Assembly: GCA_963664115.2 (NCBI GenBank) | Contig: CAXWPJ010000002.1 | Location: 256,001-320,000 of the forward strand | From: Terriglobia bacterium | Lineage (GTDB): Bacteria; Acidobacteriota; Terriglobia; 20CM-2-55-15 | Length of the DNA: 64,000 nt | Direction of reading: 5' to 3' | Part shown: positions 1 through 64,000 of the stretch, piece after piece | How the letters are laid out: each line of letters starts with the position of its first letter | Numbering within the stretch: the first letter of the stretch is position 1 | Translations under genes and position numbers: made by a program | Notes under the pieces: model-generated | What the model was told of the DNA's origin: nothing | Databases searched by the model: none | What the model saw: only the letters and a program-made list of their open reading frames with translations

Positions 1-401
1 TTAAACGATTTGCAGTAATTTCCGTAGTTGCATTGATGGGCTTGGCGGCGTGTCGCCATCCATTCCAAGTTCGGGTGACGGATTTTCGGGGTGGCGCGAG
101 TCCTTCTTTTTTTCAAGGCGAATCCCTGAAAATGGGCGTGCATTGGGACCAGGAAGATGCAAATAAGGCAGTTCGCTGTCAACTACTTGACACAAATACG
201 GGTGAAAGCAAGTGGGAAGGCGGGGCCAGTGTACCTGTCGTCGAAAACGGCTCCCTCGAAACGCTGGCCTTCGATCCGCCACTCCCTTCAGACGGTCAAC
301 TCGGCCTGACCGCGGGTGCGTATCAGTGGACATGTGACCTGGAAGAATACGGGACGTCAGGGGTCTACTTCGACATAGTTGAGCGTTTTCGACATAATTG
401 A
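1..401 (+). CDS. Putative lipoprotein, 5' end outside window; paralog of 28274-28681
   Basis: Frame open from the window edge: KRFAVISVVALMGLAA-C lipobox; mature part closely matches the protein at 28274-28681. Confidence 0.7.
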   Translation, partial: KRFAVISVVALMGLAACRHPFQVRVTDFRGGASPSFFQGESLKMGVHWDQEDANKAVRCQLLDTNTGESKWEGGASVPVVENGSLETLAFDPPLPSDGQLGLTAGAYQWTCDLEEYGTSGVYFDIVERFRHN

Positions 402-455
402 GCGTTTAGGGTCCGCGCCAGAAGGCGCTCTATCCTATTTGAGTTGCTGTGCCTC

Positions 456-660
456 GTCAGGGTGAACACGCTGAGTCCGGGTCCGATTGAAACGCCGATT
501 CATGGTCGGCTGGGAATGCCTCCGGAAGCGGCAGAACAGATGGCTGAAGCACTCGAAAGCGGGATACCGATGGGGCGCTTCGGACAGGCAGACAAGGTGG
601 CAAACGTCGCGCTCTTCCTTGCGATTGACCAAGCGTCCTATGTGCTGGGGGCTGAATCAT
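456..660 (+). pseudogene. C-terminal fragment of an SDR-family oxidoreductase
   Basis: VRVNTLSPGPIETP...IPMGRFG...VALFLA...SYVLGAE is a typical SDR C-terminus; no N-terminal Rossmann motif; ends just before the palindrome. Confidence 0.75.
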
Positions 661-685
661 TAAGTCCGAATCAACCAAGAAAGCG

Positions 686-723
686 TCTCAAGTCCTGAGA
701 AATCATCTTGTCGGACGTTGAGA
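686..723 (+). repeat. Palindromic dispersed repeat, copy R1
   Basis: tctcaagtcctgagaa-atcatc-ttgtcggacgttgaga. Confidence 0.95.
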
Positions 724-968
724 GCCCCGCTGATTCAATCATTGCTTCCAACCCGCTCGTTCGAAAGCTAGGGCTGGTTGCCAGAAGCCGACTTCTGGGG
801 CGTTGAATGTTGATCGGTAAACGAAACGGCGTTAGTCAGGAGCTATCCGGAAGACGGATGTCGTGACCCTTCCACTAACCGTAACTAATACTGCTGGCCG
901 GTTCGGGCGCAGTTAGGTGTCCGTCCCGGAACTTGTTGTCGGAAAATTCTGGGAAGCCCCGGTATCGG

Positions 969-2402
969 CTAGCGATTGCCGAGCGCCCCTCGCAATTTGT
1001 CGGCTAGTGATCCAAAGGACGCCGTCACCGGGTCATCCGGACGCTCGGCGTACTCCCGTAGTTCCGCTTGCTCCCGTTGCTTGGCGACCGCCGTCTTGCT
1101 GAGGCGAATCCGGCCCCCGGCCGGATCAACCTCAAGCACCATCACCTCAACCTCGCTGCCCAGGGGAAAGGCCCGCAGCATGTCCTGGTCGCGGTCCACC
1201 CCGGTTTCCGCAGTCGGTATGAGGCCGGTCTTGCCAGGTGCCAGGAACACGAACACGCCGAACGTCTCGTGCCGCTCCACCTTTCCGACCAGGATCGACC
1301 CCCCCACGATGCCACTCTGCGGTGCTCGGGCTCCGGCCGTGCGGGTGGAGCCTTCCTCCAGCATTGCGACACCCATACGCTGCTTCTCGGGGTCGATGCT
1401 CAAAATCTCGAACGCGGCGGTGTCGCCCACAGCGATGGACTTCGTCCACCCGTCGGCGCGCGCCGTTGGGGCGAACGTCGAGCTGTGCGCAAGCGCCTCG
1501 ATGCCAGGTTCCAGCTCTACGAAGGCACCGAACTCCATCATTCGGGTGACGCGGCCCGTGTGCACCTGGCCCACTTCGTAGCGGGTCGCCACCCCGGTCC
1601 ACGGATCCTTCTGGAGCTGTTTCAGCCCGAGCGATATCCTGTCGGCGGCGTCGTCCACGCGCAGCACCTGGACGGTGATCTGATCGCCGGGCGCCACTAT
1701 TTCGCTGGGACTGCTCACGCGCGACCAGCTCATCTGGGACACATGCAGCAGGCCCTGGATGCCGCCACCCAAATCCACGAACGCGCCGAATTCGGGCACC
1801 GAGACGACGCGCCCCGTGAGCACCGCGCCGGCTACGATGGATTTGCGAACCTCGGCCGCAACGGCGCGCTGCTCCTCTTCGAGCTGCTTGCGCCTCGAGA
1901 CCACGATGTTCTTGCCGCCTTCCTTGTACTCGATGATGCGGAAGGTGTAGACCTGCCCCTCGTGTACGGCCGGATCGGATGTGCGGGCGATGTCGATTTG
2001 CGACATCGGGCAGAACGCGCGCTCTCGAGCGATGCGCACCTCGTAGCCGCCCTTTATCGCCGTCTCGACCTTACCCTCTATGGCGAGGCCGTCCTGGAAT
2101 GCATCTTCGATTTCGCGCTGGGTGGCAGCGTTGCGTACGCCCCTCCGCGACAGCGTGATGCCTCTGATCGTGGAGACGACGATGGCCTGGAGGGGATCGC
2201 CAACCGCGACTTCCAGGTTGCCGTCGGCGTCTTTCAGTTCCGCGACGTCGATCTGGGCCTCGCTCTTGCCGCCCACGCTGACAAGGGCCACCTCGGCGCC
2301 GATGGCCACGATCGTGCCATCGACGGTCTGGCCCCGGTCGAAGCGCTTGGCCCCGACCGACGCTTCGAACATCGCGGCGAAATCTTCATCTGGTTCGTTC
2401 AT
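969..2402 (-). CDS. Ribosomal protein S1-like protein with about five S1 domains (RpsA paralog)
   Basis: Repeated S1 motifs (FGAFVDLGGGIQGLLHVSQMSW, FGAFVELEPGIEALAH, FGVFVFLAPGKTGLIP); N-terminal EDFAAMF; GAGG RBS before ATG 2402. Confidence 0.85.
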   Translation of the reverse strand: MNEPDEDFAAMFEASVGAKRFDRGQTVDGTIVAIGAEVALVSVGGKSEAQIDVAELKDADGNLEVAVGDPLQAIVVSTIRGITLSRRGVRNAATQREIEDAFQDGLAIEGKVETAIKGGYEVRIARERAFCPMSQIDIARTSDPAVHEGQVYTFRIIEYKEGGKNIVVSRRKQLEEEQRAVAAEVRKSIVAGAVLTGRVVSVPEFGAFVDLGGGIQGLLHVSQMSWSRVSSPSEIVAPGDQITVQVLRVDDAADRISLGLKQLQKDPWTGVATRYEVGQVHTGRVTRMMEFGAFVELEPGIEALAHSSTFAPTARADGWTKSIAVGDTAAFEILSIDPEKQRMGVAMLEEGSTRTAGARAPQSGIVGGSILVGKVERHETFGVFVFLAPGKTGLIPTAETGVDRDQDMLRAFPLGSEVEVMVLEVDPAGGRIRLSKTAVAKQREQAELREYAERPDDPVTASFGSLADKLRGALGNR

Positions 2403-2748
2403 TGCATACACCTCGGAACTGGAACGGGAGCGATTATACCAGTGAATATTTTTGAACCGCAACGCCACCCGCAGCCTACGTCTGACATGTGATTGATGGA
2501 ATTGCACCAACGAGCTGAGTCGTTCCCTAGCTCCCGGGAATTTGCGGAAGTGTTACCGAAGTCGCCTTCTGGAAAACTGAGACTCCCATCTTGGACTCCT
2601 TCAAACTGTGCCATTTCCCCCTAGAGTTACACTTGGAGGCGGGCCGACGCGTGATTACTCCTCCCTTGTCGCCTGGCGTTTAGGAACGGGCAGCATTAAC
2701 GACCCAAAAGGCGGCTTCGGGGAAGTCGGCGGAGACAGAGATGACGGG

Positions 2749-2787
2749 TCAAGTCCTGAGAAATCATCTTCTCGGACGTTGAGAATT
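2749..2787 (+). repeat. Palindromic dispersed repeat, copy R2
   Basis: tcaagtcctgagaa-atcatc-ttctcggacgttgagaatt. Confidence 0.95.
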
Positions 2788-2789
2788 GA

Positions 2790-3247
2790 ACTCACCAATT
2801 TCCGATAAGCCGACTAACCTTCGATTGGGGTTTATGGACGGTTTGCTGACTGTATGCGCTGGGCGCGCGGTCAGCTGACGGATGAGGAACTCGATGTGGA
2901 ATTCCTGATGCGGGAACTGCAACGGCGGCTACAGACCGAGCATCTGCTTGATGTTCGATGAACTCACGAAGCACAAGGTGTGGTGGCTCCTCGTAGACGA
3001 CGATGTTGTTGATCTGTGCACCGAGGACCCCGGCAGAGACGTCGATCTTTATGTTGGTTCGACGGTGCGCACGATCGTTGAAGTCTGGGAGGGCGACCTC
3101 GACATGCGCACGGCTTTGAAGAATGGTTCGATCAAGGCGCACAGATTGCGCCATCTTGTCCGCACTATGCCGGACTGGTTCGGCGTTTGTCTGTACAAGG
3201 AAGTCCGGCGGGGTAATCCGAAACTCATGCGCAAAGTGGCTGAATAG
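2790..3247 (+). pseudogene. 3' fragment of an HxlR-type winged-helix regulator with SCP2-like C-domain
   Basis: WARGQLTDEELDVEFLMRELQRR...WWLLVDDDVVDLCTEDPGRDVDLYV; 5' part missing or degenerate immediately after R2. Confidence 0.6.
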
Positions 3248-3333
3248 AATTTGTTTCGGTGATACGAGTGAAGTTGCCGGACGCTCTTCATCCGCCATGG
3301 GGGCCACTGGCAACTTGAAAGAAGATCCTTCTG

Positions 3334-3375
3334 ATCTGGTTTGAAGAACTGAAGGAACGGGTGCCGGTTCCGTGA
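3334..3375 (+). pseudogene. 3'-terminal stub of a Ser/Thr kinase gene ([12 protein letters not shown])
   Basis: tggtttgaagaactgaaggaacgggtgccggttccgtga; the same stub recurs at 11017, 13243, 15672 and 61908. Confidence 0.7.
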
Positions 3376-3490
3376 TTCCGGTCTCAGGGCGCGATAAATC
3401 CCGTTCGCGGCCAGTGAGAGTCCGTTGCCTCCCAGACAAGGTTAAGTTGATGCGTGGACGCTACGTTTCTGGACGTGGCACAATCACCCT

Positions 3491-3859
3491 GTGGCAATTG
3501 AACTGAATCACACAATTGTGCCAGCAAAGGATAAGGTGGCGTCAGCAGAATTCTTTGCTCGGATTTTTGGTCTGCCATACGAGGGAGCCGTAGCGCACTT
3601 CGCTCCTGTTCGAGTCAATGACTCGCTGACGTTCGATTTTGACGACCGTGAGGACTTCGATTCACACCATTACGCGTTTAAGGTGAGTGAGGAAGACTTC
3701 GACGCAGTTTTTGAACGGCTTCAGAATGAGGGAATACCCTACGGGAGTGGGCCACCACCAAACGTGGACAACATGAAGATAAATCGACGGCGTGGTGGTC
3801 GCGGTGTCTACTTTTCTGACCCCAACGGACACGTCCTGGAGCTGCTGACCGTCGGGTAA
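3491..3859 (+). CDS. VOC/glyoxalase family protein
   Basis: LNHTIV, HYAFKV and GRGVYFSDPNGHVLELLT motifs. Confidence 0.9.
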   Translation: MAIELNHTIVPAKDKVASAEFFARIFGLPYEGAVAHFAPVRVNDSLTFDFDDREDFDSHHYAFKVSEEDFDAVFERLQNEGIPYGSGPPPNVDNMKINRRRGGRGVYFSDPNGHVLELLTVG

Positions 3860-4027
3860 GAAGACCGCTCCCCGAGGCGCTGCCCCCAGGCAACCAAACG
3901 GTGCCGAAGAAGTCGGCTTCAAGGAAGTCAGGCCACTGGGGCAGCAAATGTACTTGTCGGCGCCCGAGAGATCCTTGTCGTAAGTTGAGAAACGGACCCA
4001 CTCCTTTCCGAAAAGTCGACTGCCGCC

Positions 4028-4164
4028 CGACGGCCTCCGGCCGCGCGCGGGTTGACATAACACCCATACGACGACATTGCCAGCGCTGCCATTGTCGTCA
4101 GACCCTTCTTATTCCGCTTATCCGCCTTCGGATTCCAGCGTCTTAAGTTTGTCGCCCGTGCGGC
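4028..4164 (+). pseudogene. Degenerate small zinc-ribbon-like ORF (CQRC...*VCRPCG); homologous to 6229-6327
   Basis: About 100 bp homology to 6229-6327 with many third-position differences; second CxxC follows an in-frame TAA. Confidence 0.4.
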
Positions 4165-4228
4165 CCTGAAGTAGCTGGCGACCACCCTTGGACAGTTCCA
4201 TGCGCTCCGGGCTGGAGACTGCCCGGGA

Positions 4229-5671
4229 TCAATCCGCACGCCGACCGGCGGCTTCATAAAGCTCCGCGACCGGAACCACGCCCGGAGCGTGGATCGAAAG
4301 AAGCTGCTCGACGTCCAGATTGAGTCGTTCGATGTTGTCGACGAGATTGGCGACCGTCGCCACACCTTCCGTCAGCGCCGGCACGCCGGGGCCCGGCGAA
4401 TCAAAAATATCGGCTTGGACAAGCATCTTTTCTGCGGGCAGGTAGGCCATGATGGCGCCGTCGGCATGCGGGCTGTCTTGGATCAGGTACAACTCAATCG
4501 TACGGGTGCCGTCGGTGAGAACTTTCTTCTCCGTCAGTGTCTCAAAGACCGCCCGGGTTCCGGACCGCGAAAGTCTGTCGGGAGCGATCGTGCTGGGCGC
4601 CGCGAAGATCCTTGCGTAGTACGGCGCGTTGAGACTGTGCGTCACGATGGTTGCCCCTTCGGCGGCGAACGCCCGCAATCCACCGGAGTGATCGAAGTGG
4701 TGGTGCGAGTTGATGACGTATCGAATCGGCTTGTTCGGAATCTGTCTCTTCGCCTCAGCGATGAACTGGAGTGCGCGCTCGTCATTGCGGGAAGCGCCCA
4801 TCATGACGATGTAGTCCTCGAAGTCGACGACGACGGAATTGTTCGACCCGCCCTGGATCAGAAAGACACCGTCAGCCACTGGGATGGACCTGAATGCTGT
4901 GGGTGCGGCTGGAGCAGCGGCCCGCTCTGGAGGCTCAATGTTGACGGCCACGTTGGCCTCGGCGCGGGTGACGGTCAGATCGAGGACGGGAAAACCGCCC
5001 TGGTTCTGAACAATACGGGTGGGAAACCAGAGGCCGCTAAAATCCCGATAGTCCGCATACGTCACGTCGATCAACAGGTCGCCCAGCGCAGCGTATTCCA
5101 CCCAGGTCTCAACCTTTGCAACCCTGTTCTGCTCATTGATGTAGCCGTTCACCCGGTACTTGTCCTGCACGGTGAAGCTGACGACTCTGTAGACCGTGCC
5201 GCCTATTGTTTGCGATTCCGCCGTCGGGTTGTTCGCCATCGCCGCCTTAATGAATCCGTGCGGCGTGATCCAGATATCGACCTGCTGTGCCCATGGAGCA
5301 TCCGGCCGGATGAACTGATCCCGGCTTTGGTTGACGACGGGGATCCCGATTCCCCCGCCGCCCCGCCGGTCCACCGCAGTGCGCACCGACTGGACTCTCG
5401 ACGCGGGGGCGTCGAAGTCAATCTCACGCGTGTAGGTGCTAAGGCTAAAGCGGGGCCAGGGCGCGTTCGGATTCACACTCTGGCCGAACGTGAAGCTCGA
5501 GCCGCTACCGGAATACTGAATCGTTTTCAGGTCTTCAGCGCCCATGGCACGGGCCGCATTATTAAGGATGGATCTGGCATCGGGCGCCACAGCAGTCCTC
5601 TGGGCGAGGCCAACTGAAGGCAGCGCGGCCAGCAGAATTGTGAGTGTGGCTACGGTCACGGATGATTTCAC
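4229..5671 (-). CDS. Secreted MBL-fold metallo-hydrolase
   Basis: Signal peptide; SHHHFDHSGG motif; downstream H, D and H ligand candidates. Confidence 0.9.
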   Translation of the reverse strand: MKSSVTVATLTILLAALPSVGLAQRTAVAPDARSILNNAARAMGAEDLKTIQYSGSGSSFTFGQSVNPNAPWPRFSLSTYTREIDFDAPASRVQSVRTAVDRRGGGGIGIPVVNQSRDQFIRPDAPWAQQVDIWITPHGFIKAAMANNPTAESQTIGGTVYRVVSFTVQDKYRVNGYINEQNRVAKVETWVEYAALGDLLIDVTYADYRDFSGLWFPTRIVQNQGGFPVLDLTVTRAEANVAVNIEPPERAAAPAAPTAFRSIPVADGVFLIQGGSNNSVVVDFEDYIVMMGASRNDERALQFIAEAKRQIPNKPIRYVINSHHHFDHSGGLRAFAAEGATIVTHSLNAPYYARIFAAPSTIAPDRLSRSGTRAVFETLTEKKVLTDGTRTIELYLIQDSPHADGAIMAYLPAEKMLVQADIFDSPGPGVPALTEGVATVANLVDNIERLNLDVEQLLSIHAPGVVPVAELYEAAGRRAD

Positions 5672-5952
5672 CTGATTGCCTCCAATGTCGTTTCCAATCT
5701 GAGGGAATTCCGACGTAGTGCCTGTGTCGGGAATCGAATTGTAAGAATCCGTATAAATCTAACTTCAGTTGGAACTTCTAAGCAAGAAAAGTCTCAACTC
5801 GCATCCAATTCGGAGCGATTCACTCTAACGTCATACCTGATTGCCAAGGCAGTGAAGCCCTCGCCCCAAGCGATAGAAAAATGAATAGCGGGCCGCCCTC
5901 CGATCGGTTCATGTAGGGGCATCTGCCATATCGAGGTATCGGGGGAGAGGAC

Positions 5953-6220
5953 ATGGACCGCATCAAGCGCGCTGAAACAATGGTATTAGCACTCATCCTG
6001 GTGTGCACTCTGGTGGCCCTTCCGGCCGCCGCCCAGAGTGATTTTGCCGGAGAGTGGCTCGACCATCGGTCACGAAGATATCGAAGTGGATCGCCGCGGT
6101 GGCGCCGTATACGGCGACTACACCGGCCTGCCGATCAACGAGGCGGCCCGCATGCGCCGCGAGACCTACGACGCATCGGTATTCGCGCTGCCCGAATGGC
6201 AGTGCCGTCCGCATGGTGTG
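5953..6220 (+). pseudogene. Frameshifted 5' fragment of a secreted beta-rich protein (probably related to the DUF6152 partner family)
   Basis: Signal peptide AAAQSDFAGEW, then in another frame HEDIEVDRRGG..GDYTGLPINEAAR..LPEWQCRPHG; truncated near 6220. Confidence 0.55.
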
Positions 6221-6228
6221 GATTTCGC

Positions 6229-6327
6229 GCGACGGCCTGCGGCCGCGCAGGGGTTGACATGACGCCCGTACGGCGACACTGTCCGCGCTGCCATAGTCGT
6301 CAGACTCTGCTTGTTCCGCTTATCCGC
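6229..6327 (+). repeat. Second copy of the zinc-ribbon-like segment (MTPVRRHCPRCHSRQTLLVPLIR)
   Basis: Direct homology to about 4028-4126. Confidence 0.7.
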
Positions 6328-6338
6328 TCGAGGCCAGT

Positions 6339-6482
6339 GAAATCGTCCAGGTGACTGCCAGGGACACAGCCGGGGAGAAGACCTTCTCGGTGCGGATGCG
6401 AATCGATACTCCCGTGAAGCTCGAGTACTACCTGCACGGCGGGATCCTGCAGTATGTCCTGCGGCAGATTCTCGCGGCCTGA
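6339..6482 (+). pseudogene. acnA: 3' fragment of aconitate hydratase A
   Basis: RIDTPVKLEYYLHGGILQYVLRQILAA* matches the AcnA C-terminus; the rest of the gene is absent. Confidence 0.8.
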
Positions 6483-6507
6483 TCAACTAGCGGACTGTCA
6501 TAATCCA

Positions 6508-7704
6508 CTAGCCCAGCGAGCGACCGGCGATCCAGCTTCCTCCGATGATCGTCCCAAGCGTGCTTCCCAGGTTCGAGAGCACGACGACCAGCAGAATGCG
6601 ACTCACCGGGTTGGTCCAGAAACCCTTGACCGTGCTGATCGACTCGGACAGATTCTCGAGGTCTTCAACCGTCGGCTTCTTGAGGACCGCTTGCGCCAGG
6701 CCCGAGACCCAACCGGCGGCGATCATTGGGTTCAGGCTGGTAAGCGGCGCCGCCACGAAGGCGGTGAGAATGGTCAGCGGATGCGCCAGCGCAAGGAGTG
6801 CACCGAGTGCGGAGAACGTGCCGTTGACCAGCACCCAGATGGCCACCGACTCCAGCGAGTGCTGTGCTCCGCCTTTGAAGAAACCGTAAACGATCAGTCC
6901 GACGATCGCCACAGGGATGCCCCACTTGAGGAGCTGCGGCCAGAACGAGGGCTTGGGTTGCTGTTCAAGGGGCCCCAAGGGGGTGTCCTTCTGGATCTCC
7001 TGCAGGATGCCGGGAACGTGGCCTGCGCCCAAGATCGCGACGACAGTCTTGCCTTCGGCGCTGCGGATCTTCTGCGACAGGTAGACGTCTCGTTCATCGA
7101 TCAATGTGCCCATGACGGTGGGGAATTCCTTGGCCAGGAGCCCCAGCACGTCGGCAAGCTGTTCCTCCTGCTTGATCTCCTCGACGGTTTCCGCGTCGAT
7201 CTTGCCGACGAAGAACAGGCTCATCATGAGCTGTCCCATCATCTTCAGCTTGCTCCAGGAGCCCAGATTGCCCCAGGTCCGGCGCAGAGTGATCTGAATA
7301 TCGCGGTCGGCCAGCACCAACGCTGCCTGCCGCTTCTCCGCCAGCCGGATTCCTTCGACCATTTCTGCGCCCGGAGTGACGCCGAGTTGCTGCGCGATGC
7401 GGCGCTGGTACGAGCTCATGATGAGGGAGCTCAGGAGAAGCATGGCCTTTTTCTCGCGGATGATCTTGACGATGTTGGTTCGCTTCCACTGCTCGCGATC
7501 CATGATGTTGCGGTAGCGCGACTCGCAGAGTTCGACGCATATCGAGTCGGGATTGACGGCGTCGATGGTATCTCGGACGTCCTGAACGCTCTGCTTCGAG
7601 ACGTGGGCCGTGGCGACGAGGTAGATCTGCCGGCCGTCGAGTTCTACCTTCTTGACGCAGGAGGGGATCTCCGGCGTGGGTTTGCTGGGCTCGATTTCCG
7701 TCAT
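6508..7704 (-). CDS. TraB/PrgY/GumN family protein with C-terminal membrane domain
   Basis: LVATAHVS, CVELC, PGAEM, DRDIQITLRR, LIDERD and GAGHVPGI motifs; C-terminal TM helices. Confidence 0.9.
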   Translation of the reverse strand: MTEIEPSKPTPEIPSCVKKVELDGRQIYLVATAHVSKQSVQDVRDTIDAVNPDSICVELCESRYRNIMDREQWKRTNIVKIIREKKAMLLLSSLIMSSYQRRIAQQLGVTPGAEMVEGIRLAEKRQAALVLADRDIQITLRRTWGNLGSWSKLKMMGQLMMSLFFVGKIDAETVEEIKQEEQLADVLGLLAKEFPTVMGTLIDERDVYLSQKIRSAEGKTVVAILGAGHVPGILQEIQKDTPLGPLEQQPKPSFWPQLLKWGIPVAIVGLIVYGFFKGGAQHSLESVAIWVLVNGTFSALGALLALAHPLTILTAFVAAPLTSLNPMIAAGWVSGLAQAVLKKPTVEDLENLSESISTVKGFWTNPVSRILLVVVLSNLGSTLGTIIGGSWIAGRSLG

Positions 7705-8010
7705 GGAGTGTCCGCTTGTCCCTTCAAGGCCTTGCCCAGCTTGAGTCGCAGGCGGTCCTCGATCCAGTGGTCATCCCACCATTCCACCGGGTTTACCGGC
7801 AGACCGTGCAGGAACATCGCGAAGTGCAATGTGTCACCACCGGCAAGATCGGTCTCGCCCTTGCGGCCCAGAGTATCGCCGCGGGCAACTTCCTGCCTCT
7901 CGCTGACGTCCACCGAGGAGAGGTGGCCGTAAAGAGACATCAAACTGTAGCCATGGTTGACCACCGCATTGCCGTAAATGCCGAACGAGCCGGCTCTCAA
8001 GATAATAAGG
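7701..8010 (-). pseudogene. 3' fragment of an M23 family peptidase
   Basis: GIYGNAVVNHGYSLMSLYGHLS...GDTLHF...VNPVEWWD; N-terminus missing; stop overlaps the traB start. Confidence 0.75.
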
Positions 8011-8297
8011 CCGACAGCGTGCACCTCTCAGGTGCATTATCACCCGTTTCTCATGTATCCGTTCTATCGGTGGAAATCCAGAGGAACTCAAACAACAAGT
8101 GCCAGTGTCGGGATTCGGGTCGTCAGGTCCTTACAAATGCGGTTGTAGGGCTTTACCATCTGGCATTAATGGCGGGTGCCCTTAGCAACGAGCAGCGGGA
8201 TTACCTGCCATAAGTCGCCTTGTGTTTAGGAACGCGCTTCCTACGGCTGATTGCCAAGGCCGCTTCAATCGTATATCGGCTATTCGGACAAGTGTCG

Positions 8298-8339
8298 TTC
8301 TCAAGTCCTGAGAAATCATCTTGTCGGACATTGAGAATT
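8298..8339 (+). repeat. Palindromic dispersed repeat, copy R3
   Basis: ttctcaagtcctgagaa-atcatc-ttgtcggacattgagaatt. Confidence 0.95.
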
Positions 8340-8393
8340 CTACAGGGGGTTAAGTGGCCTTCCTCACGAAGCCGTGACCTCAGCCCACCTCCA

Positions 8394-9437
8394 TCATTGA
8401 TCCGTTTGACAATCGTAGATCGGAATCGAATCTCCAAGAGCCAGCCAATAACCCTCGATGGTTGCGGGTTCGGTGAAGGTTTGCGGGTCAGTTACTGTTA
8501 TTTGGAAATCCAGGCGGCTCTGATCGTTGCTCACGGTAAACCGTTCCACGATTTCGACTGCCTCGCTTTGTGGCGTACCGATGGTGTCGAAGAAGGGCCA
8601 GTTGATTCGACTGGTTCTAACGACCAGGGTTCCCTCTTGCCATTCTCCTACCGAGTAACCCAGCCTTGAAGCGGGTTCGTTGGGAGGGGGCTCGGATCGA
8701 TTCAGATGGATCGTCCGCTCAATGTCGTAAAACTCGGTCCTCAGCGTAATCTGATCCCGATGATCGATGAACTCGAAAGGATGCGGATTGGTCATGATTC
8801 TCGGCATGCCTTCCGGTTCGCAACGGATCGCGAAATTGTCGAACATGTCCCATGACTCCCTTGCAGCAATCGCGGATTCCTGAAAGGGCAGGTGGGTAAC
8901 TACTCGACGAGCACGTCCACGTGGAACACTCCAGACGCGAAAAATTCCCTCACCGTCGCCGTTCAGCCCACGTTCAGCCAACAAATCTCGACCGCCAAGT
9001 ATCTCTTCCGACCATCGAGGCTGGGTTGGCCAGAGCAATACCTCACGCCCATCTGTAAACAAAATGTTGGTGGCGAGAAAGTCCAGCTCGTCGCGACTCG
9101 ATCTCCTACCGGCCACCCTCACACGCTCGCCTATTGTGAACAAGTCTTGGGTTATACCTTGGCGCTGCAAGTTATAAATAGAATTTCCATGCATGATCCG
9201 AATCTCTTCCTCACCGTTGGTATTCATCGTTTTTACAGCGATCCTAATGTGTGGGTTTCTCCACTCTAAAGCCACGAGTTCGCCTACCGCTTCAGTGATT
9301 TCGTCGACGTAACCAGCAACGGAATGGTGAGCGGACACGACGACGGGCCAACTAAAGAAGACACCAGCCATCGCAAGGCCACCAAAGAGGAGCCTCCTTC
9401 TAACCCGTTTCCGTCGTGTCGCAATTCGGTCCAGCAT
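8394..9437 (-). CDS. Fusion of a DUF6152-like domain and the beta-rich partner domain
   Basis: Signal peptide then AHHS...WRNPH; C-half has CEPEGMPR, GYSVGEWQEGTLVV, ERF, TDPQTFTEP, YDC. Confidence 0.8.
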   Translation of the reverse strand: MLDRIATRRKRVRRRLLFGGLAMAGVFFSWPVVVSAHHSVAGYVDEITEAVGELVALEWRNPHIRIAVKTMNTNGEEEIRIMHGNSIYNLQRQGITQDLFTIGERVRVAGRRSSRDELDFLATNILFTDGREVLLWPTQPRWSEEILGGRDLLAERGLNGDGEGIFRVWSVPRGRARRVVTHLPFQESAIAARESWDMFDNFAIRCEPEGMPRIMTNPHPFEFIDHRDQITLRTEFYDIERTIHLNRSEPPPNEPASRLGYSVGEWQEGTLVVRTSRINWPFFDTIGTPQSEAVEIVERFTVSNDQSRLDFQITVTDPQTFTEPATIEGYWLALGDSIPIYDCQTDQ

Positions 9438-9578
9438 GTCTTTCCCTCCGATTCCCTTGAGGTAGGTCACATGAAAACGAAGAATGTACTGCATGTCAAT
9501 CTTTGTCTACGTCAACGCTGCATGGGCTCGTGAATCATGCCATCCCAACAGAGTCGGATGGCAGACCTGTCCATCTCC

Positions 9579-9624
9579 GAAATCCATTCTCAAGTCCTGA
9601 CAAATCATCTTGTCGGACGTTGAA
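9579..9624 (+). repeat. Palindromic dispersed repeat, copy R4
   Basis: gaaatccattctcaagtcctgacaa-atcatc-ttgtcggacgttgaa. Confidence 0.95.
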
Positions 9625-9718
9625 CGATTCATTCCCAACCGTTTCGAAGCAAGGACACGCCAATCTGTCAGAAATCGAGATATTCGGAAACTCCGAAACG
9701 AGTAGGTTCCGTTGATGT

Positions 9719-10822
9719 GTGATGTCCAGGAACGATCGAATACTCACCCTGTCGTGTGAGAATAGAGTTCCGATGACTGGCACTGGCAACACGGGCAGGA
9801 TGGCTGGAGAGTCTGGCCTGTTCACGGCCTGGGAGCGGCACACCCGCCGATGGGCGCTCGTATTTGCAGTGTTGACGCTGGTGGTGTCCGCACTCGTCAC
9901 ATTCGTGTTCATGCGCACGGGTCGGGATGGGGCGGTCGCGCTTGTGTTTACGTTGATCCCGGCACTTGTGGTTTACGCCTGGTGGACACGGAGGATCCGA
10001 CGCCGGCGAGCCATCCTCCGTAAACCATTCCCACGCGAATGGGAAGCGGTACTGCAGCGAGACGTCGTCTTCTTTAGGGTGCTCGACGGATCAGACCAAC
10101 AGCGGTTTCGTCGTCAGCTACAGGTGTTTCTGGGAGAGAAGCGAATTACAGGCATCAAAGTACAGCTCGATACGACGACACGCGTGCTTGCCGCCACCAG
10201 CGCCATCATTCCCATCTTCGGATTCCCCGACTGGGAATGGGACCAGATTAACGAGGTGCTGATCTATCCGACACGGTTCGACGGCAAATTCGAGTTCGGC
10301 GACACGCGAGCTCACAACACCCTCGGCATGGTCGGAACGGGCAGTCTGAACCGGCTTATGATCCTCTCCAAGCCCGATCTGATCAACGGTTTCAGGAACC
10401 CGACCGACAAGCGGAACGTGGGTGTACATGAGTTCGCGCATCTGGTCGACAAGACTGACGGCGTGATCGACGGAGTACCGGAGGTGGGACTCAACCGGCA
10501 GGCAATCGGGCCCTGGATTGATCTGGTGCGACGCAAGATGGCAGAAATCGAGGCGGGCACCTCTGACATCAACCGCTATGCGCTGACGAACGAGGCGGAA
10601 TTTTTCGCCGTGATAGCGGAGTATTTTTTCGAGCGGCCCGTTGTTATGCAACGCAAACACCCGGCCCTTTACGAGGCTCTCGAACGTGTGTTCAACCAGA
10701 GTCTTCGCGTTCGTGCGGATGCATTTCGGAGAGAGCTGTCCAAGGGTCGGCCGAGGTTCGGTCGGAATTCGCCTTGTCCGTGTGGGAGCGGACTCAAGTT
10801 CAAGAAGTGCTGTCGGGAGTAA
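9719..10822 (+). CDS. Zinc-dependent peptidase M90 (MtfA-like) with N-terminal TM helices and C-terminal SEC-C motif; start may be 9773 or 9800
   Basis: [20 protein letters not shown] and [18 protein letters not shown]. Confidence 0.9.
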
Positions 10823-10909
10823 CCCTGTGACAGCAATCGTATTTTCACTTTCGCGCGCGACTGGCGTAATTGGGGGGCGGACCTTGTAGGGTAGAGCGGT
10901 GCTGAGCCC

Positions 10910-10963
10910 TGAAATCCATTCTCAAGTCCCGAAAAATCATCTTGTCGGACATTGAGAATTTCA
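10910..10963 (+). repeat. Palindromic dispersed repeat, copy R5 (extended arms)
   Basis: tgaaatccattctcaagtcccgaaaa-atcatc-ttgtcggacattgagaatttca. Confidence 0.95.
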
Positions 10964-11016
10964 CGGTGCTTATTGGCGTTAAGATCGCGCCGCCTGGCCA
11001 AATGCCGTTGGCCTCA

Positions 11017-11052
11017 ATCTGGTTTGAAGAACTGACCGAACGGGTGCCGGTG
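11017..11052 (+). pseudogene. Ser/Thr kinase 3' stub (WFEELTERVPV)
   Basis: tggtttgaagaactgaccgaacgggtgccggtg. Confidence 0.65.
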
Positions 11053-11115
11053 GAATGGGTCTGAGCTATTGGCTCACACTCGAATCGCTTCTCACGCACT
11101 CCCCGCCGAGAACCG

Positions 11116-13086
11116 TTACGGTAGACTGAACGCCACCAACTCGGCGGGATGTTGGCTGTCGCCAATCGCTACGACGATGTATTGCTGGCCCCCGAACATG
11201 TAGCTGACCGGTGGTCCTGTCGTACCCGCAGGGAGTTCCGTTTCCCACCGGGTTTCTCCCGTTGCCTTGTCGTAGGCGCGGAACTTGTTGCCACCACTGT
11301 TCGTTACGATCTCGGCCGGCATTCCCGGTGGAACCCGCGGGTCATTGTCGACGTCGATGTTCGTCAGACCTTCGCCCATGAACAACAGGGTTTTGGTAAG
11401 CAGAGGCGAAGGCCGCCCGGGGTAGCCGAGCGGTCCTAGATTCAGATGTTCAATTGCCGGGTGATCACGGGGGCCGTCTCCATTCGGAACCATCCAAACG
11501 TGCTCGCCTGTATTCATGTCGATGGCCGTGATCCTCCCGTAAGGTGGCTTGAACAGCGGCAGGCCACGCGGTCCCGCGATCCAACGTCGCGTACCCTTCA
11601 CGTACCTTAGGTTCTCTCGTTCAGGATTGCCTGGCCGAAGGTCGGCCACAAACGGCGACGTTATCGAAGGGATATACAGATAGCCAGTGTCAGGATCGAA
11701 CGCCGCACCCTGCACATCACCTCCGCCCTGCGAACCTGGAAGTTGAATCGTTCCCAGCGTGCTATTGGGGCCATCGCCGCGAATCGATGGCGGAGTGAAC
11801 AGGGGGCCAGTGACGTAGCGCCGCACGATCTCAATCGCTTCAGCGCGAAGCTCCGGCGTGAAATCGATCAGATTGTCCTCGATGGAGCCTTGCAGGTCGA
11901 ATGGTGCGGGCATTGTCGGGAACGGTTGTGTCGGAGAAGTCTGCTCGCCCGGTGTCGTCGACTGAGGTACAAGCCGGTCTTCGATGGGCCAGACCGGCTC
12001 GCCGGTCTCGCGGTCAAAAACGAAAGTGAACGCCTGCTTTGTGATTTGCGCGACTGCTTTGATCGGCTGACCATCCACCGTGATGTCCATCAGAATGGGT
12101 GCTGCGGGAAGATCGTAATCCCACAAGCCATGACGGACGGTTTGGAAGTGCCATACTCTTTCCCCGGTCTCTGCGTCCACCGCGACGAGGCTCTGACTGA
12201 ACAGATTGTCGCCAATCCGGTGGCCGCCATACATGTCACTCGTTGCTGACGAGATCGGCATGTAGACGTAACCGAGATCTTCATCGGCGCTGAACAACGC
12301 CCATACGGGTGCATGGCCCGTATAAGACCATGCGTTGTCTTCCCAAGTGTCGGTACCGAACTCTCCAGCTTGAGGAATAGTGTGGTACACCCAGCGTAGC
12401 GCGCCAGTACGTACATCGAAAGCACGCACATCGCCTCTTATGGCCTCTTTCGTCGCGAACGTATCCGACATCGTATGACCCACGACGACCACGTCCCGCA
12501 CAACCAGCGGCGCGCCGCCCCACCGGTAGAATGCACCTGCAGCCAAACCGGTCCTCAGATCGACCCGACCCGAGTCACCGAAATCGGCGTACAGCTCTCC
12601 GGTCTCCGCGTCGAGGGCGTACATATACTGTCCGCGTTGGACGAGGATCCGCCCGTTGGTTCCGTCAGACCAGTACGCCACGCCACGGGTACTCACTCCA
12701 GCGAGCTCCTCGCCAACAGGAGGTTCCTGAACCCAGATTGTCTCGCCCGTTCCTGGATCAAACGCTTCGACGAGACCAATCCCGTTCGGAATGAAAGCGA
12801 CACCATCCACCACGAGCGGGAGGGTGGGGTAGTTGTTCGAGAAGCTAAGCTCTGAATTCTCATCTAGGTAATATTCATCCACGATTGGGCGCTGCCAAGC
12901 GATCTGTAGCCTGTTGACATTGCTGGCGTCGATCTGACTGAGTGGTGTGTACTTAGTGCCGCCGATGTCGCCGCCGAACGTACGCCACTCGCCGTCGGCG
13001 GCACCCATCTGAGCCTGGGCAGACGGAATCAGCAATAACGTACTGATCACGACACCGCACCACAGGGGAAAGAATTTCGTGGTCAT
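11116..13086 (-). CDS. Secreted PQQ-dependent dehydrogenase (glucose/quinate family)
   Basis: Signal peptide; YTPLSQIDASNV, WHFQTVRHGLWDYD, PPYGRITAIDMNTGE and YDKATGE..W motifs. Confidence 0.92.
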   Translation of the reverse strand: MTTKFFPLWCGVVISTLLLIPSAQAQMGAADGEWRTFGGDIGGTKYTPLSQIDASNVNRLQIAWQRPIVDEYYLDENSELSFSNNYPTLPLVVDGVAFIPNGIGLVEAFDPGTGETIWVQEPPVGEELAGVSTRGVAYWSDGTNGRILVQRGQYMYALDAETGELYADFGDSGRVDLRTGLAAGAFYRWGGAPLVVRDVVVVGHTMSDTFATKEAIRGDVRAFDVRTGALRWVYHTIPQAGEFGTDTWEDNAWSYTGHAPVWALFSADEDLGYVYMPISSATSDMYGGHRIGDNLFSQSLVAVDAETGERVWHFQTVRHGLWDYDLPAAPILMDITVDGQPIKAVAQITKQAFTFVFDRETGEPVWPIEDRLVPQSTTPGEQTSPTQPFPTMPAPFDLQGSIEDNLIDFTPELRAEAIEIVRRYVTGPLFTPPSIRGDGPNSTLGTIQLPGSQGGGDVQGAAFDPDTGYLYIPSITSPFVADLRPGNPERENLRYVKGTRRWIAGPRGLPLFKPPYGRITAIDMNTGEHVWMVPNGDGPRDHPAIEHLNLGPLGYPGRPSPLLTKTLLFMGEGLTNIDVDNDPRVPPGMPAEIVTNSGGNKFRAYDKATGETRWETELPAGTTGPPVSYMFGGQQYIVVAIGDSQHPAELVAFSLP

Positions 13087-13242
13087 CTTCAGGACCTCCA
13101 ATGTCAGAAATCGTAAGGCAAAAATGGGCTGACTGAGTCTTTACCGGATGCTAGTTTGGCCTTCCAACCATGTCAAAAGAAAATGTGCTGTGAATCGTCA
13201 ACCATCCAGATCGTCCGATACGATCACGCCCGCCCGACACCG

Positions 13243-13302
13243 CAGATCAACATCGTCTTGAACTGGTTTGAAGAATTGAAGGAACGGGTGCCGGTGCCGT
13301 AA
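13243..13302 (+). pseudogene. Ser/Thr kinase 3' stub ([19 protein letters not shown])
   Basis: Longest tail stub; followed about 30 bp later by a degenerate palindrome. Confidence 0.75.
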
Positions 13303-13330
13303 AACAGCTCGTTCGCCCCTACCGCCCGCT

Positions 13331-13375
13331 AAAATCCATTCTCAATTCCCGATAAATCTTAGCGGACCTTGAAAA
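13331..13375 (+). repeat. Degenerate palindrome copy R6
   Basis: aaaatccattctcaattcccgataaatcttagcggaccttgaaaa. Confidence 0.75.
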
Positions 13376-13393
13376 ACCTCCGAAATCGCGGCC

Positions 13394-13474
13394 AATTTTC
13401 ACAGTCCGACTGTGTCGTTTAGAGATTTTGATGCCTATAACTCCTTCCTTTTAATATTCTTTATCGTGATTTTC
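13394..13474. repeat. Inverted variant palindrome (R7) plus kinase-upstream motif; homologous to 55243-55312 joined to 58319-58351
   Basis: aattttcacagtccgactgtgtcgttt...ctccttccttttaatattctttatcgtgattttc aligns to aattctcagcgtccgacaatgtcgttt...ctccctcccttagtattctttaccgagattttc. Confidence 0.7.
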
Positions 13475-13659
13475 ATAGAGTAAACTACTGGGTGAAGGGC
13501 GTGGAGTTCAGAGGAGATCTGCAATCTGGCAAATCGTGGTGTCGAATTGATTCTCTTTGTTACAGGCAGCTTTATCGTGATTTTCATAGAGTAAACTACC
13601 GTGGAGTTCAGAGGACGATCTCAATCTGGCAAATCGTGGTGTCGAATTGATTCTCTTTG
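13459..13659 (+). repeat. Imperfect tandem duplication of about 90-100 bp
   Basis: ctttatcgtgattttcatagagtaaactac...gtggagttcagagga...caatctggcaaatcgtggtgtcgaattgattctctttg at 13459-13559 and 13570-13659. Confidence 0.9.
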
Positions 13660-13777
13660 CAGCAGCAGGGCCAGCCTTCTCGCCGGTTTTGCCCGCCCAG
13701 GGGGGCCGGAAGAGCACGATCCGTCATTCTGGCAGTGCCGACGGAAATGAGCAGCCCATCATGTGGAGGATACCAGA

Positions 13778-14173
13778 ATGAAAACCAAGTGGTTCCATCG
13801 TTGGTGGATCCAAAGTCTGAAACTGGTCGGAATTCTGTTCGCGGTTTCCGCCGCCCTCTATGCGCACCATTCCGAAGTGGTATACGACAACTCCCGCACC
13901 ATCGAACTGAAGGGGACGGTGACGGAGTTCCGCTTTATCAACCCGCACGCCACTATTCATTTCACCGTGGGGAACGCGCAGGGCGTCCAAGAAGATTGGA
14001 TCGCCGAAATGGGTCCCGTGGGCGGTCTCGTCCGCAGCGGATGGAACAAGACCACGATTAAGTCGGGCGATCAGATCGAAATGGTATCTTATCCCCACAA
14101 GGACGGTCTCCACCGCATCCGGTTTGTCCGCCTGGTCGTAAACGGAGAGGTCCTCCGCGAACGCGACGAATAA
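13778..14173 (+). CDS. DUF6152-like small secreted protein
   Basis: Signal peptide, AHHS, FINPHA; GGAGG RBS. Confidence 0.85.
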   Translation: MKTKWFHRWWIQSLKLVGILFAVSAALYAHHSEVVYDNSRTIELKGTVTEFRFINPHATIHFTVGNAQGVQEDWIAEMGPVGGLVRSGWNKTTIKSGDQIEMVSYPHKDGLHRIRFVRLVVNGEVLRERDE

Positions 14174-14357
14174 GGGCGCTCGTCTTCGCTCAGTCGGAAC
14201 TGTGTTGCGGTAGGGCTGCTTCTGCTTCCCGGGCGTGGTTGTGAGCCTTGCTCTCTTTGCATTCCCTGTGGGAGCCGTCGCTGTGGGCAACCGCCGGGTG
14301 AGCGCTCCGGAGTGTCCCGCTCGTGCTTTGGCGCTCGTGATTTGGAGGAATTCCAAG

Positions 14358-15269
14358 ATGCGAAATCGTTTGCTTTTGCTTGGTTCACTGCTCGGTGTAG
14401 GAATTCTGCTGGTTGTCTCGCCCCCGACCTCGGCGCATGGAGGCCAGGCGCAGGAACAGGCCAGGCCGGTGCCCCGCCAGGCGGACGGAAAGCCGGATCT
14501 CTCCGGCATTTGGGCACGGAGTGGGTCGGTGAACCGTTATTTTACTAGCAGCGGCTCCGGCGTAAGTACGGCTGAGGAAGCCATGCGCCCCGAGGCCCGC
14601 GAGAAATACAGGGACCAGCTCGCCGCCGCAAAGGTCCGCACGATTGAGCGCGACTTATATGACCCCTACGTCAAATCCTGCGCTCCGGTCGGCATCACCC
14701 GCTTGATCAACGAGGGCGGCGGCAGCGGGCGTCCGTTCGAGATATTTCATCTCCCCAACCGCGTCTTCTTTCACTATGAGTGGGACCACTGGCCACGCAA
14801 CATCTGGATGGACGGCCGCCCGCATCCCGATCCCGCCGTCGCTCCTTCCACCTGGATGGGCCACTCCACCGCCCGCTGGGACGGCGACACGCTCGTCGTC
14901 GACACCGTCGGGTTCAACGACATCACCTGGCTCGACACCCAGGGGCATCCCCACAGCGAATCGTTGCGCCTGATCGAACGTTACCGGCCCCTGAATTACG
15001 ACACTATGGAACTCCAAGTTACCTTCGAGGACCCGGAAATCTATACCGAGGCGGTGGTCGGAAATACGCTGACATTGCGGCGGATGCCAGACGTCGAACT
15101 CCAGGAATGGGTTGTCTGCGACGACCGCATCCGCGAGATGTACGCGACCGATGTCTGCGAGATCACCGGTGCCTGGGAGTTCGAGGCCTACTGCAACCGC
15201 CGGGAACAAGGTCTGCCGATGGACGATCTGTTCAACAATCGCGGCGGCCCCACCGGTCCGCGTGAGTGA
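14358..15269 (+). CDS. Secreted beta-rich protein (DUF6152 partner family)
   Basis: GKPDLSGIW, CAPVGITR, MGHSTARWDGDTLVVDT, EDPEIYT, EWVVC. Confidence 0.85.
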   Translation: MRNRLLLLGSLLGVGILLVVSPPTSAHGGQAQEQARPVPRQADGKPDLSGIWARSGSVNRYFTSSGSGVSTAEEAMRPEAREKYRDQLAAAKVRTIERDLYDPYVKSCAPVGITRLINEGGGSGRPFEIFHLPNRVFFHYEWDHWPRNIWMDGRPHPDPAVAPSTWMGHSTARWDGDTLVVDTVGFNDITWLDTQGHPHSESLRLIERYRPLNYDTMELQVTFEDPEIYTEAVVGNTLTLRRMPDVELQEWVVCDDRIREMYATDVCEITGAWEFEAYCNRREQGLPMDDLFNNRGGPTGPRE

Positions 15270-15413
15270 TCGCTTTGCGCTGCGCCCCGCAAAGAAATTG
15301 CTGACAATGATCCGCTGGTTTACTACGTTGATGTCGCGACTCCGTTTCACTCACACTTTTTTGGAAAATAAATATAGGAATACCAACTAGTTATAGCCAG
15401 CCTTTAAGGGCTT

Positions 15414-15442
15414 AAAATCCCGTTGGCGGACGTCGAGATTTC
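15414..15442 (+). repeat. Collapsed/degenerate palindrome copy R8
   Basis: aaaatcc..ttggcggacgtcgagatttc resembles the outer left arm plus the right arm. Confidence 0.5.
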
Positions 15443-15514
15443 GTGTACACCTAACCCAAGTGTCTCGTAGACTACCCCCAGCGATCTAAGCCCTGACCTA
15501 ACAAGCCACTGACT

Positions 15515-15713
15515 ATGGAATCCGGCACACAACTCGGCCACTACTAAATCCTCTTCGCCATCGGTAAAGGCGGCATGGGTGAAGTGTGGAAAGCGAAGGA
15601 CACCAAACTCGGGCGTGAAGTTGCCATCAATTCGCTTCCTGAAGAGTTCGCAAAAGATGCGAATCGTCCAGAACTGGTTTGAAGAACTGAAGGAACGAGT
15701 GCGGGTTCCCTAA
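15515..15713 (+). pseudogene. Internally deleted Ser/Thr protein kinase (N-terminus fused to C-terminal tail)
   Basis: [47 protein letters not shown] joined at atcgtc to [16 protein letters not shown]. Confidence 0.85.
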
Positions 15714-15722
15714 TTTTCGAGG

Positions 15723-15760
15723 TCAAGTCCTGACAAATCATCTTCTCGGACGTTGAGAAA
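15723..15760 (+). repeat. Palindromic dispersed repeat, copy R9
   Basis: tcaagtcctgacaa-atcatc-ttctcggacgttgagaaa. Confidence 0.95.
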
Positions 15761-15816
15761 TGAACCAATCCCGCCCCATGCAGGCTAAGAGCCAGATTTA
15801 CCAATGGAGAATAACG

Positions 15817-16104
15817 ATGAAATCACTTGCGTGTGGTGTTCTGGCCTTAGCACTACTGACAGTCTTCTTGCTGAATCCCGCACGCACCACACTGGCGCAA
15901 ACGGGACCCGCGATGCCTCCGGGTGTCAGCGAAGAGTCTTGGATCCCACTCTCTGATCGATCCGGTATCCTGATCACCAGATCTGGGTCAGACACAAATG
16001 GTCCCCAAGGAAGGGTTATCGTTGAGATTGACGGCCAGTGGACCGATATCGATCTGGTAAACCGCCGAGGTGCTTTCAGAGAATTGAACCGTGAGATTCC
16101 ATAG
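15817..16104 (+). CDS. Small secreted hypothetical protein (sole gene between R9 and R10)
   Basis: GGAG RBS, signal peptide, 95 aa. Confidence 0.65.
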   Translation: MKSLACGVLALALLTVFLLNPARTTLAQTGPAMPPGVSEESWIPLSDRSGILITRSGSDTNGPQGRVIVEIDGQWTDIDLVNRRGAFRELNREIP

Positions 16105-16112
16105 AGATAATC

Positions 16113-16163
16113 GTGAAAATTGTTCTCAAGTTCTGACAAATCATCTAGTCGGAAATTCAGAAT
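16113..16163 (+). repeat. Palindromic dispersed repeat, copy R10
   Basis: gtgaaaattgttctcaagttctgacaa-atcatc-tagtcggaaattcagaat. Confidence 0.9.
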
Positions 16164-16298
16164 CGAGTGTTCAGTCCAGAACATGGCTGTGATTGGGTTC
16201 TACCAAATGATTTCGGGCGATGGTGGAGTTGTGGCGACAAAAACGTCTGGAGCTCGGGATTGTTCCGCCCCGCGACTTGTAGCGGATTAGCGAATCCC

Positions 16299-16335
16299 TG
16301 AGATCCGTTCTCAAGTCCTGACATATCACCTTGTT
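16299..16335 (+). repeat. Partial palindrome copy R11 (left arm plus spacer)
   Basis: tgagatccgttctcaagtcctgacatatcaccttgtt. Confidence 0.8.
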
Positions 16336-16486
16336 GCTGTACCAGCTATCTTTGCGACAGGAAATGACAAGCGCAAGATCGTCGTTTTTTTCACAGCTGC
16401 AGTTCACGTGGGCCTTGAACTGTTCCTGTGCAGAGGGTCCGGTGTGTCCAGTTCCAGAAGCCACGGCCCTCGTCCGCATTGCTTCC

Positions 16487-16532
16487 TCGATTGGCGTCGT
16501 CGTCAGCCATCGATTGGCGTCGTCGTCAGCCA
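16487..16532 (+). repeat. Perfect 23 bp tandem duplication
   Basis: tcgattggcgtcgtcgtcagcca x2. Confidence 0.95.
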
Positions 16533-16662
16533 TCGCGATCGCAAGTTCCTCAGGCTCCTATACTCCGTTTGTTCACGCTACTCGAAACGGCTTCTTTCAC
16601 TTGAGATCCCGGTGTACACTCCCTTGCTAAGAAGGCATTCCATTGGAAAATGGAGTCGTTGC

Positions 16663-17526
16663 ATGCGAAACAGGAATAGAAGCGTGCTCCTTGTGATTGT
16701 TGCGACCACCGTGATGGGGGTCCTCGCCATTGCGGTCGAGCCGGCTGCTGCTCAGGACGCATCCTACAGGGCGCCACGTTTGCTTGGAACGGACAACCCT
16801 GCTTTGAACGGTATCTGGCAGGCTCTCAACACAGCCCATTGGGACATCCGGCCCCATGCGGCAGGATCTTCCGCCTTCCCCGAACTCCTCGGTGCGATCG
16901 GGGCTGTGCCCCCTGGGCAGGGCGTAATCGAGGGTAACGGAATTCCGTATCAGCCGTGGGCCGCGGAACAACAGAGAGAGAACTTCGAGCAACGGTTCAC
17001 TCGACCCACGGACCTTCTTACCAATGAGACGGCCGGAGATCCCGAGGCCAAATGCTTTCTTCCGGGAGTACCGCGCGCCACCTACATGCCCTTTCCGTTT
17101 CAGATTTTTCATACTCCGGGATTGATCTTGATTTCCTATGAATATGCGAGTGCAACCCGCCAGATCCATCTCGATCGCGAGCCACAGAGCCCCAATGTGT
17201 CGTGGATGGGCTGGTCGATCGGCCGCTGGGAAGGGGATACGCTGGTGGTCGACGTAACGGATCAGCTCGGCCGGACGTGGCTCGACCGTGCGGGGAACTT
17301 CTACAGCGAGGCCGTCCATGTAGTGGAGCGTTACACTCCGATAAGTTCGAATCACCTGATGTACGAAGCGACTATCGAGGACCCGAACGTGTTTACGGGG
17401 CCGTGGACGATCCGCATGCCGCTCTACCGGCGCATCGAAGAACAGGCGGAACTCTTGGAATTCAAGTGCGTGGAATTCGCTGAAGAATTCATGTACGGGC
17501 AATTCATTGAAGACGCGAACGACTGA
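16663..17526 (+). CDS. Secreted beta-rich protein (DUF6152 partner family); close paralog of 29095-30084
   Basis: LNGIWQA, DPEAKCFLPGVPRA, MGWSIGRWEGDTLVVDV, EDPNVFTGPW, EFKC. Confidence 0.85.
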   Translation: MRNRNRSVLLVIVATTVMGVLAIAVEPAAAQDASYRAPRLLGTDNPALNGIWQALNTAHWDIRPHAAGSSAFPELLGAIGAVPPGQGVIEGNGIPYQPWAAEQQRENFEQRFTRPTDLLTNETAGDPEAKCFLPGVPRATYMPFPFQIFHTPGLILISYEYASATRQIHLDREPQSPNVSWMGWSIGRWEGDTLVVDVTDQLGRTWLDRAGNFYSEAVHVVERYTPISSNHLMYEATIEDPNVFTGPWTIRMPLYRRIEEQAELLEFKCVEFAEEFMYGQFIEDAND

Positions 17527-17560
17527 ACTGCCGTTGGGAAGAACAGACAGGAGGTTTCAG

Positions 17561-18586
17561 ATGAGCGATCGATTTCTCACCCGAATGGGAGTACCGGCGA
17601 CCTGCGTTGCCCTCGTCCTGCTTGTCGGGACACCGCTTGCCGGTCAGGCACCGGACGGAGAGACGAAACGGACACCGTGGGGGGACCCGGACCTGCAGGG
17701 CGTGTACACGTTCTCGACACCGACACCCATGGAACGACCCGAAGCGCTTGGGACCCAGGAGACCTACACCGATGCTGAACTGGCCCAACTGGATACGCAG
17801 GCAGCGTCGCGGAATGCAGACCGTGCGCGTCAATCCGAGGGCCGGCCGTCAGGCGGCTATGACCGCACCTGGACGACGGGCGAACGAGGAAGCCGCACCA
17901 ATCGCACATCGCTGATCATAGACCCACCAAACGGGCTCATACCTCCGTTAACGCCCGAGGCGCAGCGGCTCGAAGCCGAGCGAAGAGCTGAAGAAGAGTC
18001 GCGGCAAGTATCGATAATCCGGGAGGGCGAGGCTGCTCTGGACCTGGTGTACAACTCCTGGAACGACCTTTCCGGGTATATCCGTTGCGTGGGACGCCCC
18101 GTACCTCGATTCGGGGGAGCGTACAACCATGGGATTCAGATTCTGCAGACTCCCGGCTACGTCGTGCTTCACTACGAGAGCATGCACGACGCTCGCATCA
18201 TACCCCTGGACGGAAGTCCGGCGCTGGACTCGAGCATCCGCCAATGGAACGGCAGTTCACGGGGCCACTGGGAGGGCGATACGCTGGTTGTCCACCTGAC
18301 TAATTTGACGGACAAGCAACTCTTCAGGGGGACGCTGCTTCCCATGGGCGACATGGAGTTTGTGGAACGCTTCACGAGGATCGACGAGAACACGGTCCGA
18401 TACGAAGTGACGGTAAACGATCCGACGACGTGGACCGAACCCTGGACCTTCGTCCTTCCCTGGAGGAGCGATGACCAATATCAACTTCCGGAACATATAT
18501 ACGAATTCGCCTGTCACGAGGGGAACTACAGAATGATGGAGGGGACGCTCAGGGGATCTCGCACGCTGCTTGAACAGACCCAATAA
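17561..18586 (+). CDS. Secreted beta-rich protein (DUF6152 partner family, long type)
   Basis: RTPWGDPDLQGV, TSLIIDPPNG, GSSRGHWEGDTLVV, YEFACHEGNY. Confidence 0.85.
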   Translation: MSDRFLTRMGVPATCVALVLLVGTPLAGQAPDGETKRTPWGDPDLQGVYTFSTPTPMERPEALGTQETYTDAELAQLDTQAASRNADRARQSEGRPSGGYDRTWTTGERGSRTNRTSLIIDPPNGLIPPLTPEAQRLEAERRAEEESRQVSIIREGEAALDLVYNSWNDLSGYIRCVGRPVPRFGGAYNHGIQILQTPGYVVLHYESMHDARIIPLDGSPALDSSIRQWNGSSRGHWEGDTLVVHLTNLTDKQLFRGTLLPMGDMEFVERFTRIDENTVRYEVTVNDPTTWTEPWTFVLPWRSDDQYQLPEHIYEFACHEGNYRMMEGTLRGSRTLLEQTQ

Positions 18587-18683
18587 TGAATAAGAAAGTT
18601 GCACTTCTGGGGTGCGTGGTCGCCCTCACCAGTGAAAATTGGTGTGACCAAGTTTCGTATGACCAAGTAAGGAGGTATATCGG

Positions 18684-19100
18684 ATGCGAATCATAAAACT
18701 GCCTGTTGTTGTTCTCGGCCTGTGCTGTTTACTGTTGCTGACCGTCGCGCCGGCCGGGGCGCATCATGCCTTTGCCGCGGAGTATGACTCCACCCGGCCA
18801 ATCGAGTTCCAGGGGACGATCACGAAGGTGGAACTGATAAATCCACACAGTTGGATCACGATAGACGTCCGGCTCGACGACGGCACGACGGAATCCTGGG
18901 AAATCGAAGCCGGCGCTCCCAACTCTTTGTACAGGCGAGGCTTTACGCGGGATTCCCTGCCGATTGGAACAGAGGTCACGGTCCGGGGTTACAGGGCCAA
19001 ATACGAAGGATTGAGGCGGGCCAACGGCGGGAGCATCACGATGTTGGACGGATCCACGATTTTCCTGGGAGGCTCCAATCCGAACAATCGGGACCGGTAA
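18684..19100 (+). CDS. DUF6152-like small secreted protein
   Basis: AHHAFAAEYD, INPHSWI, EAGAPNSLYRRG. Confidence 0.9.
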   Translation: MRIIKLPVVVLGLCCLLLLTVAPAGAHHAFAAEYDSTRPIEFQGTITKVELINPHSWITIDVRLDDGTTESWEIEAGAPNSLYRRGFTRDSLPIGTEVTVRGYRAKYEGLRRANGGSITMLDGSTIFLGGSNPNNRDR

Positions 19101-19312
19101 GCCCTCGGCCTCCTTTCGGGCTGGTCTTACGGGGACCAATCGGCTTGAAGTCTGCCCATTTCGGAGTGGCGGCCCCAGGCGCCCGCAACTGGCGCGCAGT
19201 CCAAACTCTGTTGGAAATCGCTAGACGCGCAAAAAGCTTTACGTTCAAGATATCGATTGCCACCGATTTTGGCTTCCATGCCATCGGCCCAGGCCTCGGT
19301 GCTGGTCTTCAA

Positions 19313-20656
19313 CTACCGTTTGTCCACGACGACGCGCCCGTCACGAACAACGAGAACAACCTTTAACAGGTCTGAAGTTTCGGCCAGCGGATTGCCATCG
19401 ATCATAACGATGTCCGCAAGTTTGCCAGGCTCCAGCGTGCCCAGATCGCTACTGCGACCAATGGCAGCAGCGGCGTTCTTCGTCATAATCTGGATGATGT
19501 CCCGACGGGAGAATACGAGTCGCAGCGGTTTCAGTTCGTGTTCCAGCGTGTCTTTCGGCAGATAGCTCGTGTCTGTTCCAAAGGCATAGATACCTCCGGC
19601 ATCCCAGAACAGCCGCGCGTTCACCGGACCCTGTCCCACGCTGTACCACGCCGCCGCGCCCTCCGGATACAGACCCAGGTCGCGGAAACGGGCCTCGTTG
19701 TCAAAGCCGGTCGCCTCACGCACAGCCTGGTTGTCTTCGGCAAATGTCGGAACGAATACGCCAAGAGTCGACACCATCGGGATTCGGGCATCGGCGATCA
19801 ACTGGGCTGTGGACACGTCCAGCAGGTCCGTATGCGGCGTATGCATGAGCACATGCGTGTTGGCTCGAACGGCCGCCAGCGTGTCCTGAACGCTGGTGGC
19901 GTGCGTAATACTGCGAAGGCCCTGTCTGCGGCTTTCATCGGCGATGATGGCCAGGGTGTTCTCCTCAGGCCCCCCCGGGGTGATAGTAATATTCGTTTTG
20001 ATCGCTTCGACGCCGGCTTCAGCCGCCGCCCTGATCGTTGCACGAGTGTCCGCTTCAGCAATCGCGTCGGGAGGCTCGGTGGGACGATTTTCCGCACGCG
20101 ATGAACCGATCCGGGCGGGGTCACTGAAACCGGCTCCACCCCTACCCGCGGCTCCACCTCTACCTGGGTTTTCCCCTCTACCGGCGGCTCCCAGCTGGGC
20201 TCGGGTGGTCACGACGATGCGGGGACCGTCGAGTTCTCCCGCATCAATGCGACGGCGGAGTTCGACCTGGCTTTCCGCGCCAGCGCCTGCGGACTGCAGC
20301 GCGGTGAACCCGGCCTCCAGAAACTCGCGCATGCGGTCGGTGGCTTGCTCGGCGAGCCACTCGGCCGCCGGACCCCGGATAATGTGGCGGTGCGCATCGA
20401 TGAAGCCCGGCATGAGCGTCAGCCCCTGTGCATCTATGAGACGCGCACCATCCGGTCCGGTGAGAGCGCCGGCACTCACCGAAGTAATCCGGCCGTCGGC
20501 GACGATGACTGTGCCGTCGGCAATGACGCCACCATTTCCATCAATGATGCGCGCGTTCGTAATGACCAGATCCTGGGCTGCAAGGTCCGCCGAAACAATA
20601 AGATGTCCGACAAGCACCCAACAGACAAATACAAGTAGTCGTTTCACTGTTCTCAT
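19313..20656 (-). CDS. Secreted amidohydrolase-family protein
   Basis: MPGFIDAHRH, FGTD and GTLEPGKLADIV motifs. Confidence 0.9.
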   Translation of the reverse strand: MRTVKRLLVFVCWVLVGHLIVSADLAAQDLVITNARIIDGNGGVIADGTVIVADGRITSVSAGALTGPDGARLIDAQGLTLMPGFIDAHRHIIRGPAAEWLAEQATDRMREFLEAGFTALQSAGAGAESQVELRRRIDAGELDGPRIVVTTRAQLGAAGRGENPGRGGAAGRGGAGFSDPARIGSSRAENRPTEPPDAIAEADTRATIRAAAEAGVEAIKTNITITPGGPEENTLAIIADESRRQGLRSITHATSVQDTLAAVRANTHVLMHTPHTDLLDVSTAQLIADARIPMVSTLGVFVPTFAEDNQAVREATGFDNEARFRDLGLYPEGAAAWYSVGQGPVNARLFWDAGGIYAFGTDTSYLPKDTLEHELKPLRLVFSRRDIIQIMTKNAAAAIGRSSDLGTLEPGKLADIVMIDGNPLAETSDLLKVVLVVRDGRVVVDKR

Positions 20657-20733
20657 CCTCCTGGACCGAGCGTATGAAGACGTGCATCATGATATCTCAA
20701 ACCACGAATCAGGGGAGGGATGCCGGTGCGTTG

Positions 20734-20784
20734 ATTCTCAAGTTCAAGACCCGACAATTCATTCGTGTGGGAAGTTGAGAATTT
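20734..20784 (+). repeat. Degenerate palindrome copy R12
   Basis: attctcaagttcaagacccgacaattcattcgtgtgggaagttgagaattt. Confidence 0.6.
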
Positions 20785-21095
20785 GCCAACATACAGGAAC
20801 TGACCCTTTGCTTAGCAATAACTCTCCCGTGTATATCGATCTGCCGGAATATCGCGACTCCCCGACGCCACACACTCAATCATGGAAAGGCACAAAACCC
20901 GGCCACGATGAGATCAGCATCGACAGGTGATCCTGGAAACCACCGGCAGCCGCCTGAATACGACGCCGGAAAACGGCGCATGGGTCACCCCAATATCTGA
21001 CTCTTTGCTTTCTTCTTCGGGGCTGAGGCTATAAAATTTTCCCCATCTTTCAACATTACGTGATAACCGATCGGGCGATCACAATCGGAGGGTAT

Positions 21096-22415
21096 ATGGT
21101 TCAAAGGAAGGCAACGATGCGACTGGTCCTATGTTTCCTGACAATAATGTTGGCCACGGAGGCGAGCTGGGCACAGTCAACCCAGACAACGTATGTCAGT
21201 TTCGGACGTGCCAATGCTCTGCTGGTAGAGCCCGCGGAGCCGGGCCCCAATAGTCACATCGCGCTTGTATACAACCATCCGGGCACGAGTTTGAACCTGC
21301 TGTTGGATCCGGTAAACAACTTTGATCACCGATCCGGGCCCGAACTGGCCAGCCGTGGCTACCGCGTGCTGTTGCTGAATCACAACTCTTCCAGAACGGG
21401 ATACGAACCGATCTTTCCTGCAATCGGCCAGTCCATCGAGTATCTCCGAAACCTCCCGGGCGTGGACACGGTATTGCTGCTGACCCACAGCATCGGCGGA
21501 CCCGTGATGGCTTTCTATCAAAACGTCGCGGAAAACGGGCCGGGCGCGTGCCAGGGACCAGAGAAAATCTATTCCTGCCGGGGTGAACTGACCGATCTCC
21601 CCACCGCAGACGGCATTGTGTTTCTGGATGTACATCTTGGTGAGGGATTCCGGTTTTTGACTTATGTGGATCCGGCTATAGACGATGAAGCGAATCCAAT
21701 GCACAGAAATGCCGCGCTCGACATGTTCGCCAAGGCCAACGGCTACGATCCCGCAGACGGTGGGGCAACCTACAGCCAGGCGTTTCTGAAGGATTTCTTT
21801 GCAGCTCAAGGAGACCGAAACGAAAGGTTGATTCAGGCGGCGGAGAAGCGTCTGTCCGCTATCGATAACGAGACGAGTCTGTACAAGAACGATGAGCCCT
21901 TTGAAGTGGCGTCCCTGATCGCCCGTGCTCTTCAGTCTGACGTGAGTTTGATATCGCGGACACGCTCCGCACATCCCCTGCTCAAGGCCGACGGGACTGT
22001 GGAAACCCAAATTGTCCATTCGGTTCGTCCTCCGAGCGGGAGGCATGACCGCTTGGGAACTTACGAGCAATATTCGGTCCGTCAGTTCCTGGCGAGTGAA
22101 GCACTTCGTACGACAGCAGACTACATGATGACGGAGGATTCGATCACAGGTGTCGATTGGGCTTCTTCGATCAACAGCGCTCCTTCAAATCTGGAGGGCG
22201 TCCAGGTGCCGGTGTTGATCCTGACGATGTCGTGCCACTATTTTGTCGTGCCGAACGAGCTTCTTTTTGAGCATGCCGCCAGCAAAGACAAACAGCTCGT
22301 CTACGTCGAAGGCGCCTCGCATTCCATGACCCCGTGCCGTCCGGAATTCGGCGACACGGTGAAACGCACATTTGACTATGTGGATGGGTGGCTCAGCGAC
22401 AGTGAGAGATTTTGA
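21096..22415 (+). CDS. Secreted alpha/beta-hydrolase fold protein
   Basis: Signal peptide; THSIGG nucleophile elbow; C-terminal VEGASH. Confidence 0.8.
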   Translation: MVQRKATMRLVLCFLTIMLATEASWAQSTQTTYVSFGRANALLVEPAEPGPNSHIALVYNHPGTSLNLLLDPVNNFDHRSGPELASRGYRVLLLNHNSSRTGYEPIFPAIGQSIEYLRNLPGVDTVLLLTHSIGGPVMAFYQNVAENGPGACQGPEKIYSCRGELTDLPTADGIVFLDVHLGEGFRFLTYVDPAIDDEANPMHRNAALDMFAKANGYDPADGGATYSQAFLKDFFAAQGDRNERLIQAAEKRLSAIDNETSLYKNDEPFEVASLIARALQSDVSLISRTRSAHPLLKADGTVETQIVHSVRPPSGRHDRLGTYEQYSVRQFLASEALRTTADYMMTEDSITGVDWASSINSAPSNLEGVQVPVLILTMSCHYFVVPNELLFEHAASKDKQLVYVEGASHSMTPCRPEFGDTVKRTFDYVDGWLSDSERF

Positions 22416-22595
22416 CGGCGCGGATCGCATCCGGTCAGCCTGACAGTTCTCTGCCAGGCTGACGGTAGGGCACGACGGGCCACACTGAAGGCCAGCGGGC
22501 GCTGCCGGGTCGTTTCGGGCATTACACAGATTAGAACCAGACGCCGATGCACCGGCTGCCTCGATTCCGACGGCACAGGTGAGGCGAACGCCCGT

Positions 22596-23306
22596 TTATC
22601 CCACGTATGCGAACGAGTACCCCCGCTCCTGTGCCCGATCGACGGCAACAATACCGGCCGGGACCATGGTGGAGTTATCCACGAGGTTCTGTGTCATCTC
22701 TTCGAAGATGCTGTCCTCATCCCCGTCGACTGCTGCGGCTACCCGACGCGCGTAGCCGCGCGTTGCCACCCGGCACACGGCCAGGTGCAGGCCGTTTTCA
22801 AACAGCGTGTCCAGCATGAGTCCTCCGGTCGGGAGTCCCCCGCCATAACCGGCGGCGTTGAACAAGTTCACCGTGGGTGGCTGATCCGTTTTGGGGTCGT
22901 TGAGGCCGGTTCGGGCCGCCATCGGGACACCGTATTTCTCCCAAATCACATCGTTAAACGCGAAAGCCGTGGACCTGCTTCGTGCCACGATGATCACGGC
23001 AATGTTGCTCGGTTCGACTCCGTAGGCATCATTGTTGACGTTGATGTAATTATTTGCGAAACGCATCGCCTGTCCAAAGCCGCCTGCGCTTATGTTGTCG
23101 ATGATAAACCGGTGCTCGCCCGGCAGTTCGTCAAACCAGTCGTCCTCGGAGTGACGCGTCGGTTGCCAACCGCTGCCTCCCCTCGACTGCCCCTCGGCCG
23201 ATCCAGCACCTGCGGCAAAAACCGCACCGAAAGCTGCCGCACCCGCACCCAGGCGTGTCAGGAACGAACGCCGCTCGAGTGGTGACTTCACTGTTTGTTC
23301 ATTCAT
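22596..23306 (-). CDS. Tat-exported DsrE-like hypothetical protein
   Basis: ERRSFL twin-arginine signal; HLAVC and VPAGIVAVDRAQERGYS resemble the DsrE fold. Confidence 0.7.
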   Translation of the reverse strand: MNEQTVKSPLERRSFLTRLGAGAAAFGAVFAAGAGSAEGQSRGGSGWQPTRHSEDDWFDELPGEHRFIIDNISAGGFGQAMRFANNYINVNNDAYGVEPSNIAVIIVARSRSTAFAFNDVIWEKYGVPMAARTGLNDPKTDQPPTVNLFNAAGYGGGLPTGGLMLDTLFENGLHLAVCRVATRGYARRVAAAVDGDEDSIFEEMTQNLVDNSTMVPAGIVAVDRAQERGYSFAYVG

Positions 23307-23584
23307 GCTTCCTCGCTTTTTTCAGTTGTCCAATGGGACGGTGAAATAAACAACGCAAGTGTATGATACAAAGTCGCGGGATCGCTAGTTGGATCGGGAT
23401 AGGGTCTGTCGGAATGGAACCGAAACCGGCGCATCACCCGATGCTGCACGCACGTTCTTTCGCGACTTGGCGCACGATCTCAGCGGCATGAGCACCGGAT
23501 TTCAAACCTCACCCACTCGACGCGGCTTTGTTGACGTGACAGTGCCACGGCGAGAGCGCAACCCGCCTCTTCGGACCCCGGATC

Positions 23585-24424
23585 TTAATCCTCAGGGCTT
23601 ACCGCAACGTCTCGGAACCCTGCGTTGTAGCCTTCGACTTCGTTGATGGGAGCACATATACCTTCGGTGATCCCGCTGAACAAACCCGACCATTCGAAAA
23701 ACGTGTAGTTTTCCGACGGCTCCCGCTCAAACCTTCGCGGGGCCGCCGGCCACGGGGCGGCGTAGTATGTCGGATCGTAGGCCGTCATCTCGTGTTCGAT
23801 GACATCGGGGCTGACCCGCGTGTAGCGTTCCTCAATCCGAGTGGTGAGGGATACGGGATGGCCCGGCCGGTCCAGCCAGGCTCTCTCGTCGAGACCGACG
23901 GTATCGACAACCAGCGTGTCTCCTTCCCACCGGCCAACCGAGTGCCCGTACCAGGCCGGTCCGAGGAAGTCGAGGTTGTCCCCGGATGGCAGTGCCCGGC
24001 CGTCCATCCAGATGTAGCGGACCCGGTGCTCCCATTGGTAGATCTGCAGGATTCTATCGGGCAGCATGATCATTTCCAGGGGTTCGGCATCGATCAGGAG
24101 CTTTGGAAAACCCTGGGGATTGCACTGGTAGTCGGGGTCATTGGACAGATACGCATAGGGTACGTCGGGCTGAAAGGGATGAAAGCGGGCGGCGCCGGGC
24201 GATGGCACGCGGCCGCCCATGACATCCAGTGCGGCTGGCGTAAGCTCGGGCCGGGTATCCAGCCCGAAACCCTGAAACGCGCTGGCCCCGCCGATTTCCC
24301 AGATTCCCGAATAATCCCGGGCATCAAAGTCCCCCGCTTGGTCCTGTCCCCATGCCTCGGGAAGCAAGCCCAACGCAAGAACCATTACCGACGGCAATAT
24401 AATAAAGATGATTCGCTTGCACAT
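23585..24424 (-). CDS. Secreted beta-rich protein (DUF6152 partner family)
   Basis: DYSGIW, CNPQGFPK, YGHSVGRWEGDTLVVDT, EGIC. Confidence 0.85.
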   Translation of the reverse strand: MCKRIIFIILPSVMVLALGLLPEAWGQDQAGDFDARDYSGIWEIGGASAFQGFGLDTRPELTPAALDVMGGRVPSPGAARFHPFQPDVPYAYLSNDPDYQCNPQGFPKLLIDAEPLEMIMLPDRILQIYQWEHRVRYIWMDGRALPSGDNLDFLGPAWYGHSVGRWEGDTLVVDTVGLDERAWLDRPGHPVSLTTRIEERYTRVSPDVIEHEMTAYDPTYYAAPWPAAPRRFEREPSENYTFFEWSGLFSGITEGICAPINEVEGYNAGFRDVAVSPED

Positions 24425-24741
24425 TGATCTAACTCCTTCGCCCCAGCGGATTCGCTGTGTTCCGATTAAAGCGTAATTTCATTTTTTTGAATCCCATGCT
24501 GCCTATTAAAACGGTGTCCGATGGTCCGCAGTGTAGCAACTCAATCCCAGGCGTCAACAGGATCTGACAGACGCGGCCGGGTTTCGGAACATCGGGAGTA
24601 CCTGCGAGAACGATGTGCAACGTTCAGGACGACGAGTTTACGCTGCTTTTCAGGAGCAGGATTCAGGGATCGACGCTCCGACCTCCCTCGAAGGTTGAGT
24701 CCTGACACCCTCAGCGGATATTACAACGCCAGCCTTCAGGT

Positions 24742-25839
24742 TTATGGCACCCGGACGTGCTTCTCGAGCATCATCCGGCGAACGACTGCCCCGTACACAT
24801 TGCCCGCCTGGTCCACGCCGACGCCTTCGGCCCCGCTGTGATCGATCGTTGTCGATTCGATATCCTCTATGAACTCGCGCACCGATCCGTCACGGGCGCT
24901 ACCGATGCGGATGCCTTTCCTCCAGGCAGGGTTGTCCGGCCCCCAGGACTCCGAGTCCGCTACGTATATCGTGTCGTCGTCGGTGATATAGATCCCGCTC
25001 GGACGGCCAAACTGTATCCATTGATCGATGAACTGCCCGTCCTGATCGAAGATCTGTATCCGGTTATTCGATCTGTCTCCCACAAACAGCCGGCCCTGGG
25101 AATCTACGGCAATCGCATGCGGACGATTGAACTCGCCTGGATTTCCCCCAAATCCCCCCCACTCCATCAGGTAGGTTCCGTCGCTTGAAAACTTCACGAC
25201 GCGGTTGTTGGGCGAACCATGACCATCGGTAACGAAAATATCTCCGTTCGCCACCGTGACGACATCGGTGGGCTCGTTGAAGGTGTCGGGACCATCCCCG
25301 GTAACACCGGCCTGTCCAAGCGTCATCAATACTTCGCCGTCTGCACTGAATTTGAAAACCTGATGACCCTGGGTTTCCGATCCCTGGCCGTCGGTCACCC
25401 AGACGTTTCCATCGGTGTCCACGTGGAACCCGTGCGGCCAAACGAACATCCCGGCGCCCCAACTCGCAAGCAGAGCTCCGGACGGGTCCAGTTTGAGGAT
25501 GGGCGGCTCCGGACGTCCGTCACACGAGTTTTCGAAGCAGCGATGGAGAACATAGATATTGCCGTCGGGACCCGGCTCGGCTGCGCTCACCTGAGCCCAC
25601 CCTGTCGTCCCCTCGGGGAGTTCTCCCCAGGGTTCGATCCGCTGATACGGAGTCGGCAGGTCATTCACCGGCCTGTAGACACCGAATCCATCAATCGACG
25701 GCGTTATCCACGGCCCTGTTTCACCAGAACCGGATCCCGCGGTGCATCCCACACCGGCCCACACGATGATCGCGATTCCCAGCCTGAAGCTCACACGTCC
25801 TTTATGCATCATGAGTGATTCACGCATCGCAATCAGCAT
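24742..25839 (-). CDS. NHL-repeat beta-propeller, peptidyl-alpha-hydroxyglycine lyase (PAL)-like; start uncertain
   Basis: Repeats FVWPHGFHVD, FNEPTDV, FNRPHAIAVD and DRSNNRIQIFD. Confidence 0.85.
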   Translation of the reverse strand: MLIAMRESLMMHKGRVSFRLGIAIIVWAGVGCTAGSGSGETGPWITPSIDGFGVYRPVNDLPTPYQRIEPWGELPEGTTGWAQVSAAEPGPDGNIYVLHRCFENSCDGRPEPPILKLDPSGALLASWGAGMFVWPHGFHVDTDGNVWVTDGQGSETQGHQVFKFSADGEVLMTLGQAGVTGDGPDTFNEPTDVVTVANGDIFVTDGHGSPNNRVVKFSSDGTYLMEWGGFGGNPGEFNRPHAIAVDSQGRLFVGDRSNNRIQIFDQDGQFIDQWIQFGRPSGIYITDDDTIYVADSESWGPDNPAWRKGIRIGSARDGSVREFIEDIESTTIDHSGAEGVGVDQAGNVYGAVVRRMMLEKHVRVP

Positions 25840-25845
25840 TGCCTG

Positions 25846-25980
25846 CTATTCAGGATCCGGAACAATGCGAATGTTCTCCAGTTGAAACAAATCGGCGGGC
25901 AACTCCGCCTCACCCGCGGAATAGTAGTTCGACTGTCGTATAAACGCGACGAGGTCCGCGCTCGCGTCCTCACGGACTGG
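25846..25980 (-). pseudogene. Probable 3' remnant of a small cytochrome c-like gene
   Basis: ADLVAFIRQSNYYSAGEAELPADLFQLENIRIV resembles C-termini of such cytochromes; no CxxCH remains. Confidence 0.35.
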
Positions 25981-26077
25981 AGTCGCCGCGGCGGAAGGGG
26001 CCTGAACGTTCACCACGGTGCGGACATTCTGATGCCTGCCAGCAGTGGAATGTCCTGAATCGCGGAAAAAGTCCGAA

Positions 26078-26566
26078 TCACTTCTGATCCTGGCTCATCA
26101 TTTGAGCGAAGAGGCGCAGTTCTTCTGCACGGGAATTACAATCGGCCGCTTTAGACGCCCGGCCTTCGCGTCGATAGACATCCGCTAACTGAGCTAGGCA
26201 GAAAAGGTAGTCGCTGAGACAGTCGTCGTAGCCTTCATACAGAGCCTCGTGCACTCCGGGGCGCCCCTTACCGTCGCCTACCGTCTCATCCGCTCTCCAG
26301 GGGAGAGTCGCCTCCTCCTTCCAGGTCACGAGAGCTTCGTAGTTTTCTGGATTTTCCAGAAAATGCCCATAGCCTTTGCGGAAGAGATCGAAAGCACGCT
26401 GATAGAGCTTCCGTGCCGGTTCAAGCTTCGTTTCGTCCTCGCTGAACGTCAGTTTCTCGGCCTGTTCAACCAGCGGCAGAAACTCTTCACCGGCGATCCC
26501 GCTGCATACGATTCGCACACGTTCCATATAGAGCTCCACGTCGGGTGCTTCTCTGGGGTCGGCCAT
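26078..26566 (-). CDS. Hypothetical helical (TPR-like) protein
   Basis: GGAGG RBS; helical repeat-like segments. Confidence 0.6.
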   Translation of the reverse strand: MADPREAPDVELYMERVRIVCSGIAGEEFLPLVEQAEKLTFSEDETKLEPARKLYQRAFDLFRKGYGHFLENPENYEALVTWKEEATLPWRADETVGDGKGRPGVHEALYEGYDDCLSDYLFCLAQLADVYRREGRASKAADCNSRAEELRLFAQMMSQDQK

Positions 26567-26899
26567 CGTTCTTTTCCTCCGTGATCGGGTCTCAAACACT
26601 TTCATTCTATCCCGCCACGCGATCGAAAACTGTTCTGTTCTGATTCCCTGCCATATTGGAGCGACTCCATATCAATACCTCACGGAGCACGCCAGAGTGA
26701 CTCCGACACATTTTCTATGATATTCAGAGACTCTTTTCTGATCGGAGCAAATAGAATTAATCCATGGGGGAAAAGCGCAGGCCCACCACATCCATTGACC
26801 CGGCCCTTCGCTTGTCGCTAATCTTGACTGGTTCAGTGACTCAGGAGGCAAGGTTGCTCCTGCTTTTGTGCCCGAACCCTACAGGCTTAAGGAGAACGC

Positions 26900-27307
26900 A
26901 TGTTGAAACGAAGTATTGGCGCCCTGACCGCAGTATTCATCCTGGTCCTCTTCGGGACGCCGGCACTGGCGCATCACTCGTTTGCTGCGATATTTGACAA
27001 GGACCAGCCATTCACAGTGACGGGCGTGATCAACAAGGTGGACTGGAAAAACCCCCACATGTACTTCTACGTCGACGTGACTGGAGAAGATGGCGCAGTC
27101 GTCACATGGGGCTTTGAGAGCTATCCCCCGACGATGATGATACGCCAGGGTTGGTCACGGAACACTGTTACGCCGGGAGATCCGGTTACGGTAACGGGTT
27201 GGCGGGCGCGCAGAGGCTCCCGGCCCGTAGCGGGAGGCAACAGGATGACGCTTGCCGACGGTACAGTGATGACAATCGGCGCCAGTTCTGAAGGGGAAAA
27301 CCGATGA
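26900..27307 (+). CDS. DUF6152-like small secreted protein
   Basis: AHHSFAAIFD, WKNPHMY. Confidence 0.9.
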   Translation: MLKRSIGALTAVFILVLFGTPALAHHSFAAIFDKDQPFTVTGVINKVDWKNPHMYFYVDVTGEDGAVVTWGFESYPPTMMIRQGWSRNTVTPGDPVTVTGWRARRGSRPVAGGNRMTLADGTVMTIGASSEGENR

Positions 27308-28170
27308 CCGCCGATCAAAAATCGGGTTCAGGTATGTTCAAGGAGCATTGCCTCATGACGCATCGTCTTGTATCGGGTGCCGCAGGGTGTCTCACGCTGA
27401 CGCTTCTGGTTTTCCTGCCGTTCACGTTTGCGGGTACAGTGCGCGGGCAAGCGGAGGAAAGTGCCACGACTCGGAACGCATCTCAAGCAATACCGCGCAC
27501 CTCAGACGGCAGGCCCGATTTATCCGGCATCTGGCAGTCCAACGTGCTGGACATATCGAACTTCACTCTCGAAAGAGAAGAAAGATCTTCGGCGAACAGA
27601 GTCGCAAATCCAGGAGGTGATCTTCCCTACCGGCCGGAGGCTTTGGAGCGAGTCCGGCAACTCACCGAGGCCGATGATCCCATGCTCCGGTGCATTCCAC
27701 GTGGAATCCCACGCCAGACAGGAACTTCAAGTCCAGTTCGAATCGTTCAACTTTCGGGAGAGATAATCATTCTCTACGAAGCGGAGCACCGCTTCCGTAT
27801 CATCCCGACAGACGGCCGCCCGCATCCCGACGACTGGTATCCGACGTACATGGGGGACTCCGTCGCCGCATGGGACGGCGACACACTGATTGTCGATGTG
27901 ATCGGCTTCAACGATGAGACCTGGATTCATCGCCTCGGAACCTTTCACACCGAGGATCTGCACGTTGTCGAGCGCTATCATCTCAGCGATGCAAACACCC
28001 TGGAGTATGAAGCCACCGTTGAAGATCCGAACGTCCTGACCGGACCATGGTCAAAAACAGTCACGTTGCGGAGACGGCCACCGGGGGACCGCATACTGGA
28101 ATCGATCTGCGTGGATATTCAGGATGCCGAGTATTTCCGGGAGGTCTTTGACGCACTCGAAAACCAGTGA
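27304..28170 (+). CDS. Secreted beta-rich protein (DUF6152 partner family)
   Basis: ATGA overlap with the upstream gene; GRPDLSGIW, CIPRGIPR, MGDSVAAWDGDTLIVD, ESIC. Confidence 0.88.
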   Translation: MTADQKSGSGMFKEHCLMTHRLVSGAAGCLTLTLLVFLPFTFAGTVRGQAEESATTRNASQAIPRTSDGRPDLSGIWQSNVLDISNFTLEREERSSANRVANPGGDLPYRPEALERVRQLTEADDPMLRCIPRGIPRQTGTSSPVRIVQLSGEIIILYEAEHRFRIIPTDGRPHPDDWYPTYMGDSVAAWDGDTLIVDVIGFNDETWIHRLGTFHTEDLHVVERYHLSDANTLEYEATVEDPNVLTGPWSKTVTLRRRPPGDRILESICVDIQDAEYFREVFDALENQ

Positions 28171-28273
28171 CTACCCGACTGTAGGGGATCAATAGCGTTC
28201 CCGACAGGCAAGCACGGCGTCACGGACGAGGCAAGGCATCCCAAATCGGAGGGAGCATCTTCTGGGGCGGACC

Positions 28274-28681
28274 CTAACGCTCAATGATGTCGAAGTAGAC
28301 CCCTGACCTCGCGTAGTCTTCCAGGTCACAAGTCCACTGATACGCGCCGGCCCTCAGGCCGAGTTGACCGTCTGAAGGGAGTGGGGGATCGAAAGACATC
28401 GTTTCGAGGGGGCCGTTTTCGACTGCAGGTACACTGGCCCGGCCTTCCCACTTGCTTTCGCCGCTATAGGTGTCAAGCACTTGACAGCTCACTGCCTTCT
28501 CTCTGTCTTCCTTGTCCCAATCCACGTACATTTTCAGGGCCTCGCCTTCATAAAAAGAAGGTCTCGCGCCGCCCCGAAAATCCGTTACCCGAACCTGGAA
28601 CGGAGCGCGACAGGCCGTCAAACCCGTCAAGGCAACTATAGAGATTACCGCAAATCGTTGAAAACTTACGGATCGGAACAC
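28274..28681 (-). CDS. Putative lipoprotein; paralog of 1-401
   Basis: GGAGG RBS plus GTG; LTA-C lipobox; high identity to the window-start ORF. Confidence 0.75.
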   Translation of the reverse strand: MFRSVSFQRFAVISIVALTGLTACRAPFQVRVTDFRGGARPSFYEGEALKMYVDWDKEDREKAVSCQVLDTYSGESKWEGRASVPAVENGPLETMSFDPPLPSDGQLGLRAGAYQWTCDLEDYARSGVYFDIIER

Positions 28682-29094
28682 CTGAGATACCTCCTGCCAC
28701 CTGCCTTCAACTTTGCCCGGCCCGGGCTCCGCACCCGGCACATGCAATTACCGCCCGATCATGGTTTCGCCATTTCAAACTCCTGGGGCGCGTTCTACTG
28801 CAATAGATGTAGCACTTAGGTGACCAAGAACATCAAGCGATTGATCGTGGGATGCCTGTCACCCCTTCAGTAAAACGGTCTGTCCAGGAAAGGACATTCG
28901 TCGGTCCAGGCGATCCGCAAGACACGCCACCCACGCGGGGCCCGCTGAAGGGAAGGACAAGAACGAGACAATGTTGACTTTGTGGATTTGATGGAGCAAC
29001 ATGCAGCCGATATGATGGACTTGGCCCCCGTCGCCCGGCACCTGCCCGCACGGAGGAAAGTTCGGGTGACTATCCGTTCAGGAAATTCAAACGC

Positions 29095-30084
29095 ATGCAA
29101 AACAGATTCAGAGACGCGATACTCGTAATTGTGACCGCCGCCATCGTGGGCAGTGCATCGCTGGCCTTGATGCTGACGTCCGACCTCAGCACGCTCTCCC
29201 AAAGCGGGGCGTCACAATTGATACGAACCGCAGACGGCAAACCCGATTTCAGCGGCATATGGCAAACCCACAGCACCGCGAATTGGGACCTTCAGTCCCA
29301 CTCAGCGCGTCCGCTGGTCGCCCAGGCCGGAGTGAACGCTAATTTCCAGATACTGGCGGCCCCGGTTGTCGCACTCGGCACCGTGGGGTGGGTGCCGCCG
29401 GGAATGGGCGTGGTGGAAGGCGACGAAATTCCCTATCAACCCTGGGCCCAGGAGCGGAAGAGGGACAATGCGGCCAACTGGCTGGATCGCGACCCGGAAA
29501 TAAAGTGCTATATGCCCGGGGTGCCGCGGGCGATGTATCTTCCCTATCCCTTCCAGATTGTTCAAAGCACAAACAAGATCATGATGGTGTTCGAGTTTGC
29601 AAACGCCCAGAGGACGATCAATCTCGACGCAGTCGATCCCTATCCGGGCGAGGCATTTATGGGATACTCGGTTGGGCACTGGGAGGGCGATACGCTGGTC
29701 GTCGAAGTCACCAATTTCACACCCTACACCTGGTTCGACCGGTCCGGAAACTTTCACAGTGACGCTCTGCATGTTGTCGAACGATACACGCCCATCAGCC
29801 GCGATGCGATTCGCTACGAAGCGACTATTGAAGACTCCAAGGTATTCACCCGACCGTGGACCATCAGCCTACCGCTCTACCGCAGGCTTGAGCCGGATGC
29901 CCAGGTCCTGGACTTCCGGTGCTTCGAGCATGTCGAAGAAACGCTTTATGGACATCTACGCCGGGAGCCACTCGTCACGCGCTGGGAAGGCCGGACCATG
30001 GACATCGACATCACGCGTAAGGTTCCACCGGGTGAAGACGTATACGAAATACATTGGTCGGGCAATCCGCCTCTTGAACAATAA
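29095..30084 (+). CDS. Secreted beta-rich protein (DUF6152 partner family)
   Basis: GKPDFSGIW, DPEIKCYMPGVPRA, MGYSVGHWEGDTLVVE, DFRC. Confidence 0.88.
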   Translation: MQNRFRDAILVIVTAAIVGSASLALMLTSDLSTLSQSGASQLIRTADGKPDFSGIWQTHSTANWDLQSHSARPLVAQAGVNANFQILAAPVVALGTVGWVPPGMGVVEGDEIPYQPWAQERKRDNAANWLDRDPEIKCYMPGVPRAMYLPYPFQIVQSTNKIMMVFEFANAQRTINLDAVDPYPGEAFMGYSVGHWEGDTLVVEVTNFTPYTWFDRSGNFHSDALHVVERYTPISRDAIRYEATIEDSKVFTRPWTISLPLYRRLEPDAQVLDFRCFEHVEETLYGHLRREPLVTRWEGRTMDIDITRKVPPGEDVYEIHWSGNPPLEQ

Positions 30085-30120
30085 TGACCCGTAAAGAACA
30101 GTGACGAACAATAGAGCAGA

Positions 30121-30564
30121 GTGAACATGACAAGGAGAATGAATCCAATGCCAGCAAGATTAGCCATTACCGTTGTGAGTGTTGGCGTACTTCTGATTCT
30201 GGCCGCAGTACCCGCGTCGGCACATCATGCATTCGCGGCCGAATTCGACGCCAATAACCCGGTCCATTTCACGGCCAAGGTCGTGCGGATGCAATGGACG
30301 AATCCCCACGCCTGGATCCACGTCGAAGTGACATTACCCGATGGCACATTGGAAAGATGGGCCGTTGAGGCAGGCACTCCGAACGTCTTGTACCGGCGGG
30401 GATTTACGAGAGACTCGCTTGTGGCGGGAACCGAGATCGTCGTCGATGGCTACCGGGCAAAGGATGGTTCACGCCGCGCAAACGGCAGGGACCTCACCCT
30501 TCCTGACGGCCGGACTCTTTTCCTGGGATCGTCGGGGACAGGCGCGCCGGTAGAGCGCCCGTAA
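30121..30564 (+). CDS. DUF6152-like small secreted protein (start may be 30139 or 30148)
   Basis: AHHAFAAEFD, WTNPHAW, EAGTPNVLYRRG. Confidence 0.9.
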   Translation: MNMTRRMNPMPARLAITVVSVGVLLILAAVPASAHHAFAAEFDANNPVHFTAKVVRMQWTNPHAWIHVEVTLPDGTLERWAVEAGTPNVLYRRGFTRDSLVAGTEIVVDGYRAKDGSRRANGRDLTLPDGRTLFLGSSGTGAPVERP

Positions 30565-30773
30565 CAGCCTGTAGCGGAAATCGATTGTGAGGGCTCGCAG
30601 CAAATGACTCTCGGCCCTCACTCCCCCTATCTCTTGCGATCACCTTGGAATGACTCCCCACAAAACCCGCACCGGTTCCCCGGTGCGGGTGGACGGCATT
30701 CAGAATTAAGAGGCGGTAGCCGAGGCGTCAGGTCAAGTAATTATCGGATGCAGGGCGCCCCCAGTGGCACGCA

Positions 30774-31247
30774 TCAGGAAAACCCGATCCAGCGCCCGCC
30801 CCATCCGACACCCGCCCACAATGCCAGTGAGACCAAGGCAGCGATCTTGCCCTCGAGTACGGGAGTCGACGTTGCCTCAAGCGCGGCTCGACGCCGCACG
30901 GTGAACGTGAACACGATCACCAGCAACAGCGAAGTCATCTTCACCCAGAAGGCAGTACTGTAGTAGCACTTGATCGCTTCTGACAGGAACAGCGGAATAC
31001 CCGAGGCCAACATCATCACGAGACTGCCCAGCATCCACGGTTGGGCATCTTTGGAAAGTTGCGCCACGGAACGGCCCTTGAGACCCAGGCCCAAGAGTCG
31101 CAAATCGACAAGCAGCACCGCTCCACCCATCACTCCGAGACCCACCAGATGGAAGGCTTCGATCACCGGAAACAGCCAGAGCGAATTGCGAATCGCCTCG
31201 CCGACGGCCAAGCCCTCGCACCATTCAAAAAACGGCAGCAACGACAT
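30774..31247 (-). CDS. DUF6644-like 4-TM membrane protein
   Basis: SLWLFPVIEAFHLVG, DLRLLG, GRWIGF. Confidence 0.85.
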   Translation of the reverse strand: MSLLPFFEWCEGLAVGEAIRNSLWLFPVIEAFHLVGLGVMGGAVLLVDLRLLGLGLKGRSVAQLSKDAQPWMLGSLVMMLASGIPLFLSEAIKCYYSTAFWVKMTSLLLVIVFTFTVRRRAALEATSTPVLEGKIAALVSLALWAGVGWGGRWIGFS

Positions 31248-31813
31248 CAGTACAACGACTCGACCGGCACGCAGCTGGTGAGAAAATTAACGATCGCCGC
31301 TTGCGGCTGTCTGTCGCAATCAAACCAGTTGTACGCAATCATTCTTCCCGAAAAGATAATTCCGAACCACAACACCAGGGAAAGGGCGCCGGCGGCTCTG
31401 GCCGCTTTCGGAGTCACCCCGTCAAGATTCCATTGCGCAATGCGCCGATAGACTCTGCTGTTAAAGACCCACACATTCAAACCGGCCAGCAACAGCAGAA
31501 TCACCTTGAAGCGAAAAAAAATATTCTGGTAAGTCCGCAGGGGTATCGCAGAAAACAGCAGTGCTCCGCTGACGACCATGATGACAAAGCCGGCGACCGT
31601 CCACGGCAACAGGCGCCGGTAAACTTCCTGTACCGGCACCTGCCGCATAATCCAACCAAGCAGGCGCAGGTCGAACATTACGGCAAAACCGACAAACAGA
31701 AACAGCGCCCAGACGTGAACCGATTCGACGAGAGGATAGGCGTATCGAGATTCATGAAGCCCGATGCTCCACGACGAATCTGCCAGACGTTCGAAAAAAG
31801 CGAGAAGAGACAT
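31247..31813 (-). CDS. DUF6644-like 4-TM membrane protein
   Basis: YPLVESVHVWA, DLRLLG, GRMIAY; paralog of the downstream gene. Confidence 0.85.
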   Translation of the reverse strand: MSLLAFFERLADSSWSIGLHESRYAYPLVESVHVWALFLFVGFAVMFDLRLLGWIMRQVPVQEVYRRLLPWTVAGFVIMVVSGALLFSAIPLRTYQNIFFRFKVILLLLAGLNVWVFNSRVYRRIAQWNLDGVTPKAARAAGALSLVLWFGIIFSGRMIAYNWFDCDRQPQAAIVNFLTSCVPVESLY

Positions 31814-31829
31814 TCAGGGGTTCGGCCGG

Positions 31830-32942
31830 TTACCCGCCTCCACCGGTGGCGTTGTCCTGGGTCGCCGGATCTGGGCCTCGCCCTTCCGCGAAAGCTTTCT
31901 CCGCGGCGCGAGTGTTCACGAGCATGCCGATCATGCCGTAGTTGCCCTCATGGCAGCCTCCCTCATAGACCTGATTCGCTTGATCGCTGTTTTTTACCAG
32001 TTCCTGGACAGCCGTGAACGGTGCTGTGAAGGTCGTCGGGTCCTCTATCGTGACCTGAAACGCCAGCGTATCGGCATCGATCCGCCTGTAGCGTTCGATC
32101 AAGTGCAAGTTCTCGCGCGATCCATGGAAATCCGTCTGTTGCTCAAAATTGGTAACGTCGACAACCAGGGTGTCGCCCTCCCACCGACCCCGGGCGTCGC
32201 CGTAGCGCTGCCTCATGTGTTGGGGAAGATGGGGACGGTCCGTAATGGGTATAATCCGGCTGAAACCCTGCCCCTGGCCCATATCGTAATTGATCCCGAC
32301 AGAGCCGGGAGACTGCACAATCCGCGCCACACCCCCAAAGGTCCCGGACTGGAGTAACACCGGCAGACTGAAGCCAAAACATCGTTCGGGCCCGCTTCGG
32401 TCTTCAGGACCATCGGTGCGATTGATTCTATCGAGATTGTAATCTGGAGAAGGTTCCGATCGCCTGGGTGAGATCGGTCCGGGTCTACCCCGGTAAGTGC
32501 CTTGCAGCAAGGCCTGGAGAAACTCTCGTTTCTCGGCAATTCTGATCTGGGCCTCGGATGTCAGCGGTGGAATTTTCCCGTCTGGCGGGTCGACAATCTG
32601 CGAAGTGCGCGTCCCCCTCGACATGGACGGGTCACCGAACCAGTGGTCGTTGTAGGCAAGGGCGACATCCCTTTCGGTCCCCGCGGCCTCGCGGCTGTCA
32701 CGACCCGGCAGTTGGGACCGCTCGACCAGTTGGGACTCGGCAGCAACGATTTCCTCTTCGGTCAGAAACTCTCTCGTGCCGAACTCTTCCGGCCGTTCCA
32801 GAGGCGTAACGAAGGGGTTGTTCCAAATCCCCTGCAGATCCGGATCGCCCCACGGTGTCCGGAGTGTTTGACCCGCAGCGGGCGCCGGTGACAGCGACAG
32901 GACAACGCATGCGCCGAATAACGCAAAACCAGTCATTTTCAT
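31830..32942 (-). CDS. Secreted beta-rich protein (DUF6152 partner family, long type)
   Basis: RTPWGDPDLQGIW, TSQIVDPPDG, GDARGRWEGDTLVVD, YEGGCHEGNY. Confidence 0.88.
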   Translation of the reverse strand: MKMTGFALFGACVVLSLSPAPAAGQTLRTPWGDPDLQGIWNNPFVTPLERPEEFGTREFLTEEEIVAAESQLVERSQLPGRDSREAAGTERDVALAYNDHWFGDPSMSRGTRTSQIVDPPDGKIPPLTSEAQIRIAEKREFLQALLQGTYRGRPGPISPRRSEPSPDYNLDRINRTDGPEDRSGPERCFGFSLPVLLQSGTFGGVARIVQSPGSVGINYDMGQGQGFSRIIPITDRPHLPQHMRQRYGDARGRWEGDTLVVDVTNFEQQTDFHGSRENLHLIERYRRIDADTLAFQVTIEDPTTFTAPFTAVQELVKNSDQANQVYEGGCHEGNYGMIGMLVNTRAAEKAFAEGRGPDPATQDNATGGGG

Positions 32943-33371
32943 CTCATGTCCCTCCATTACAGATGGCCATCATATCACCAACTTCGGGGAAGGTATTCCC
33001 ATCCGCAGAAGTGAATGGTGACCTACTGATATGCAGGAAACGAACTTGGAACAGCAGTCGCGGATTGATCCCATCATCCTCTTACTCTGACGCCTCGGTT
33101 TCACCTCTTTCATTCTGAATACCGTCCCCCCCGCACGGGGGGACCGTGCGGGGCTTGCTGTGCTCTTTGAGAGATGTTCCGTTTTGCACTTATAGGGCCC
33201 GCGATCATGATGATCGCGGGCGTCGCCGGTCGTTCGGACAGGATGTCCGATTGAACGACCGAGCGAAATCTTCCGTGGCAGGGATATTATGTACCTACAG
33301 GAAAGCCCCCACGTTCGTCCCCAATACTGAAACAAGTTGAAAACCACAGGCGCAGACCCGACAATCACCGG

Positions 33372-34985
33372 ATGCGCTCAACCGTTTGTTTGCTTTTCCT
33401 GACTGCGTCTGCCGCTTTCACAGCTGCGTGTGGTTCGCTACCCGCCGTCCAGTTGATCGAGCTCACGCAGAGGCCGAGCCAAACGGTACCGCTGGCCGCG
33501 TTGGTCACACTGCAAACCGACCAGCCGACGACGGTATCGATCGAACTCAGTGATGGCGTACACACCTGGAATGTGGGTCAGAACACCGAGTTGGCCTCAA
33601 GACATGAAGTTCCACTACTCGGGATGCGTCCGAACCGGACACACTCTGTGACCATTCAAGTCATCGATGCGGGAGGGCGTGTTGCCTCATCGCTGCCTTT
33701 CGAAATCACCACCCCGCCTCTGCCGGAAAACTTTCCGCCTCTGGAAACCCGGATCAGCGAGCCGGAACGGATGGAACCGGGATTCACGATGTTCGACACG
33801 ACCTATCGTGGCGCGGAAGGTCCCGACGATTACGGGCCCCTGATCATCGTCGATGAAGCGGGCGAGGTGGTCTGGTATTACTGGACCGATCACGACGTCG
33901 GCGATGCCCGCAGACTTCAGAATGGAAATATCCAGTATCTGTCCGATCGTGATGGCCGTCTTTATGAAATCGACATGCTGGGTAATGTCATCTCCCAATG
34001 GAGGACCAATCGGGCCGATGCTGACAAAGTCCTTCCGGACAGTGTTGCCATTGACACGGATACTTTTCACCATGAAGCCTTCGAGACCGCATCGGGCAAC
34101 ATCCTCGCTATCGGATCAGAGCTCCGGATGTTCGACGATTATCCAACGAGCGATACGGACCCGAACGCTCCGGCGTCCACTTCGGAAGTGGTCGGTGACA
34201 TTCTCGTGGAATTCGACCGTGACGGCCGCTTGCTCCGTGAGGTCAAACTGCTCGACCTCGTCGACCCCTACCGTATCGGATACAACTCACTGGCAGGTGC
34301 GTACTGGACACCGGTCTACGGTGAACCTGGAGCTATTCCCCGCCGTGACTGGGCGCATACCAATGCGGTGGTCATGGACGCGAGCGAGCGATATGCCATT
34401 GCGTCGCTGCGACACCAGGACGCGGTCGTCAAAATCGACATGGACACTGGAGAACTGGTCTGGATCCTTGGTGATCACAGCGGATGGGGCCCCCAATGGC
34501 AGGAGTATCTGTTGGAACCCGACCCCGACCTGCTCTGGCCCTATCACCAGCACGCACCGATGATCACGCCCATGGGAACGATACTGATGTTCGACAACGG
34601 CAATCAACGCGCGCGACCATTTGAAACCGGCATGGCCGCCAGTGAGTCCTTCAGCCGGGCGGTCGAGTACCGCGTGGATGAAGAGAGCATGGAGGTCACC
34701 GAGCTCTGGTCCTACCCAGGTCCGGGTGAGGAGCAGTACTATGCGAATTTCGTCGGTGACGCCGACTGGATGACCGATACCGGCAACATACTCATTGACT
34801 TCGGCGGTCTCGTCTCGGACAACGATGGCAACTTCGTTGTCGGCAGAGGGCACAATTGGTCACGCATCGTCGAAGTCACACACGAGACGCCCGCACGGAA
34901 GGTCTTCGAACTCCTGATCGATGCCGACCGACCCGACGGCTGGTTTGCATACCGCGCCGAACGTCTTCCGAGTCTCTATCCATAG
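33372..34985 (+). CDS. Aryl-sulfate sulfotransferase (ASST) family lipoprotein
   Basis: AA-C lipobox; FHHE, DWAHTNA, SLRHQD, YHQHA and FDNG motifs. Confidence 0.88.
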   Translation: MRSTVCLLFLTASAAFTAACGSLPAVQLIELTQRPSQTVPLAALVTLQTDQPTTVSIELSDGVHTWNVGQNTELASRHEVPLLGMRPNRTHSVTIQVIDAGGRVASSLPFEITTPPLPENFPPLETRISEPERMEPGFTMFDTTYRGAEGPDDYGPLIIVDEAGEVVWYYWTDHDVGDARRLQNGNIQYLSDRDGRLYEIDMLGNVISQWRTNRADADKVLPDSVAIDTDTFHHEAFETASGNILAIGSELRMFDDYPTSDTDPNAPASTSEVVGDILVEFDRDGRLLREVKLLDLVDPYRIGYNSLAGAYWTPVYGEPGAIPRRDWAHTNAVVMDASERYAIASLRHQDAVVKIDMDTGELVWILGDHSGWGPQWQEYLLEPDPDLLWPYHQHAPMITPMGTILMFDNGNQRARPFETGMAASESFSRAVEYRVDEESMEVTELWSYPGPGEEQYYANFVGDADWMTDTGNILIDFGGLVSDNDGNFVVGRGHNWSRIVEVTHETPARKVFELLIDADRPDGWFAYRAERLPSLYP

Positions 34986-35085
34986 ACGAATCTCGTGCTG
35001 CGCCTTGACCGTCGCGAACCCGGCTCAGGTGATCTGACGTGGTGTAGAATGTTCCCGGATCTCTTAATTTACTGGAGGAAAATCG

Positions 35086-35586
35086 ATGGCAATCAGCGCT
35101 TCTCTCTTACCTGAATTTGATCAAGAAATGGCGACATCGCGAATCGTTATTGAACGCGTTCCCGAAGACCAATACGGCTGGAAGCCTCATGAAAAGTCCA
35201 TGACGGCCGGCCGCCTTGCCTCGCATATTGCCGAGATGCCGGCATGGACCAGCGCCAGCATCGACCATGATGTTCTGGATATGGCAGCCGGCCATACACC
35301 ATTCGAGGGTAGTTCGACTGCAGAAGTTCTTGCGCGTTTTGACAAGGACGTCGCAGCGGCCCATGCGGCGATCGCCGGGTGCAGCGACGAGACGTTCATG
35401 AAGGAGTGGTCGCTGAAGAACGGCGACGATACGCTCATGACCATGCCCAAGATTGCGGTTGTCCGCACCTTCGTGATAAACCACATCATCCATCACCGGG
35501 GCCAGCTTTCGGTGTACCTGCGTTTACTCAACGAGTCGGTCCCATCGATCTACGGCCCTTCCGCAGACGAAGGCAGCATGGGCTAA
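35086..35586 (+). CDS. DinB family protein
   Basis: WKPHEKSM, LASHIA, NHIIHHRGQLSVYLR. Confidence 0.92.
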   Translation: MAISASLLPEFDQEMATSRIVIERVPEDQYGWKPHEKSMTAGRLASHIAEMPAWTSASIDHDVLDMAAGHTPFEGSSTAEVLARFDKDVAAAHAAIAGCSDETFMKEWSLKNGDDTLMTMPKIAVVRTFVINHIIHHRGQLSVYLRLLNESVPSIYGPSADEGSMG

Positions 35587-35771
35587 GCTGCAGTCTTACA
35601 TGCTCACAGAACAGGCCGCTCCTTTTGGCGAGGACGCTTTGATCCACAGTGCCAAGAGTAAGACGCGAGCGGCCTTTGTGACCTTCCCTCTCTACCAGTG
35701 TTCGCTAGAAGGTACACGAAATTAAGTACAGCTCAGTTGCTTTTTCAGGTGGGACTGGATGACAGGTAGCG

Positions 35772-36733
35772 TCAGCCTGACGATGCCTTACCGGGCTGTT
35801 CCCAAAATTCTGAGTGCCGGAGTCTATCCATATCGTCAGGATTGATTTCGTAGCAGTATTCAGACCCTGGGAAAGATCCCGCATGGACCTCGGAGACGTA
35901 TTCCTCGACGGCCATCTGTGTCAAGGTCAGCAGCCCATCCTTGCGCTCCTCTCTTCCCATCTGGCGGACATCAGCGTAATCGGAGATGTGGCTGAGGAAC
36001 TTGGATGCGACTTGGGGGATGTAGCACTTGGCGAACTTGGGGCGAAACGGTTGATAGAATCCCAGCACGTCATGAATGATCATGAGCTGGCCATCAACCT
36101 TGTTGCCAGCCCCGATTCCGAGGACCGGGATCTCAAGCGCCCGCGCCACTTGTCCAGCCGGTTCGATGGGCATCGCTTCAAGTAGAATCGCCACGGCACC
36201 GGCCCCCTGTAATGCGAACGCGTCTTCCATCGTGGCGTCGAAGCTCTCCAGGGTCTTTCCCTGGACTCGATAACCTCCGAAGGATGTCGCACTCTGTGGA
36301 GTGAGACCCAGGTGTCCGAAGACGAGGATGCCCGCGTCTGCGAGAGCCTTGACACGCGATTCAACGCGACGGCCACCTTCCAGTTTGACCCCGTCACAGC
36401 CGGCCTCCTTAACGAAGCGCAGCGCGTTGTGGACGGCCTCCGCGTCGCTGACCTCGTAAGAACCTTGCGGCATGTCACCGACGATGAAAGTATCTGGAGC
36501 CCCACGTCGCGCCGCCTTCGAGAGCATGATCATCTCATCCATCGTTACAGGATTCGTTGTTTCGTGGCCCAGTTGCACCATGCCACCCGAATCGCCGACG
36601 AGAATCATATCGACACCCGCCTGCTCGGATACGTAGGCGAGGGGAAGGTCGTAAGCCGTAATCCAGGCAACCGGCTCACCATTCCGCTTCATTTTTTCAA
36701 CTCAAAGAGATTCAGCTTGTTCCTGCGTTTCAT
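35772..36733 (-). CDS. panB: 3-methyl-2-oxobutanoate hydroxymethyltransferase; apparent frameshift in an A-run near 36692
   Basis: ITAYD, ILVGDS, GDMP, KLEGG, GHLGLTPQ, GIGAG; upstream MKRRNKLNLFELKK is one A short of being in frame. Confidence 0.9.
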
Positions 36734-37008
36734 GGGGAACTCATCCTCGACGGCATTCGAAGCCGCTTCGTGCCCTCGGCGCGAGTCAGACAGTCGAAAC
36801 GGACGGCTATCGCCTGCCGCGTTTCTTAGCTCTCTGCGGGTTCGACTCCGCAGCGCCTTTCGGTAGCGGTATATTCGGAATCAACTGCAGGGGCACAGAG
36901 TACCGGCGTTCCTGACGCTCGGAACAGCGTCCTGGACGATACCGGTCACCTCCGCTTTCATGCGGTACTTCAATTTTATATCAAAGCGGCCTTAAGGGAT
37001 TCAACCGT

Positions 37009-37033
37009 GTCCCAGAAAATCATCTTCGCTGAC
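37009..37033 (+). repeat. Possible degenerate palindrome core R13
   Basis: gtcccagaaa-atcatc-ttcgctgac. Confidence 0.4.
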
Positions 37034-37075
37034 AAGACCCATCGGCGCCACTGTCGATATCTCTGTTACAGGTCA

Positions 37076-38995
37076 CTAATACGCGATCGCGTAGCAGTCT
37101 CGGCGTGGATCCGCTGCTGCCAGTCGATTCTGGGTGAGCGGATCGATCATGACGGCCGTCGCGCAGCCCGACATTCCAAAGGTACGCAGCCGGTCCACGT
37201 CATGGCCGCGGGCTCGCAACTCGTCATAGACAACATCTGGAATCGGGGTCTCGACCCTCAGCCGGTTGAAGTCAGGCGAGTGCGGCCAGAACGAACCGTA
37301 CAAGTGCAGGGTTTGCACCCGCCCTCGCTCCAGAGCCGCATGTAGATTCGGATACCAATCGTCCCAAAACTCAACGATGCTGAGAAAGGCTTGCAGAATC
37401 GTCTGTTCCTGGTTGTCACCACCGGGCGTTCCCAGAGCCATCATCGGCACGTCACCGTCGAAAACGAGAGTCGGAGTCAAGGTGTACCGTGGCCGCGCGT
37501 GTGGGCGGATCTGGTTCGCCCGCGCAGGATCCAGCCAGAATTGCTCGCCGCGGACGCTCATGCCTATTCCGGTTTCTCCGAGGATAACGGCACCACCAAT
37601 CCAACCGCCACTGGGCGTCACGTCGAAGATGTTCCCGTCTTTGTCGATGATTGCAATGTGTGTCGTGTCCTTCATGACGCCGGTAGAGTCCTGACCGAGT
37701 GAAGCCAGCCTGTTGGCAGCAGAGACTTCCAGTGCGGCGTCGCCTGCGGTGGCATCTTCGATATCGGCTTTCCAGTAGTTCCACTGGTCAACGTTCGAAT
37801 CGTATGGCAGTGGGTCGCCGGCGACAAAAGACCTGGACGCGTGCAGCGGATCGATGAGTTTCGCCCGCTCGCTGGCGTATTCTTTCGACAGCAGCCCCTC
37901 GGAAGGCACCGCCACGAATGTGGGATCTGCATAATAGGTATCCCTGTCCGCGTAAGCCAACTTCATCGCCTCGACCACGGTGTGGATATAATCTGCACTC
38001 GCATGTCCCATCGCGTTCAGGTCGAAATTCTCAAGAATGTTGAGCATTTGAAGGAGAGCGGGGCCCTGACTGCCGAAACCATGCTTGTATATGGTGTAGC
38101 CGCGGTAGGTGGTTTTCGCGGGTTCCTCAATTCTCGCAAAGAACTCGGCAAAATCGGAGTAGGCAAACGGTGCTCCGTTGTTCTGAAGGAAGCTGACCAT
38201 CTCACGGGCAACATCGCCCTTGTAGAAGAGATCGCGCGCAGCCCCAATCCCGGCAGCGCGTCCACTGGAACTCGCCGCACGCTCGGCCTCAACCATTCGC
38301 TTGAGTGTTCTGGCGAGACTCGGGAGCTTGATTGTCTCGCCGGCCTTGTAGAGTGACCCATCGGGTTTGAACCAGTACTGTTGATTGTCCGGCCAGGCCT
38401 CGAAGAATTGCAGATTGTTCTCAATCGCCCGCGCGGTGCTCGGACGGAGCGGAAAACCGTGCTCGGCGTACTCAATCCCTTGTGCGGCGACCTCTTCGAA
38501 GCTCATCGTTCCCCAGCGCTCGAGCACCGTCAACGCAGCGTGGACAGCGCCCGGCACAACTGCAGGATCGAGTCCTTCACCCTGGAGCGTCTTGTTCCTG
38601 GATCGGTACCAATCGACGCTGACCTCGCCCGGCGCCCAACCCTGACCGACCACTGAGGTCACTCTCTGGTCATCCCTCGGGTAGACCAACACCAGCGCTT
38701 CGCCTCCGAGACTGTAAAGATCCTGTTCGAGTACCCCGCCTGCAATCAAGGCTGCGACTCCAGCGTCAAACGCGTTTCCGCCCTTCAGGAGGATGGCGAA
38801 GGCCGTAGCCGTCGTCAGCGGGTGACCCGTGGATATACCACCGGACGGACCCATCACAGCGGGTCGAAGCGCAGATCCCGCGGGCTGCTGATCCTGGACG
38901 GGCACCTGTCGCGCGTCGGCGACAATTCCCATCAACCCGATTGCTAAACCGGCAATCGTCAAGACCGCCACAAAAGCACTGAGTTCACGTATCAC
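37076..38995 (-). CDS. ggt: Gamma-glutamyltransferase family protein
   Basis: GGNAFDAGVA, KLAYADRD, catalytic DTTH, GTPGGD, AADPR. Confidence 0.9.
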   Translation of the reverse strand: MIRELSAFVAVLTIAGLAIGLMGIVADARQVPVQDQQPAGSALRPAVMGPSGGISTGHPLTTATAFAILLKGGNAFDAGVAALIAGGVLEQDLYSLGGEALVLVYPRDDQRVTSVVGQGWAPGEVSVDWYRSRNKTLQGEGLDPAVVPGAVHAALTVLERWGTMSFEEVAAQGIEYAEHGFPLRPSTARAIENNLQFFEAWPDNQQYWFKPDGSLYKAGETIKLPSLARTLKRMVEAERAASSSGRAAGIGAARDLFYKGDVAREMVSFLQNNGAPFAYSDFAEFFARIEEPAKTTYRGYTIYKHGFGSQGPALLQMLNILENFDLNAMGHASADYIHTVVEAMKLAYADRDTYYADPTFVAVPSEGLLSKEYASERAKLIDPLHASRSFVAGDPLPYDSNVDQWNYWKADIEDATAGDAALEVSAANRLASLGQDSTGVMKDTTHIAIIDKDGNIFDVTPSGGWIGGAVILGETGIGMSVRGEQFWLDPARANQIRPHARPRYTLTPTLVFDGDVPMMALGTPGGDNQEQTILQAFLSIVEFWDDWYPNLHAALERGRVQTLHLYGSFWPHSPDFNRLRVETPIPDVVYDELRARGHDVDRLRTFGMSGCATAVMIDPLTQNRLAAADPRRDCYAIAY

Positions 38996-39449
38996 CCGGC
39001 CCTCCTTTGCTGACGCACGCTAATATTCGTGTCTTTCAACGACAAGCGAAAATCGATGAGAAAATTTGGAAACAGTTCGCATTGGATGAATAAGATTGCC
39101 GGTGGAATTTGAGGTCACTCAAAGCGGCCCATGTCCAGCTTGCGGCGACACAGGCCTGGGGATTGTCGCGTGCCGATCTTCGAGAGGCTGGTCCGTCAGT
39201 GGTTCGGACGCATTCACACAACATCGAAGAAACGAATGCTTGGTCTCGAAAAGTCCAACTCCCGACAAGAGGGTTTGCCGACAGACGCTAATGGGCATAT
39301 TTCCGCGAGCGGTCCGTGTCCGGTAAAGTGACTATCGTTCTTCGAGAACCGCAAGAGGGGTGAGAATCGGAGCGTACACCACTCCCGGACTCCCGGGCTC
39401 ACTGCCTGTTCGCATCAAAATGTCTGCGTCAATGCGATCGTCAGCCCGG

Positions 39450-39842
39450 CTAGTCCCACTCCTTCTCGACTCCATGGCCGCGTGCCAGATCACCATGTAA
39501 GGGTGTCACATAGCCCAGAAGACAGCCATTGGAGCCGTCCCTGAGTCGATGACAGCGCACGCTGATCGTGTCGCCCGTTCTGACGTCTTGGCGCTGGATT
39601 TCGTTGCGTAAGAGCCCTTCGGGACCGGTGGCTTCCAGAGCCCACACTGCGCTCTGACCTGCGTCGTCCGTGATATCGAGGTAGATCCAGGAATGCGGGC
39701 GGACCAAATGCACTTCCCTGACCGTACCCTCATAAGTCGTCCACTGCGATACGTCGTAGTTGCCATGGGAATGGTGCGCTAATACCGGCATGGCTAGGAC
39801 GACTACACAAACGGCTGCAAGGCCCCATGATTTAAACTGCAT
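39450..39842 (-). CDS. DUF6152-like small secreted protein
   Basis: AHHSHGNYD, VRPHSWI. Confidence 0.85.
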   Translation of the reverse strand: MQFKSWGLAAVCVVVLAMPVLAHHSHGNYDVSQWTTYEGTVREVHLVRPHSWIYLDITDDAGQSAVWALEATGPEGLLRNEIQRQDVRTGDTISVRCHRLRDGSNGCLLGYVTPLHGDLARGHGVEKEWD

Positions 39843-39911
39843 CGTTACCTCCTTTTCATCAACAGAATCGGATTCAAATTTATCGCTCGCGTCATCTCGT
39901 TCTCACGACGG

Positions 39912-40553
39912 TCACCGGTCACGGGGAGGTGCTGGAAATCCGTTGGCGTAGGTCGTCGCATAGCGAATTCTTCTGCCCTCCTGATCGAGGAATCCCAGCG
40001 ATTGCTGGAACAGCATTGGCGGTGGTGCATCCGCGGGCACGGTGCCCTCCAGGATATAGAGACGGTCTTCGTGCATATTGACTGCAGCGAACGTGAGGGA
40101 TCCATCAGAGTTTTTGAGGTGAAGCGTACGTCCTGCAACGCGATCCGCTTGGTAGTACACAAAATGCGTCAGCTCAGCCTCCCTTTGAAGAAGATGCCAC
40201 GTCGCATCGTCCATCGCTGACCGCAAATCCGTGGCCGTGTGGTTGTTGCAACTGTCACCACCTCCAATGTCAGCCTGGCAGCTTACGACGAGCGCTGCGT
40301 GTCTCTCTGCGGCGTCCCCATAATTGACCACAGTGACCGAGTAGCGGCTGGGGCCATTCTGGTGGCTATAGACACGCGCCGGCAAGGTGATGAAATATGC
40401 CGTGTCATAGGTGCTGTCCTGCACCTCAGGTTCACCCGGAAAATTGATGGTGAAGAAATCCTGTTGACTGGCATACTCGATCCAGCCTTGCGCGAAGGAA
40501 GGGCACGAGCAAAACAAGATTAACGCTGCTGCGATCACTGGAATCAGGCGCAT
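39912..40553 (-). CDS. Secreted hypothetical protein
   Basis: GGAGG RBS; signal peptide AQGWIEY; FTINFPGEP; LFQQSL. Confidence 0.75.
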   Translation of the reverse strand: MRLIPVIAAALILFCSCPSFAQGWIEYASQQDFFTINFPGEPEVQDSTYDTAYFITLPARVYSHQNGPSRYSVTVVNYGDAAERHAALVVSCQADIGGGDSCNNHTATDLRSAMDDATWHLLQREAELTHFVYYQADRVAGRTLHLKNSDGSLTFAAVNMHEDRLYILEGTVPADAPPPMLFQQSLGFLDQEGRRIRYATTYANGFPAPPRDR

Positions 40554-40805
40554 AGTTGGTCCTCCCAAAATCCCCATCCCGTCGTAGTGCTCCTCGAGTA
40601 TCTTCAGCTGTGTAGATTTTCGAATATTACACCGGCGTGCCCGGCGCGGCGAGTTTTTTCTGACCATCCCGCACCCGGACACAAAGAAAATGGTATTGGC
40701 CGGGGGCAGAGCCCGGTGGATGCTGCCCGTCTCATGTGCAGCTTCTAAGTTCTCTGCAATCCGCTCTACGCCTTACTTCCCTTTGGCCTTCGAGAACTGC
40801 ACTAG

Positions 40806-42654
40806 TCCCAAAACAAGCGCATAACCAGTCCGCCGAGGCCCAGTTCGCGCCGATAGAATTCGAGGCATAGAATCCCGTTCCCGGATGGCCTGTTCCAGGT
40901 ATCGAGTTTCTGTTGAATCTGTTTCAGTTCAGCCTCGCTGGTGTTGGACGGTTGACAGAAACCGGGACCTCGATCGCCCGGGCTCAGAGTCATGATCGGG
41001 TCAACATCGCAGAGGCTGACGCAACACATCCACCCCGCGGAACAAGACCGGCAACCACCGGTTCCAGGCCAGGATCCGGAACAGAATGCGCCGCCCGGTG
41101 CGCACGAGTTGGCACGGCACAAGCATGAAAGCGTTCAAGAAGGTTTTGAACTCCATGCGCAGCACGGTTTGCTTCTCAGCCTGATATTTTTGGCCCCAAC
41201 GTCCGGTTTCGGGAAGCAGCAATGCAAACCACGCTTTCAGTGTCCAGGCCAGTGACGCGATCACCATGTAGGCCCAGTTGCTGGTCTGATCTCCGACCGG
41301 CATCCGCAACGCCTGAACGCCGTTCTTCAACTGCTCAATGAGATTCTCCTGATTGCACCGTTGATTGGCACGCATCACAATCTGGTCGGCCGGATCCGAA
41401 CGGTTGGTAATGTAGAAGAAGTACCGGATGTCGTCAAACAACACCTGCTCTCCTTTGGCCACCGACAGATTCTTCCGCACCACGACGACACGGTAGTCCC
41501 GATCGCAGGCTCCGGGTCGATACCGAAACTCGGCCACATCCTCACCCTGCAAGCGGATATTGTCGAAACCGCGCTGCCGAACGATCTCTTCCTTCACGTT
41601 GTCGGGACGTTGGCGCGGTTCGGTCGCCACGTCGTATTTCGCGGGCCGTTCCAGGCGCTTCCACTGGCGCGGCTCCAGTTCATCGGCCCGGGCCTTCAGG
41701 TTCGCCATCGCGTCAATCCCGAATATGAAACCCACCTGCTGGTCGTCCCATCCGTCCAGATGCCGGGTCTGGCTGAAGTCCGTGTCCCCGCGCAGCAGGA
41801 TCTGGCGAAACCCCGCATGCCGGCACAATGCGATGGCTTGGTCGAACCGGACCGCGGCTCCTTCATGCGACGGCCGGTTGCCGCTACGATTGACCAGATA
41901 CAGCGGTTCGGCGGTGTTGGCCAGCGAGATCATCAGCGGGTGATATCCCCACGTCCCGTCGTAGGCCACGTCCATCCCTTGCTTGCATTCCCCCGTGGTT
42001 TCGGCCAGTGTCCCGTCCGCGTCCAACACCGCTTCTTCGAAAAACGCCGCCGGTTGCTGTCGCCAGACTCCGAGCCGGACTTGATTGGTTGCCTCCATCA
42101 GACACTCCACGTCGTCGGCCTCGAATCTCCGGCAGAAGTCTCCCGCCGTCGTCGGATCCGGAATCCGTTGCGCTCCCAGCGCATCCAGATACACCGCATC
42201 GTTGCGCCGCAGTTCGATGTCTTCCAGGCACGTTCCTCCGCTCAAGGCGTTGTAGGCGATGTTCAGCACGTGATCCGACTCGTGATACGGCAGGTGCCGC
42301 TTCAACACATGCACGCCCTTGTCGATGGCTTCGATCAGCCCGGTCCGCCGCGCCACCAGTTGCATCGTCCCGATACCACCAACCGATGTGCCCCGCGTCC
42401 GCTCTCCCATCTCGTACTGAATGTTGCTCGCCGAAAACATCGGCTCTACCTGATCCGTCCAATGCCGGTCCCCAAGCCGACGTTCGATTCGCCGCTTGCG
42501 GTTCCTCATGTTCTTGCGCGTATAATCGTTCATCTGAAATGCCTCCTTTTCCGAAGAATCTGTTCAAGGTTTTTTTCGCACGGAGAGGGGGCATTTCGGG
42601 TACTTCCGCTCTTATTGCACTATCATTTCCTCGTCAATCACGCTTGTTCAGGGA
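40806..42654 (-). mobile_element. IS1380-family element, copy 1 (1849 bp)
   Basis: Terminal IRs TCCCTGAACAAGCG / TCCCAAAACAAGCG; CTAG on both sides (40802-40805, 42655-42658). Confidence 0.93.
41001..42533 (-). CDS. IS1380-family DDE transposase
   Basis: LDADGT, GYHPL, LRGDTDF and QRCNQENLIEQLK motifs. Confidence 0.93.
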   Translation of the reverse strand: MNDYTRKNMRNRKRRIERRLGDRHWTDQVEPMFSASNIQYEMGERTRGTSVGGIGTMQLVARRTGLIEAIDKGVHVLKRHLPYHESDHVLNIAYNALSGGTCLEDIELRRNDAVYLDALGAQRIPDPTTAGDFCRRFEADDVECLMEATNQVRLGVWRQQPAAFFEEAVLDADGTLAETTGECKQGMDVAYDGTWGYHPLMISLANTAEPLYLVNRSGNRPSHEGAAVRFDQAIALCRHAGFRQILLRGDTDFSQTRHLDGWDDQQVGFIFGIDAMANLKARADELEPRQWKRLERPAKYDVATEPRQRPDNVKEEIVRQRGFDNIRLQGEDVAEFRYRPGACDRDYRVVVVRKNLSVAKGEQVLFDDIRYFFYITNRSDPADQIVMRANQRCNQENLIEQLKNGVQALRMPVGDQTSNWAYMVIASLAWTLKAWFALLLPETGRWGQKYQAEKQTVLRMEFKTFLNAFMLVPCQLVRTGRRILFRILAWNRWLPVLFRGVDVLRQPLRC

Positions 42655-43212
42655 CTAGTGCTAAGACGTCCTGCCACACGAGCCGGCCGATCGGCCCCGT
42701 GCTGTAGACCCCCACCATGATTTTGCCATCGGGGGCCAGGACATATCCTGTGCCGTGGAGGATCTGGCGGCGATCTTCATAGAAGCATCCCGTCAGAGCA
42801 GACACCGCCTTGAAATCCAGGCCGTATCCCATCGGGAAAATTGATGCCGCACTCTTCGATTGTCTTTTGTGTGTTTTCCTCCGAATCCACGGAGGCGGCC
42901 ACAACTTTGATGCCTTCTTCGGCAAGCTTACGCGTCTTCGCGAAAGCGGTCAGTTGCTGACGGCAGTATGGTCACCAGTGCCCGCGATAGAAGAGAACGA
43001 CACCAAAGCTTCCCCCAAGTACATCGGGAAGACTGAGTGTGCCTCCACCGGCGCGCTGGATTTCAAGCTTCGGAAACGCATCGCCCGAATCCAATATCTT
43101 CGTGCCTTCTCTTGGCATTGCTAACACCTCCAAAAACATGCGTCCGGTTTGATTCGTCGCGAGTGTCCTGAATCGGAAGGACAAGAATTTATCCGACTTG
43201 ATCTACGGAATG

Positions 43213-43944
43213 CTAAAACACCACGCGCAGAAGGACGGTCATGCCGGATACGAATGACAGTCCCAAGACCATTGGACGAATGGCCCTGTCTGACATCCGG
43301 GTGCGCAGAGGCCCGCCCAGCCAAAATCCCAAGACCATGGGCGGAGCCAGAAAAACGGACAGTACGATTTCCTCTGGTCCAAAGCGGCCGACCAAGGCCA
43401 ACGCCATGAGAGAAACGATGGATCCCACGAGAAAGAAACCCGCCAGAGTTCCACGCAGGCGCGATGCACCGGCGTTTTGGTACAGCAGCGCCAGGGGCGG
43501 TCCGCCAATAGAGGAAATCGTTCCCATCAGACCCGACAATGACCCCGCGATGAGAGCATTCTTCCGGTTCGGGCGCGGCTCGAGACCTGCAGCGCTTAAG
43601 ATCACGGCGAACATGACCAGCACGGCAAAGGCCAGATCGAACGTGGCATCGGAAGCAACAAGCAGAAAGCCTGCAGCACCCACCGTCCCTATCATGCGCC
43701 CGATCAGCGAGTAGGTCAGACCGGACACATCGACGTGCTGGTGGTCCCGGATCAGGATCAGACACGTCAGTACCAATCCACCAGCCATCATGGGTCCGGG
43801 CACGAACGGTCCGTGAATCAGAAGCAAGAGCGGCGCTGAGACCAAGGCGAGTCCAAAGCCCGCCACGGATTGGACCGCGGCTGCTGAAACGGCAATCAGG
43901 AAAACGGCTATGGCTTCGACCGGGCCCAGTGGAAAGGAAAGCAT
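43213..43944 (-). CDS. TauE/SafE (TSUP) family permease
   Basis: QSVAGFGLAL, SIGGPP; multiple TM helices. Confidence 0.9.
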   Translation of the reverse strand: MLSFPLGPVEAIAVFLIAVSAAAVQSVAGFGLALVSAPLLLLIHGPFVPGPMMAGGLVLTCLILIRDHQHVDVSGLTYSLIGRMIGTVGAAGFLLVASDATFDLAFAVLVMFAVILSAAGLEPRPNRKNALIAGSLSGLMGTISSIGGPPLALLYQNAGASRLRGTLAGFFLVGSIVSLMALALVGRFGPEEIVLSVFLAPPMVLGFWLGGPLRTRMSDRAIRPMVLGLSFVSGMTVLLRVVF

Positions 43945-44148
43945 TAGAGATAGTTCAGTTCTATACTACGTGGATGTCCGAACTCGGACGTTATCCTGCC
44001 CGATCACTCTTGAAGAGTCCAGTGTCACTGTCGCCCAGATCTGGACAATTTGTCGCAAACCACAGCCCTTGAAGGTCACGCTGACACGAAATTTCATGTG
44101 AAGACCCTCAGCGGCTCCAGTAAGCTATTGCAATCTATGACCCAACTT

Positions 44149-44164
44149 TGGCACATCATTTGCA
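44149..44164 (+). promoter_or_regulatory. Sigma54 (-24/-12) promoter upstream of napA
   Basis: TGGCAC-atcat-TTGCA matches the TGGCAC-N5-TTGC consensus about 90 bp before the ATG. Confidence 0.75.
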
Positions 44165-44251
44165 GCGACTCAATCTTGAGGTTTTGTGCCAAAGGGTCGC
44201 GCCTTGTTCGCTCAAGGGTCCCCACCTTTTGGAAAAGCAACGGGAGAAGTG

Positions 44252-46597
44252 ATGGCAATCGAACGTCGTGATTTTCTGAAATATGCCGGCGCCGGCATGG
44301 CTTTTCTGCCGGTGGAAACTCTCTGGGAATCGGGCGCGGCGCTCGCGCAAGTCGAAGCGCCGGGATTGGACCCCAGACTGACCTGGTCGAAAGCGCCCTG
44401 CCGGTTTTGTGGCGTCGGTTGCGGGGTCATGGTGGGAACCGAGGACGGAGTCGTCAGAGCTGTTGCCGGAGACGAACTCAGTCCCGTCAACCGCGGTCTC
44501 CTCTGCATTAAGGGCTACAGCCTTCCGGCCATTCTCTACGGTGAAGACCGTCTCCTGTATCCACAGATCCGCACGGCCAACGGACTCCAGAGGGCAAGTT
44601 GGGAGGAGGCGCTCGATCTGATTGCCGCTCGCTACGGGGAAACTCTGGATCAGCATGGACCCGAAGCGATCGCTGTATACGGGTCCGGTCAGTGGACAAT
44701 TTCCGACGGGTATGTCGCCAGCAAGTGGTTCCGCGCAGGCATGGGTTCCAACAATGTGGAGGCCAATGCCCGGCTGTGCATGGGCAGCGCGGTCACCGGC
44801 TTCATGACAAGTTTCGGCATGGATGAGCCCATGGGCAACTTCGACGACCTGGAAGAAGCCGACGTTCTTGTGCTCTGGGGTAACAACATGGCCGAAAACC
44901 ATCCCGTCCTGTTCTCGCGAATTATCGAATCGAAGCGCCTCAGACCGGAAGTGCAGATCATCGACATCGGGACGCGCCGTACTCCGACCACCGACTACGC
45001 CGATGAGTTTGTAGGGATACAACCGAATGGCGATCTGGCGCTGGCCAACGCGATTGCGCAAGTGATCGTCGCATCTGAAAGAGTCGATCGCGATTTCGTG
45101 GATGCCCACACAGTGTTCCGCCGTGGCCGGGAAAATATTGGATACGGCCTCGAAGACGAATTTGTCTTCGATGATCAGGCCGAGGCAATGACGCTTGAGC
45201 AATTCCGGGAATATCTGGAACCCTATGCCCCAGAACAGGCCGCGGCCTCCAGCGGTGTCGCCCCGGACCAGATCCGCCGGATCGCCGAACTCTATGCCGA
45301 ACCCTCCAAGAAGGTCGTCTCGCTCTGGTGCATGGGCATGAACCAGCACGTGCGGGGCACGTGGATCAATAATCTGGTCAACAATCTGCATCTTCTGACC
45401 GGAAAGATATCCAAACCCGGCAACAATCCTTTCTCGTTGACCGGGCAATCGAGCGCTTGCGGCACGGTGAGGGAGGTGGGCACCCTTGCCCACCGCCTGC
45501 CGTCCGATATGGTCGTTACTAATCCGGAACATCGGCAGACCGCTGCAGATATCTGGAACGTGCCCCTCAATCAGATACCGGCGATTCCCGGTCACAATAC
45601 AGTTGAGATGTTCCGCGCCCTGGACCGGGGTGACATCAGGACCCTGTGGATACAGGTGACAAATCCAATGGTGACGATGCCGCACCTGAACCGCTATCGC
45701 AATGCCGCGGAAAAGGGAGACCGATTCATCGTTGTTTCCGATGTCTACCCCACACCCACGACGGATATCGCCGACGTCATCCTGCCTTCGGCCATGTGGG
45801 TCGAACGGAGCGGTATGTTCGGAAACTCCGAACGCCGGACACAGCATTGGTCCCAGGCCGCGACCCCGCCGGGAGAAGCCCGGCCCGATGTCTGGCAACT
45901 GATGGAGGTTGCCCGCCGCATGGGATATGGCAGCCTGTTCGATTACGGTGAGGACTACGAACGAGAGATCTTCGATGAATACCGGCAGTTCACCCTGGGA
46001 CATGGACACGACCTGGCCACCTACGACGATTACGTCGAGAATCGGGGTCTGCGTTGGCCGGTTGTCGACGGCCGGGAAACGGCATACCGCTACGCCGAAG
46101 GTCACGACCCCTACGTACCGACGGGCGAGTCATTCCGTTTTTACGGCAACGACAGCGACGACGCGGGGGACGGACGCGCGGTGATCTGGGCGCGGCCTTA
46201 CGAACCGCCCGCCGAAGTCGTGGATTCGGAGTATCCCTTCTGGCTCTCTACTGGCCGGGTTCTGGAACACTGGCACACGGGCAGCATGACGCGCCGCGTC
46301 GGGCCTCTGCACAGTGCAGTCAGCGCAGCTTATGTCGAATTGAACCCGGGTGACGCGAACACCATGGGGATCCAACAGGGCAACAGCGTCCGACTGGTCA
46401 GCCGGCGCGGTGAAATTGTTCTACCGGCCGAGATCGACGGTCGGGGTCAGCCCTTGCCCGGAATGGTGTTCGTCCCCTTCTTTGACGAAAGCAAGCTCAT
46501 CAATCAATTGACGCTGGACGCGTATTGCCCGATATCGAAACAGCCCGACTATAAGAAGTGCGCTGTGAGGGTCGAAAAAGTGGAGGACCCGGCATGA
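44252..46597 (+). CDS. napA: Periplasmic nitrate reductase catalytic subunit
   Basis: Tat signal RRDFLK; CRFCGVGC..LC 4Fe-4S motif; GSGQWT, NARLCM, GTVREVGT, PDYKKCAV. Confidence 0.92.
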   Translation: MAIERRDFLKYAGAGMAFLPVETLWESGAALAQVEAPGLDPRLTWSKAPCRFCGVGCGVMVGTEDGVVRAVAGDELSPVNRGLLCIKGYSLPAILYGEDRLLYPQIRTANGLQRASWEEALDLIAARYGETLDQHGPEAIAVYGSGQWTISDGYVASKWFRAGMGSNNVEANARLCMGSAVTGFMTSFGMDEPMGNFDDLEEADVLVLWGNNMAENHPVLFSRIIESKRLRPEVQIIDIGTRRTPTTDYADEFVGIQPNGDLALANAIAQVIVASERVDRDFVDAHTVFRRGRENIGYGLEDEFVFDDQAEAMTLEQFREYLEPYAPEQAAASSGVAPDQIRRIAELYAEPSKKVVSLWCMGMNQHVRGTWINNLVNNLHLLTGKISKPGNNPFSLTGQSSACGTVREVGTLAHRLPSDMVVTNPEHRQTAADIWNVPLNQIPAIPGHNTVEMFRALDRGDIRTLWIQVTNPMVTMPHLNRYRNAAEKGDRFIVVSDVYPTPTTDIADVILPSAMWVERSGMFGNSERRTQHWSQAATPPGEARPDVWQLMEVARRMGYGSLFDYGEDYEREIFDEYRQFTLGHGHDLATYDDYVENRGLRWPVVDGRETAYRYAEGHDPYVPTGESFRFYGNDSDDAGDGRAVIWARPYEPPAEVVDSEYPFWLSTGRVLEHWHTGSMTRRVGPLHSAVSAAYVELNPGDANTMGIQQGNSVRLVSRRGEIVLPAEIDGRGQPLPGMVFVPFFDESKLINQLTLDAYCPISKQPDYKKCAVRVEKVEDPA

Positions 46598-47100
46598 TCC
46601 CCCACGGTGTCATTTCAGTTGTAATCGCTTTTCTGACGCTCACCGCATCGGTGACGGCGCAGGAGACCGGAAGCGAAGACACGGCCGAACAGTCCAGCCT
46701 TCGGCCCCGCCGTCTCTACTTTGGAGCGCCTCCGGCCGCGCCGCATGAAACGGGGGGCTTCATGAGCGATTGTCTCAGCTGCCACGGCCCGGGCTCTTTC
46801 GCACCCGAATCACCGCACCCCACACGGATCGCCTGTCGGCAGTGTCACGTCAGCGCAGCAGCTCAATCGCCCCCGTTTCGCTCCAATCGTTTTGTCGGAC
46901 TCCGACGCCCGCTGCCGAGCTCTCGAACCCAGAGCAGCGTACCGCCGGCAATGGCGCATTCAGCCTTATTGCATGAGAACTGTCTTGCCTGCCATGCTCC
47001 GGGAGCGCGCGAGCAGGTCATATCGACGCCACACCCGGAGCGCAGCATGTGCCAACAGTGTCATCTGCCCCAAAGGGCAAGGACTCCGGCAGTCAGGTAG
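46594..47100 (+). CDS. NapB-like c-type cytochrome with four CxxCH motifs
   Basis: ATGA overlap with napA; signal peptide; RLYFGAPP..PH; CLSCH, CRQCH, CLACH, CQQCH. Confidence 0.85.
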   Translation: MIPHGVISVVIAFLTLTASVTAQETGSEDTAEQSSLRPRRLYFGAPPAAPHETGGFMSDCLSCHGPGSFAPESPHPTRIACRQCHVSAAAQSPPFRSNRFVGLRRPLPSSRTQSSVPPAMAHSALLHENCLACHAPGAREQVISTPHPERSMCQQCHLPQRARTPAVR

Positions 47101-47380
47101 TGCGTCGGTTTCAGAACGCAGGTGAATTTTGAGCCGGCCAATCTCTGCGATGGCCGGATAGGGATCTACCGGTGCATAGGCTGAGGTGGTCCGTTTGAAC
47201 ATAAGAACGACTTGACCGTCACAGAAGATTTCGCTCCCTCGTTCATTCGGACATCCTGTCCGAACGAGGGGCGACGCTCGCGATCATCATGATCGCAAGC
47301 CTTATTGGGACAAGACAGACCGCGCCAAACCCCCATTCCCTTTGATCTTCTGTGCCACGTCCTATAACATTTGCGGCACT

Positions 47381-47641
47381 ATGGGTAAGACGAAAAAGCT
47401 CGTGATCGCGGTGGTCGCTACAGCTGCGGGCGCTGCGGGCGCTGGCGTATTGCTTCACAAATCGGTCCGCAGGAAAAAGGCCGGAAAGGCCGGGACGGGG
47501 CTTTACCGTGGGAGCCATAATTCAAAGACGCTCCACCAGACCGGGTGTCGATATTACGATTCGAAAAAATTGACGCTCGTGTTCGGGGACCTGCCTGAAG
47601 CGTTCGCCGCAGGGTATCGGCCTTGTAAGATCTGTATTTAG
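47381..47641 (+). CDS. Small membrane-anchored protein with an Ada-like metal-binding domain
   Basis: TM helix then SKTLHQTGC...EAFAAGYRPCKIC. Confidence 0.7.
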   Translation: MGKTKKLVIAVVATAAGAAGAGVLLHKSVRRKKAGKAGTGLYRGSHNSKTLHQTGCRYYDSKKLTLVFGDLPEAFAAGYRPCKICI

Positions 47642-47743
47642 TGGACGGACACTTCAATCGACATGTGGCAGGCTGGCCCGGATCGGGAAGGGGACGGGCC
47701 ACTTCCTTGGACCGTTACCTCCAGGCAACAAACATGAGCTCTT

Positions 47744-49012
47744 TCAACGCACGAACCCGAACATGAGCTCTGAACGGCCACCAAGCTCATCGTGTGCCGC
47801 GCCGTCCTCGCGCGCTTGAACCTCGTTCCACACCAGTGCAAAGCCGTCGTCCCAACTACGGATCGCGGGTATCAGAGAAGAGGGTTCACTGTCGGTCAGT
47901 CTTTGGGCCGATCCCAAGCTCAGGCCTCGGGCATCGAAGGATTGAAAGTAAATTTCGTGCTGACCCACCGTGTCATCATTCCAGGCAAGGCCAAAGCGGG
48001 GGGCGTTCCAGGTCACGTACGCACCTATGGACTCACCCGGCGTGGTCGTAATTCGCTTCGCATTGCCCTCGAGATTTTCTTTAAGTAAATCGAATGAACC
48101 CACTGACATATATACCTCTTCGTTTCCATCCTTGCGGTCCCACCACGTGAGCGCGACCGTCTCCTCGCCGAAAGCCAAATCCGGATATTTCGAATCGAAG
48201 CCGTCGTCCATGGTCAGTTGGACGGGTGCGCTGCCCTCGACTCCGGCCTCCACAAGGAACAGTTCTTCGGCACCCGTTCCCACCTGCGCGTCGAAAACAA
48301 CCCACGGCTCTCCATCGGGTCCGAGAGTTGCGTTTAAATTCCACGTTCTCGCACTGGCCGTCCCGAGACGCCAGGGCTCGGAGACCCGCCCGCCATCGAT
48401 GTCATACCATTCGGCCCAGACTTCCAGGTTCCCCCCCCTGTCGTCCTCAAGCCAGGCGCAGAAGATTTCCGTACCGCGAGTCACGACAACCGGTATACGC
48501 CCGTTGCGCCCCGCGGTGGAAAGAGTCCGGACCCAACGCTCGGAACCGTCCCGATTCCAAAGACCCAACTTGGCTTCGTAGTTGGCCAGATTCGTTCGGT
48601 CGTACCAGACGAGCGCCACCCCATCACCGACTGCAACGACGTCGGCTTCATACGATGATTCAACATTTTCTGTCAGGCGGCGTTCAGGGCCCCGGGGCGT
48701 ACCGTCGGGATTTAGATAGCGGAGATAGATTTCCGCCTGACCGTCTCGCGTGTCATACCATGCCGCTGCAAAGCCGTCGGCCAGAGGTGTCAGGCTGGAC
48801 TCGTATGCTCCGAAACCGCTGTCGGTTATTTGAATGATTCGAGCGACCCCGCTGGCGGCAATCTGGGCGCCTGCGGCTGGTAGTTTATTGAAAACACCAC
48901 CGACCCCACTGACCAGGACAAACAGGATGGCGACAACAAGCGACGGTCGGAGGCGGGAAACAAAAAGGGAGTGGATTCGGTTCAGGTCAGCCACGGCTCC
49001 GACAATAGCCAC
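47744..49012 (-). CDS. Secreted repeat (beta-propeller-like) hypothetical protein; start uncertain
   Basis: Repeated WxDxRDGxxEIY units; directly downstream of the cobN-like gene. Confidence 0.75.
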   Translation of the reverse strand: MAIVGAVADLNRIHSLFVSRLRPSLVVAILFVLVSGVGGVFNKLPAAGAQIAASGVARIIQITDSGFGAYESSLTPLADGFAAAWYDTRDGQAEIYLRYLNPDGTPRGPERRLTENVESSYEADVVAVGDGVALVWYDRTNLANYEAKLGLWNRDGSERWVRTLSTAGRNGRIPVVVTRGTEIFCAWLEDDRGGNLEVWAEWYDIDGGRVSEPWRLGTASARTWNLNATLGPDGEPWVVFDAQVGTGAEELFLVEAGVEGSAPVQLTMDDGFDSKYPDLAFGEETVALTWWDRKDGNEEVYMSVGSFDLLKENLEGNAKRITTTPGESIGAYVTWNAPRFGLAWNDDTVGQHEIYFQSFDARGLSLGSAQRLTDSEPSSLIPAIRSWDDGFALVWNEVQAREDGAAHDELGGRSELMFGFVR

Positions 49013-49016
49013 GATG

Positions 49017-52000
49017 TTACGAGAGGCCGCGGCGCCAGCGCCACGCGAACAGCAAACCCAGGAGAGGAAGCCCGACCCACAAGCCATCCCAATCGCCGTT
49101 GCTCAAGCCACTTGGGACAGTCTGTGGTACGGGTTGGGAGGACCGAGTTTCGTGCATCATGAAGCCTTCGACCTGTGGAACAGAAGAAATCTCTTCGGGG
49201 ACAGCACTATCTTCAAACAGGGCCTCGTTACGTCGAACAAAATCCACGGCCGCCATCGCAGCACTCGTGATCTGGACGCCAATCGCCTGTTCCATGGCTT
49301 CCTGAAAACCTTCAATTGCTGGGACCGGAATACCCAACTCTAGCGCGCGGTCGAGGACATACTGAGAAAGCCGCGGGTTGCCACAGGTGTGTGCGGCGCA
49401 TCCCACTCCGTGACGGTTCACGCTGTCGATGTATTCTTCAAGAAGCCGGGTTTCGGTTTCGATGTCGGCATCCCAGTAGTCCTTCCGGACCGTCTCAATC
49501 ATGCGTGCCGTCAGATCCTGATATGCAAAGGGTGAGTGCTCTTCAAAAAAATCTGCCATACCGAGCGCATGTTTGTCTTCGACATAGACCTCGAAGGACT
49601 CCTGCCACATAGGATCGTCGATGACATCCCGCGCCGTCGCCTCCCAACCCCACAGGTACTCGACGAACGCCCGCATCTCGCCGGCGCCGGCGTAGCCTTC
49701 CTTCTTCATGCCTTCGATCCACGTCGGGTTCACATAGCGGGAGCGAAACTCCGTACCAATGAATTCATCGATCGATGTCATTTCGGCCTTGCCGGGATCG
49801 CGTGTATTCGTCACGACCATTTCCGGCGTCGCTCCGTCGATATTCCGCACGGCCGCTGCCAGTCCGCCCATGTACATATAAAAGTCGTCGTTGTCCAACG
49901 CGCCGTAGAGCATCGTCGAACTGCTATGGACGACCTTTTCCGTGCCCGACAGCGCGAGCCGGAATACGTCTTCCATCGGCTCGCCCCAGAAGCCATTGCC
50001 AAAACCGTGACCCATTTTCATCAGGTACTCATCGGTCATGGCCCGGTCGGAATCCCAGGTTCCACTCGCAGCGATAATGTTGGAGGTATTGAGTTCAAAT
50101 GTGCCCGGAGGCTCGTCAAAGATACGGACACCTGCAAGCCGGTCGGCATCTTCCTCGGAGTATCCGCTCTCCATGAGCACCGATTTGGTTTCAAGGTAGT
50201 GATCACGGACGTAATTCTCGGCTTCTTCGATCACTTTGACCCGCTGCACCGCCTCGTCCATCAAAAGGGTGACGTTGTTGAACATACCCTCAGCCGCCGA
50301 CGCGATCACAATGTCCACCCTCGGCCGGCCGAGTCGGGCACTCGGAACCACGTCCACACCGACGACATTGCCGCGAACATCCCACACCGGCCGTGTACCG
50401 AGCAGATGAAAAATCTGCGACTCTAAGATGCCCTCGTGGCGCATGGTCTCGTCGCCCCATATGACAAACGAAACCTTCCGCGGATAGCGTCCATTCTTTT
50501 CCAGGTGATCCGCCAGCATCTGGTCGGCCAGCGCGACGCCCAGATTCCAGGCCGCCTCCTTCGGAATTTTATCCGGATCCACACCGTAGAAATTTTTTCC
50601 CGTCGGATAGGAATCAGGATTACGAATCGGTTCTCCACCCGCACCCGTGGGCACGAATCCTCCACTTAATGCCCCGAAGAGGCTCGCCAGTTCCCGTGGT
50701 CCTGAGGTCACGATGCGTTCTTCCATGTCCGCAGTCAGGACTTCAGCGTCGTTGGGCAAGAGGCTCCGATCAACGGAAACAATTGCATCGATCGTGCTGT
50801 CTCTGAGCGGCTTTTCCGGAACCCTGCCGAAGGCATGCAATCCGAAAGGAATGTTCTGGCTCCTGAGATCCACCATGTGAGCTTGAATCTCGTGGACCAT
50901 GGCGTCGTCGAGCGCACTGGCATCGGGCAGGTCGAGTCCAAGATCCTTGGCGATTCCAAGATCGATAACCTGCAGACGAATTTGGTCGGCGAAAGCGCGC
51001 GACAACTCCGGATTCTTGTGCAGGTTGTTGTCGTAGTCGTTGATGCTCTCGCTGAGAGCAGCCAGTTCGGGGTAGAGACCACCTCTCGTAAACGGCGGTA
51101 CCATGTGATCGATCAAGGTCGCCATGCCTCTTCGGCGGGCCACGAGACCTTCACCCACGACGTCCACGTTGTAAATGTAGAGATTGGGCAAATCGGCCAT
51201 CAGGGCATCGGAGGCGTCTTCCGCCGAAAGCCCCATGTCCTTCCCGTCGAGCCACTCCAGGGTGCCGTGCGTTCCCATATGCACGACGGCATCGGCACCA
51301 TAACCGTTTCGCAGCCACGCATAGGTCGCGACGTACTGATGATGGGGCGACAGGTCCTTCGCGTGGTAGAGCTTCTCATCGTCTTCACCTTTGCCACGCG
51401 CAGGTTGTGGCATCACGATGACGTTTCCGTATTGGACGGCCGGGATGACGAGGCTCGGACCATCCGGACCGTTCGTCGCCATCAGCGTCGTGTCGGCTGG
51501 ATTCCCCCAGTCGGCAATGACTTTGTCCCTGAACCCCGGTGCGTAGCCGTCCAACCAACGTTGATAGTCCGCTATGGGTGTCAGTATCGCCGTACCTTCA
51601 GCCAATAAGGCCTGCAGTTCTCCGGGCGCATAGCCGCCTACGTTTCGGGCCTTTGTCGTGATGTCTCGGAGCACTCTCTCCGGAGACAAATCGGCCAAAC
51701 CCAGATCATAGCCTTCGTCTCTCATGCCCTGAAGGACGTTGGACAAAGACTCGGCCACGTTCAAATAGCTGGCGCCAATGGAGGCCTTACCGGGAGGGTA
51801 GTTGTAGAACATCAACGCCACGCGCTTGTCGGCATTCGCTTTTACTCTGAGCGTTCCATAGCGCAGGGCACGCGCGACGGCGACCGTCACCCGAGAAGCG
51901 ATCGGGTGCCGTGTGACGATGGTCAGTCCAGTCTCTTCGTCGACACGCTTTTCGTGACTTCCGACAACTGTAGGTGCAACGGTTCCAGCGATTTCAGGAA

Positions 52001-52964
52001 CAGACACCTGGAATGTTCCTTCAAAAATCGATAGCCCCGTTTTGGACTCGCGCCATTCCACTTCGGTCCGTCCATAGAGGCTGATCATGCTGACGACCGG
52101 AATATCAAGCCGCTCTAAGGCTTTTGCGGCTTCGAAATCGGCGAAGCGGAAGAGAAATGCAAGAGAGGTGTCCGCCCTTCTCTGACCGTCAGGGTCCAAC
52201 AACAAACCCTCGAAAGCGGGGCCAGCGGGATAGCCGAATATAGGTATGGCTTCCCCGCCCTGCCGTTCGATTTCTGAGATCACGGCGTTGAGCAGCTCTG
52301 TGTCTCCACCGTAGTAGTCGGCCTTGTAGAACCCGACCGCAACCCGAAGAGCGCCGGGCTTCTTTTTACCGTTGTCGGTCCGCCAGCGGTCAAACTCTTC
52401 CCAGGTCGCAAAGACGCGGCCGCTCGGCCCGTCCGGGTAGTAATAGCCAGAATTCAGGGCCGGTTGCGGTTCGGGAACAACGAGGTCGGTGATGCCCGCG
52501 TAAACAAGGGCTTGCTTGATCAGGCCCAGTTGATTGCTGAAGCCGGAACCCGTCCAGAACGCATGCGCGCGCTCGTCCCAGACCGCGCCCTGGTCGGTGT
52601 AGTTTTCTGTAGGAAGGACTCCTACCCCGACGGTCAGCACGGTGCCGCGGGCAGCGATGTCTCGAATGAGATCGATGTCATTCGCCGTATTGAAACGGTC
52701 GAGCATTTCCTGGTTCATCACGTCCATGACAAGAACGTCGGTATCCAACAAGTCCTGAGGATTGGCTTCGTCGAAAACGGACTCCGTAAGGAAGTTGATC
52801 GAAACCTGGCCTCGCAAATCCGGCCGCTCTTCCAACAGCGCCTTAAACGCCAGGATCGTTCCGGGAATGTTGCCGTCGGAAAAGACATAGGTCACCTGTT
52901 GGGCCCAGACCGGAACCGACAGCAGTCCCGACAGTAGCGCCAGCTTAAAAACCCGTCGAATCAT
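49017..52964 (-). CDS. CobN/Mg-chelatase H family protein with signal peptide and C-terminal TM anchor (HmuS-like)
   Basis: YNYPPGK, HMGTHGTLEWL, PTGKNFY, GRPRVD, NPTWIEGMKKEGYAGA; both termini hydrophobic. Confidence 0.9.
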   Translation of the reverse strand: MIRRVFKLALLSGLLSVPVWAQQVTYVFSDGNIPGTILAFKALLEERPDLRGQVSINFLTESVFDEANPQDLLDTDVLVMDVMNQEMLDRFNTANDIDLIRDIAARGTVLTVGVGVLPTENYTDQGAVWDERAHAFWTGSGFSNQLGLIKQALVYAGITDLVVPEPQPALNSGYYYPDGPSGRVFATWEEFDRWRTDNGKKKPGALRVAVGFYKADYYGGDTELLNAVISEIERQGGEAIPIFGYPAGPAFEGLLLDPDGQRRADTSLAFLFRFADFEAAKALERLDIPVVSMISLYGRTEVEWRESKTGLSIFEGTFQVSVPEIAGTVAPTVVGSHEKRVDEETGLTIVTRHPIASRVTVAVARALRYGTLRVKANADKRVALMFYNYPPGKASIGASYLNVAESLSNVLQGMRDEGYDLGLADLSPERVLRDITTKARNVGGYAPGELQALLAEGTAILTPIADYQRWLDGYAPGFRDKVIADWGNPADTTLMATNGPDGPSLVIPAVQYGNVIVMPQPARGKGEDDEKLYHAKDLSPHHQYVATYAWLRNGYGADAVVHMGTHGTLEWLDGKDMGLSAEDASDALMADLPNLYIYNVDVVGEGLVARRRGMATLIDHMVPPFTRGGLYPELAALSESINDYDNNLHKNPELSRAFADQIRLQVIDLGIAKDLGLDLPDASALDDAMVHEIQAHMVDLRSQNIPFGLHAFGRVPEKPLRDSTIDAIVSVDRSLLPNDAEVLTADMEERIVTSGPRELASLFGALSGGFVPTGAGGEPIRNPDSYPTGKNFYGVDPDKIPKEAAWNLGVALADQMLADHLEKNGRYPRKVSFVIWGDETMRHEGILESQIFHLLGTRPVWDVRGNVVGVDVVPSARLGRPRVDIVIASAAEGMFNNVTLLMDEAVQRVKVIEEAENYVRDHYLETKSVLMESGYSEEDADRLAGVRIFDEPPGTFELNTSNIIAASGTWDSDRAMTDEYLMKMGHGFGNGFWGEPMEDVFRLALSGTEKVVHSSSTMLYGALDNDDFYMYMGGLAAAVRNIDGATPEMVVTNTRDPGKAEMTSIDEFIGTEFRSRYVNPTWIEGMKKEGYAGAGEMRAFVEYLWGWEATARDVIDDPMWQESFEVYVEDKHALGMADFFEEHSPFAYQDLTARMIETVRKDYWDADIETETRLLEEYIDSVNRHGVGCAAHTCGNPRLSQYVLDRALELGIPVPAIEGFQEAMEQAIGVQITSAAMAAVDFVRRNEALFEDSAVPEEISSVPQVEGFMMHETRSSQPVPQTVPSGLSNGDWDGLWVGLPLLGLLFAWRWRRGLS

Positions 52965-53320
52965 TCCTGTCCCTGCCCCCCTACCTCATCGTCCGGCACG
53001 TAGATGACCTGACCATTCGCCAATCGATACGCTGTACCGAGACGCTCTCCGTCGCCACCCATGGTCTCGCCGGTCAGTTCGTAAGCATCGATTTCCGTGC
53101 CCCGCTTGACAATGATCTCTCGTAGTCCCTGGGCATCCGTTTTGACTATCGTCACTTCGGTGTTGGGATCGACCAGATCGCCCATGCGGTAGACAGAAAA
53201 CAGCGTGATCATCAACCCGACGATAAAAACCACCGACACGTCGAAGATGTTCGCCACGCCTGAGAGCGGATCCTCGTCCGGAATTTCGTCGGGCGAAGGC
53301 AAATGTAAAAAACGACCCAT
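52961..53320 (-). CDS. DUF2149 domain protein (HmuV-like)
   Basis: DPLSGVANIFDVSVVF, GERLGTAYRLANGQVIYVP. Confidence 0.88.
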   Translation of the reverse strand: MGRFLHLPSPDEIPDEDPLSGVANIFDVSVVFIVGLMITLFSVYRMGDLVDPNTEVTIVKTDAQGLREIIVKRGTEIDAYELTGETMGGDGERLGTAYRLANGQVIYVPDDEVGGQGQE

Positions 53321-53361
53321 AAGTCTTGTTCCTTTCTAGATGCTGCTCTTCACCAACGGCT

Positions 53362-53991
53362 TTACCGCACCGGTGAACGTTCCAGTTCCGCGGCGACTCT
53401 TTCCGCAAGGAACCGTTGTTCGCGTACTGTCTCGTTAACCCAGCCATGACGCACGACCTGCACGACGTAGGCGATGGTACCGGCAGAAAGCCCAATGATC
53501 GTTGTCGTGAAAGCGACTACCATCTGCCCCGCCATGGCCTCAATGTTGCCGGCCGTCAACGATGCTAATGCGGTACCCATCGGTATGAGCGTCCCCAACA
53601 ATCCCAGACTCGGACCCACCTTCACGAGCATTCTGGACGGTCCAAGCGTCTGCCGCACTCGATGTTCGCGCTCCAGAACAACGTGCTCCAAACCGCCGTC
53701 ATTCAGCGCGTCCTTGTCCGTCTCATCTTCTATGTTGACCAGCAAGGATCGCAGCGGCGCAGGTAGTTCTGCCTGGCGGCCTTCGGCCGCATTGAGAATC
53801 GGACCCGCCTGAAGCCAGGTATTCAAATCAAAGTGGTATCGTTCGCGGCGGCGCGCCAGAAACTCGACGACGCAGCCTGCAGCCATTCCCAGAGCTGCCG
53901 CCACGCAGATCCAGAGGAGCGTAATCACAGGTAGTCGCAGAACCTGGCTCAGAGCGAAGAGCCCGTTTTCGAGCGTGGAAAGAACGTTCAT
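53362..53991 (-). CDS. MotA/TolQ/ExbB proton-channel family protein (HmuU-like)
   Basis: GPSLGLLGTLIPMG, VAFTTTIIGL. Confidence 0.9.
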   Translation of the reverse strand: MNVLSTLENGLFALSQVLRLPVITLLWICVAAALGMAAGCVVEFLARRRERYHFDLNTWLQAGPILNAAEGRQAELPAPLRSLLVNIEDETDKDALNDGGLEHVVLEREHRVRQTLGPSRMLVKVGPSLGLLGTLIPMGTALASLTAGNIEAMAGQMVVAFTTTIIGLSAGTIAYVVQVVRHGWVNETVREQRFLAERVAAELERSPVR

Positions 53992-54587
53992 CTGCCTCTC
54001 CATACCAGGGAATACACGCCACCGGCAACAACGGAGCCAACTGTCACTACCAGAACCCAGGTCGCCATCTCCGTCGCCATCTCCGTCCCCATGCCCGCTT
54101 CATAATCCAAATTGATCACGCCAGCGGACTCCCACCCTGAGAAAAACGCCGGACCCATGGCTACGATCAAAGCCAGGGCAATGACCCAGAGAAGGGCCTC
54201 CTCGCCGAGCGCGAGCGGCGCGAAACCCGAACGCCGCGACGTCATAAACACAGACACGCCGGGCACCACCACAGCCAGCACGAGTGCCCCGACCAATGGG
54301 ACATCCTGTAACTGGAGGAGCGAAAACCACAGCCCGGCCAGAGCACCCGCGCAAGCTGAGGTCAGAACCTCCATTCCCGGACGCGTCAACTGGACTGCAG
54401 CGATGACAGCAACGACAAGGCCGATCAAGGAAGGGTCCAGGATGCGATCGGGACCCAGCGCAACAATCGAAATCAAAAATCCAAGACCCAAGGCAGCCAT
54501 GGCTTTGCGATTGCCTGCAGCGGCGGTGGCCAAAGTTGCCGTACCCAAACCGCAGAGCATTCCAAGAGCATGTAGGACGAAGCTCAT
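53988..54587 (-). CDS. Multi-pass membrane protein, first gene of the chelatase-like operon
   Basis: Several hydrophobic helices; ATGA overlap with the next gene. Confidence 0.7.
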   Translation of the reverse strand: MSFVLHALGMLCGLGTATLATAAAGNRKAMAALGLGFLISIVALGPDRILDPSLIGLVVAVIAAVQLTRPGMEVLTSACAGALAGLWFSLLQLQDVPLVGALVLAVVVPGVSVFMTSRRSGFAPLALGEEALLWVIALALIVAMGPAFFSGWESAGVINLDYEAGMGTEMATEMATWVLVVTVGSVVAGGVYSLVWRGR

Positions 54588-55242
54588 TTCAGATTAATCA
54601 ATACCTGTTCATGCGCAATCGGCAAGGCCCTACCAGACCTTCGCACCCAAACAGCCCCCGGGCTGGCCACCGAACTTGCTAAAGCTGTGTAGCTCTTCAG
54701 TATAGCGTACAAGAACGCTTGTGATCGCCGGAGGTATCGCTTACGCCAAAACTCATATTTAAGAATGTCCTAAGCAATAAGTTTTGTCATTTGAAGAGTT
54801 CCTGAATTTGTAGTCAGAATCGTATGCAAGGAGTCGGTACAGGTATCCAGCATTCCAAGGAATATTCTCCGAGTGAGCTTCGATAACTCTGCAATCGTGT
54901 TTAGTCCGTCGAATCTAACAATCTTTCCCTGCACCTTAGCTCAGAAGAGGGCCGCCACTCCAGATGCTCGGACAGGAGGGACCCAGCGATGTCGGGGTGT
55001 GCAATTTCCGATCGGTATCGCTCAGGCTGACACCTGCAAGATCGATGTTCTTAAAATTCATTTCCTGGGTACTTATTAGACCCGCTGGCTCAGTCATCAA
55101 GCCGACGCCATGGATAGACCCTAAATATTTATTTCAGGAAGCCCGATCACCACCCACATTCCGACCGCCGCACCTCAATTCGCCTCCGATGGCCTATATC
55201 TCCTGTTGTTTCAACGAAATGCCGCAATAGCTACGCTTCCTC

Positions 55243-55287
55243 AATTCTCAGCGTCCGACAATGTCGTTTCTCAGGACTTGAGAATTT
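55243..55287 (-). repeat. Inverted variant palindrome R14 (spacer ACGACA)
   Basis: Reverse complement reads aattctcaagtcctgagaa-acgaca-ttgtcggacgctgagaatt; followed by a 13 bp duplication gacttgagaattt. Confidence 0.9.
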
Positions 55288-55312
55288 GACTTGAGAATTT
55301 AATAGCACCTAG

Positions 55313-57161
55313 TCCCTGAACAAGCGTGATTGACGAGGAAATGATAGTGCAATAAGAGCGGAAGTACCCGAAATGCCCCGTCTCCGTGCGAAAAAAACCT
55401 TGAACAGATTCTTCGGAAAAGGAGGCATTTCAGATGAACGATTATACGCGCAAGAACATGAGGAACCGCAAGCGGCGAATCGAACGTCGGCTTGGGGACC
55501 GGCATTGGACGGATCAGGTAGAGCCGATGTTTTCGGCGAGCAACATTCAGTACGAGATGGGAGAGCGGACGCGGGGCACATCGGTTGGTGGTATCGGGAC
55601 GATGCAACTGGTGGCGCGGCGGACCGGGCTGATCGAAGCCATCGACAAGGGCGTGCATGTGTTGAAGCGGCACCTGCCGTATCACGAGTCGGATCACGTG
55701 CTGAACATCGCCTACAACGCCTTGAGCGGAGGAACGTGCCTGGAAGACATCGAACTGCGGCGCAACGATGCGGTGTATCTGGATGCGCTGGGAGCGCAAC
55801 GGATTCCGGATCCGACGACGGCGGGAGACTTCTGCCGGAGATTCGAGGCCGACGACGTGGAGTGTCTGATGGAGGCAACCAATCAAGTCCGGCTCGGAGT
55901 CTGGCGACAGCAACCGGCGGCGTTTTTCGAAGAAGCGGTGTTGGACGCGGACGGGACACTGGCCGAAACCACGGGGGAATGCAAGCAAGGGATGGACGTG
56001 GCCTACGACGGGACGTGGGGATATCACCCGCTGATGATCTCGCTGGCCAACACCGCCGAACCGCTGTATCTGGTCAATCGTAGCGGCAACCGGCCGTCGC
56101 ATGAAGGAGCCGCGGTCCGGTTCGACCAAGCCATCGCATTGTGCCGGCATGCGGGGTTTCGCCAGATCCTGCTGCGCGGGGACACGGACTTCAGCCAGAC
56201 CCGGCATCTGGACGGATGGGACGACCAGCAGGTGGGTTTCATATTCGGGATTGACGCGATGGCGAACCTGAAGGCCCGGGCCGATGAACTGGAGCCGCGC
56301 CAGTGGAAGCGCCTGGAACGGCCCGCGAAATACGACGTGGCGACCGAACCGCGCCAACGTCCCGACAACGTGAAGGAAGAGATCGTTCGGCAGCGCGGTT
56401 TCGACAATATCCGCTTGCAGGGTGAGGATGTGGCCGAGTTTCGGTATCGACCCGGAGCCTGCGATCGGGACTACCGTGTCGTCGTGGTGCGGAAGAATCT
56501 GTCGGTGGCCAAAGGAGAGCAGGTGTTGTTTGACGACATCCGGTACTTCTTCTACATTACCAACCGTTCGGATCCGGCCGACCAGATTGTGATGCGTGCC
56601 AATCAACGGTGCAATCAGGAGAATCTCATTGAGCAGTTGAAGAACGGCGTTCAGGCGTTGCGGATGCCGGTCGGAGATCAGACCAGCAACTGGGCCTACA
56701 TGGTGATCGCGTCACTGGCCTGGACACTGAAAGCGTGGTTTGCATTGCTGCTTCCCGAAACCGGACGTTGGGGCCAAAAATATCAGGCTGAGAAGCAAAC
56801 CGTGCTGCGCATGGAGTTCAAAACCTTCTTGAACGCTTTCATGCTTGTGCCGTGCCAACTCGTGCGCACCGGGCGGCGCATTCTGTTCCGGATCCTGGCC
56901 TGGAACCGGTGGTTGCCGGTCTTGTTCCGCGGGGTGGATGTGTTGCGTCAGCCTCTGCGATGTTGACCCGATCATGACTCTGAGCCCGGGCGATCGAGGT
57001 CCCGGTTTCTGTCAACCGTCCAACACCAGCGAGGCTGAACTGAAACAGATTCAACAGAAACTCGATACCTGGAACAGGCCATCCGGGAACGGGATTCTAT
57101 GCCTCGAATTCTATCGGCGCGAACTGGGCCTCGGCGGACTGGTTATGCGCTTGTTTTGGGA
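55313..57161 (+). mobile_element. IS1380-family element, copy 2 (1849 bp)
   Basis: Same IRs and CTAG flanks; transposase identical to copy 1; one visible SNP upstream of the CDS. Confidence 0.93.
55434..56966 (+). CDS. IS1380-family DDE transposase
   Basis: Identical translation to 41001-42533. Confidence 0.93.
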   Translation: MNDYTRKNMRNRKRRIERRLGDRHWTDQVEPMFSASNIQYEMGERTRGTSVGGIGTMQLVARRTGLIEAIDKGVHVLKRHLPYHESDHVLNIAYNALSGGTCLEDIELRRNDAVYLDALGAQRIPDPTTAGDFCRRFEADDVECLMEATNQVRLGVWRQQPAAFFEEAVLDADGTLAETTGECKQGMDVAYDGTWGYHPLMISLANTAEPLYLVNRSGNRPSHEGAAVRFDQAIALCRHAGFRQILLRGDTDFSQTRHLDGWDDQQVGFIFGIDAMANLKARADELEPRQWKRLERPAKYDVATEPRQRPDNVKEEIVRQRGFDNIRLQGEDVAEFRYRPGACDRDYRVVVVRKNLSVAKGEQVLFDDIRYFFYITNRSDPADQIVMRANQRCNQENLIEQLKNGVQALRMPVGDQTSNWAYMVIASLAWTLKAWFALLLPETGRWGQKYQAEKQTVLRMEFKTFLNAFMLVPCQLVRTGRRILFRILAWNRWLPVLFRGVDVLRQPLRC

Positions 57162-57164
57162 CTA

Positions 57165-58315
57165 GTGTACCCCGCTCGAAGTAATGTAACTAAAATAGCT
57201 TTCCAACGTCCAATAGAGAATGAGGAAAGCACCGACCATTGAATTGGATGACAAGCAGCGGATGGAGTTGGAGCGACTGAGTCGAAGCCGGAGTACATCG
57301 GTCCGGTTGGCGGAACGATCCCGAATTGTATTACTGGCCGCTGAAGGTCGGAACAATTATGAGATCGCCGCCCGCTTGGAGATCACGCGCCAGAAAGCGG
57401 GCCGCTGGCGCAATCGTTTTGTGGAACAGGGCTTGGCTGGGATCGAAAAGGATGCGCCGCGAAGCGGACGGATTCCCACGATCAGTCGCCGGAAGCGAGC
57501 CCGGATCGTCAAGAAGACACTGGAAGAGAAGCCCCCGAACGCGACGCACTGGAGTCGGGCCTCGATGGCGAAGGCCGTTGGCGTGAGCGAGTCCACGGTC
57601 GGGAAAATCTGGCGGGTCCATGGACTGAAGCCTCATCTGTCACGAACCTTCAAACTATCCAACGACAAACGATTCGCCGAAAAGCTGGAGGATGTGGTCG
57701 GTCTGTATCTGAGCCCACCGGAAAACGCCATTGTCTTGTCCTGCGATGAGAAGAGCCAGATGCAGGCCCTGGACCGCACGCAACCCGGGTTACCTCTGAA
57801 GAAGGGGCGGTGTGGCACCATGACCCACGATTACAAACGTAACGGGACAACCACGCTTTTCGCCGCGCTCAACATCCTGGACGGTTCGGTCATCGGAACC
57901 TGCATGCCAAAGCATCGCCATCAGGAATGGATCCGGTTTCTGAATCAGATCAAACGCGCCATGCCGAAAGATAAGGAGATCCACATTATTTGCGACAACT
58001 ATGCGACTCACAAACATCAGAAAGTCGTCAACTGGCTCAAGCGTAACAAGCGTTTTCATGTGCACTTCACGCCAACCAGTGCGTCGTGGCTCAACATGGT
58101 CGAGCGCTTTTTCCGGGATCTGTCCGAGCAACGACTCCGGCGTGGCGTTTTCCGCTCGGTCCCCGAGTTGATCCAGGCCGTGGAGGACTACCTCGCTCGT
58201 CACAATGAAGACCCGAAACCCTTCATCTGGACTGCAACGGCTTCCGACATCCTTGCTAAAGTCCAGCGCGGCCGGCGAAATCTTGATAAGTTACAGTCTG
58301 TTTAACGGGGACCAC
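57165..58315 (+). mobile_element. IS630-family element
   Basis: Ends GTGTACCCCG / CGGGGACCAC flanked by TA within CTAG; abuts IS1380 copy 2. Confidence 0.9.
57220..58305 (+). CDS. IS630-family transposase
   Basis: HTH region; DEKSQ, THDYKRNGT, DNYATHK, TSASWLNMVERFF. Confidence 0.95.
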   Translation: MRKAPTIELDDKQRMELERLSRSRSTSVRLAERSRIVLLAAEGRNNYEIAARLEITRQKAGRWRNRFVEQGLAGIEKDAPRSGRIPTISRRKRARIVKKTLEEKPPNATHWSRASMAKAVGVSESTVGKIWRVHGLKPHLSRTFKLSNDKRFAEKLEDVVGLYLSPPENAIVLSCDEKSQMQALDRTQPGLPLKKGRCGTMTHDYKRNGTTTLFAALNILDGSVIGTCMPKHRHQEWIRFLNQIKRAMPKDKEIHIICDNYATHKHQKVVNWLKRNKRFHVHFTPTSASWLNMVERFFRDLSEQRLRRGVFRSVPELIQAVEDYLARHNEDPKPFIWTATASDILAKVQRGRRNLDKLQSV

Positions 58316-58379
58316 TAGCTCCCTCCCTTAGTATTCTTTACCGAGATTTTCGTTGTTCTTTCGGCGACACACTTTAATC

Positions 58380-58640
58380 ATGGAATCGGGCACTCAGCTA
58401 GGTCAGTACGAGATTCTGAGCCTTCTCGGTCAGGTTGGGGAATGGGTGAGGTGTGGCGTCCAAGGGACGCCAAGCCGGGACGCGAAGTGGCCATTAAGAC
58501 TTTGCCTGAGGAGATTGCCAAGGATGCGGATCGTCTCGCACGAATTGAACGTGAAGCGAAGCTTCTGGCTTCGCTCAATCATTCAAACATCGCTGTGATC
58601 CACGGGTTTGAAGAAGACAACGGGATGCACTTCCTTAGTC
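58380..58640 (+). pseudogene. 5' fragment of a Ser/Thr protein kinase (frameshifted)
   Basis: [17 protein letters not shown](fs)[45 protein letters not shown]; stops before the catalytic loop. Confidence 0.85.
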
Positions 58641-58772
58641 TTGGAACCAACGCGGCAGACTTTCCAGCGAGCAGGCCATCCCTCGTTTGGCGGGCGAAGA
58701 ATCCTTTGACCTCTCAGTCGTTGACCTGCTTTAAGTTGACAGCAAAGTGTCGGGACGGCTTAAATCGTTAGC

Positions 58773-61241
58773 ATGTCTGACTCGATTCCAACTTCTCTTT
58801 CATCTATCCTGGGCGCTGCCCGTTCGGCCATGCCGTCGCTGCCGGTGCTTTTCGTTCTCATGCTCCTGCCGGCGCTCTCTTTGGCTCAGGAGGGCACCGC
58901 AGTTCTGTCCGGCCGCATTTTGGACGACTCCGACGGTTCGGCGGTCGGCTTCGCGACCGTGCTGATCAAGAACACCACGGGAGAGCCTCTCTCTGGTGTC
59001 CTTGCTGGAGAGGACGGCCGCTTCCTGATCGAGGGTTTGGCGCCGGGCAACTACACCATCGCGATGTCGTTTCCCGGGTTTTTCCCTGAGGAGGCCAACG
59101 TACTTGTCTCCGAACTCAACCAGTCTTACGACCTGGGTGATATCGGCCTCGTTCGTCAGGTGGTCGAGCAGGAGATTACGGTCACGGCAGAGGCGATCCG
59201 GGTGGCCGGTATAAACACCGAGCTGTTCCGGCTCGACGAAGGGCCGACCCAGTCGACCGGATCGCTGCTCGATGCGATGCGGAATCTTCCTGGTGTGACG
59301 ATCGATCAAGAAGGCAGAGTGGCGCTTCGTGGTAGCGATCAGGTCTCCATCCTTATTGACGGCAGGCAGTCGAGCCTGACGGGATTTGGAAGTCAACGCG
59401 GCCTCGACAGCGTTTCCGCGGCCAATATAGAAGCGATCGAGATCATCCACAATCCTTCTGCGAGCTTTGACGCCGCCGGAATGGCCGGAATCATCAACAT
59501 CATCTACAAACAGGAAACGGAACTGGGCCTCTCGGGAGATCTTGGCCTGTCCGTCGGCGTCGGCCAGTTCTCCAAGCAGCAGCCCGATCTGCCGACTGAT
59601 CTCGGCAGCTTTTCGAACAACGGGAAGATCACGCCCAGCCTAAGCCTGAACTACAACACCGAGAGCGTCCGCAGCTTCGTCCAGACCGAAGTCCTCGTGC
59701 AGGACGATCTGCCAAACAACGAGTTCACGACCCGCTTCTACGACGACGGTCGCGTCATCCAGTCACAGGTGCCGGAAAACCGCGAGCAGACGCACTACAT
59801 CGTCCGGGCAGGCTCGGACATCAGCGTCGGTAGTTCCAACACGCTTTCGGTTTCAGGGATCTACGACTTCGAAACACATACCGACCGTGCGCAGGTTCCC
59901 TTCATCCTGGCGTCCACCGGTGAACGCGAGCGATTTTGGTTCTGGCAGGAAGAGGAAGATACAGGTTTCGCCAACATCAACTTCGATCTCAAGCACGAAT
60001 TCCCGACGCCCGGGCATGAGCTGAACGTCAATCTCCAATACACGCGTGGATGGGAGGACGAGGCGTACTTTCTCAACGAGGAATCAAGGGTTCGCGTGGG
60101 CACGGACATGACCCATCTTGTCGCCGAAGAGAACACTCTGCCACTGAGCATCGATTACATACGCCCGCTGTCGAGCGGTCGGTTGGAGTTGGGCACGAAG
60201 CTCCAAGCGCGCTGGCTGCCAATCACCTACACAGTCGACCGTGGCGTGCAGAGCGTGATTTATGAAGGACTCGGCGACTCTTCCGACTGGGACGAGGACA
60301 TTTACGCCGCGTACGCCAACCTGGTCCAGGTGAAGAACTCGTACTCATTTGAGGCCGGAGTCCGCATCGAGCAGACCAACGTCGCCTACACGATCCCGGA
60401 CGAGAACATCTACTACGAGGGCAGCGACGCGTACAACTACTTCGAGGTCTTTCCAAACGTCAAGTTCACCTACCGGCTGGGCGACGCGAATCAGCTGATC
60501 GCCGCGTACAACCGGCGCATCGATCGACCGGGAGAACCGGAACTGCGCATCTTTCCAAAGTACGACGATCCGGAACTGCTCAAAGTGGGCAACCCGTTTC
60601 TCCGGCCCCAGTTGACCAACGTGTTTGAGGTCGGCTTCGGACGATCGTGGGACGGCGGTTCCGTCAACACTGCCATCTACCACAGGGATCTCGCAGACGC
60701 GTTCCAGCGCGTTTTCGCCATCGACGATACCAACCCGGACTACGACATCGTAAACAGGATCTTCGAGAACGCCGGAAACTCCACCCAGACCGGAATCGAG
60801 GTGATCGTGGAACAGCAGATCGCCGCCCCATGGCGTCTGTCCGGAAGCGTCAACTGGTTCACGAACGACATCGAAGCCCTGGAAACCACCTTGCTGTTCC
60901 CGACACCGCGGCCGTTCACTCTGGCCGCTTCGAGAGACGACACCTGGGATTTCACCATCAACAACCAGTTCCGACTGCCCCGCACGGGGGAACTCCAATT
61001 GAGCTACATCTATTACGCTCGGAGGAACGTCCCCCAAGGCCGCGAGCGTGCACGCTCGTCGCTCGATCTGGCCGCCACCTGGCCCATAGTGAACGAACGC
61101 TCCGAACTGGTGTTCACCTTCAGCGATATCTTCAACGATTTTGCTGTGGAACGTGAGATCGACGGTCAAGGCTTCACGGCGATCTACCAGAACTTGTTGG
61201 AATCGCAAGTTGTCAGCGTTGGCGTAAGAACCCGGTTCTGA
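58773..61241 (+). CDS. TonB-dependent receptor with N-terminal carboxypeptidase-regulatory-like domain (start may be 58830)
   Basis: Signal peptide; plug motifs LPGV, IEAIEIIHNPSA..GIINI; GNPFLRPQ; terminal Phe. Confidence 0.9.
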   Translation: MSDSIPTSLSSILGAARSAMPSLPVLFVLMLLPALSLAQEGTAVLSGRILDDSDGSAVGFATVLIKNTTGEPLSGVLAGEDGRFLIEGLAPGNYTIAMSFPGFFPEEANVLVSELNQSYDLGDIGLVRQVVEQEITVTAEAIRVAGINTELFRLDEGPTQSTGSLLDAMRNLPGVTIDQEGRVALRGSDQVSILIDGRQSSLTGFGSQRGLDSVSAANIEAIEIIHNPSASFDAAGMAGIINIIYKQETELGLSGDLGLSVGVGQFSKQQPDLPTDLGSFSNNGKITPSLSLNYNTESVRSFVQTEVLVQDDLPNNEFTTRFYDDGRVIQSQVPENREQTHYIVRAGSDISVGSSNTLSVSGIYDFETHTDRAQVPFILASTGERERFWFWQEEEDTGFANINFDLKHEFPTPGHELNVNLQYTRGWEDEAYFLNEESRVRVGTDMTHLVAEENTLPLSIDYIRPLSSGRLELGTKLQARWLPITYTVDRGVQSVIYEGLGDSSDWDEDIYAAYANLVQVKNSYSFEAGVRIEQTNVAYTIPDENIYYEGSDAYNYFEVFPNVKFTYRLGDANQLIAAYNRRIDRPGEPELRIFPKYDDPELLKVGNPFLRPQLTNVFEVGFGRSWDGGSVNTAIYHRDLADAFQRVFAIDDTNPDYDIVNRIFENAGNSTQTGIEVIVEQQIAAPWRLSGSVNWFTNDIEALETTLLFPTPRPFTLAASRDDTWDFTINNQFRLPRTGELQLSYIYYARRNVPQGRERARSSLDLAATWPIVNERSELVFTFSDIFNDFAVEREIDGQGFTAIYQNLLESQVVSVGVRTRF

Positions 61242-61260
61242 GGATCCAATATGCTTGTCC

Positions 61261-61298
61261 TTCTCAAGTCCTGACAAATCATCTTCTCGGACGTTGAA
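61261..61298 (+). repeat. Palindromic dispersed repeat, copy R15
   Basis: ttctcaagtcctgacaa-atcatc-ttctcggacgttgaa. Confidence 0.95.
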
Positions 61299-61529
61299 CT
61301 TCGGGGAGAAGTGCCTAGGAACTGAAATAACGCCGGATTACTAACGATAAGTCGCCAAGGGTTTACCTATCCTGCGGAAGTGAATAGCTCTACCATTCGG
61401 CGTTGCCGAGGACGAATCGTCGCGGCCGCAGGCCGTCGCGCGACCTCTTGCTTTCATGTTTCTTTATCGAGATTTTCAAAGCCAGATTGAAAGAGTCGGT
61501 TCAGTGCCGTCCTATGAGATAGTGGCGTC

Positions 61530-61928
61530 ATGTACTGGCCGCCAACTCGGACGTTTCTGAAATACATCGTCATTCAGATTCCGGGCTGGCTCGGGCTGGT
61601 AGGCGTGCTGCTTTTGCTGTGGCGTCGAGTGGAAATGCCCGCCTGGGCCGCCGGCACGCTGCTCGGTTGCTGGGTTGTGAAAGACCTTGCTCTCTATCCG
61701 TTCCTCCGACGGTCATACGAAGAAGATCCACGGACGGGAGTTGAGCGTATGGTGGGCCTCCGTGGAGTCGTCACCACCGACCTCACGCCAAAGGGTTACG
61801 TCCGCGTGCGCGGCGAGCTGTGGCGTGCGACGGCCCCAACAGGGCCCGTGCCCAGAGGAAGCACGGTGGAAGTCGTCAGTGCTGCTGGTCGTCTTACTTT
61901 GGCGGTTGAACGGGTGCCGGTGCCCTAA
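61530..61928 (+). CDS. NfeD-like membrane protein; last codons match the kinase tail
   Basis: TM helices then GxVxVRGELWRA OB-fold motif; ends ERVPVP*. Confidence 0.85.
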   Translation: MYWPPTRTFLKYIVIQIPGWLGLVGVLLLLWRRVEMPAWAAGTLLGCWVVKDLALYPFLRRSYEEDPRTGVERMVGLRGVVTTDLTPKGYVRVRGELWRATAPTGPVPRGSTVEVVSAAGRLTLAVERVPVP

Positions 61929-61934
61929 ACGACG

Positions 61935-61965
61935 GTGAAAATGATTCTCAAGTCCCGAGAAATCA
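61935..61965 (+). repeat. Left half of palindrome R16 (split by IS30)
   Basis: gtgaaaatgattctcaagtcccgagaa-atca|. Confidence 0.93.
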
Positions 61966-63214
61966 GGTGATCTCAACAGATCGATGCAACACTGTACCTA
62001 AAAGGAGGAGGTGGAGTGTATGCGTAAGAAACGACGGAAGAAACAGAGTAAAGACCGGGTGCGGCGAGGCTACACACTCGCCGATATAGACGAGGTGTGG
62101 ATTCGCTGGCAGCGGGGAGAGAGTCTGAAAGCGATCGGACGTGTGTTCGGAAAGGAGGGCTCTTCGGTTTATGGTCAGATCGCACCGTATGGTGGAATCT
62201 GTCCCAGGACACGATGCCGCTCTAAGCGGGCGCTGACCCTCGCCGAGCGTGAAGAGATTTCCCGAGGCATTGCCGCCAAGGGATCGATCCGTTCAATTGC
62301 CGAGTCGCTGTCGCGTACACCCTCCACAGTCAGTCGGGAGATCGGTCGCAATGGGGGCTATGATAACTATCGAGCGTTGGAGGCGGATGAACGCGCATGG
62401 GAACGGGCTCACCGCCCGAAGAGATGTCGACTGATCCGCTATCCCAGCTTACGCGGGATCGTCGAAGAGAAGCTCCGGGAGGATTGGGCACCGCGACAAA
62501 TTGCGGGTTGGCTGAAACGCGAATATCCAGACGACGAGTCACTTTACGTGTCACACGAAACGATCTATCGCAGCCTTTTCATCCAGGCCCGCGGGGCTCT
62601 GAAGAAAGAACTGACACAGCATCTACGGACCAAACGCACGATTCGCCGGTCCCAGCATGCCAGTCGCAAAGGCCGGGGTGGCGGGCAGATCCCGGATCTG
62701 ATATCGATCCGTGAGCGCCCGGCTTCGGTTGAAGATCGCGCGGTCCCCGGACACTGGGAAGGGGATCTCATAGCGGGTTCGAACAACACCTACATTGCGA
62801 CATTGGTCGAACGTTTCTCCCGGTACGTGATGCTGGTGAAGGTTCCGAATAAGGAAACCGAAACCGTCATCAACGCGCTGATCGAACACGCAGACAAACT
62901 CCCGACCGAACTCTATAAAACACTGACCTGGGATCGCGGATTGGAAATGGCCAATCACAAACGGTTCACTCTGGCCACCGACATTGCCGTTTACTTTTGC
63001 GATCCGAGGAGTCCCTGGCAACGGGGTTCGAACGAAAACACGAACGGTTTGCTCCGACAGTATTTCCCTAAAGGTACGGACTTGTCGGTTCACTCACAGG
63101 AGCATTTGGATATGATCGCAAGGAAGCTCAACGGGCGACCTCGTGAGACGCTGGACTTCGCTAATCCGGCAGAGACATTAAACGCAGGTGTTGCATCGAC
63201 CGGTTGATCTGAAT
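61966..63214 (+). mobile_element. IS30-family element inserted in the palindrome spacer
   Basis: IRs tcaacagatcgatgcaacac / gtgttgcatcgaccggttga; CA (or AATCA) duplicated. Confidence 0.9.
62020..63207 (+). CDS. IS30-family transposase
   Basis: SHETIY, GHWEGDLI, TWDRG, SPWQRGSNENTNGLLRQYFPK. Confidence 0.95.
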   Translation: MRKKRRKKQSKDRVRRGYTLADIDEVWIRWQRGESLKAIGRVFGKEGSSVYGQIAPYGGICPRTRCRSKRALTLAEREEISRGIAAKGSIRSIAESLSRTPSTVSREIGRNGGYDNYRALEADERAWERAHRPKRCRLIRYPSLRGIVEEKLREDWAPRQIAGWLKREYPDDESLYVSHETIYRSLFIQARGALKKELTQHLRTKRTIRRSQHASRKGRGGGQIPDLISIRERPASVEDRAVPGHWEGDLIAGSNNTYIATLVERFSRYVMLVKVPNKETETVINALIEHADKLPTELYKTLTWDRGLEMANHKRFTLATDIAVYFCDPRSPWQRGSNENTNGLLRQYFPKGTDLSVHSQEHLDMIARKLNGRPRETLDFANPAETLNAGVASTG

Positions 63215-63237
63215 CATCTTGTCGGACGTTGAGAATT
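63215..63237 (+). repeat. Right half of palindrome R16
   Basis: |catc-ttgtcggacgttgagaatt. Confidence 0.93.
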
Positions 63238-63278
63238 GGATGCACGGCTTACTACCATGTTCGGCGTAGAAGGACCAT

Positions 63279-63947
63279 ATGGATCGGCATTCGATAGTCC
63301 TAAGGGCCGCCAAACCCACGTTCGATGAAGGTCTGGCATTTGCCCGCTACCTTGACGAAGCAGCCGAAGGATTCTTTCGTATCATGCTCGGTCGCCGCGC
63401 CAGGTACATAGTTGCCACGGCGTTCGCCCAGCCCGACCACGACCTCTCCTACCAGTATGTGACTTGCGCAGAACGTGACAACGTCATCGTGGGAATGATC
63501 TCGGGGTTCACCGCGGAGCAGCATCGCCGTTCCTCGCGCCAACCTCTGAAGCGGGCTGCCGGAAGGCGTAATCTACGAATGAGGATCGTGCTCATACTGT
63601 TTGCTCCACTCATGCGGATTATCGATTCAATCGCCGATGGCGATTTCTACGGCCTGGCCATCGCTGTTGATAAGGAACTTCGCGGCCATGGCGTCGGCTC
63701 CCTCTTGATGAACTCCATTGAAGAGCGGGCTCGAGCGAGCGGATCGACTCGACTATCCGCCGACGTTTCAGCTAAGAATGAGGGATCTCGCCGATTCTGC
63801 GAGCGCCGCGGGATGAACGTCGAGTCGCAGTGGCCGAAGCGATGGGCTATACCGGGATTGAAGTTCTATCGAATGACAAAAGAGCTCCGAGCCTTCAACC
63901 GTGAAAATGATTCTCAAGTCCTGACAAATCATCTTCTCGGACCTTGA
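63279..63947 (+). CDS. GNAT family N-acetyltransferase; reads into R17
   Basis: AIAVDKELRGHGVGSLL acetyl-CoA motif; stop codon lies inside the repeat. Confidence 0.85.
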   Translation: MDRHSIVLRAAKPTFDEGLAFARYLDEAAEGFFRIMLGRRARYIVATAFAQPDHDLSYQYVTCAERDNVIVGMISGFTAEQHRRSSRQPLKRAAGRRNLRMRIVLILFAPLMRIIDSIADGDFYGLAIAVDKELRGHGVGSLLMNSIEERARASGSTRLSADVSAKNEGSRRFCERRGMNVESQWPKRWAIPGLKFYRMTKELRAFNRENDSQVLTNHLLGP

Positions 63948-63954
63948 GAATTTC
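63901..63954 (+). repeat. Palindromic dispersed repeat, copy R17 (extended arms)
   Basis: gtgaaaatgattctcaagtcctgacaa-atcatc-ttctcggaccttgagaatttca. Confidence 0.95.
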
Positions 63955-64000
63955 AGCGAACGAAAACTCTCCTCTCGCCTGCCGTTCCTCGATTGGCTTT

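Follow-up and report, generated by a model that had tools for sequence, protein, structure and literature searches.

The way in which genes first enter integron cassettes and dif modules is still poorly understood, in part because a finished cassette no longer shows where it came from. Integron arrays (IntI/attI/attC) are marked by a RYYYAAC...GTTRRRY core and by complementary cassette ends. In non-autonomous transposons of the Ds/Pack-MULE type, the ends are kept at variable length and the interior is deleted or replaced by captured genes.

The dif modules of Acinetobacter (pdif/xrs), as far as the cited sections describe them, consist of genes between inverted sites with an asymmetric 6-bp spacer; they form arrays, are shuffled between arrays without a recombinase gene in the array, are accompanied by insertion sequences that target the sites, and include same-orientation 'fused' modules (PMC13141974; PMC11705084; PMC12907356). 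They occur on plasmids and in chromosomal dif-module islands, and 22 sites were reported in an Acinetobacter chromosome in the same sections. According to the cited part of a further source, the sites of IMEX (the attP of TLC phage and difGGI of the gonococcal island) pair a XerC-like arm with a divergent partner arm and integrate at chromosomal dif, whose central region they share, and CTX attP is folded from two inverted sites (PMC5357621). IS1202-type elements also sit at Xer sites, as the part cited here describes (10.1101/2022.12.17.520857).

Most of these features of the Acinetobacter modules have a counterpart in the genome of the Terriglobia bacterium from which our window, a 64-kb stretch of DNA, was taken, where inverted flanking sites occur beside a majority of direct repeats. 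The XerC-like arm with a divergent partner is shared with the IMEX sites, and inverted site doublets resemble CTX attP. Unlike the Acinetobacter modules, those described here belong to a different phylum, number about 190 chromosomal sites, have conserved 14-bp arms without a canonical XerD arm and one dominant spacer, and lie mostly as direct repeats; their ends are remnants of one kinase family, and crossover does not appear to be confined to identical spacers. As in Ds/Pack-MULE elements, both ends are kept while the interior is lost or swapped for captured genes. The parent here, however, is a kinase gene rather than a transposase gene, and we identified no cognate transposase. We found no published description of this kinase-stub cassette system.

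Results

Kinase stubs and sites in the window

A sequence-only reading of this stretch had listed five kinase tails and two kinase starts, all on the plus strand, and we recovered all seven. The genome-wide site scan places A-type sites at 684..725 (+, spacer ATCATC) and 2745..2786 (+). The first tail stub, 3334..3375 (+), includes its stop codon, has its Trp codon at 3337, and is followed after about 5 nt by a degenerate site with spacer ATCCCG (3380..3421, +). A-type sites at 8297..8338 (+) and 9586..9627 (+) accompany a site-to-site cassette (8297..9623, +) with a DUF6152-containing ORF (8394-9494, minus strand). Downstream of the A-type site at 10918..10959 (+) lies a diverged tail stub, WFEELTERVPVEWV* (11017..11064, +, Trp codon at 11020), which is the exception among the tails: a site precedes it by 61 nt, and no site follows it. 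A PQQ dehydrogenase cargo gene (11116-13101, minus strand) is followed by the tail stub at 13243..13302 (+, Trp codon at 13264) and, 35 nt behind that, by a site with a 3-nt spacer deletion (13338..13376, +).

The stretch 15515..15713 (+) is a complete hollowed unit: a kinase start of 51 codons, with a stop at codon 11, is joined straight to a tail (Trp codon at 15675), and the join runs through a 6-nt microhomology, ATCGTC. A degenerate site with spacer ATCCCG, recognized by eye below the scan threshold, lies 74 nt before its ATG (15399..15440, +), and an A-type site lies 5 nt behind its tail (15719..15760, +); another A-type site, diverged, follows at 16122..16163 (+). The second start stub, 58380..58771 (+), is frameshifted and reaches about residue 98; just 1 nt separates it from the TonB-dependent receptor gene (58773-61241) that comes next. 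The left-hand site of this stub is of the B type (spacer ACGACA) and inverted (55244..55285, minus strand), and IS1380 and IS630 occupy the kinase promoter between site and start (55309..58320, +, right end approximate). After an A-type site at 61260..61301 (+), a six-codon tail remnant (61908..61928, +) provides the in-frame stop of an NfeD-like ORF (61530-61928); our genome-wide filter passed no in-frame tail-cargo fusion, although this ORF, with its shorter remnant, is one. IS30 (transposase 62011-63207) interrupts the spacer of the A-type site 15 nt behind this remnant (61944..63236, +), and the A-type site at 63910..63951 (+) is the right end of a GNAT cassette.

The sequence-only reading had thus correctly placed four of the tails near a palindrome and noted the absence of an intact kinase: no catalytic HRD/DFG motif occurs within the window, where Pfam gives just a partial kinase match at 58442. 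Its statement that the stubs share the polarity of the palindromes holds for the stubs, but it overlooked the inverted palindrome at 55244-55285. Rfam gave no match in the window.

The 42-bp site across the genome

The genome contains 191 quasi-palindromic 42-bp sites laid out as 14+6+14 bp, with symmetry at 10-11 of the 14 arm positions. Scans of reversed or shuffled sequence returned 0 sites, 0 tails and 0 starts, which rules out a chance origin of these matches. The asymmetric 6-bp spacer is fixed, as ATCATC in 142/191 sites and as ACGACA or ACGACC in 22/191, and is flanked by AA (169/178) and TT (168/178). The two spacer classes, A and B, occur in opposite orientation. Neighboring A sites in this genome share orientation in 104 cases and oppose each other in 5, so they are mostly direct repeats, and 14 of 33 B sites are paired with an A site as inverted doublets; inverted doublets are spaced 15-17 or 106 nt. 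Elements of the IS30, IS110 and IS91 families were found within or beside sites. We saw no consistent relation, by eye, between array orientation and GC skew. A duplication of the whole site upon insertion was considered and rejected, as neighboring sites are no more alike than random ones (82 pairs, G000).

Sites and kinase tails are tightly associated, as the sequence-only reading had predicted. A site lies directly behind the tail on the same strand, within 60 nt, for 77 of 148 tails (0.18 expected); the gap is exactly 5 nt in 52 cases, and no case has the opposite orientation. Counting full, partial and variant sites, the number rises to 113/148, against a background for the partial-site pattern of 2% in 20,000 random windows. 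Relative to the nearest A site, 135 tails have the same orientation and 3 the opposite one. The left-hand site is often of the second, inverted class with its different spacer.

Kinase ends outnumber intact kinases

The 148 tails are accompanied by 52 starts (54 hits in the genome-wide scan) and by 4 intact kinases of this family, the latter all outside the window. The intact copies carry the Gly loop, VAIK, HRD and DFG motifs and a PD40/TolB-like propeller, so that by domain criteria the family is one of Hanks-type Ser/Thr kinases with a beta-propeller. Kinase coverage is U-shaped, at 38-41 for the start, 10-14 for the body and 67 for the tail. For 29 of the 51 distinct starts, unrelated genes come ahead of the next tail or site; 3 others are simple deletions. 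These counts support the proposal that kinase bodies were deleted or replaced by unrelated cargo. In one clear parent-stub pair, the tail at C9:927338 shares 126 nt at 92% identity with the intact kinase on C12. A 102-nt repeat is present at several breakpoints. Variation among tails falls mostly at third codon positions (0.18 vs 0.057 and 0.042), which indicates that the tails come from many genes that were once coding; the same bias led us to reject the tail as a DNA-level attachment site.

The intact unit of site, promoter, kinase and site that the sequence-only reading had proposed as ancestral exists in this genome (at C10:248476) and in two sister genomes, where one locus (L212 of G003) has two full-length kinases in tandem between sites. 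It is one ancestral form and not the only one, because relatives also contain kinases in tandem that are translationally coupled and not separated by a site. In a sister genus, g4, intact kinases lie between related sites whose spacers differ; these site variants are not XerC-like (their arm score is reached by 11-16% of random sequence), and the bases adjoining their spacer vary. In the family f11, related sites of two spacer classes surround non-kinase cargo, and neighboring sites alternate in orientation in 31/35 pairs, which is the layout of Acinetobacter dif modules.

Cargo and movement of site-bounded segments

Between kinase ends, the cargo amounts to 1-5 ordinary genes and is often multi-gene; it has no fixed orientation, 94 lying with the array polarity and 57 against it. 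These properties led us to reject a reverse-transcription origin of the cassettes; separately, the genome contains five RT matches. Copies of several site-bounded segments are present in more than one array, at 91-99% identity. The cassette at 8297-9623 has a 99.3% identical copy in another array (C6:43763-45089), the 701-bp segment that starts at site 61260 has a 99.3% copy at C12:161223-161923, and the GNAT cassette ending at 63910-63951 has a 91% copy at C12:516495-517235. One slot differs between C6 and C11 by a cassette swap. Segments common to this genome and G002 begin at a site, site-bounded segments recur in sister genomes, and arrays are shuffled between genomes. Because site-bounded segments recur in different places, the units they form are likely shuffled gene cassettes, although the assembly is a metagenomic one and some duplicates may therefore be strain haplotypes. 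Neither excised circles nor inversions were seen in assembled contigs, where joints came mainly from other repeat copies.

Polarized cassettes separated by sites, bulged hairpin potential, IS targeting and movement between arrays are also features of integrons. In contrast to integrons, the site here is just 42 bp long and has no RYYYAAC/GTTRRRY pair, the multi-gene cargo lies in both orientations, and the sole integron integrase (IntI, C9:714590) lies away from the arrays, with no site within 3.5 kb. Complementarity of cassette ends showed no excess in 84 and 43 cassettes. An integron mechanism was rejected on the grounds of the missing attC core, the lack of end complementarity and the distant IntI.

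Candidate recombinases

The right arm of A and B sites scores as a true XerC arm (median 7.2 bits, reached by 0.00065 of random 14-mers), a sequence match to a profile built from 13 acidobacterial dif sites with 8 free positions. The left arm does not qualify as a canonical XerD arm, with 5-6/11 matches and a profile score that 20% of random sequence reaches. The chromosomal dif (C2:108118-108148) has the spacer TGAGTA, which the A spacer, GATGAT in the same reading, matches at 1/6 positions; the A sites thus differ from IMEX sites in not sharing the central region of dif. They differ further in lacking a XafT-type activator, as a search for DUF3653 in 5 genomes found none. XerC (C9:863207) and XerD (C2:150455) are the only intact PF00589 recombinases common to the three site-rich genomes compared (this one, G000, with G002 and G003), and for this reason we name them as the candidate enzymes. 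Genomes rich in sites comprise G000-G004, G007, G026, G029, G049 and G057. Two further candidates were rejected: the dedicated integrase at C5:52189, which lies between two inverted B sites, occurs in 11/61 genomes and not in G002 or G003, and a phage-type integrase family linking five genomes is represented here by a 95-residue fragment, with most members lacking adjoining sites. Serine resolvases gave 3 matches.

The same cassettes could be moved by another, dedicated recombinase that binds both arms; it might escape detection as a PF00589 protein, might have disappeared from this genome, or might act in trans from a phage or plasmid. The near symmetry of the 14-bp arms, the non-canonical left arm and the departure of the g4 and f11 variants from XerC would all fit such an enzyme. 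Yet the site-rich genomes share no candidate, since G003 also yielded neither IntI nor the IS91-linked integrases; a custom profile revealed no hidden recombinase in G000; and the recent 99% duplicates imply, we argue, that the enzyme is still active. We regard a dedicated recombinase as unlikely, if still the most serious competitor.

Crossover positions and the fold of the site

The variable positions of the site are 12, 15, 26, 27 and 33. Where two sites share their right flank (n=14 pairs), variable positions of the right arm differ at 14/42 (background about 47%), and where they share their left flank (n=9), those of the left arm differ at 5/18 (background about 39%); the pairs within either set are not independent. 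Crossovers, as read from these comparisons, do not map cleanly to the spacer, although a central crossover could be masked by repeated exchange or conversion. They spread across the whole site, and the arms look converted. This would be expected if no site-specific enzyme were involved and the tail-site-promoter-start junctions were short homology blocks between which RecA-type recombination or gene conversion (for instance during natural transformation) exchanged any intervening DNA. The site itself would then be an operator of the kinase promoter, in line with its position immediately 5' of the predicted -35 region, at a distance of 73-75 or about 100 nt from the kinase ATG; intact kinases are also alike in DNA at the start (about 76%) and tail (81-92%), with little identity between. 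However, several swaps have just the 42-bp site in common, with unrelated flanks, and an operator needs neither a fixed asymmetric spacer in two orientation classes nor alternation around non-kinase cargo. Homology-driven exchange therefore seems to us rather improbable.

Bulged hairpins are predicted for individual sites (-7 to -11 kcal/mol, z -1.6 to -2.9); together with the inverted A and B doublets, they would suit REP-like elements cut on single strands by a RAYT or other HUH transposase that also makes the variable deletions. Two RAYT-like genes lie near one site, and IS91-family insertions lie beside sites. Against this, symmetric variable positions show no covariation (positions 15 and 26, p=0.37), the loop sequence is fixed, and the one RAYT-like protein tested scores 56 bits against a family cut-off of 80, leaving a REP-like origin very improbable. 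Passive decay would mean that random indels eroded tandem kinase arrays whose promoter carried a palindrome, and that nothing moved as a unit. It draws on the many IS elements of this genome and on relatives in which all stages between intact tandem kinases and stubs can be seen, but it leaves the exact site-to-site duplicates, the C6/C11 swap and the kinase-poor f11 arrays unexplained, and we give it the least credence of all.

Discussion

Our preferred reading, to which we assign a probability of roughly 45%, is that the stubs are the ends of cassettes bounded by recombining 42-bp sites, most likely acted on by XerC (with XerD), and that these cassettes were born by deletion or replacement of the kinase interior. 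The sites would recombine by a tyrosine recombinase, for which co-occurrence makes host XerC/XerD the candidates. New cassettes would arise when the inside of a site-flanked kinase gene is deleted or replaced by other DNA. Capture may proceed through illegitimate, microhomology-type joins within an existing module, of which the join in 15515-15713 would be one, and may be helped by insertions such as the 102-nt repeat. The stubs probably persist through their position next to the sites and, on the left, through the promoter they contain. Birth would then pass from intact kinase to empty shell, to a shell with cargo under the kinase promoter, and finally to bare sites. Against XerC/XerD-driven cassettes stand the non-canonical left arm, the g4 variants that do not resemble XerC arms, the crossovers that do not map to the spacer, the missing XafT-type activator and the kinase stubs of relatives in which few sites were found. 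The number of targets also speaks against them: with 129-158 sites that share one spacer and face both ways along the chromosome, free activity would be dangerous.

More broadly, we tentatively propose, at odds slightly short of even, that some Terriglobia possess their own chromosomal cassette system, whose arrays carry no integrase gene: modules would be shuffled at hundreds of Xer-like sites, and new ones would form by hollowing-out; here the founder would be a Ser/Thr kinase gene, with every stage of birth still readable. Since such a founder is a protein-coding gene, the individual steps are preserved in its remnants, which makes the route testable. The proposal would extend dif-module-like shuffling from Acinetobacter to acidobacterial chromosomes, with about ten times the reported number of sites and a non-canonical partner arm, and mobile modules would account for a share of the large kinase/propeller expansions seen in these genomes. 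The sites rather than the kinase look primary, given that related sites flank non-kinase cargo in f11.

Kinase stubs adjoin palindromic sites throughout the genome

Six-frame and repeat searches of the window bore out five C-terminal and two N-terminal stubs of a Hanks-type Ser/Thr kinase gene family (tails and starts), all on the + strand; as the sequence-only reading had it, no intact kinase is present, the catalytic motif not being found by either search. That reading also put four tails close to a palindrome. Four of the five tails do have this 42-bp quasi-palindrome (the site; two 14-bp arms around a 6-bp spacer) behind them; the tail at 11020 lacks one. The window corresponds to C2:256001-320000 of the host genome. 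A complete miniature unit occupies window 15399-15760: after a degenerate site come a 74-nt promoter region and 51 kinase codons, which are fused to a tail via a common hexamer (ATCGTC), and a full site begins 5 nt past the stop. The nearest kinase homologues lie mostly in Terriglobia or Acidobacteriota records. Elsewhere in the window, a 111-nt tandem duplication (13459-13659) directly follows a degenerate site at 13338.

A profile scan of the host genome returned 191 sites above 16 bits (181 once assembly duplicates are removed), whereas shuffled and reversed sequence gave no hits. Their consensus is TCAAGTCCTGANAA, a 6-bp spacer and TTSTCGGACNTTGA. Of the sites, 158 belong to type A, usually with the spacer ATCATC, and 33 to type B, usually with ACGACA or ACGACC. 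Counting assembly duplicates, the genome holds 148 tails and 54 start matches (52 once overlaps are merged), against none in the reversed control. Genome-wide enrichment of tails near the palindrome, named beforehand as the test, is pronounced: a same-strand A site lies within 60 nt downstream of 77 of the 148 tails, where 0.18 were expected, and never in the opposite orientation; the distance is exactly 5 nt in 52 of the 77. Including partial, IS-split and variant sites raises the count to 113 of 148, with a partial-site pattern that also matches 2% of random windows. Upstream of starts, a scored same-strand A or inverted B site lies within 260 nt in 31 of 52 cases, and many of the remaining 21 follow site remnants visible by eye. 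Of the 33 B sites, 14 have an A site 15-17 or 106 nt before them and 15 have a start 74-89 nt after them. The arrays are polar: tails are oriented like the closest A site in 135 of 138 cases, and adjacent A sites agree in 104 of 109 pairs.

Kinase bodies have been lost between conserved ends

Four distinct intact kinases with matching start and tail (877-902 residues) occur in the genome, and their sequences predict Hanks-type enzymes with PD40/TolB-like propellers. An intact kinase between palindromes thus exists: the one at C10:248476 has a full A site on each side. The kinase at C5:8574 has a full A on its left and a shortened A on its right, and that at C12:20624 an IS-split B remnant on one flank and a full A on the other. 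To the left of the kinase at C9:945169 no site scored; to its right there is a half site.

The proposal that kinase bodies were deleted or replaced by unrelated cargo is upheld. Profiled with 84 full-length homologues, kinase coverage near sites is U-shaped, with 38-41 fragments at the start, 10-14 in the body and 67 at the tail; the median remnant is ~27 residues for tails (86 of 148 detected by this profile) and ~46 for starts. Among 51 distinct starts, 29 lead into cargo (followed by a tail in 20 and by a site in 9), three are plain deletions to a tail, eight cover a full-length kinase (one of them merely by extending across the next gene), and for 11 there is neither tail nor site within 9 kb. 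Many sites carry a tail, so cargo followed by a tail does not by itself prove a single replacement event. Differences among tails concentrate at third codon positions, which traces the tails to many paralogues that were once coding; in one stub, 126 nt are still 92% identical to an intact paralogue.

The A/B pattern is present in 8 of 61 genomes, with 143 matches in the host, 88, 54 and 8 in three of four congeners, and 1-5 in four genomes of a sister genus; tails occur in 32. At least one site of some class is found in all 11 genomes with at least 10 tails, versus 3 of 29 tail-free genomes, in a set of related and hence non-independent genomes. In the sister genome G002, twenty loci picked as site-dense contain 95 sites, 63 tails, 24 starts and three full-length kinases; in sister genome G003 a tandem pair of full-length kinases occurs, with sites on both sides of each. 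Intact kinases remain numerous in the sister genus and are often arranged in tandem, with the stop codon of one overlapping the start codon of the next and sites absent between them. Where its kinases are separated by spacers, related sites occur there (site spacers GTCGCC and ACCGCC), as inverted doublets ~27 nt apart; this variant pattern is present in 20 of 61 genomes. In two genomes of another family (G049 and G057, three tails each), the cargo is not kinase, the sites around it alternate in orientation in 31 of 35 neighbouring pairs, and some sequence immediately inside the sites is still conserved. This indicates that the site system is wider than kinases, the kinase being the founder module in the host's family. 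Three loci in records titled Deltaproteobacteria carry kinases 69-72% identical to the host family with extra starts and tails nearby; A/B sites were not found at these loci.

Site-bounded segments recur as probable cassettes

Genome self-comparison revealed segments that start and end at sites and recur in different arrays: window 8297-9623 matches C6:43763-45089 (99.3%), C6:39777-40199 matches C10:252476-252898 (95.5%), and window 63212-63952 matches C12:516495-517235 (91%). The same site also has different upstream cassettes on C6 and C11. Since the assembly is metagenomic, some copies may be strain haplotypes. Segments common to the host and G002 usually begin at a site and end elsewhere, and assembled contigs from eight runs gave no direct evidence of site-bounded circles or inversions.

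The sequence-only reading, that stubs accompany palindromes and bodies were lost to cargo, holds, and the finding is larger than the window: this is probably a chromosomal cassette system resembling dif modules, with module ends left over from a family of kinase genes. The closest known system is the Acinetobacter dif modules. Their C and D modules alternate, recombination occurs between identical or near-identical 6-bp spacers, and same-orientation fused modules also occur (PMC13141974); cointegration dominates over excision (PMC11705084), and 22 chromosomal sites are reported for one strain (PMC12907356). Our system would work alike, but differs in XerD arm and crossover position, and so we set it apart as a dif-module variant whose enzyme we infer. 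A literature search that left most subscription journals outside turned up no prior account of kinase stubs in acidobacteria or of site arrays like these.

XerC is the favoured candidate enzyme

We put the probability of a cassette architecture, whichever enzyme serves it, at about two-thirds. XerC-based recombination is the favoured version, at somewhat less than an even chance as judged from arm and gene comparisons. Read on the other strand, the A/B right arm scores a median of 7.2 bits on eight unconstrained positions against a profile of 13 dif sites (found with a pattern fixing the XerD arm); this is level with held-out dif arms, and a fraction of 0.00065 of random 14-mers scores as high, several combinations of arm and profile having been scored. 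The left arm fails to match XerD, and arm scores of the sister-genus variant sites are not significant. A conserved XerC arm with a divergent XerD arm is described for TLC phage and gonococcal island sites (PMC5357621), and dif has been predicted in three acidobacteria (PMC3025954). The host's chromosomal dif is a separate single site (C2:108118-108148). Variable arm positions on the shared side of swapped sites differ nearly as often as random, which counts against a simple recombination mechanism.

The first rival is another dedicated recombinase. Of 27 tyrosine recombinase matches in the host, XerC and XerD are the only two with close intact relatives in G002 as well as G003, in a comparison covering 30 of 39 matches, including all 12 of G003; a custom profile found no hidden tyrosine recombinase. 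One such gene (C5:52058-53271) is enclosed by two inverted B sites, with outward-facing kinase starts on either side, and no counterpart was found in G002 or G003.

A ~102-nt dispersed repeat (36 copies in the genome; window 4011-4125 and 6216-6327, both on the - strand) is a candidate agent of hollowing, perhaps an IMEX attP-like or HUH-mobilised element. Its left end is precise, and it contains two hairpins and a dif-like site with a near-canonical XerD arm. Thirty-one copies fall no more than 6 kb from a site or stub, a zone making up 24% of the genome; the repeat marks the breakpoint of five starts and is joined to four tails.

Insertion elements and cargo

IS30, two IS110-type, IS91-family and other elements are inserted in or beside sites, IS30 and the two IS110-type elements repeatedly at or adjoining the 6-bp spacer (window 61944-63236, C5:47851, C11:1115 and others). 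We examined eight two-gene elements (six identical) comprising a tyrosine recombinase and an IS91-family transposase (C1:92926, C1:107675, C2:196451, C12:35350, C12:158198, C12:486987, C12:569262 and C3:2939); all eight are inside or at most ~270 nt from a site or degenerate site, with the join at a GTT core. Two identical, mutually inverted IS1380 copies occupy window 40800-42658 and 55309-57167, the latter stacked with IS630 within a kinase promoter at a CTAG.

The 93 A-to-A intervals below 8 kb (median 2,386 bp) contain 151 non-IS genes, 94 with and 57 against array polarity, as called by an in-house gene caller; most genome-wide gene names were assigned by eye. Cargo comprises ordinary enzymes, transporters, DUF6152 pairs, and S1-domain and sigma-70-like paralogues; the commonest near sites is the DUF6152/related secreted-protein family. 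In the window, many DUF6152 genes (13763-40682) are paired with the related secreted-protein family in either orientation, and a ribosomal protein S1-type S1-domain protein (969-2510, - strand) is apparent cargo flanked by two A sites. At C9:711000-715873, apart from the kinase arrays, an integron integrase is accompanied by upstream short ORFs resembling a small classical cassette array. Full sigma-70-like paralogues are cargo in the host (C2:330491) and in the other family, where one G057 ORF (L240:4191-4817) reads by eye as ~13 kinase N-terminal residues in frame with an apparent sigma-70 fragment.

Follow-up and report, generated by a model that had tools for sequence, protein, structure and literature searches.

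The window analysed here is a stretch of 64,000 nucleotides, and the genes that concern us encode small His-His DUF6152 proteins (A), their barrel partners (B), a secreted protein with a predicted PsbP fold (C) and DUF6644 membrane proteins. They are arranged as follows.

8394..9494, minus strand: A-B fusion (DUF6152 plus barrel), likely start 9437, predicted mature His1 at 9329
13778..14173, plus strand: A (DUF6152), predicted mature HHSE...NPH
14358..15269, plus strand: B barrel, partner of A13778
16663..17526, plus strand: B, subtype B1 of the core cassette
17561..18586, plus strand: B, subtype B2 of the core cassette
18684..19100, plus strand: A (DUF6152), HHAF type, in the core cassette B1-B2-A
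23585..24424, minus strand: B barrel without an adjacent A
26900..27307, plus strand: A (DUF6152), predicted mature HHSF...NPH, His1 at 26972
27304..28170, plus strand: B, partner of A26900, likely true start 27355
29095..30084, plus strand: B, subtype B1
30121..30564, plus strand: A (DUF6152), HHAF type, possible start 30148
30774..31247, minus strand: DUF6644 membrane protein, His in the first helix, invariant Lys
31247..31813, minus strand: second DUF6644, stop/start overlap with the first
31830..32957, minus strand: B, subtype B2, upstream of the DUF6644 pair, likely start 32942
39450..39842, minus strand: A (DUF6152), HHxH and Cys-pair clade, with C and not B as partner
39912..40553, minus strand: C, secreted PsbP/Mog1/DcrB-fold protein without a Pfam match, invariant His140, partner of the HHxH-clade A

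The initial annotation had described five small proteins beginning with HH and sharing an (N/R)PH motif, plus one fusion. Indeed, the reading frames at 13778, 18684, 26900, 30121 and 39450 each have a signal-like stretch, Ala, His-His and, 27-28 residues on, (N/R)PH, a layout that the fusion (8394-9494, minus strand) repeats in its N-terminal portion. All six His-His domains score 39.8-108 bits against PF19649, above the Pfam gathering cut-off of 27 bits, which confirms their proposed DUF6152-like identity. In the fusion, of which near-identical copies are located on C6 and C11, His occupies the position of Glu47. The motifs ascribed to the seven partners hold for the most part: G(I/V)(W/Y) and both Cys residues occur in 7/7, but GxSxxxW(E/D)GDTL is exact in 6/7, as the protein at 31830 has Ala for Ser. 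None of the seven matches a Pfam or NCBIfam entry, and the family is unnamed. The second partner type, C, whose gene lies just beyond the coordinates 8394..39842 covered by that annotation, and the DUF6644 pair were both missed by it.

Translational coupling had been suggested as well. The ATGA overlap of 26900 and 27304 is probably not a case of it, because a Shine-Dalgarno-like AAGGAG precedes the ATG at 27355 and the L001 orthologue of B27304, without an upstream ATG, starts at the position that corresponds to 27355. The region's clear stop/start overlap is the one at 31247, where the two DUF6644 genes meet. A promoter and terminator scan gave hits at chance level. In four RNA runs of one study (X1-X4, share 0.08-0.13), low-depth and mostly near-identical contigs cover A, B and C genes, and one contig spans the C-A junction; possible DNA carry-over applies to both observations.

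Predicted folds and conserved residues of A and B

PF19649 is a family without described function, and our literature search found no paper naming DUF6152 or DUF6644. Sequence searches of the PDB returned no match for A, the A-B fusion, C or DUF6644, and A has no Pfam or PDB sequence match to the His-brace families (LPMO/CopC/PmoF). The model of the fusion (pLDDT 94, pTM 0.88) predicts an OB barrel for A, with Z 8.3. His1, His2 and His27 are present in 123, 124 and 124 of the 125 genome copies, respectively, and in 139, 139 and 141 of 141 diverse A-B fusions; a larger His count of 592/597 is partly circular, since its rows were picked by motif. Glu47 is found in 122 of the 141 fusions, where it is replaced mainly by Gln, Asp or His. 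The N-terminus is of the export type: Ala stands at position -1 in 113 of the 125 copies with a hydrophobic core ahead of it, a sequence rule by which cleavage is predicted just before His1. Couplings within A (V4-S77, G6-D80, V4-L85, N49-L85 and I28-G48) bring its N-terminal segment, residues 4-8, alongside the strands of His27 and Glu47.

Because His1, His2 and His27 hardly vary and Glu47 is frequent, we regard A as carrying a candidate N-terminal metal site of three His and one Glu, read from residue conservation, and not as a CopC/LPMO homologue. The CopC/LPMO fold is a beta-sandwich. The initial annotation had inferred a His brace of this type, and its predicted mature N-terminal His is retained here; the OB barrel is not a beta-sandwich, and three invariant His with a frequent Glu exceed a two-His brace. 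Copper had been put forward along with the brace; nothing in our analysis points to it specifically, and CopD was not found in this genome.

For B, a barrel like that of fatty-acid-binding proteins (FABP) is predicted (Z 9.7, rmsd 3.6, 108 aligned residues), with the up-down topology and an N-terminal GxW strand, the signature of FABP/calycin barrels; W133 is present in 449/489 rows. B has an invariant Cys pair and no invariant His, and it is not a nitrobindin-type haem site because the invariant haem-ligating His of nitrobindin has no counterpart in it. The motifs of B appear structural, marking an FABP-like barrel with a disulfide, and the invariant residues may have no role beyond the fold. 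Lids vary from 6 to 155 residues among the 80 B proteins measured. Inner hydrophobic couplings connect F264 with V237, M179 and L196, which suggests a fairly filled barrel. Among proteins of 666-2000 aa, the sole size range searched and thus weak evidence, we found no longer fusions of B.

In the Atlas, A gave MamS/MamX at 0.80, as a lead only, and B fell into unnamed clusters, its glyoxalase and DUF3471 leads being under 0.9.

Partner linkage, co-divergence and the core cassette

The genome holds 125 copies of A, as defined by HMM, and 145 of B; the module takes up about 4% of the DNA and about 260 of some 4,240 called genes. The proposed adjacency of small protein and partner holds genome-wide, with exceptions in the window: A39450 has no barrel partner and B23585 no His-His neighbour. 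Gene-neighbourhood statistics, which had been named as a check, bear it out: 85 of 117 unfused A genes have a co-directional B within 350 nt, where 1000 random placements gave 3.3 on average and never more than 11. The A/B pairs diverged together (mirror-tree r=0.56 over 82 pairs; null maximum 0.16). A precedes B in 290/295 fusion-length proteins and the B-A order occurs in none, in a search that was seeded with an A-B fusion; this order implies that His1 stays free. A first run on inter-domain coevolution gave S50-H183 at z 7.1 (3.9 at most after shuffling), which was not reproduced in separate pairs alone, and the inter-domain couplings of fusions and separate pairs did not agree. The paralogs number about 125 at about 30% identity, and together with the variable lids this suggests many ligands rather than one metal.

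A39450 belongs to the HHxH clade in a quick tree of A, from which 2 motif-less rows and 4 duplicates were left out and in which one mis-parsed row is included. Its co-directional neighbour is C (39912-40553), and C adjoins HHxH-clade A here and in other genomes, a switch of partner from B. C aligns with cyanobacterial PsbP (2xb3) at Z 11.7 and rmsd 3.0 over 128 residues, and Foldseek returned E values of 6e-5 to 1e-3; it has the alpha/beta sandwich of PsbP/Mog1/DcrB, a likeness of fold only, with no Pfam family match. C is not an obligatory partner of A, because G150 has seven C loci with no A gene closer than 1.5 kb.

In two single-copy genomes, G018 and G025, the core cassette consists of two or three B, one A and a DUF6644 membrane pair; G138 and G150 also have it with the pair. 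Haem is ligated by His and Lys in HemJ. DUF6644 has an invariant His and Lys, which align with the His of helix 1 and the Lys of helix 3 of HemJ (UPF0093), in a weak profile match (hhalign probability 33.5, E 4.4e-4; reversed control E 0.37). Its match to a CopD-like set is higher (probability 93.8, E 1.8e-7), the set being impure with one HemJ and mostly generic clan members, and that to DUF2214 is weak. HemJ is a b-type haem protein (PMC13564367). No HemJ was detected in the 41 genomes of the phylum sample, and CopD (PF05425), without a match in this genome, is present in 2 of 22 genomes. This genome has only 20 DUF6644-like genes, as against about 125 A genes; at 1e-8 DUF6644 has no match in 3 of 5 genomes reached through A loci, and G008 has A and no DUF6644.

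A cytochrome family resembling CytoC_RC lies near A/B in 4 of its 5 copies and is also in the G025 cassette. The whole class of secreted CxxCH proteins shows no enrichment around A/B (12/56, p=0.26). Among secreted genes, the neighbours enriched there are NHL (12/28), MBL-fold (15/43 and 12/33) and amidohydrolase (7/18) families. A HupE/UreJ gene with an N-terminal His is near one divergent A/B locus. TBDRs show no enrichment near A/B (8/37, p=0.32), on which ground a TBDR/SusD-like role was rejected; one TBDR gene is located within the G150 cassette.

Proposed function and relation to known systems

These data support the proposal that the two proteins make up an exported module which has diversified strongly, carries a conserved His site at an N-terminus and is encoded among periplasmic catabolic enzymes. 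A and B are an exported pair without prior study, in which A likely holds a metal ion and B likely selects substrates. Our tentative reading of the whole, to which we give somewhat less than an even chance, is a family of two-subunit periplasmic metalloenzymes with the metal on A and the substrate pocket from the co-inherited partner, most likely oxidising solutes; metal binding, a physical complex of A with its partner and catalysis are what we infer from the features described above. After the predicted signal cleavage, one metal ion would be bound by the free His1, His2, His27 and probably Glu47. The pocket would usually be supplied by the FABP-like B with its highly variable lid, and in the HHxH clade by the PsbP-fold C. 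The chemistry might be oxidation of diverse small organic solutes, a weakly based suggestion, with the DUF6644 pair and c-type cytochromes as a possible electron link and with PQQ dehydrogenases, lactonases and metallo-hydrolases presumably working alongside. Points against this reading are the disagreement between the inter-domain couplings of fusions and separate pairs, the absence of an invariant His from B, the failure of secreted CxxCH proteins to be enriched, the weaker match of DUF6644 to HemJ than to the CopD-like set, the genomes that have A and no DUF6644 match, and the metal-carrier role ascribed to other secreted N-terminal-His families, DUF4198 and DUF6702.

The same site and partner could instead perform Lewis-acid chemistry, as a Zn, Co, Ni or Mn hydrolase or lyase that splits esters, lactones or amides of many small solutes. 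As in cupins, three His and one Glu are ligands well suited to divalent ions in octahedral or tetrahedral geometry, and the enriched secreted neighbours (NHL, MBL-fold, amidohydrolase) are mostly hydrolytic; we nevertheless consider this unlikely, as it leaves the DUF6644 pair and the cytochrome c of the minimal cassette unexplained and no catalytic residue is shown. A similarly low probability is given to a non-catalytic ligand catcher in the periplasm, in which the metal of A binds a donor atom of the solute, B shapes the pocket, and solutes pass from TonB-dependent receptors to enzymes or transporters. The matches of B to bile-acid and fatty-acid binding proteins and nitrobindin, the large lid-variable paralog sets, which fit binding specificity, and the TBDR gene in the G150 cassette are in keeping with it; the lack of TBDR enrichment and the filled barrel suggested by the F264 couplings speak against it.

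Metal scavenging or chaperoning, as by CopC/CopD, DUF4198 and the anglerases, would have A capture Cu, Ni or Co and pass it to the DUF6644 pair as permease. The alignment of DUF6644 with the impure CopD-like set and, weakly, with DUF2214, the HupE/UreJ gene and the resemblance of His1-His2 plus a distal His to the Ni site of NikM (PMC3945884) argue for such a role. Over 100 divergent paralogs with co-diverging cognate partners are hard to square with a few metals, however, and 20 DUF6644-like genes are few for about 125 A genes, so that we judge it improbable. Least credible seems a site with no metal at all, with the three His and Glu as an interface or a cofactor-free acid-base catalytic centre: the invariant His falls exactly at the predicted mature N-terminus, the A-B order leaves it free, and the replacements of Glu by His, Asp and Gln are typical of metal ligands.

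If the metalloenzyme reading is true, N-terminal-His metal chemistry would extend to a new scaffold, an OB-fold site with exchangeable partners, and could account for a large part of the uncharacterised secreted proteins of these uncultured bacteria; at 50% identity, the family profile matched 17,455 clusters. Small systems open to direct testing are offered by the single-copy cassette and by the switch of partner between B and C. More doubtful is the fuller proposal of a new modular class of periplasmic metalloenzymes, with a His1-His2-His27-Glu site at a catalytic OB-fold tip unlike described braces, swappable FABP-like and PsbP-like recognition subunits on which this tip docks, a connection to the membrane by a DUF6644 heterodimer binding haem through His/Lys, and more than 100 specificities per genome, by which uncultured Acidobacteriota and Proteobacteria would oxidise dissolved organic matter.

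Like the His-brace proteins (LPMO, CopC, PmoF1, YcnI) and DUF4198, DUF6702 and Ang-1/2, A is secreted, with a predicted mature N-terminal His and a conserved distal His. Unlike these His-brace and signal-strapping families, it has an assigned OB barrel in place of the Ig-like beta-sandwich, no sequence homology to the His-brace copper proteins, an invariant His2, a frequent Glu47, a cognate partner subunit and an expansion to over 100 copies. We found no paper joining "histidine brace" and "OB-fold". In PMC12537917, DUF6702 has a modelled three-His site, and DUF4198 and DUF6702, as secreted N-terminal-His families with weak or no oxidase or peroxidase activity, are read as metal carriers; DUF6152 is absent from parts 1-2 of its results and 5 supplementary files. 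CopC/CopD copper uptake involves a linked CopD permease, for which only a distant relative, DUF6644, is present here. In NikM/CbiM, the N-terminal amine, the residue-2 amide, the His2 imidazole and a distal His form a planar site that A could reproduce (PMC3945884); NikM, however, is a membrane ECF S component with Met1, whereas A has His1 on a soluble OB fold after predicted signal cleavage, and the analogy is one of sites, with no homology claimed.

B resembles the FABP/calycin barrels bile-acid binding protein (2qo4), nitrobindin (3ia8) and NanoKAZ (5b0u) over 108-122 residues (Z 8.1-9.7, rmsd 3.0-3.6), but differs from them in its identity of about 10-12%, long variable lid, invariant Cys pair and bacterial OB-fold partner. 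C differs from PsbP/Mog1/DcrB proteins in having 10-15% identity, no Pfam match and linkage to the HHxH DUF6152 clade. The DUF6644 profile aligns with both CopD-like and HemJ-like four-helix membrane proteins, from which DUF6644 is set apart by its tandem pairs.

The A-B pair in the window and its genome

Translation of the window reproduces most of the features given in the initial annotation. In five small ORFs and a fusion, a hydrophobic leader is followed by a small residue and His-His, with (N/R)PH 27-28 residues further on, and all six His-His domains match DUF6152 (PF19649). We term this small protein A and number it from the predicted mature His1. The seven partners (B) share G(I/V)(W/Y) and two Cys residues, and none matches a Pfam or NCBIfam family; GxS...W(E/D)GDTL, ascribed to all seven, is exact in six and inexact in one. 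No barrel partner lies beside gene 39450. The overlap of 26900 and 27304 probably reflects an upstream ATG and not translational coupling: 27355 has a Shine-Dalgarno-like sequence ahead of it, and at another locus (L001) the orthologue of 27304 starts at the equivalent position.

Iterated profiles converged at 126 A and 145 B ORFs in this 4.89 Mb genome, and removal of one weak overlapping frame left 125 A (8 of them fusions). The claim of a diversified exported module is supported. Together A and B make up 4.0% of the genome, with median identities of 30% and 27%, respectively. The proposed adjacency holds genome-wide: a co-directional B lies within 350 nt of 85 of the 117 unfused A genes (null mean 3.3, maximum 11 of 1000). 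A and B distances correlate over 82 pairs (r=0.56; null maximum 0.16), and the nearest paralog of an A is paired with one of the three nearest B in 53 of the 82 cases; these sequence distances indicate that the A-B pair is the unit of duplication. The fusion gene with its flanks (8297-9623) has 99.3% identical copies on contigs C6 and C11, which the alignment marks as a recent triplication. Two IS1380-type (DDE_Tnp_1_4) transposases (41001-42533 and 55434-56966) belong to a family with 79 called copies genome-wide.

The closest relatives (81-84% identity) are labelled Terriglobia, Acidobacteriota. Of 18 genomes from the same family, 12 carry between 45 and at least 112 DUF6152 matches, three carry 1-3 and three lack any; in other families of this class the domain occurs in 1 of 12 genomes, and it occurs in none of 14 control genomes. 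Related loci are also present in Vicinamibacterales, Bryobacteraceae, Gamma- and Alphaproteobacteria, and the fusion profile picks up 17,455 clusters at 50% identity.

Neighboring genes and DUF6644

The suggested company of PQQ, NHL and amidohydrolase enzymes was recovered as a modest enrichment. Within the secreted-like gene set, with gene calls and secretion labels from simple in-house scripts, a modest excess close to A/B was seen for NHL, MBL-fold, amidohydrolase, GSDH, PQQ, HbpS and two cytochrome c families (p 0.001-0.045, uncorrected), but neither for TBDRs (p 0.32) nor for CxxCH proteins taken together (p 0.26). Two unnamed secreted families without Pfam match, L223 and L224 (G000:C9:25655 and C4:121147), are enriched there in 5/6 and 7/13 copies.

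Features of the window (position, strand, description)
969-2510, minus: ribosomal protein S1-like, four S1 RNA-binding domains
6508-7704, minus: TraB/PrgY/GumN family protein
9719-10822, plus: M90 metallopeptidase (MtfA-like) with SEC-C motif, divergent from the fusion
21060-22415, plus: secreted protein, 451 aa, no Pfam/NCBIfam match; alpha/beta-hydrolase-like motif by eye
22596-23306, minus: Tat-signal protein, weak TetH (thiosulfate dehydrogenase) match (E 5e-4), adjoining orphan B23585
39912-40553: window copy of C, a PsbP-fold secreted protein
44186-47100, plus: molybdopterin oxidoreductase (NapA-like), then small c-type cytochrome
49017-54587, minus: CobN/Mg-chelatase, DUF2149 and MotA/ExbB cluster, which we assume could be a porphyrin metal-extraction system

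The longer plus-strand ORF at 6454-7932 was rejected as a shadow of the TraB/PrgY/GumN gene.

Of the 20 genes for DUF6644, a small membrane protein family often found as a tandem pair, 15 are no more than two genes away from A/B (p 7e-11). The family occurs in 17 of 22 genomes, each with DUF6152; of the remainder, four have no or weak DUF6152 match and one (G008) has a few. A DUF6644 match is absent in three of the five genomes reached via A loci, which counts against linkage to A. The single-copy genomes G018 and G025 combine core-cassette subtypes B1 and B2 (+B) with an HHAF-type A and two DUF6644 genes, and the G025 cassette adds a CytoC_RC-like cytochrome. Similar cassettes occur in G138 and G150, and B1/B2 accompany HHAF-type A in five places of the present genome, two inside the window. 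Between the A/B genes and DUF6644 pair of G025 sits a small secreted protein starting HEGH, with several Cys and His and no Pfam match (L241:8609-8986).

DUF6644 conserves a His (45/46 sequences) and a Lys (46/46). Its profile matches a CopD-like set (probability 93.8), and no true CopD is present in the genome. The haem ligands of HemJ are His and Lys; the DUF6644 match to HemJ is weak (probability 33.5), with His aligned to His and Lys to Lys. HemJ is described, in the portion of the source covered, as a b-type haem protein (PMC13564367). Three DUF6644 genes (G000:C12:259763, C2:349872, C5:120182) encode an additional membrane domain at the N-terminus of the fusion protein, and two of them carry HxxLNH(F/W)P.

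Usual and exchanged partners of A

In the predicted model, fusion residues 127-298 resemble FABP-type barrels (Z 9.7, rmsd 3.6, 108 aligned), and B resembles nitrobindin (Z 8.1). A GxW strand is the FABP signature. Cys170, Cys307, Arg205, Gly224, Ser226, Gly228, Trp230, Glu262 and Asp281 are near-invariant, and no His is invariant among the aligned B sequences. Given these residues and the modelled fold, the B motifs of the initial annotation look structural, corresponding to the GxW strand and a hairpin; the Cys pair is a probable disulfide. The stretch from the first strand to Cys170 varies from 6 to 155 residues (80 measurable B proteins) and is likely a natural, putative specificity lid. 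Couplings initially seen between A 48-60 and B 176-216 were not consistent between fusions and separate pairs. A tandem B-B fusion adjoins an A gene (G000:C2:333461-335044), hinting that barrels act in pairs. Divergent A (HHSFAM/HHSYAM) accompanies very-long-lid B at G000:C9:89861-95814 and C12:345358-348585, the former close to a HupE/UreJ permease that carries an N-terminal-His domain, i.e. the anglerase architecture.

Clustering of the neighbors of A/B genes revealed C, which has a PsbP/Mog1/DcrB fold (model pLDDT 95, Z 11.7), an invariant His140, 1,386 homologues and no Pfam match. All 12 copies in the genome lie near A/B genes, 11 as direct co-directional neighbors. In a quick tree, ten A genes that combine an HHxH N-terminus with a Cys pair group as a single clade (SH-aLRT 96). 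Each of them adjoins C and none adjoins B; one more C neighbor is an HHST-type A. Among 176 A hits in other genomes, 11 of 12 HHxH/Cys-pair genes adjoin C and none B, a C-adjacent count enriched by deliberate choice of C loci, and HHxH occurs in none of 110 B-adjacent A genes. C also occurs at seven loci without nearby A in G150. Thus, one His-His tip accompanies two unrelated folds; this speaks for a conserved function residing on A and an exchangeable partner.

Candidate metal site and function of A

Of the 125 HMM-defined A copies, 123, 124 and 124 retain His1, His2 and His27, respectively, and 113 have Ala at -1; in a set of 141 diverse fusions, the three histidines are kept in 139, 139 and 141. 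Of these fusions, 122 have Glu47, and most others carry Gln or Asp at that position; the window's fusion has His there. A search seeded with an A-B query gave the order A then B in 290 of 295 fusion-length proteins and B then A in none. In the predicted mature fusion (pLDDT 94, pTM 0.88), residues 8-95 adopt an OB fold (SSB, Z 8.3, rmsd 2.9, 81 aligned; matches also include lysyl-tRNA synthetase entries), so that A, a DUF6152 member, fails the fold test for the proposed CopC/LPMO kinship. Couplings within A (V4-S77, G6-D80, V4-L85, N49-L85, I28-G48; 654 rows, Neff 372) indirectly suggest that the N-terminal segment lies beside the strands bearing His27 and Glu47.

From sequences and models, we tentatively prefer that A and its partner would form a periplasmic metalloenzyme of two subunits, probably with redox chemistry. 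The same conserved histidines and exchangeable partners could instead belong to a metal-assisted ligand binder, which seems unlikely, and we hold a hydrolase or a metal chaperone/uptake system to be similarly doubtful; that no metal is involved appears improbable. In the open literature, we found no paper on DUF6152 or DUF6644 and none combining 'histidine brace' with 'OB-fold'; subscription papers and bioRxiv supplements, which lie outside it, could bear on both. The supplementary files of the signal-strapping paper (PMC12537917), as far as covered, do not include DUF6152.

For the putative metalloenzyme, known sites offer partial parallels, each as described in the portions of the sources covered. 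The classical histidine brace comprises His1 and one further His (PMC10952591), which leaves the invariant His2 of A without account. The NikM site, composed of the N-terminal amine, the residue-2 amide, His2 and a distal His (PMC3945884), would be the nearer geometric analogy. Ni is the preferred metal of two secreted families with an N-terminal His, DUF4198 and DUF6702 (PMC12537917). A itself may function as an N-terminal-His metalloprotein.
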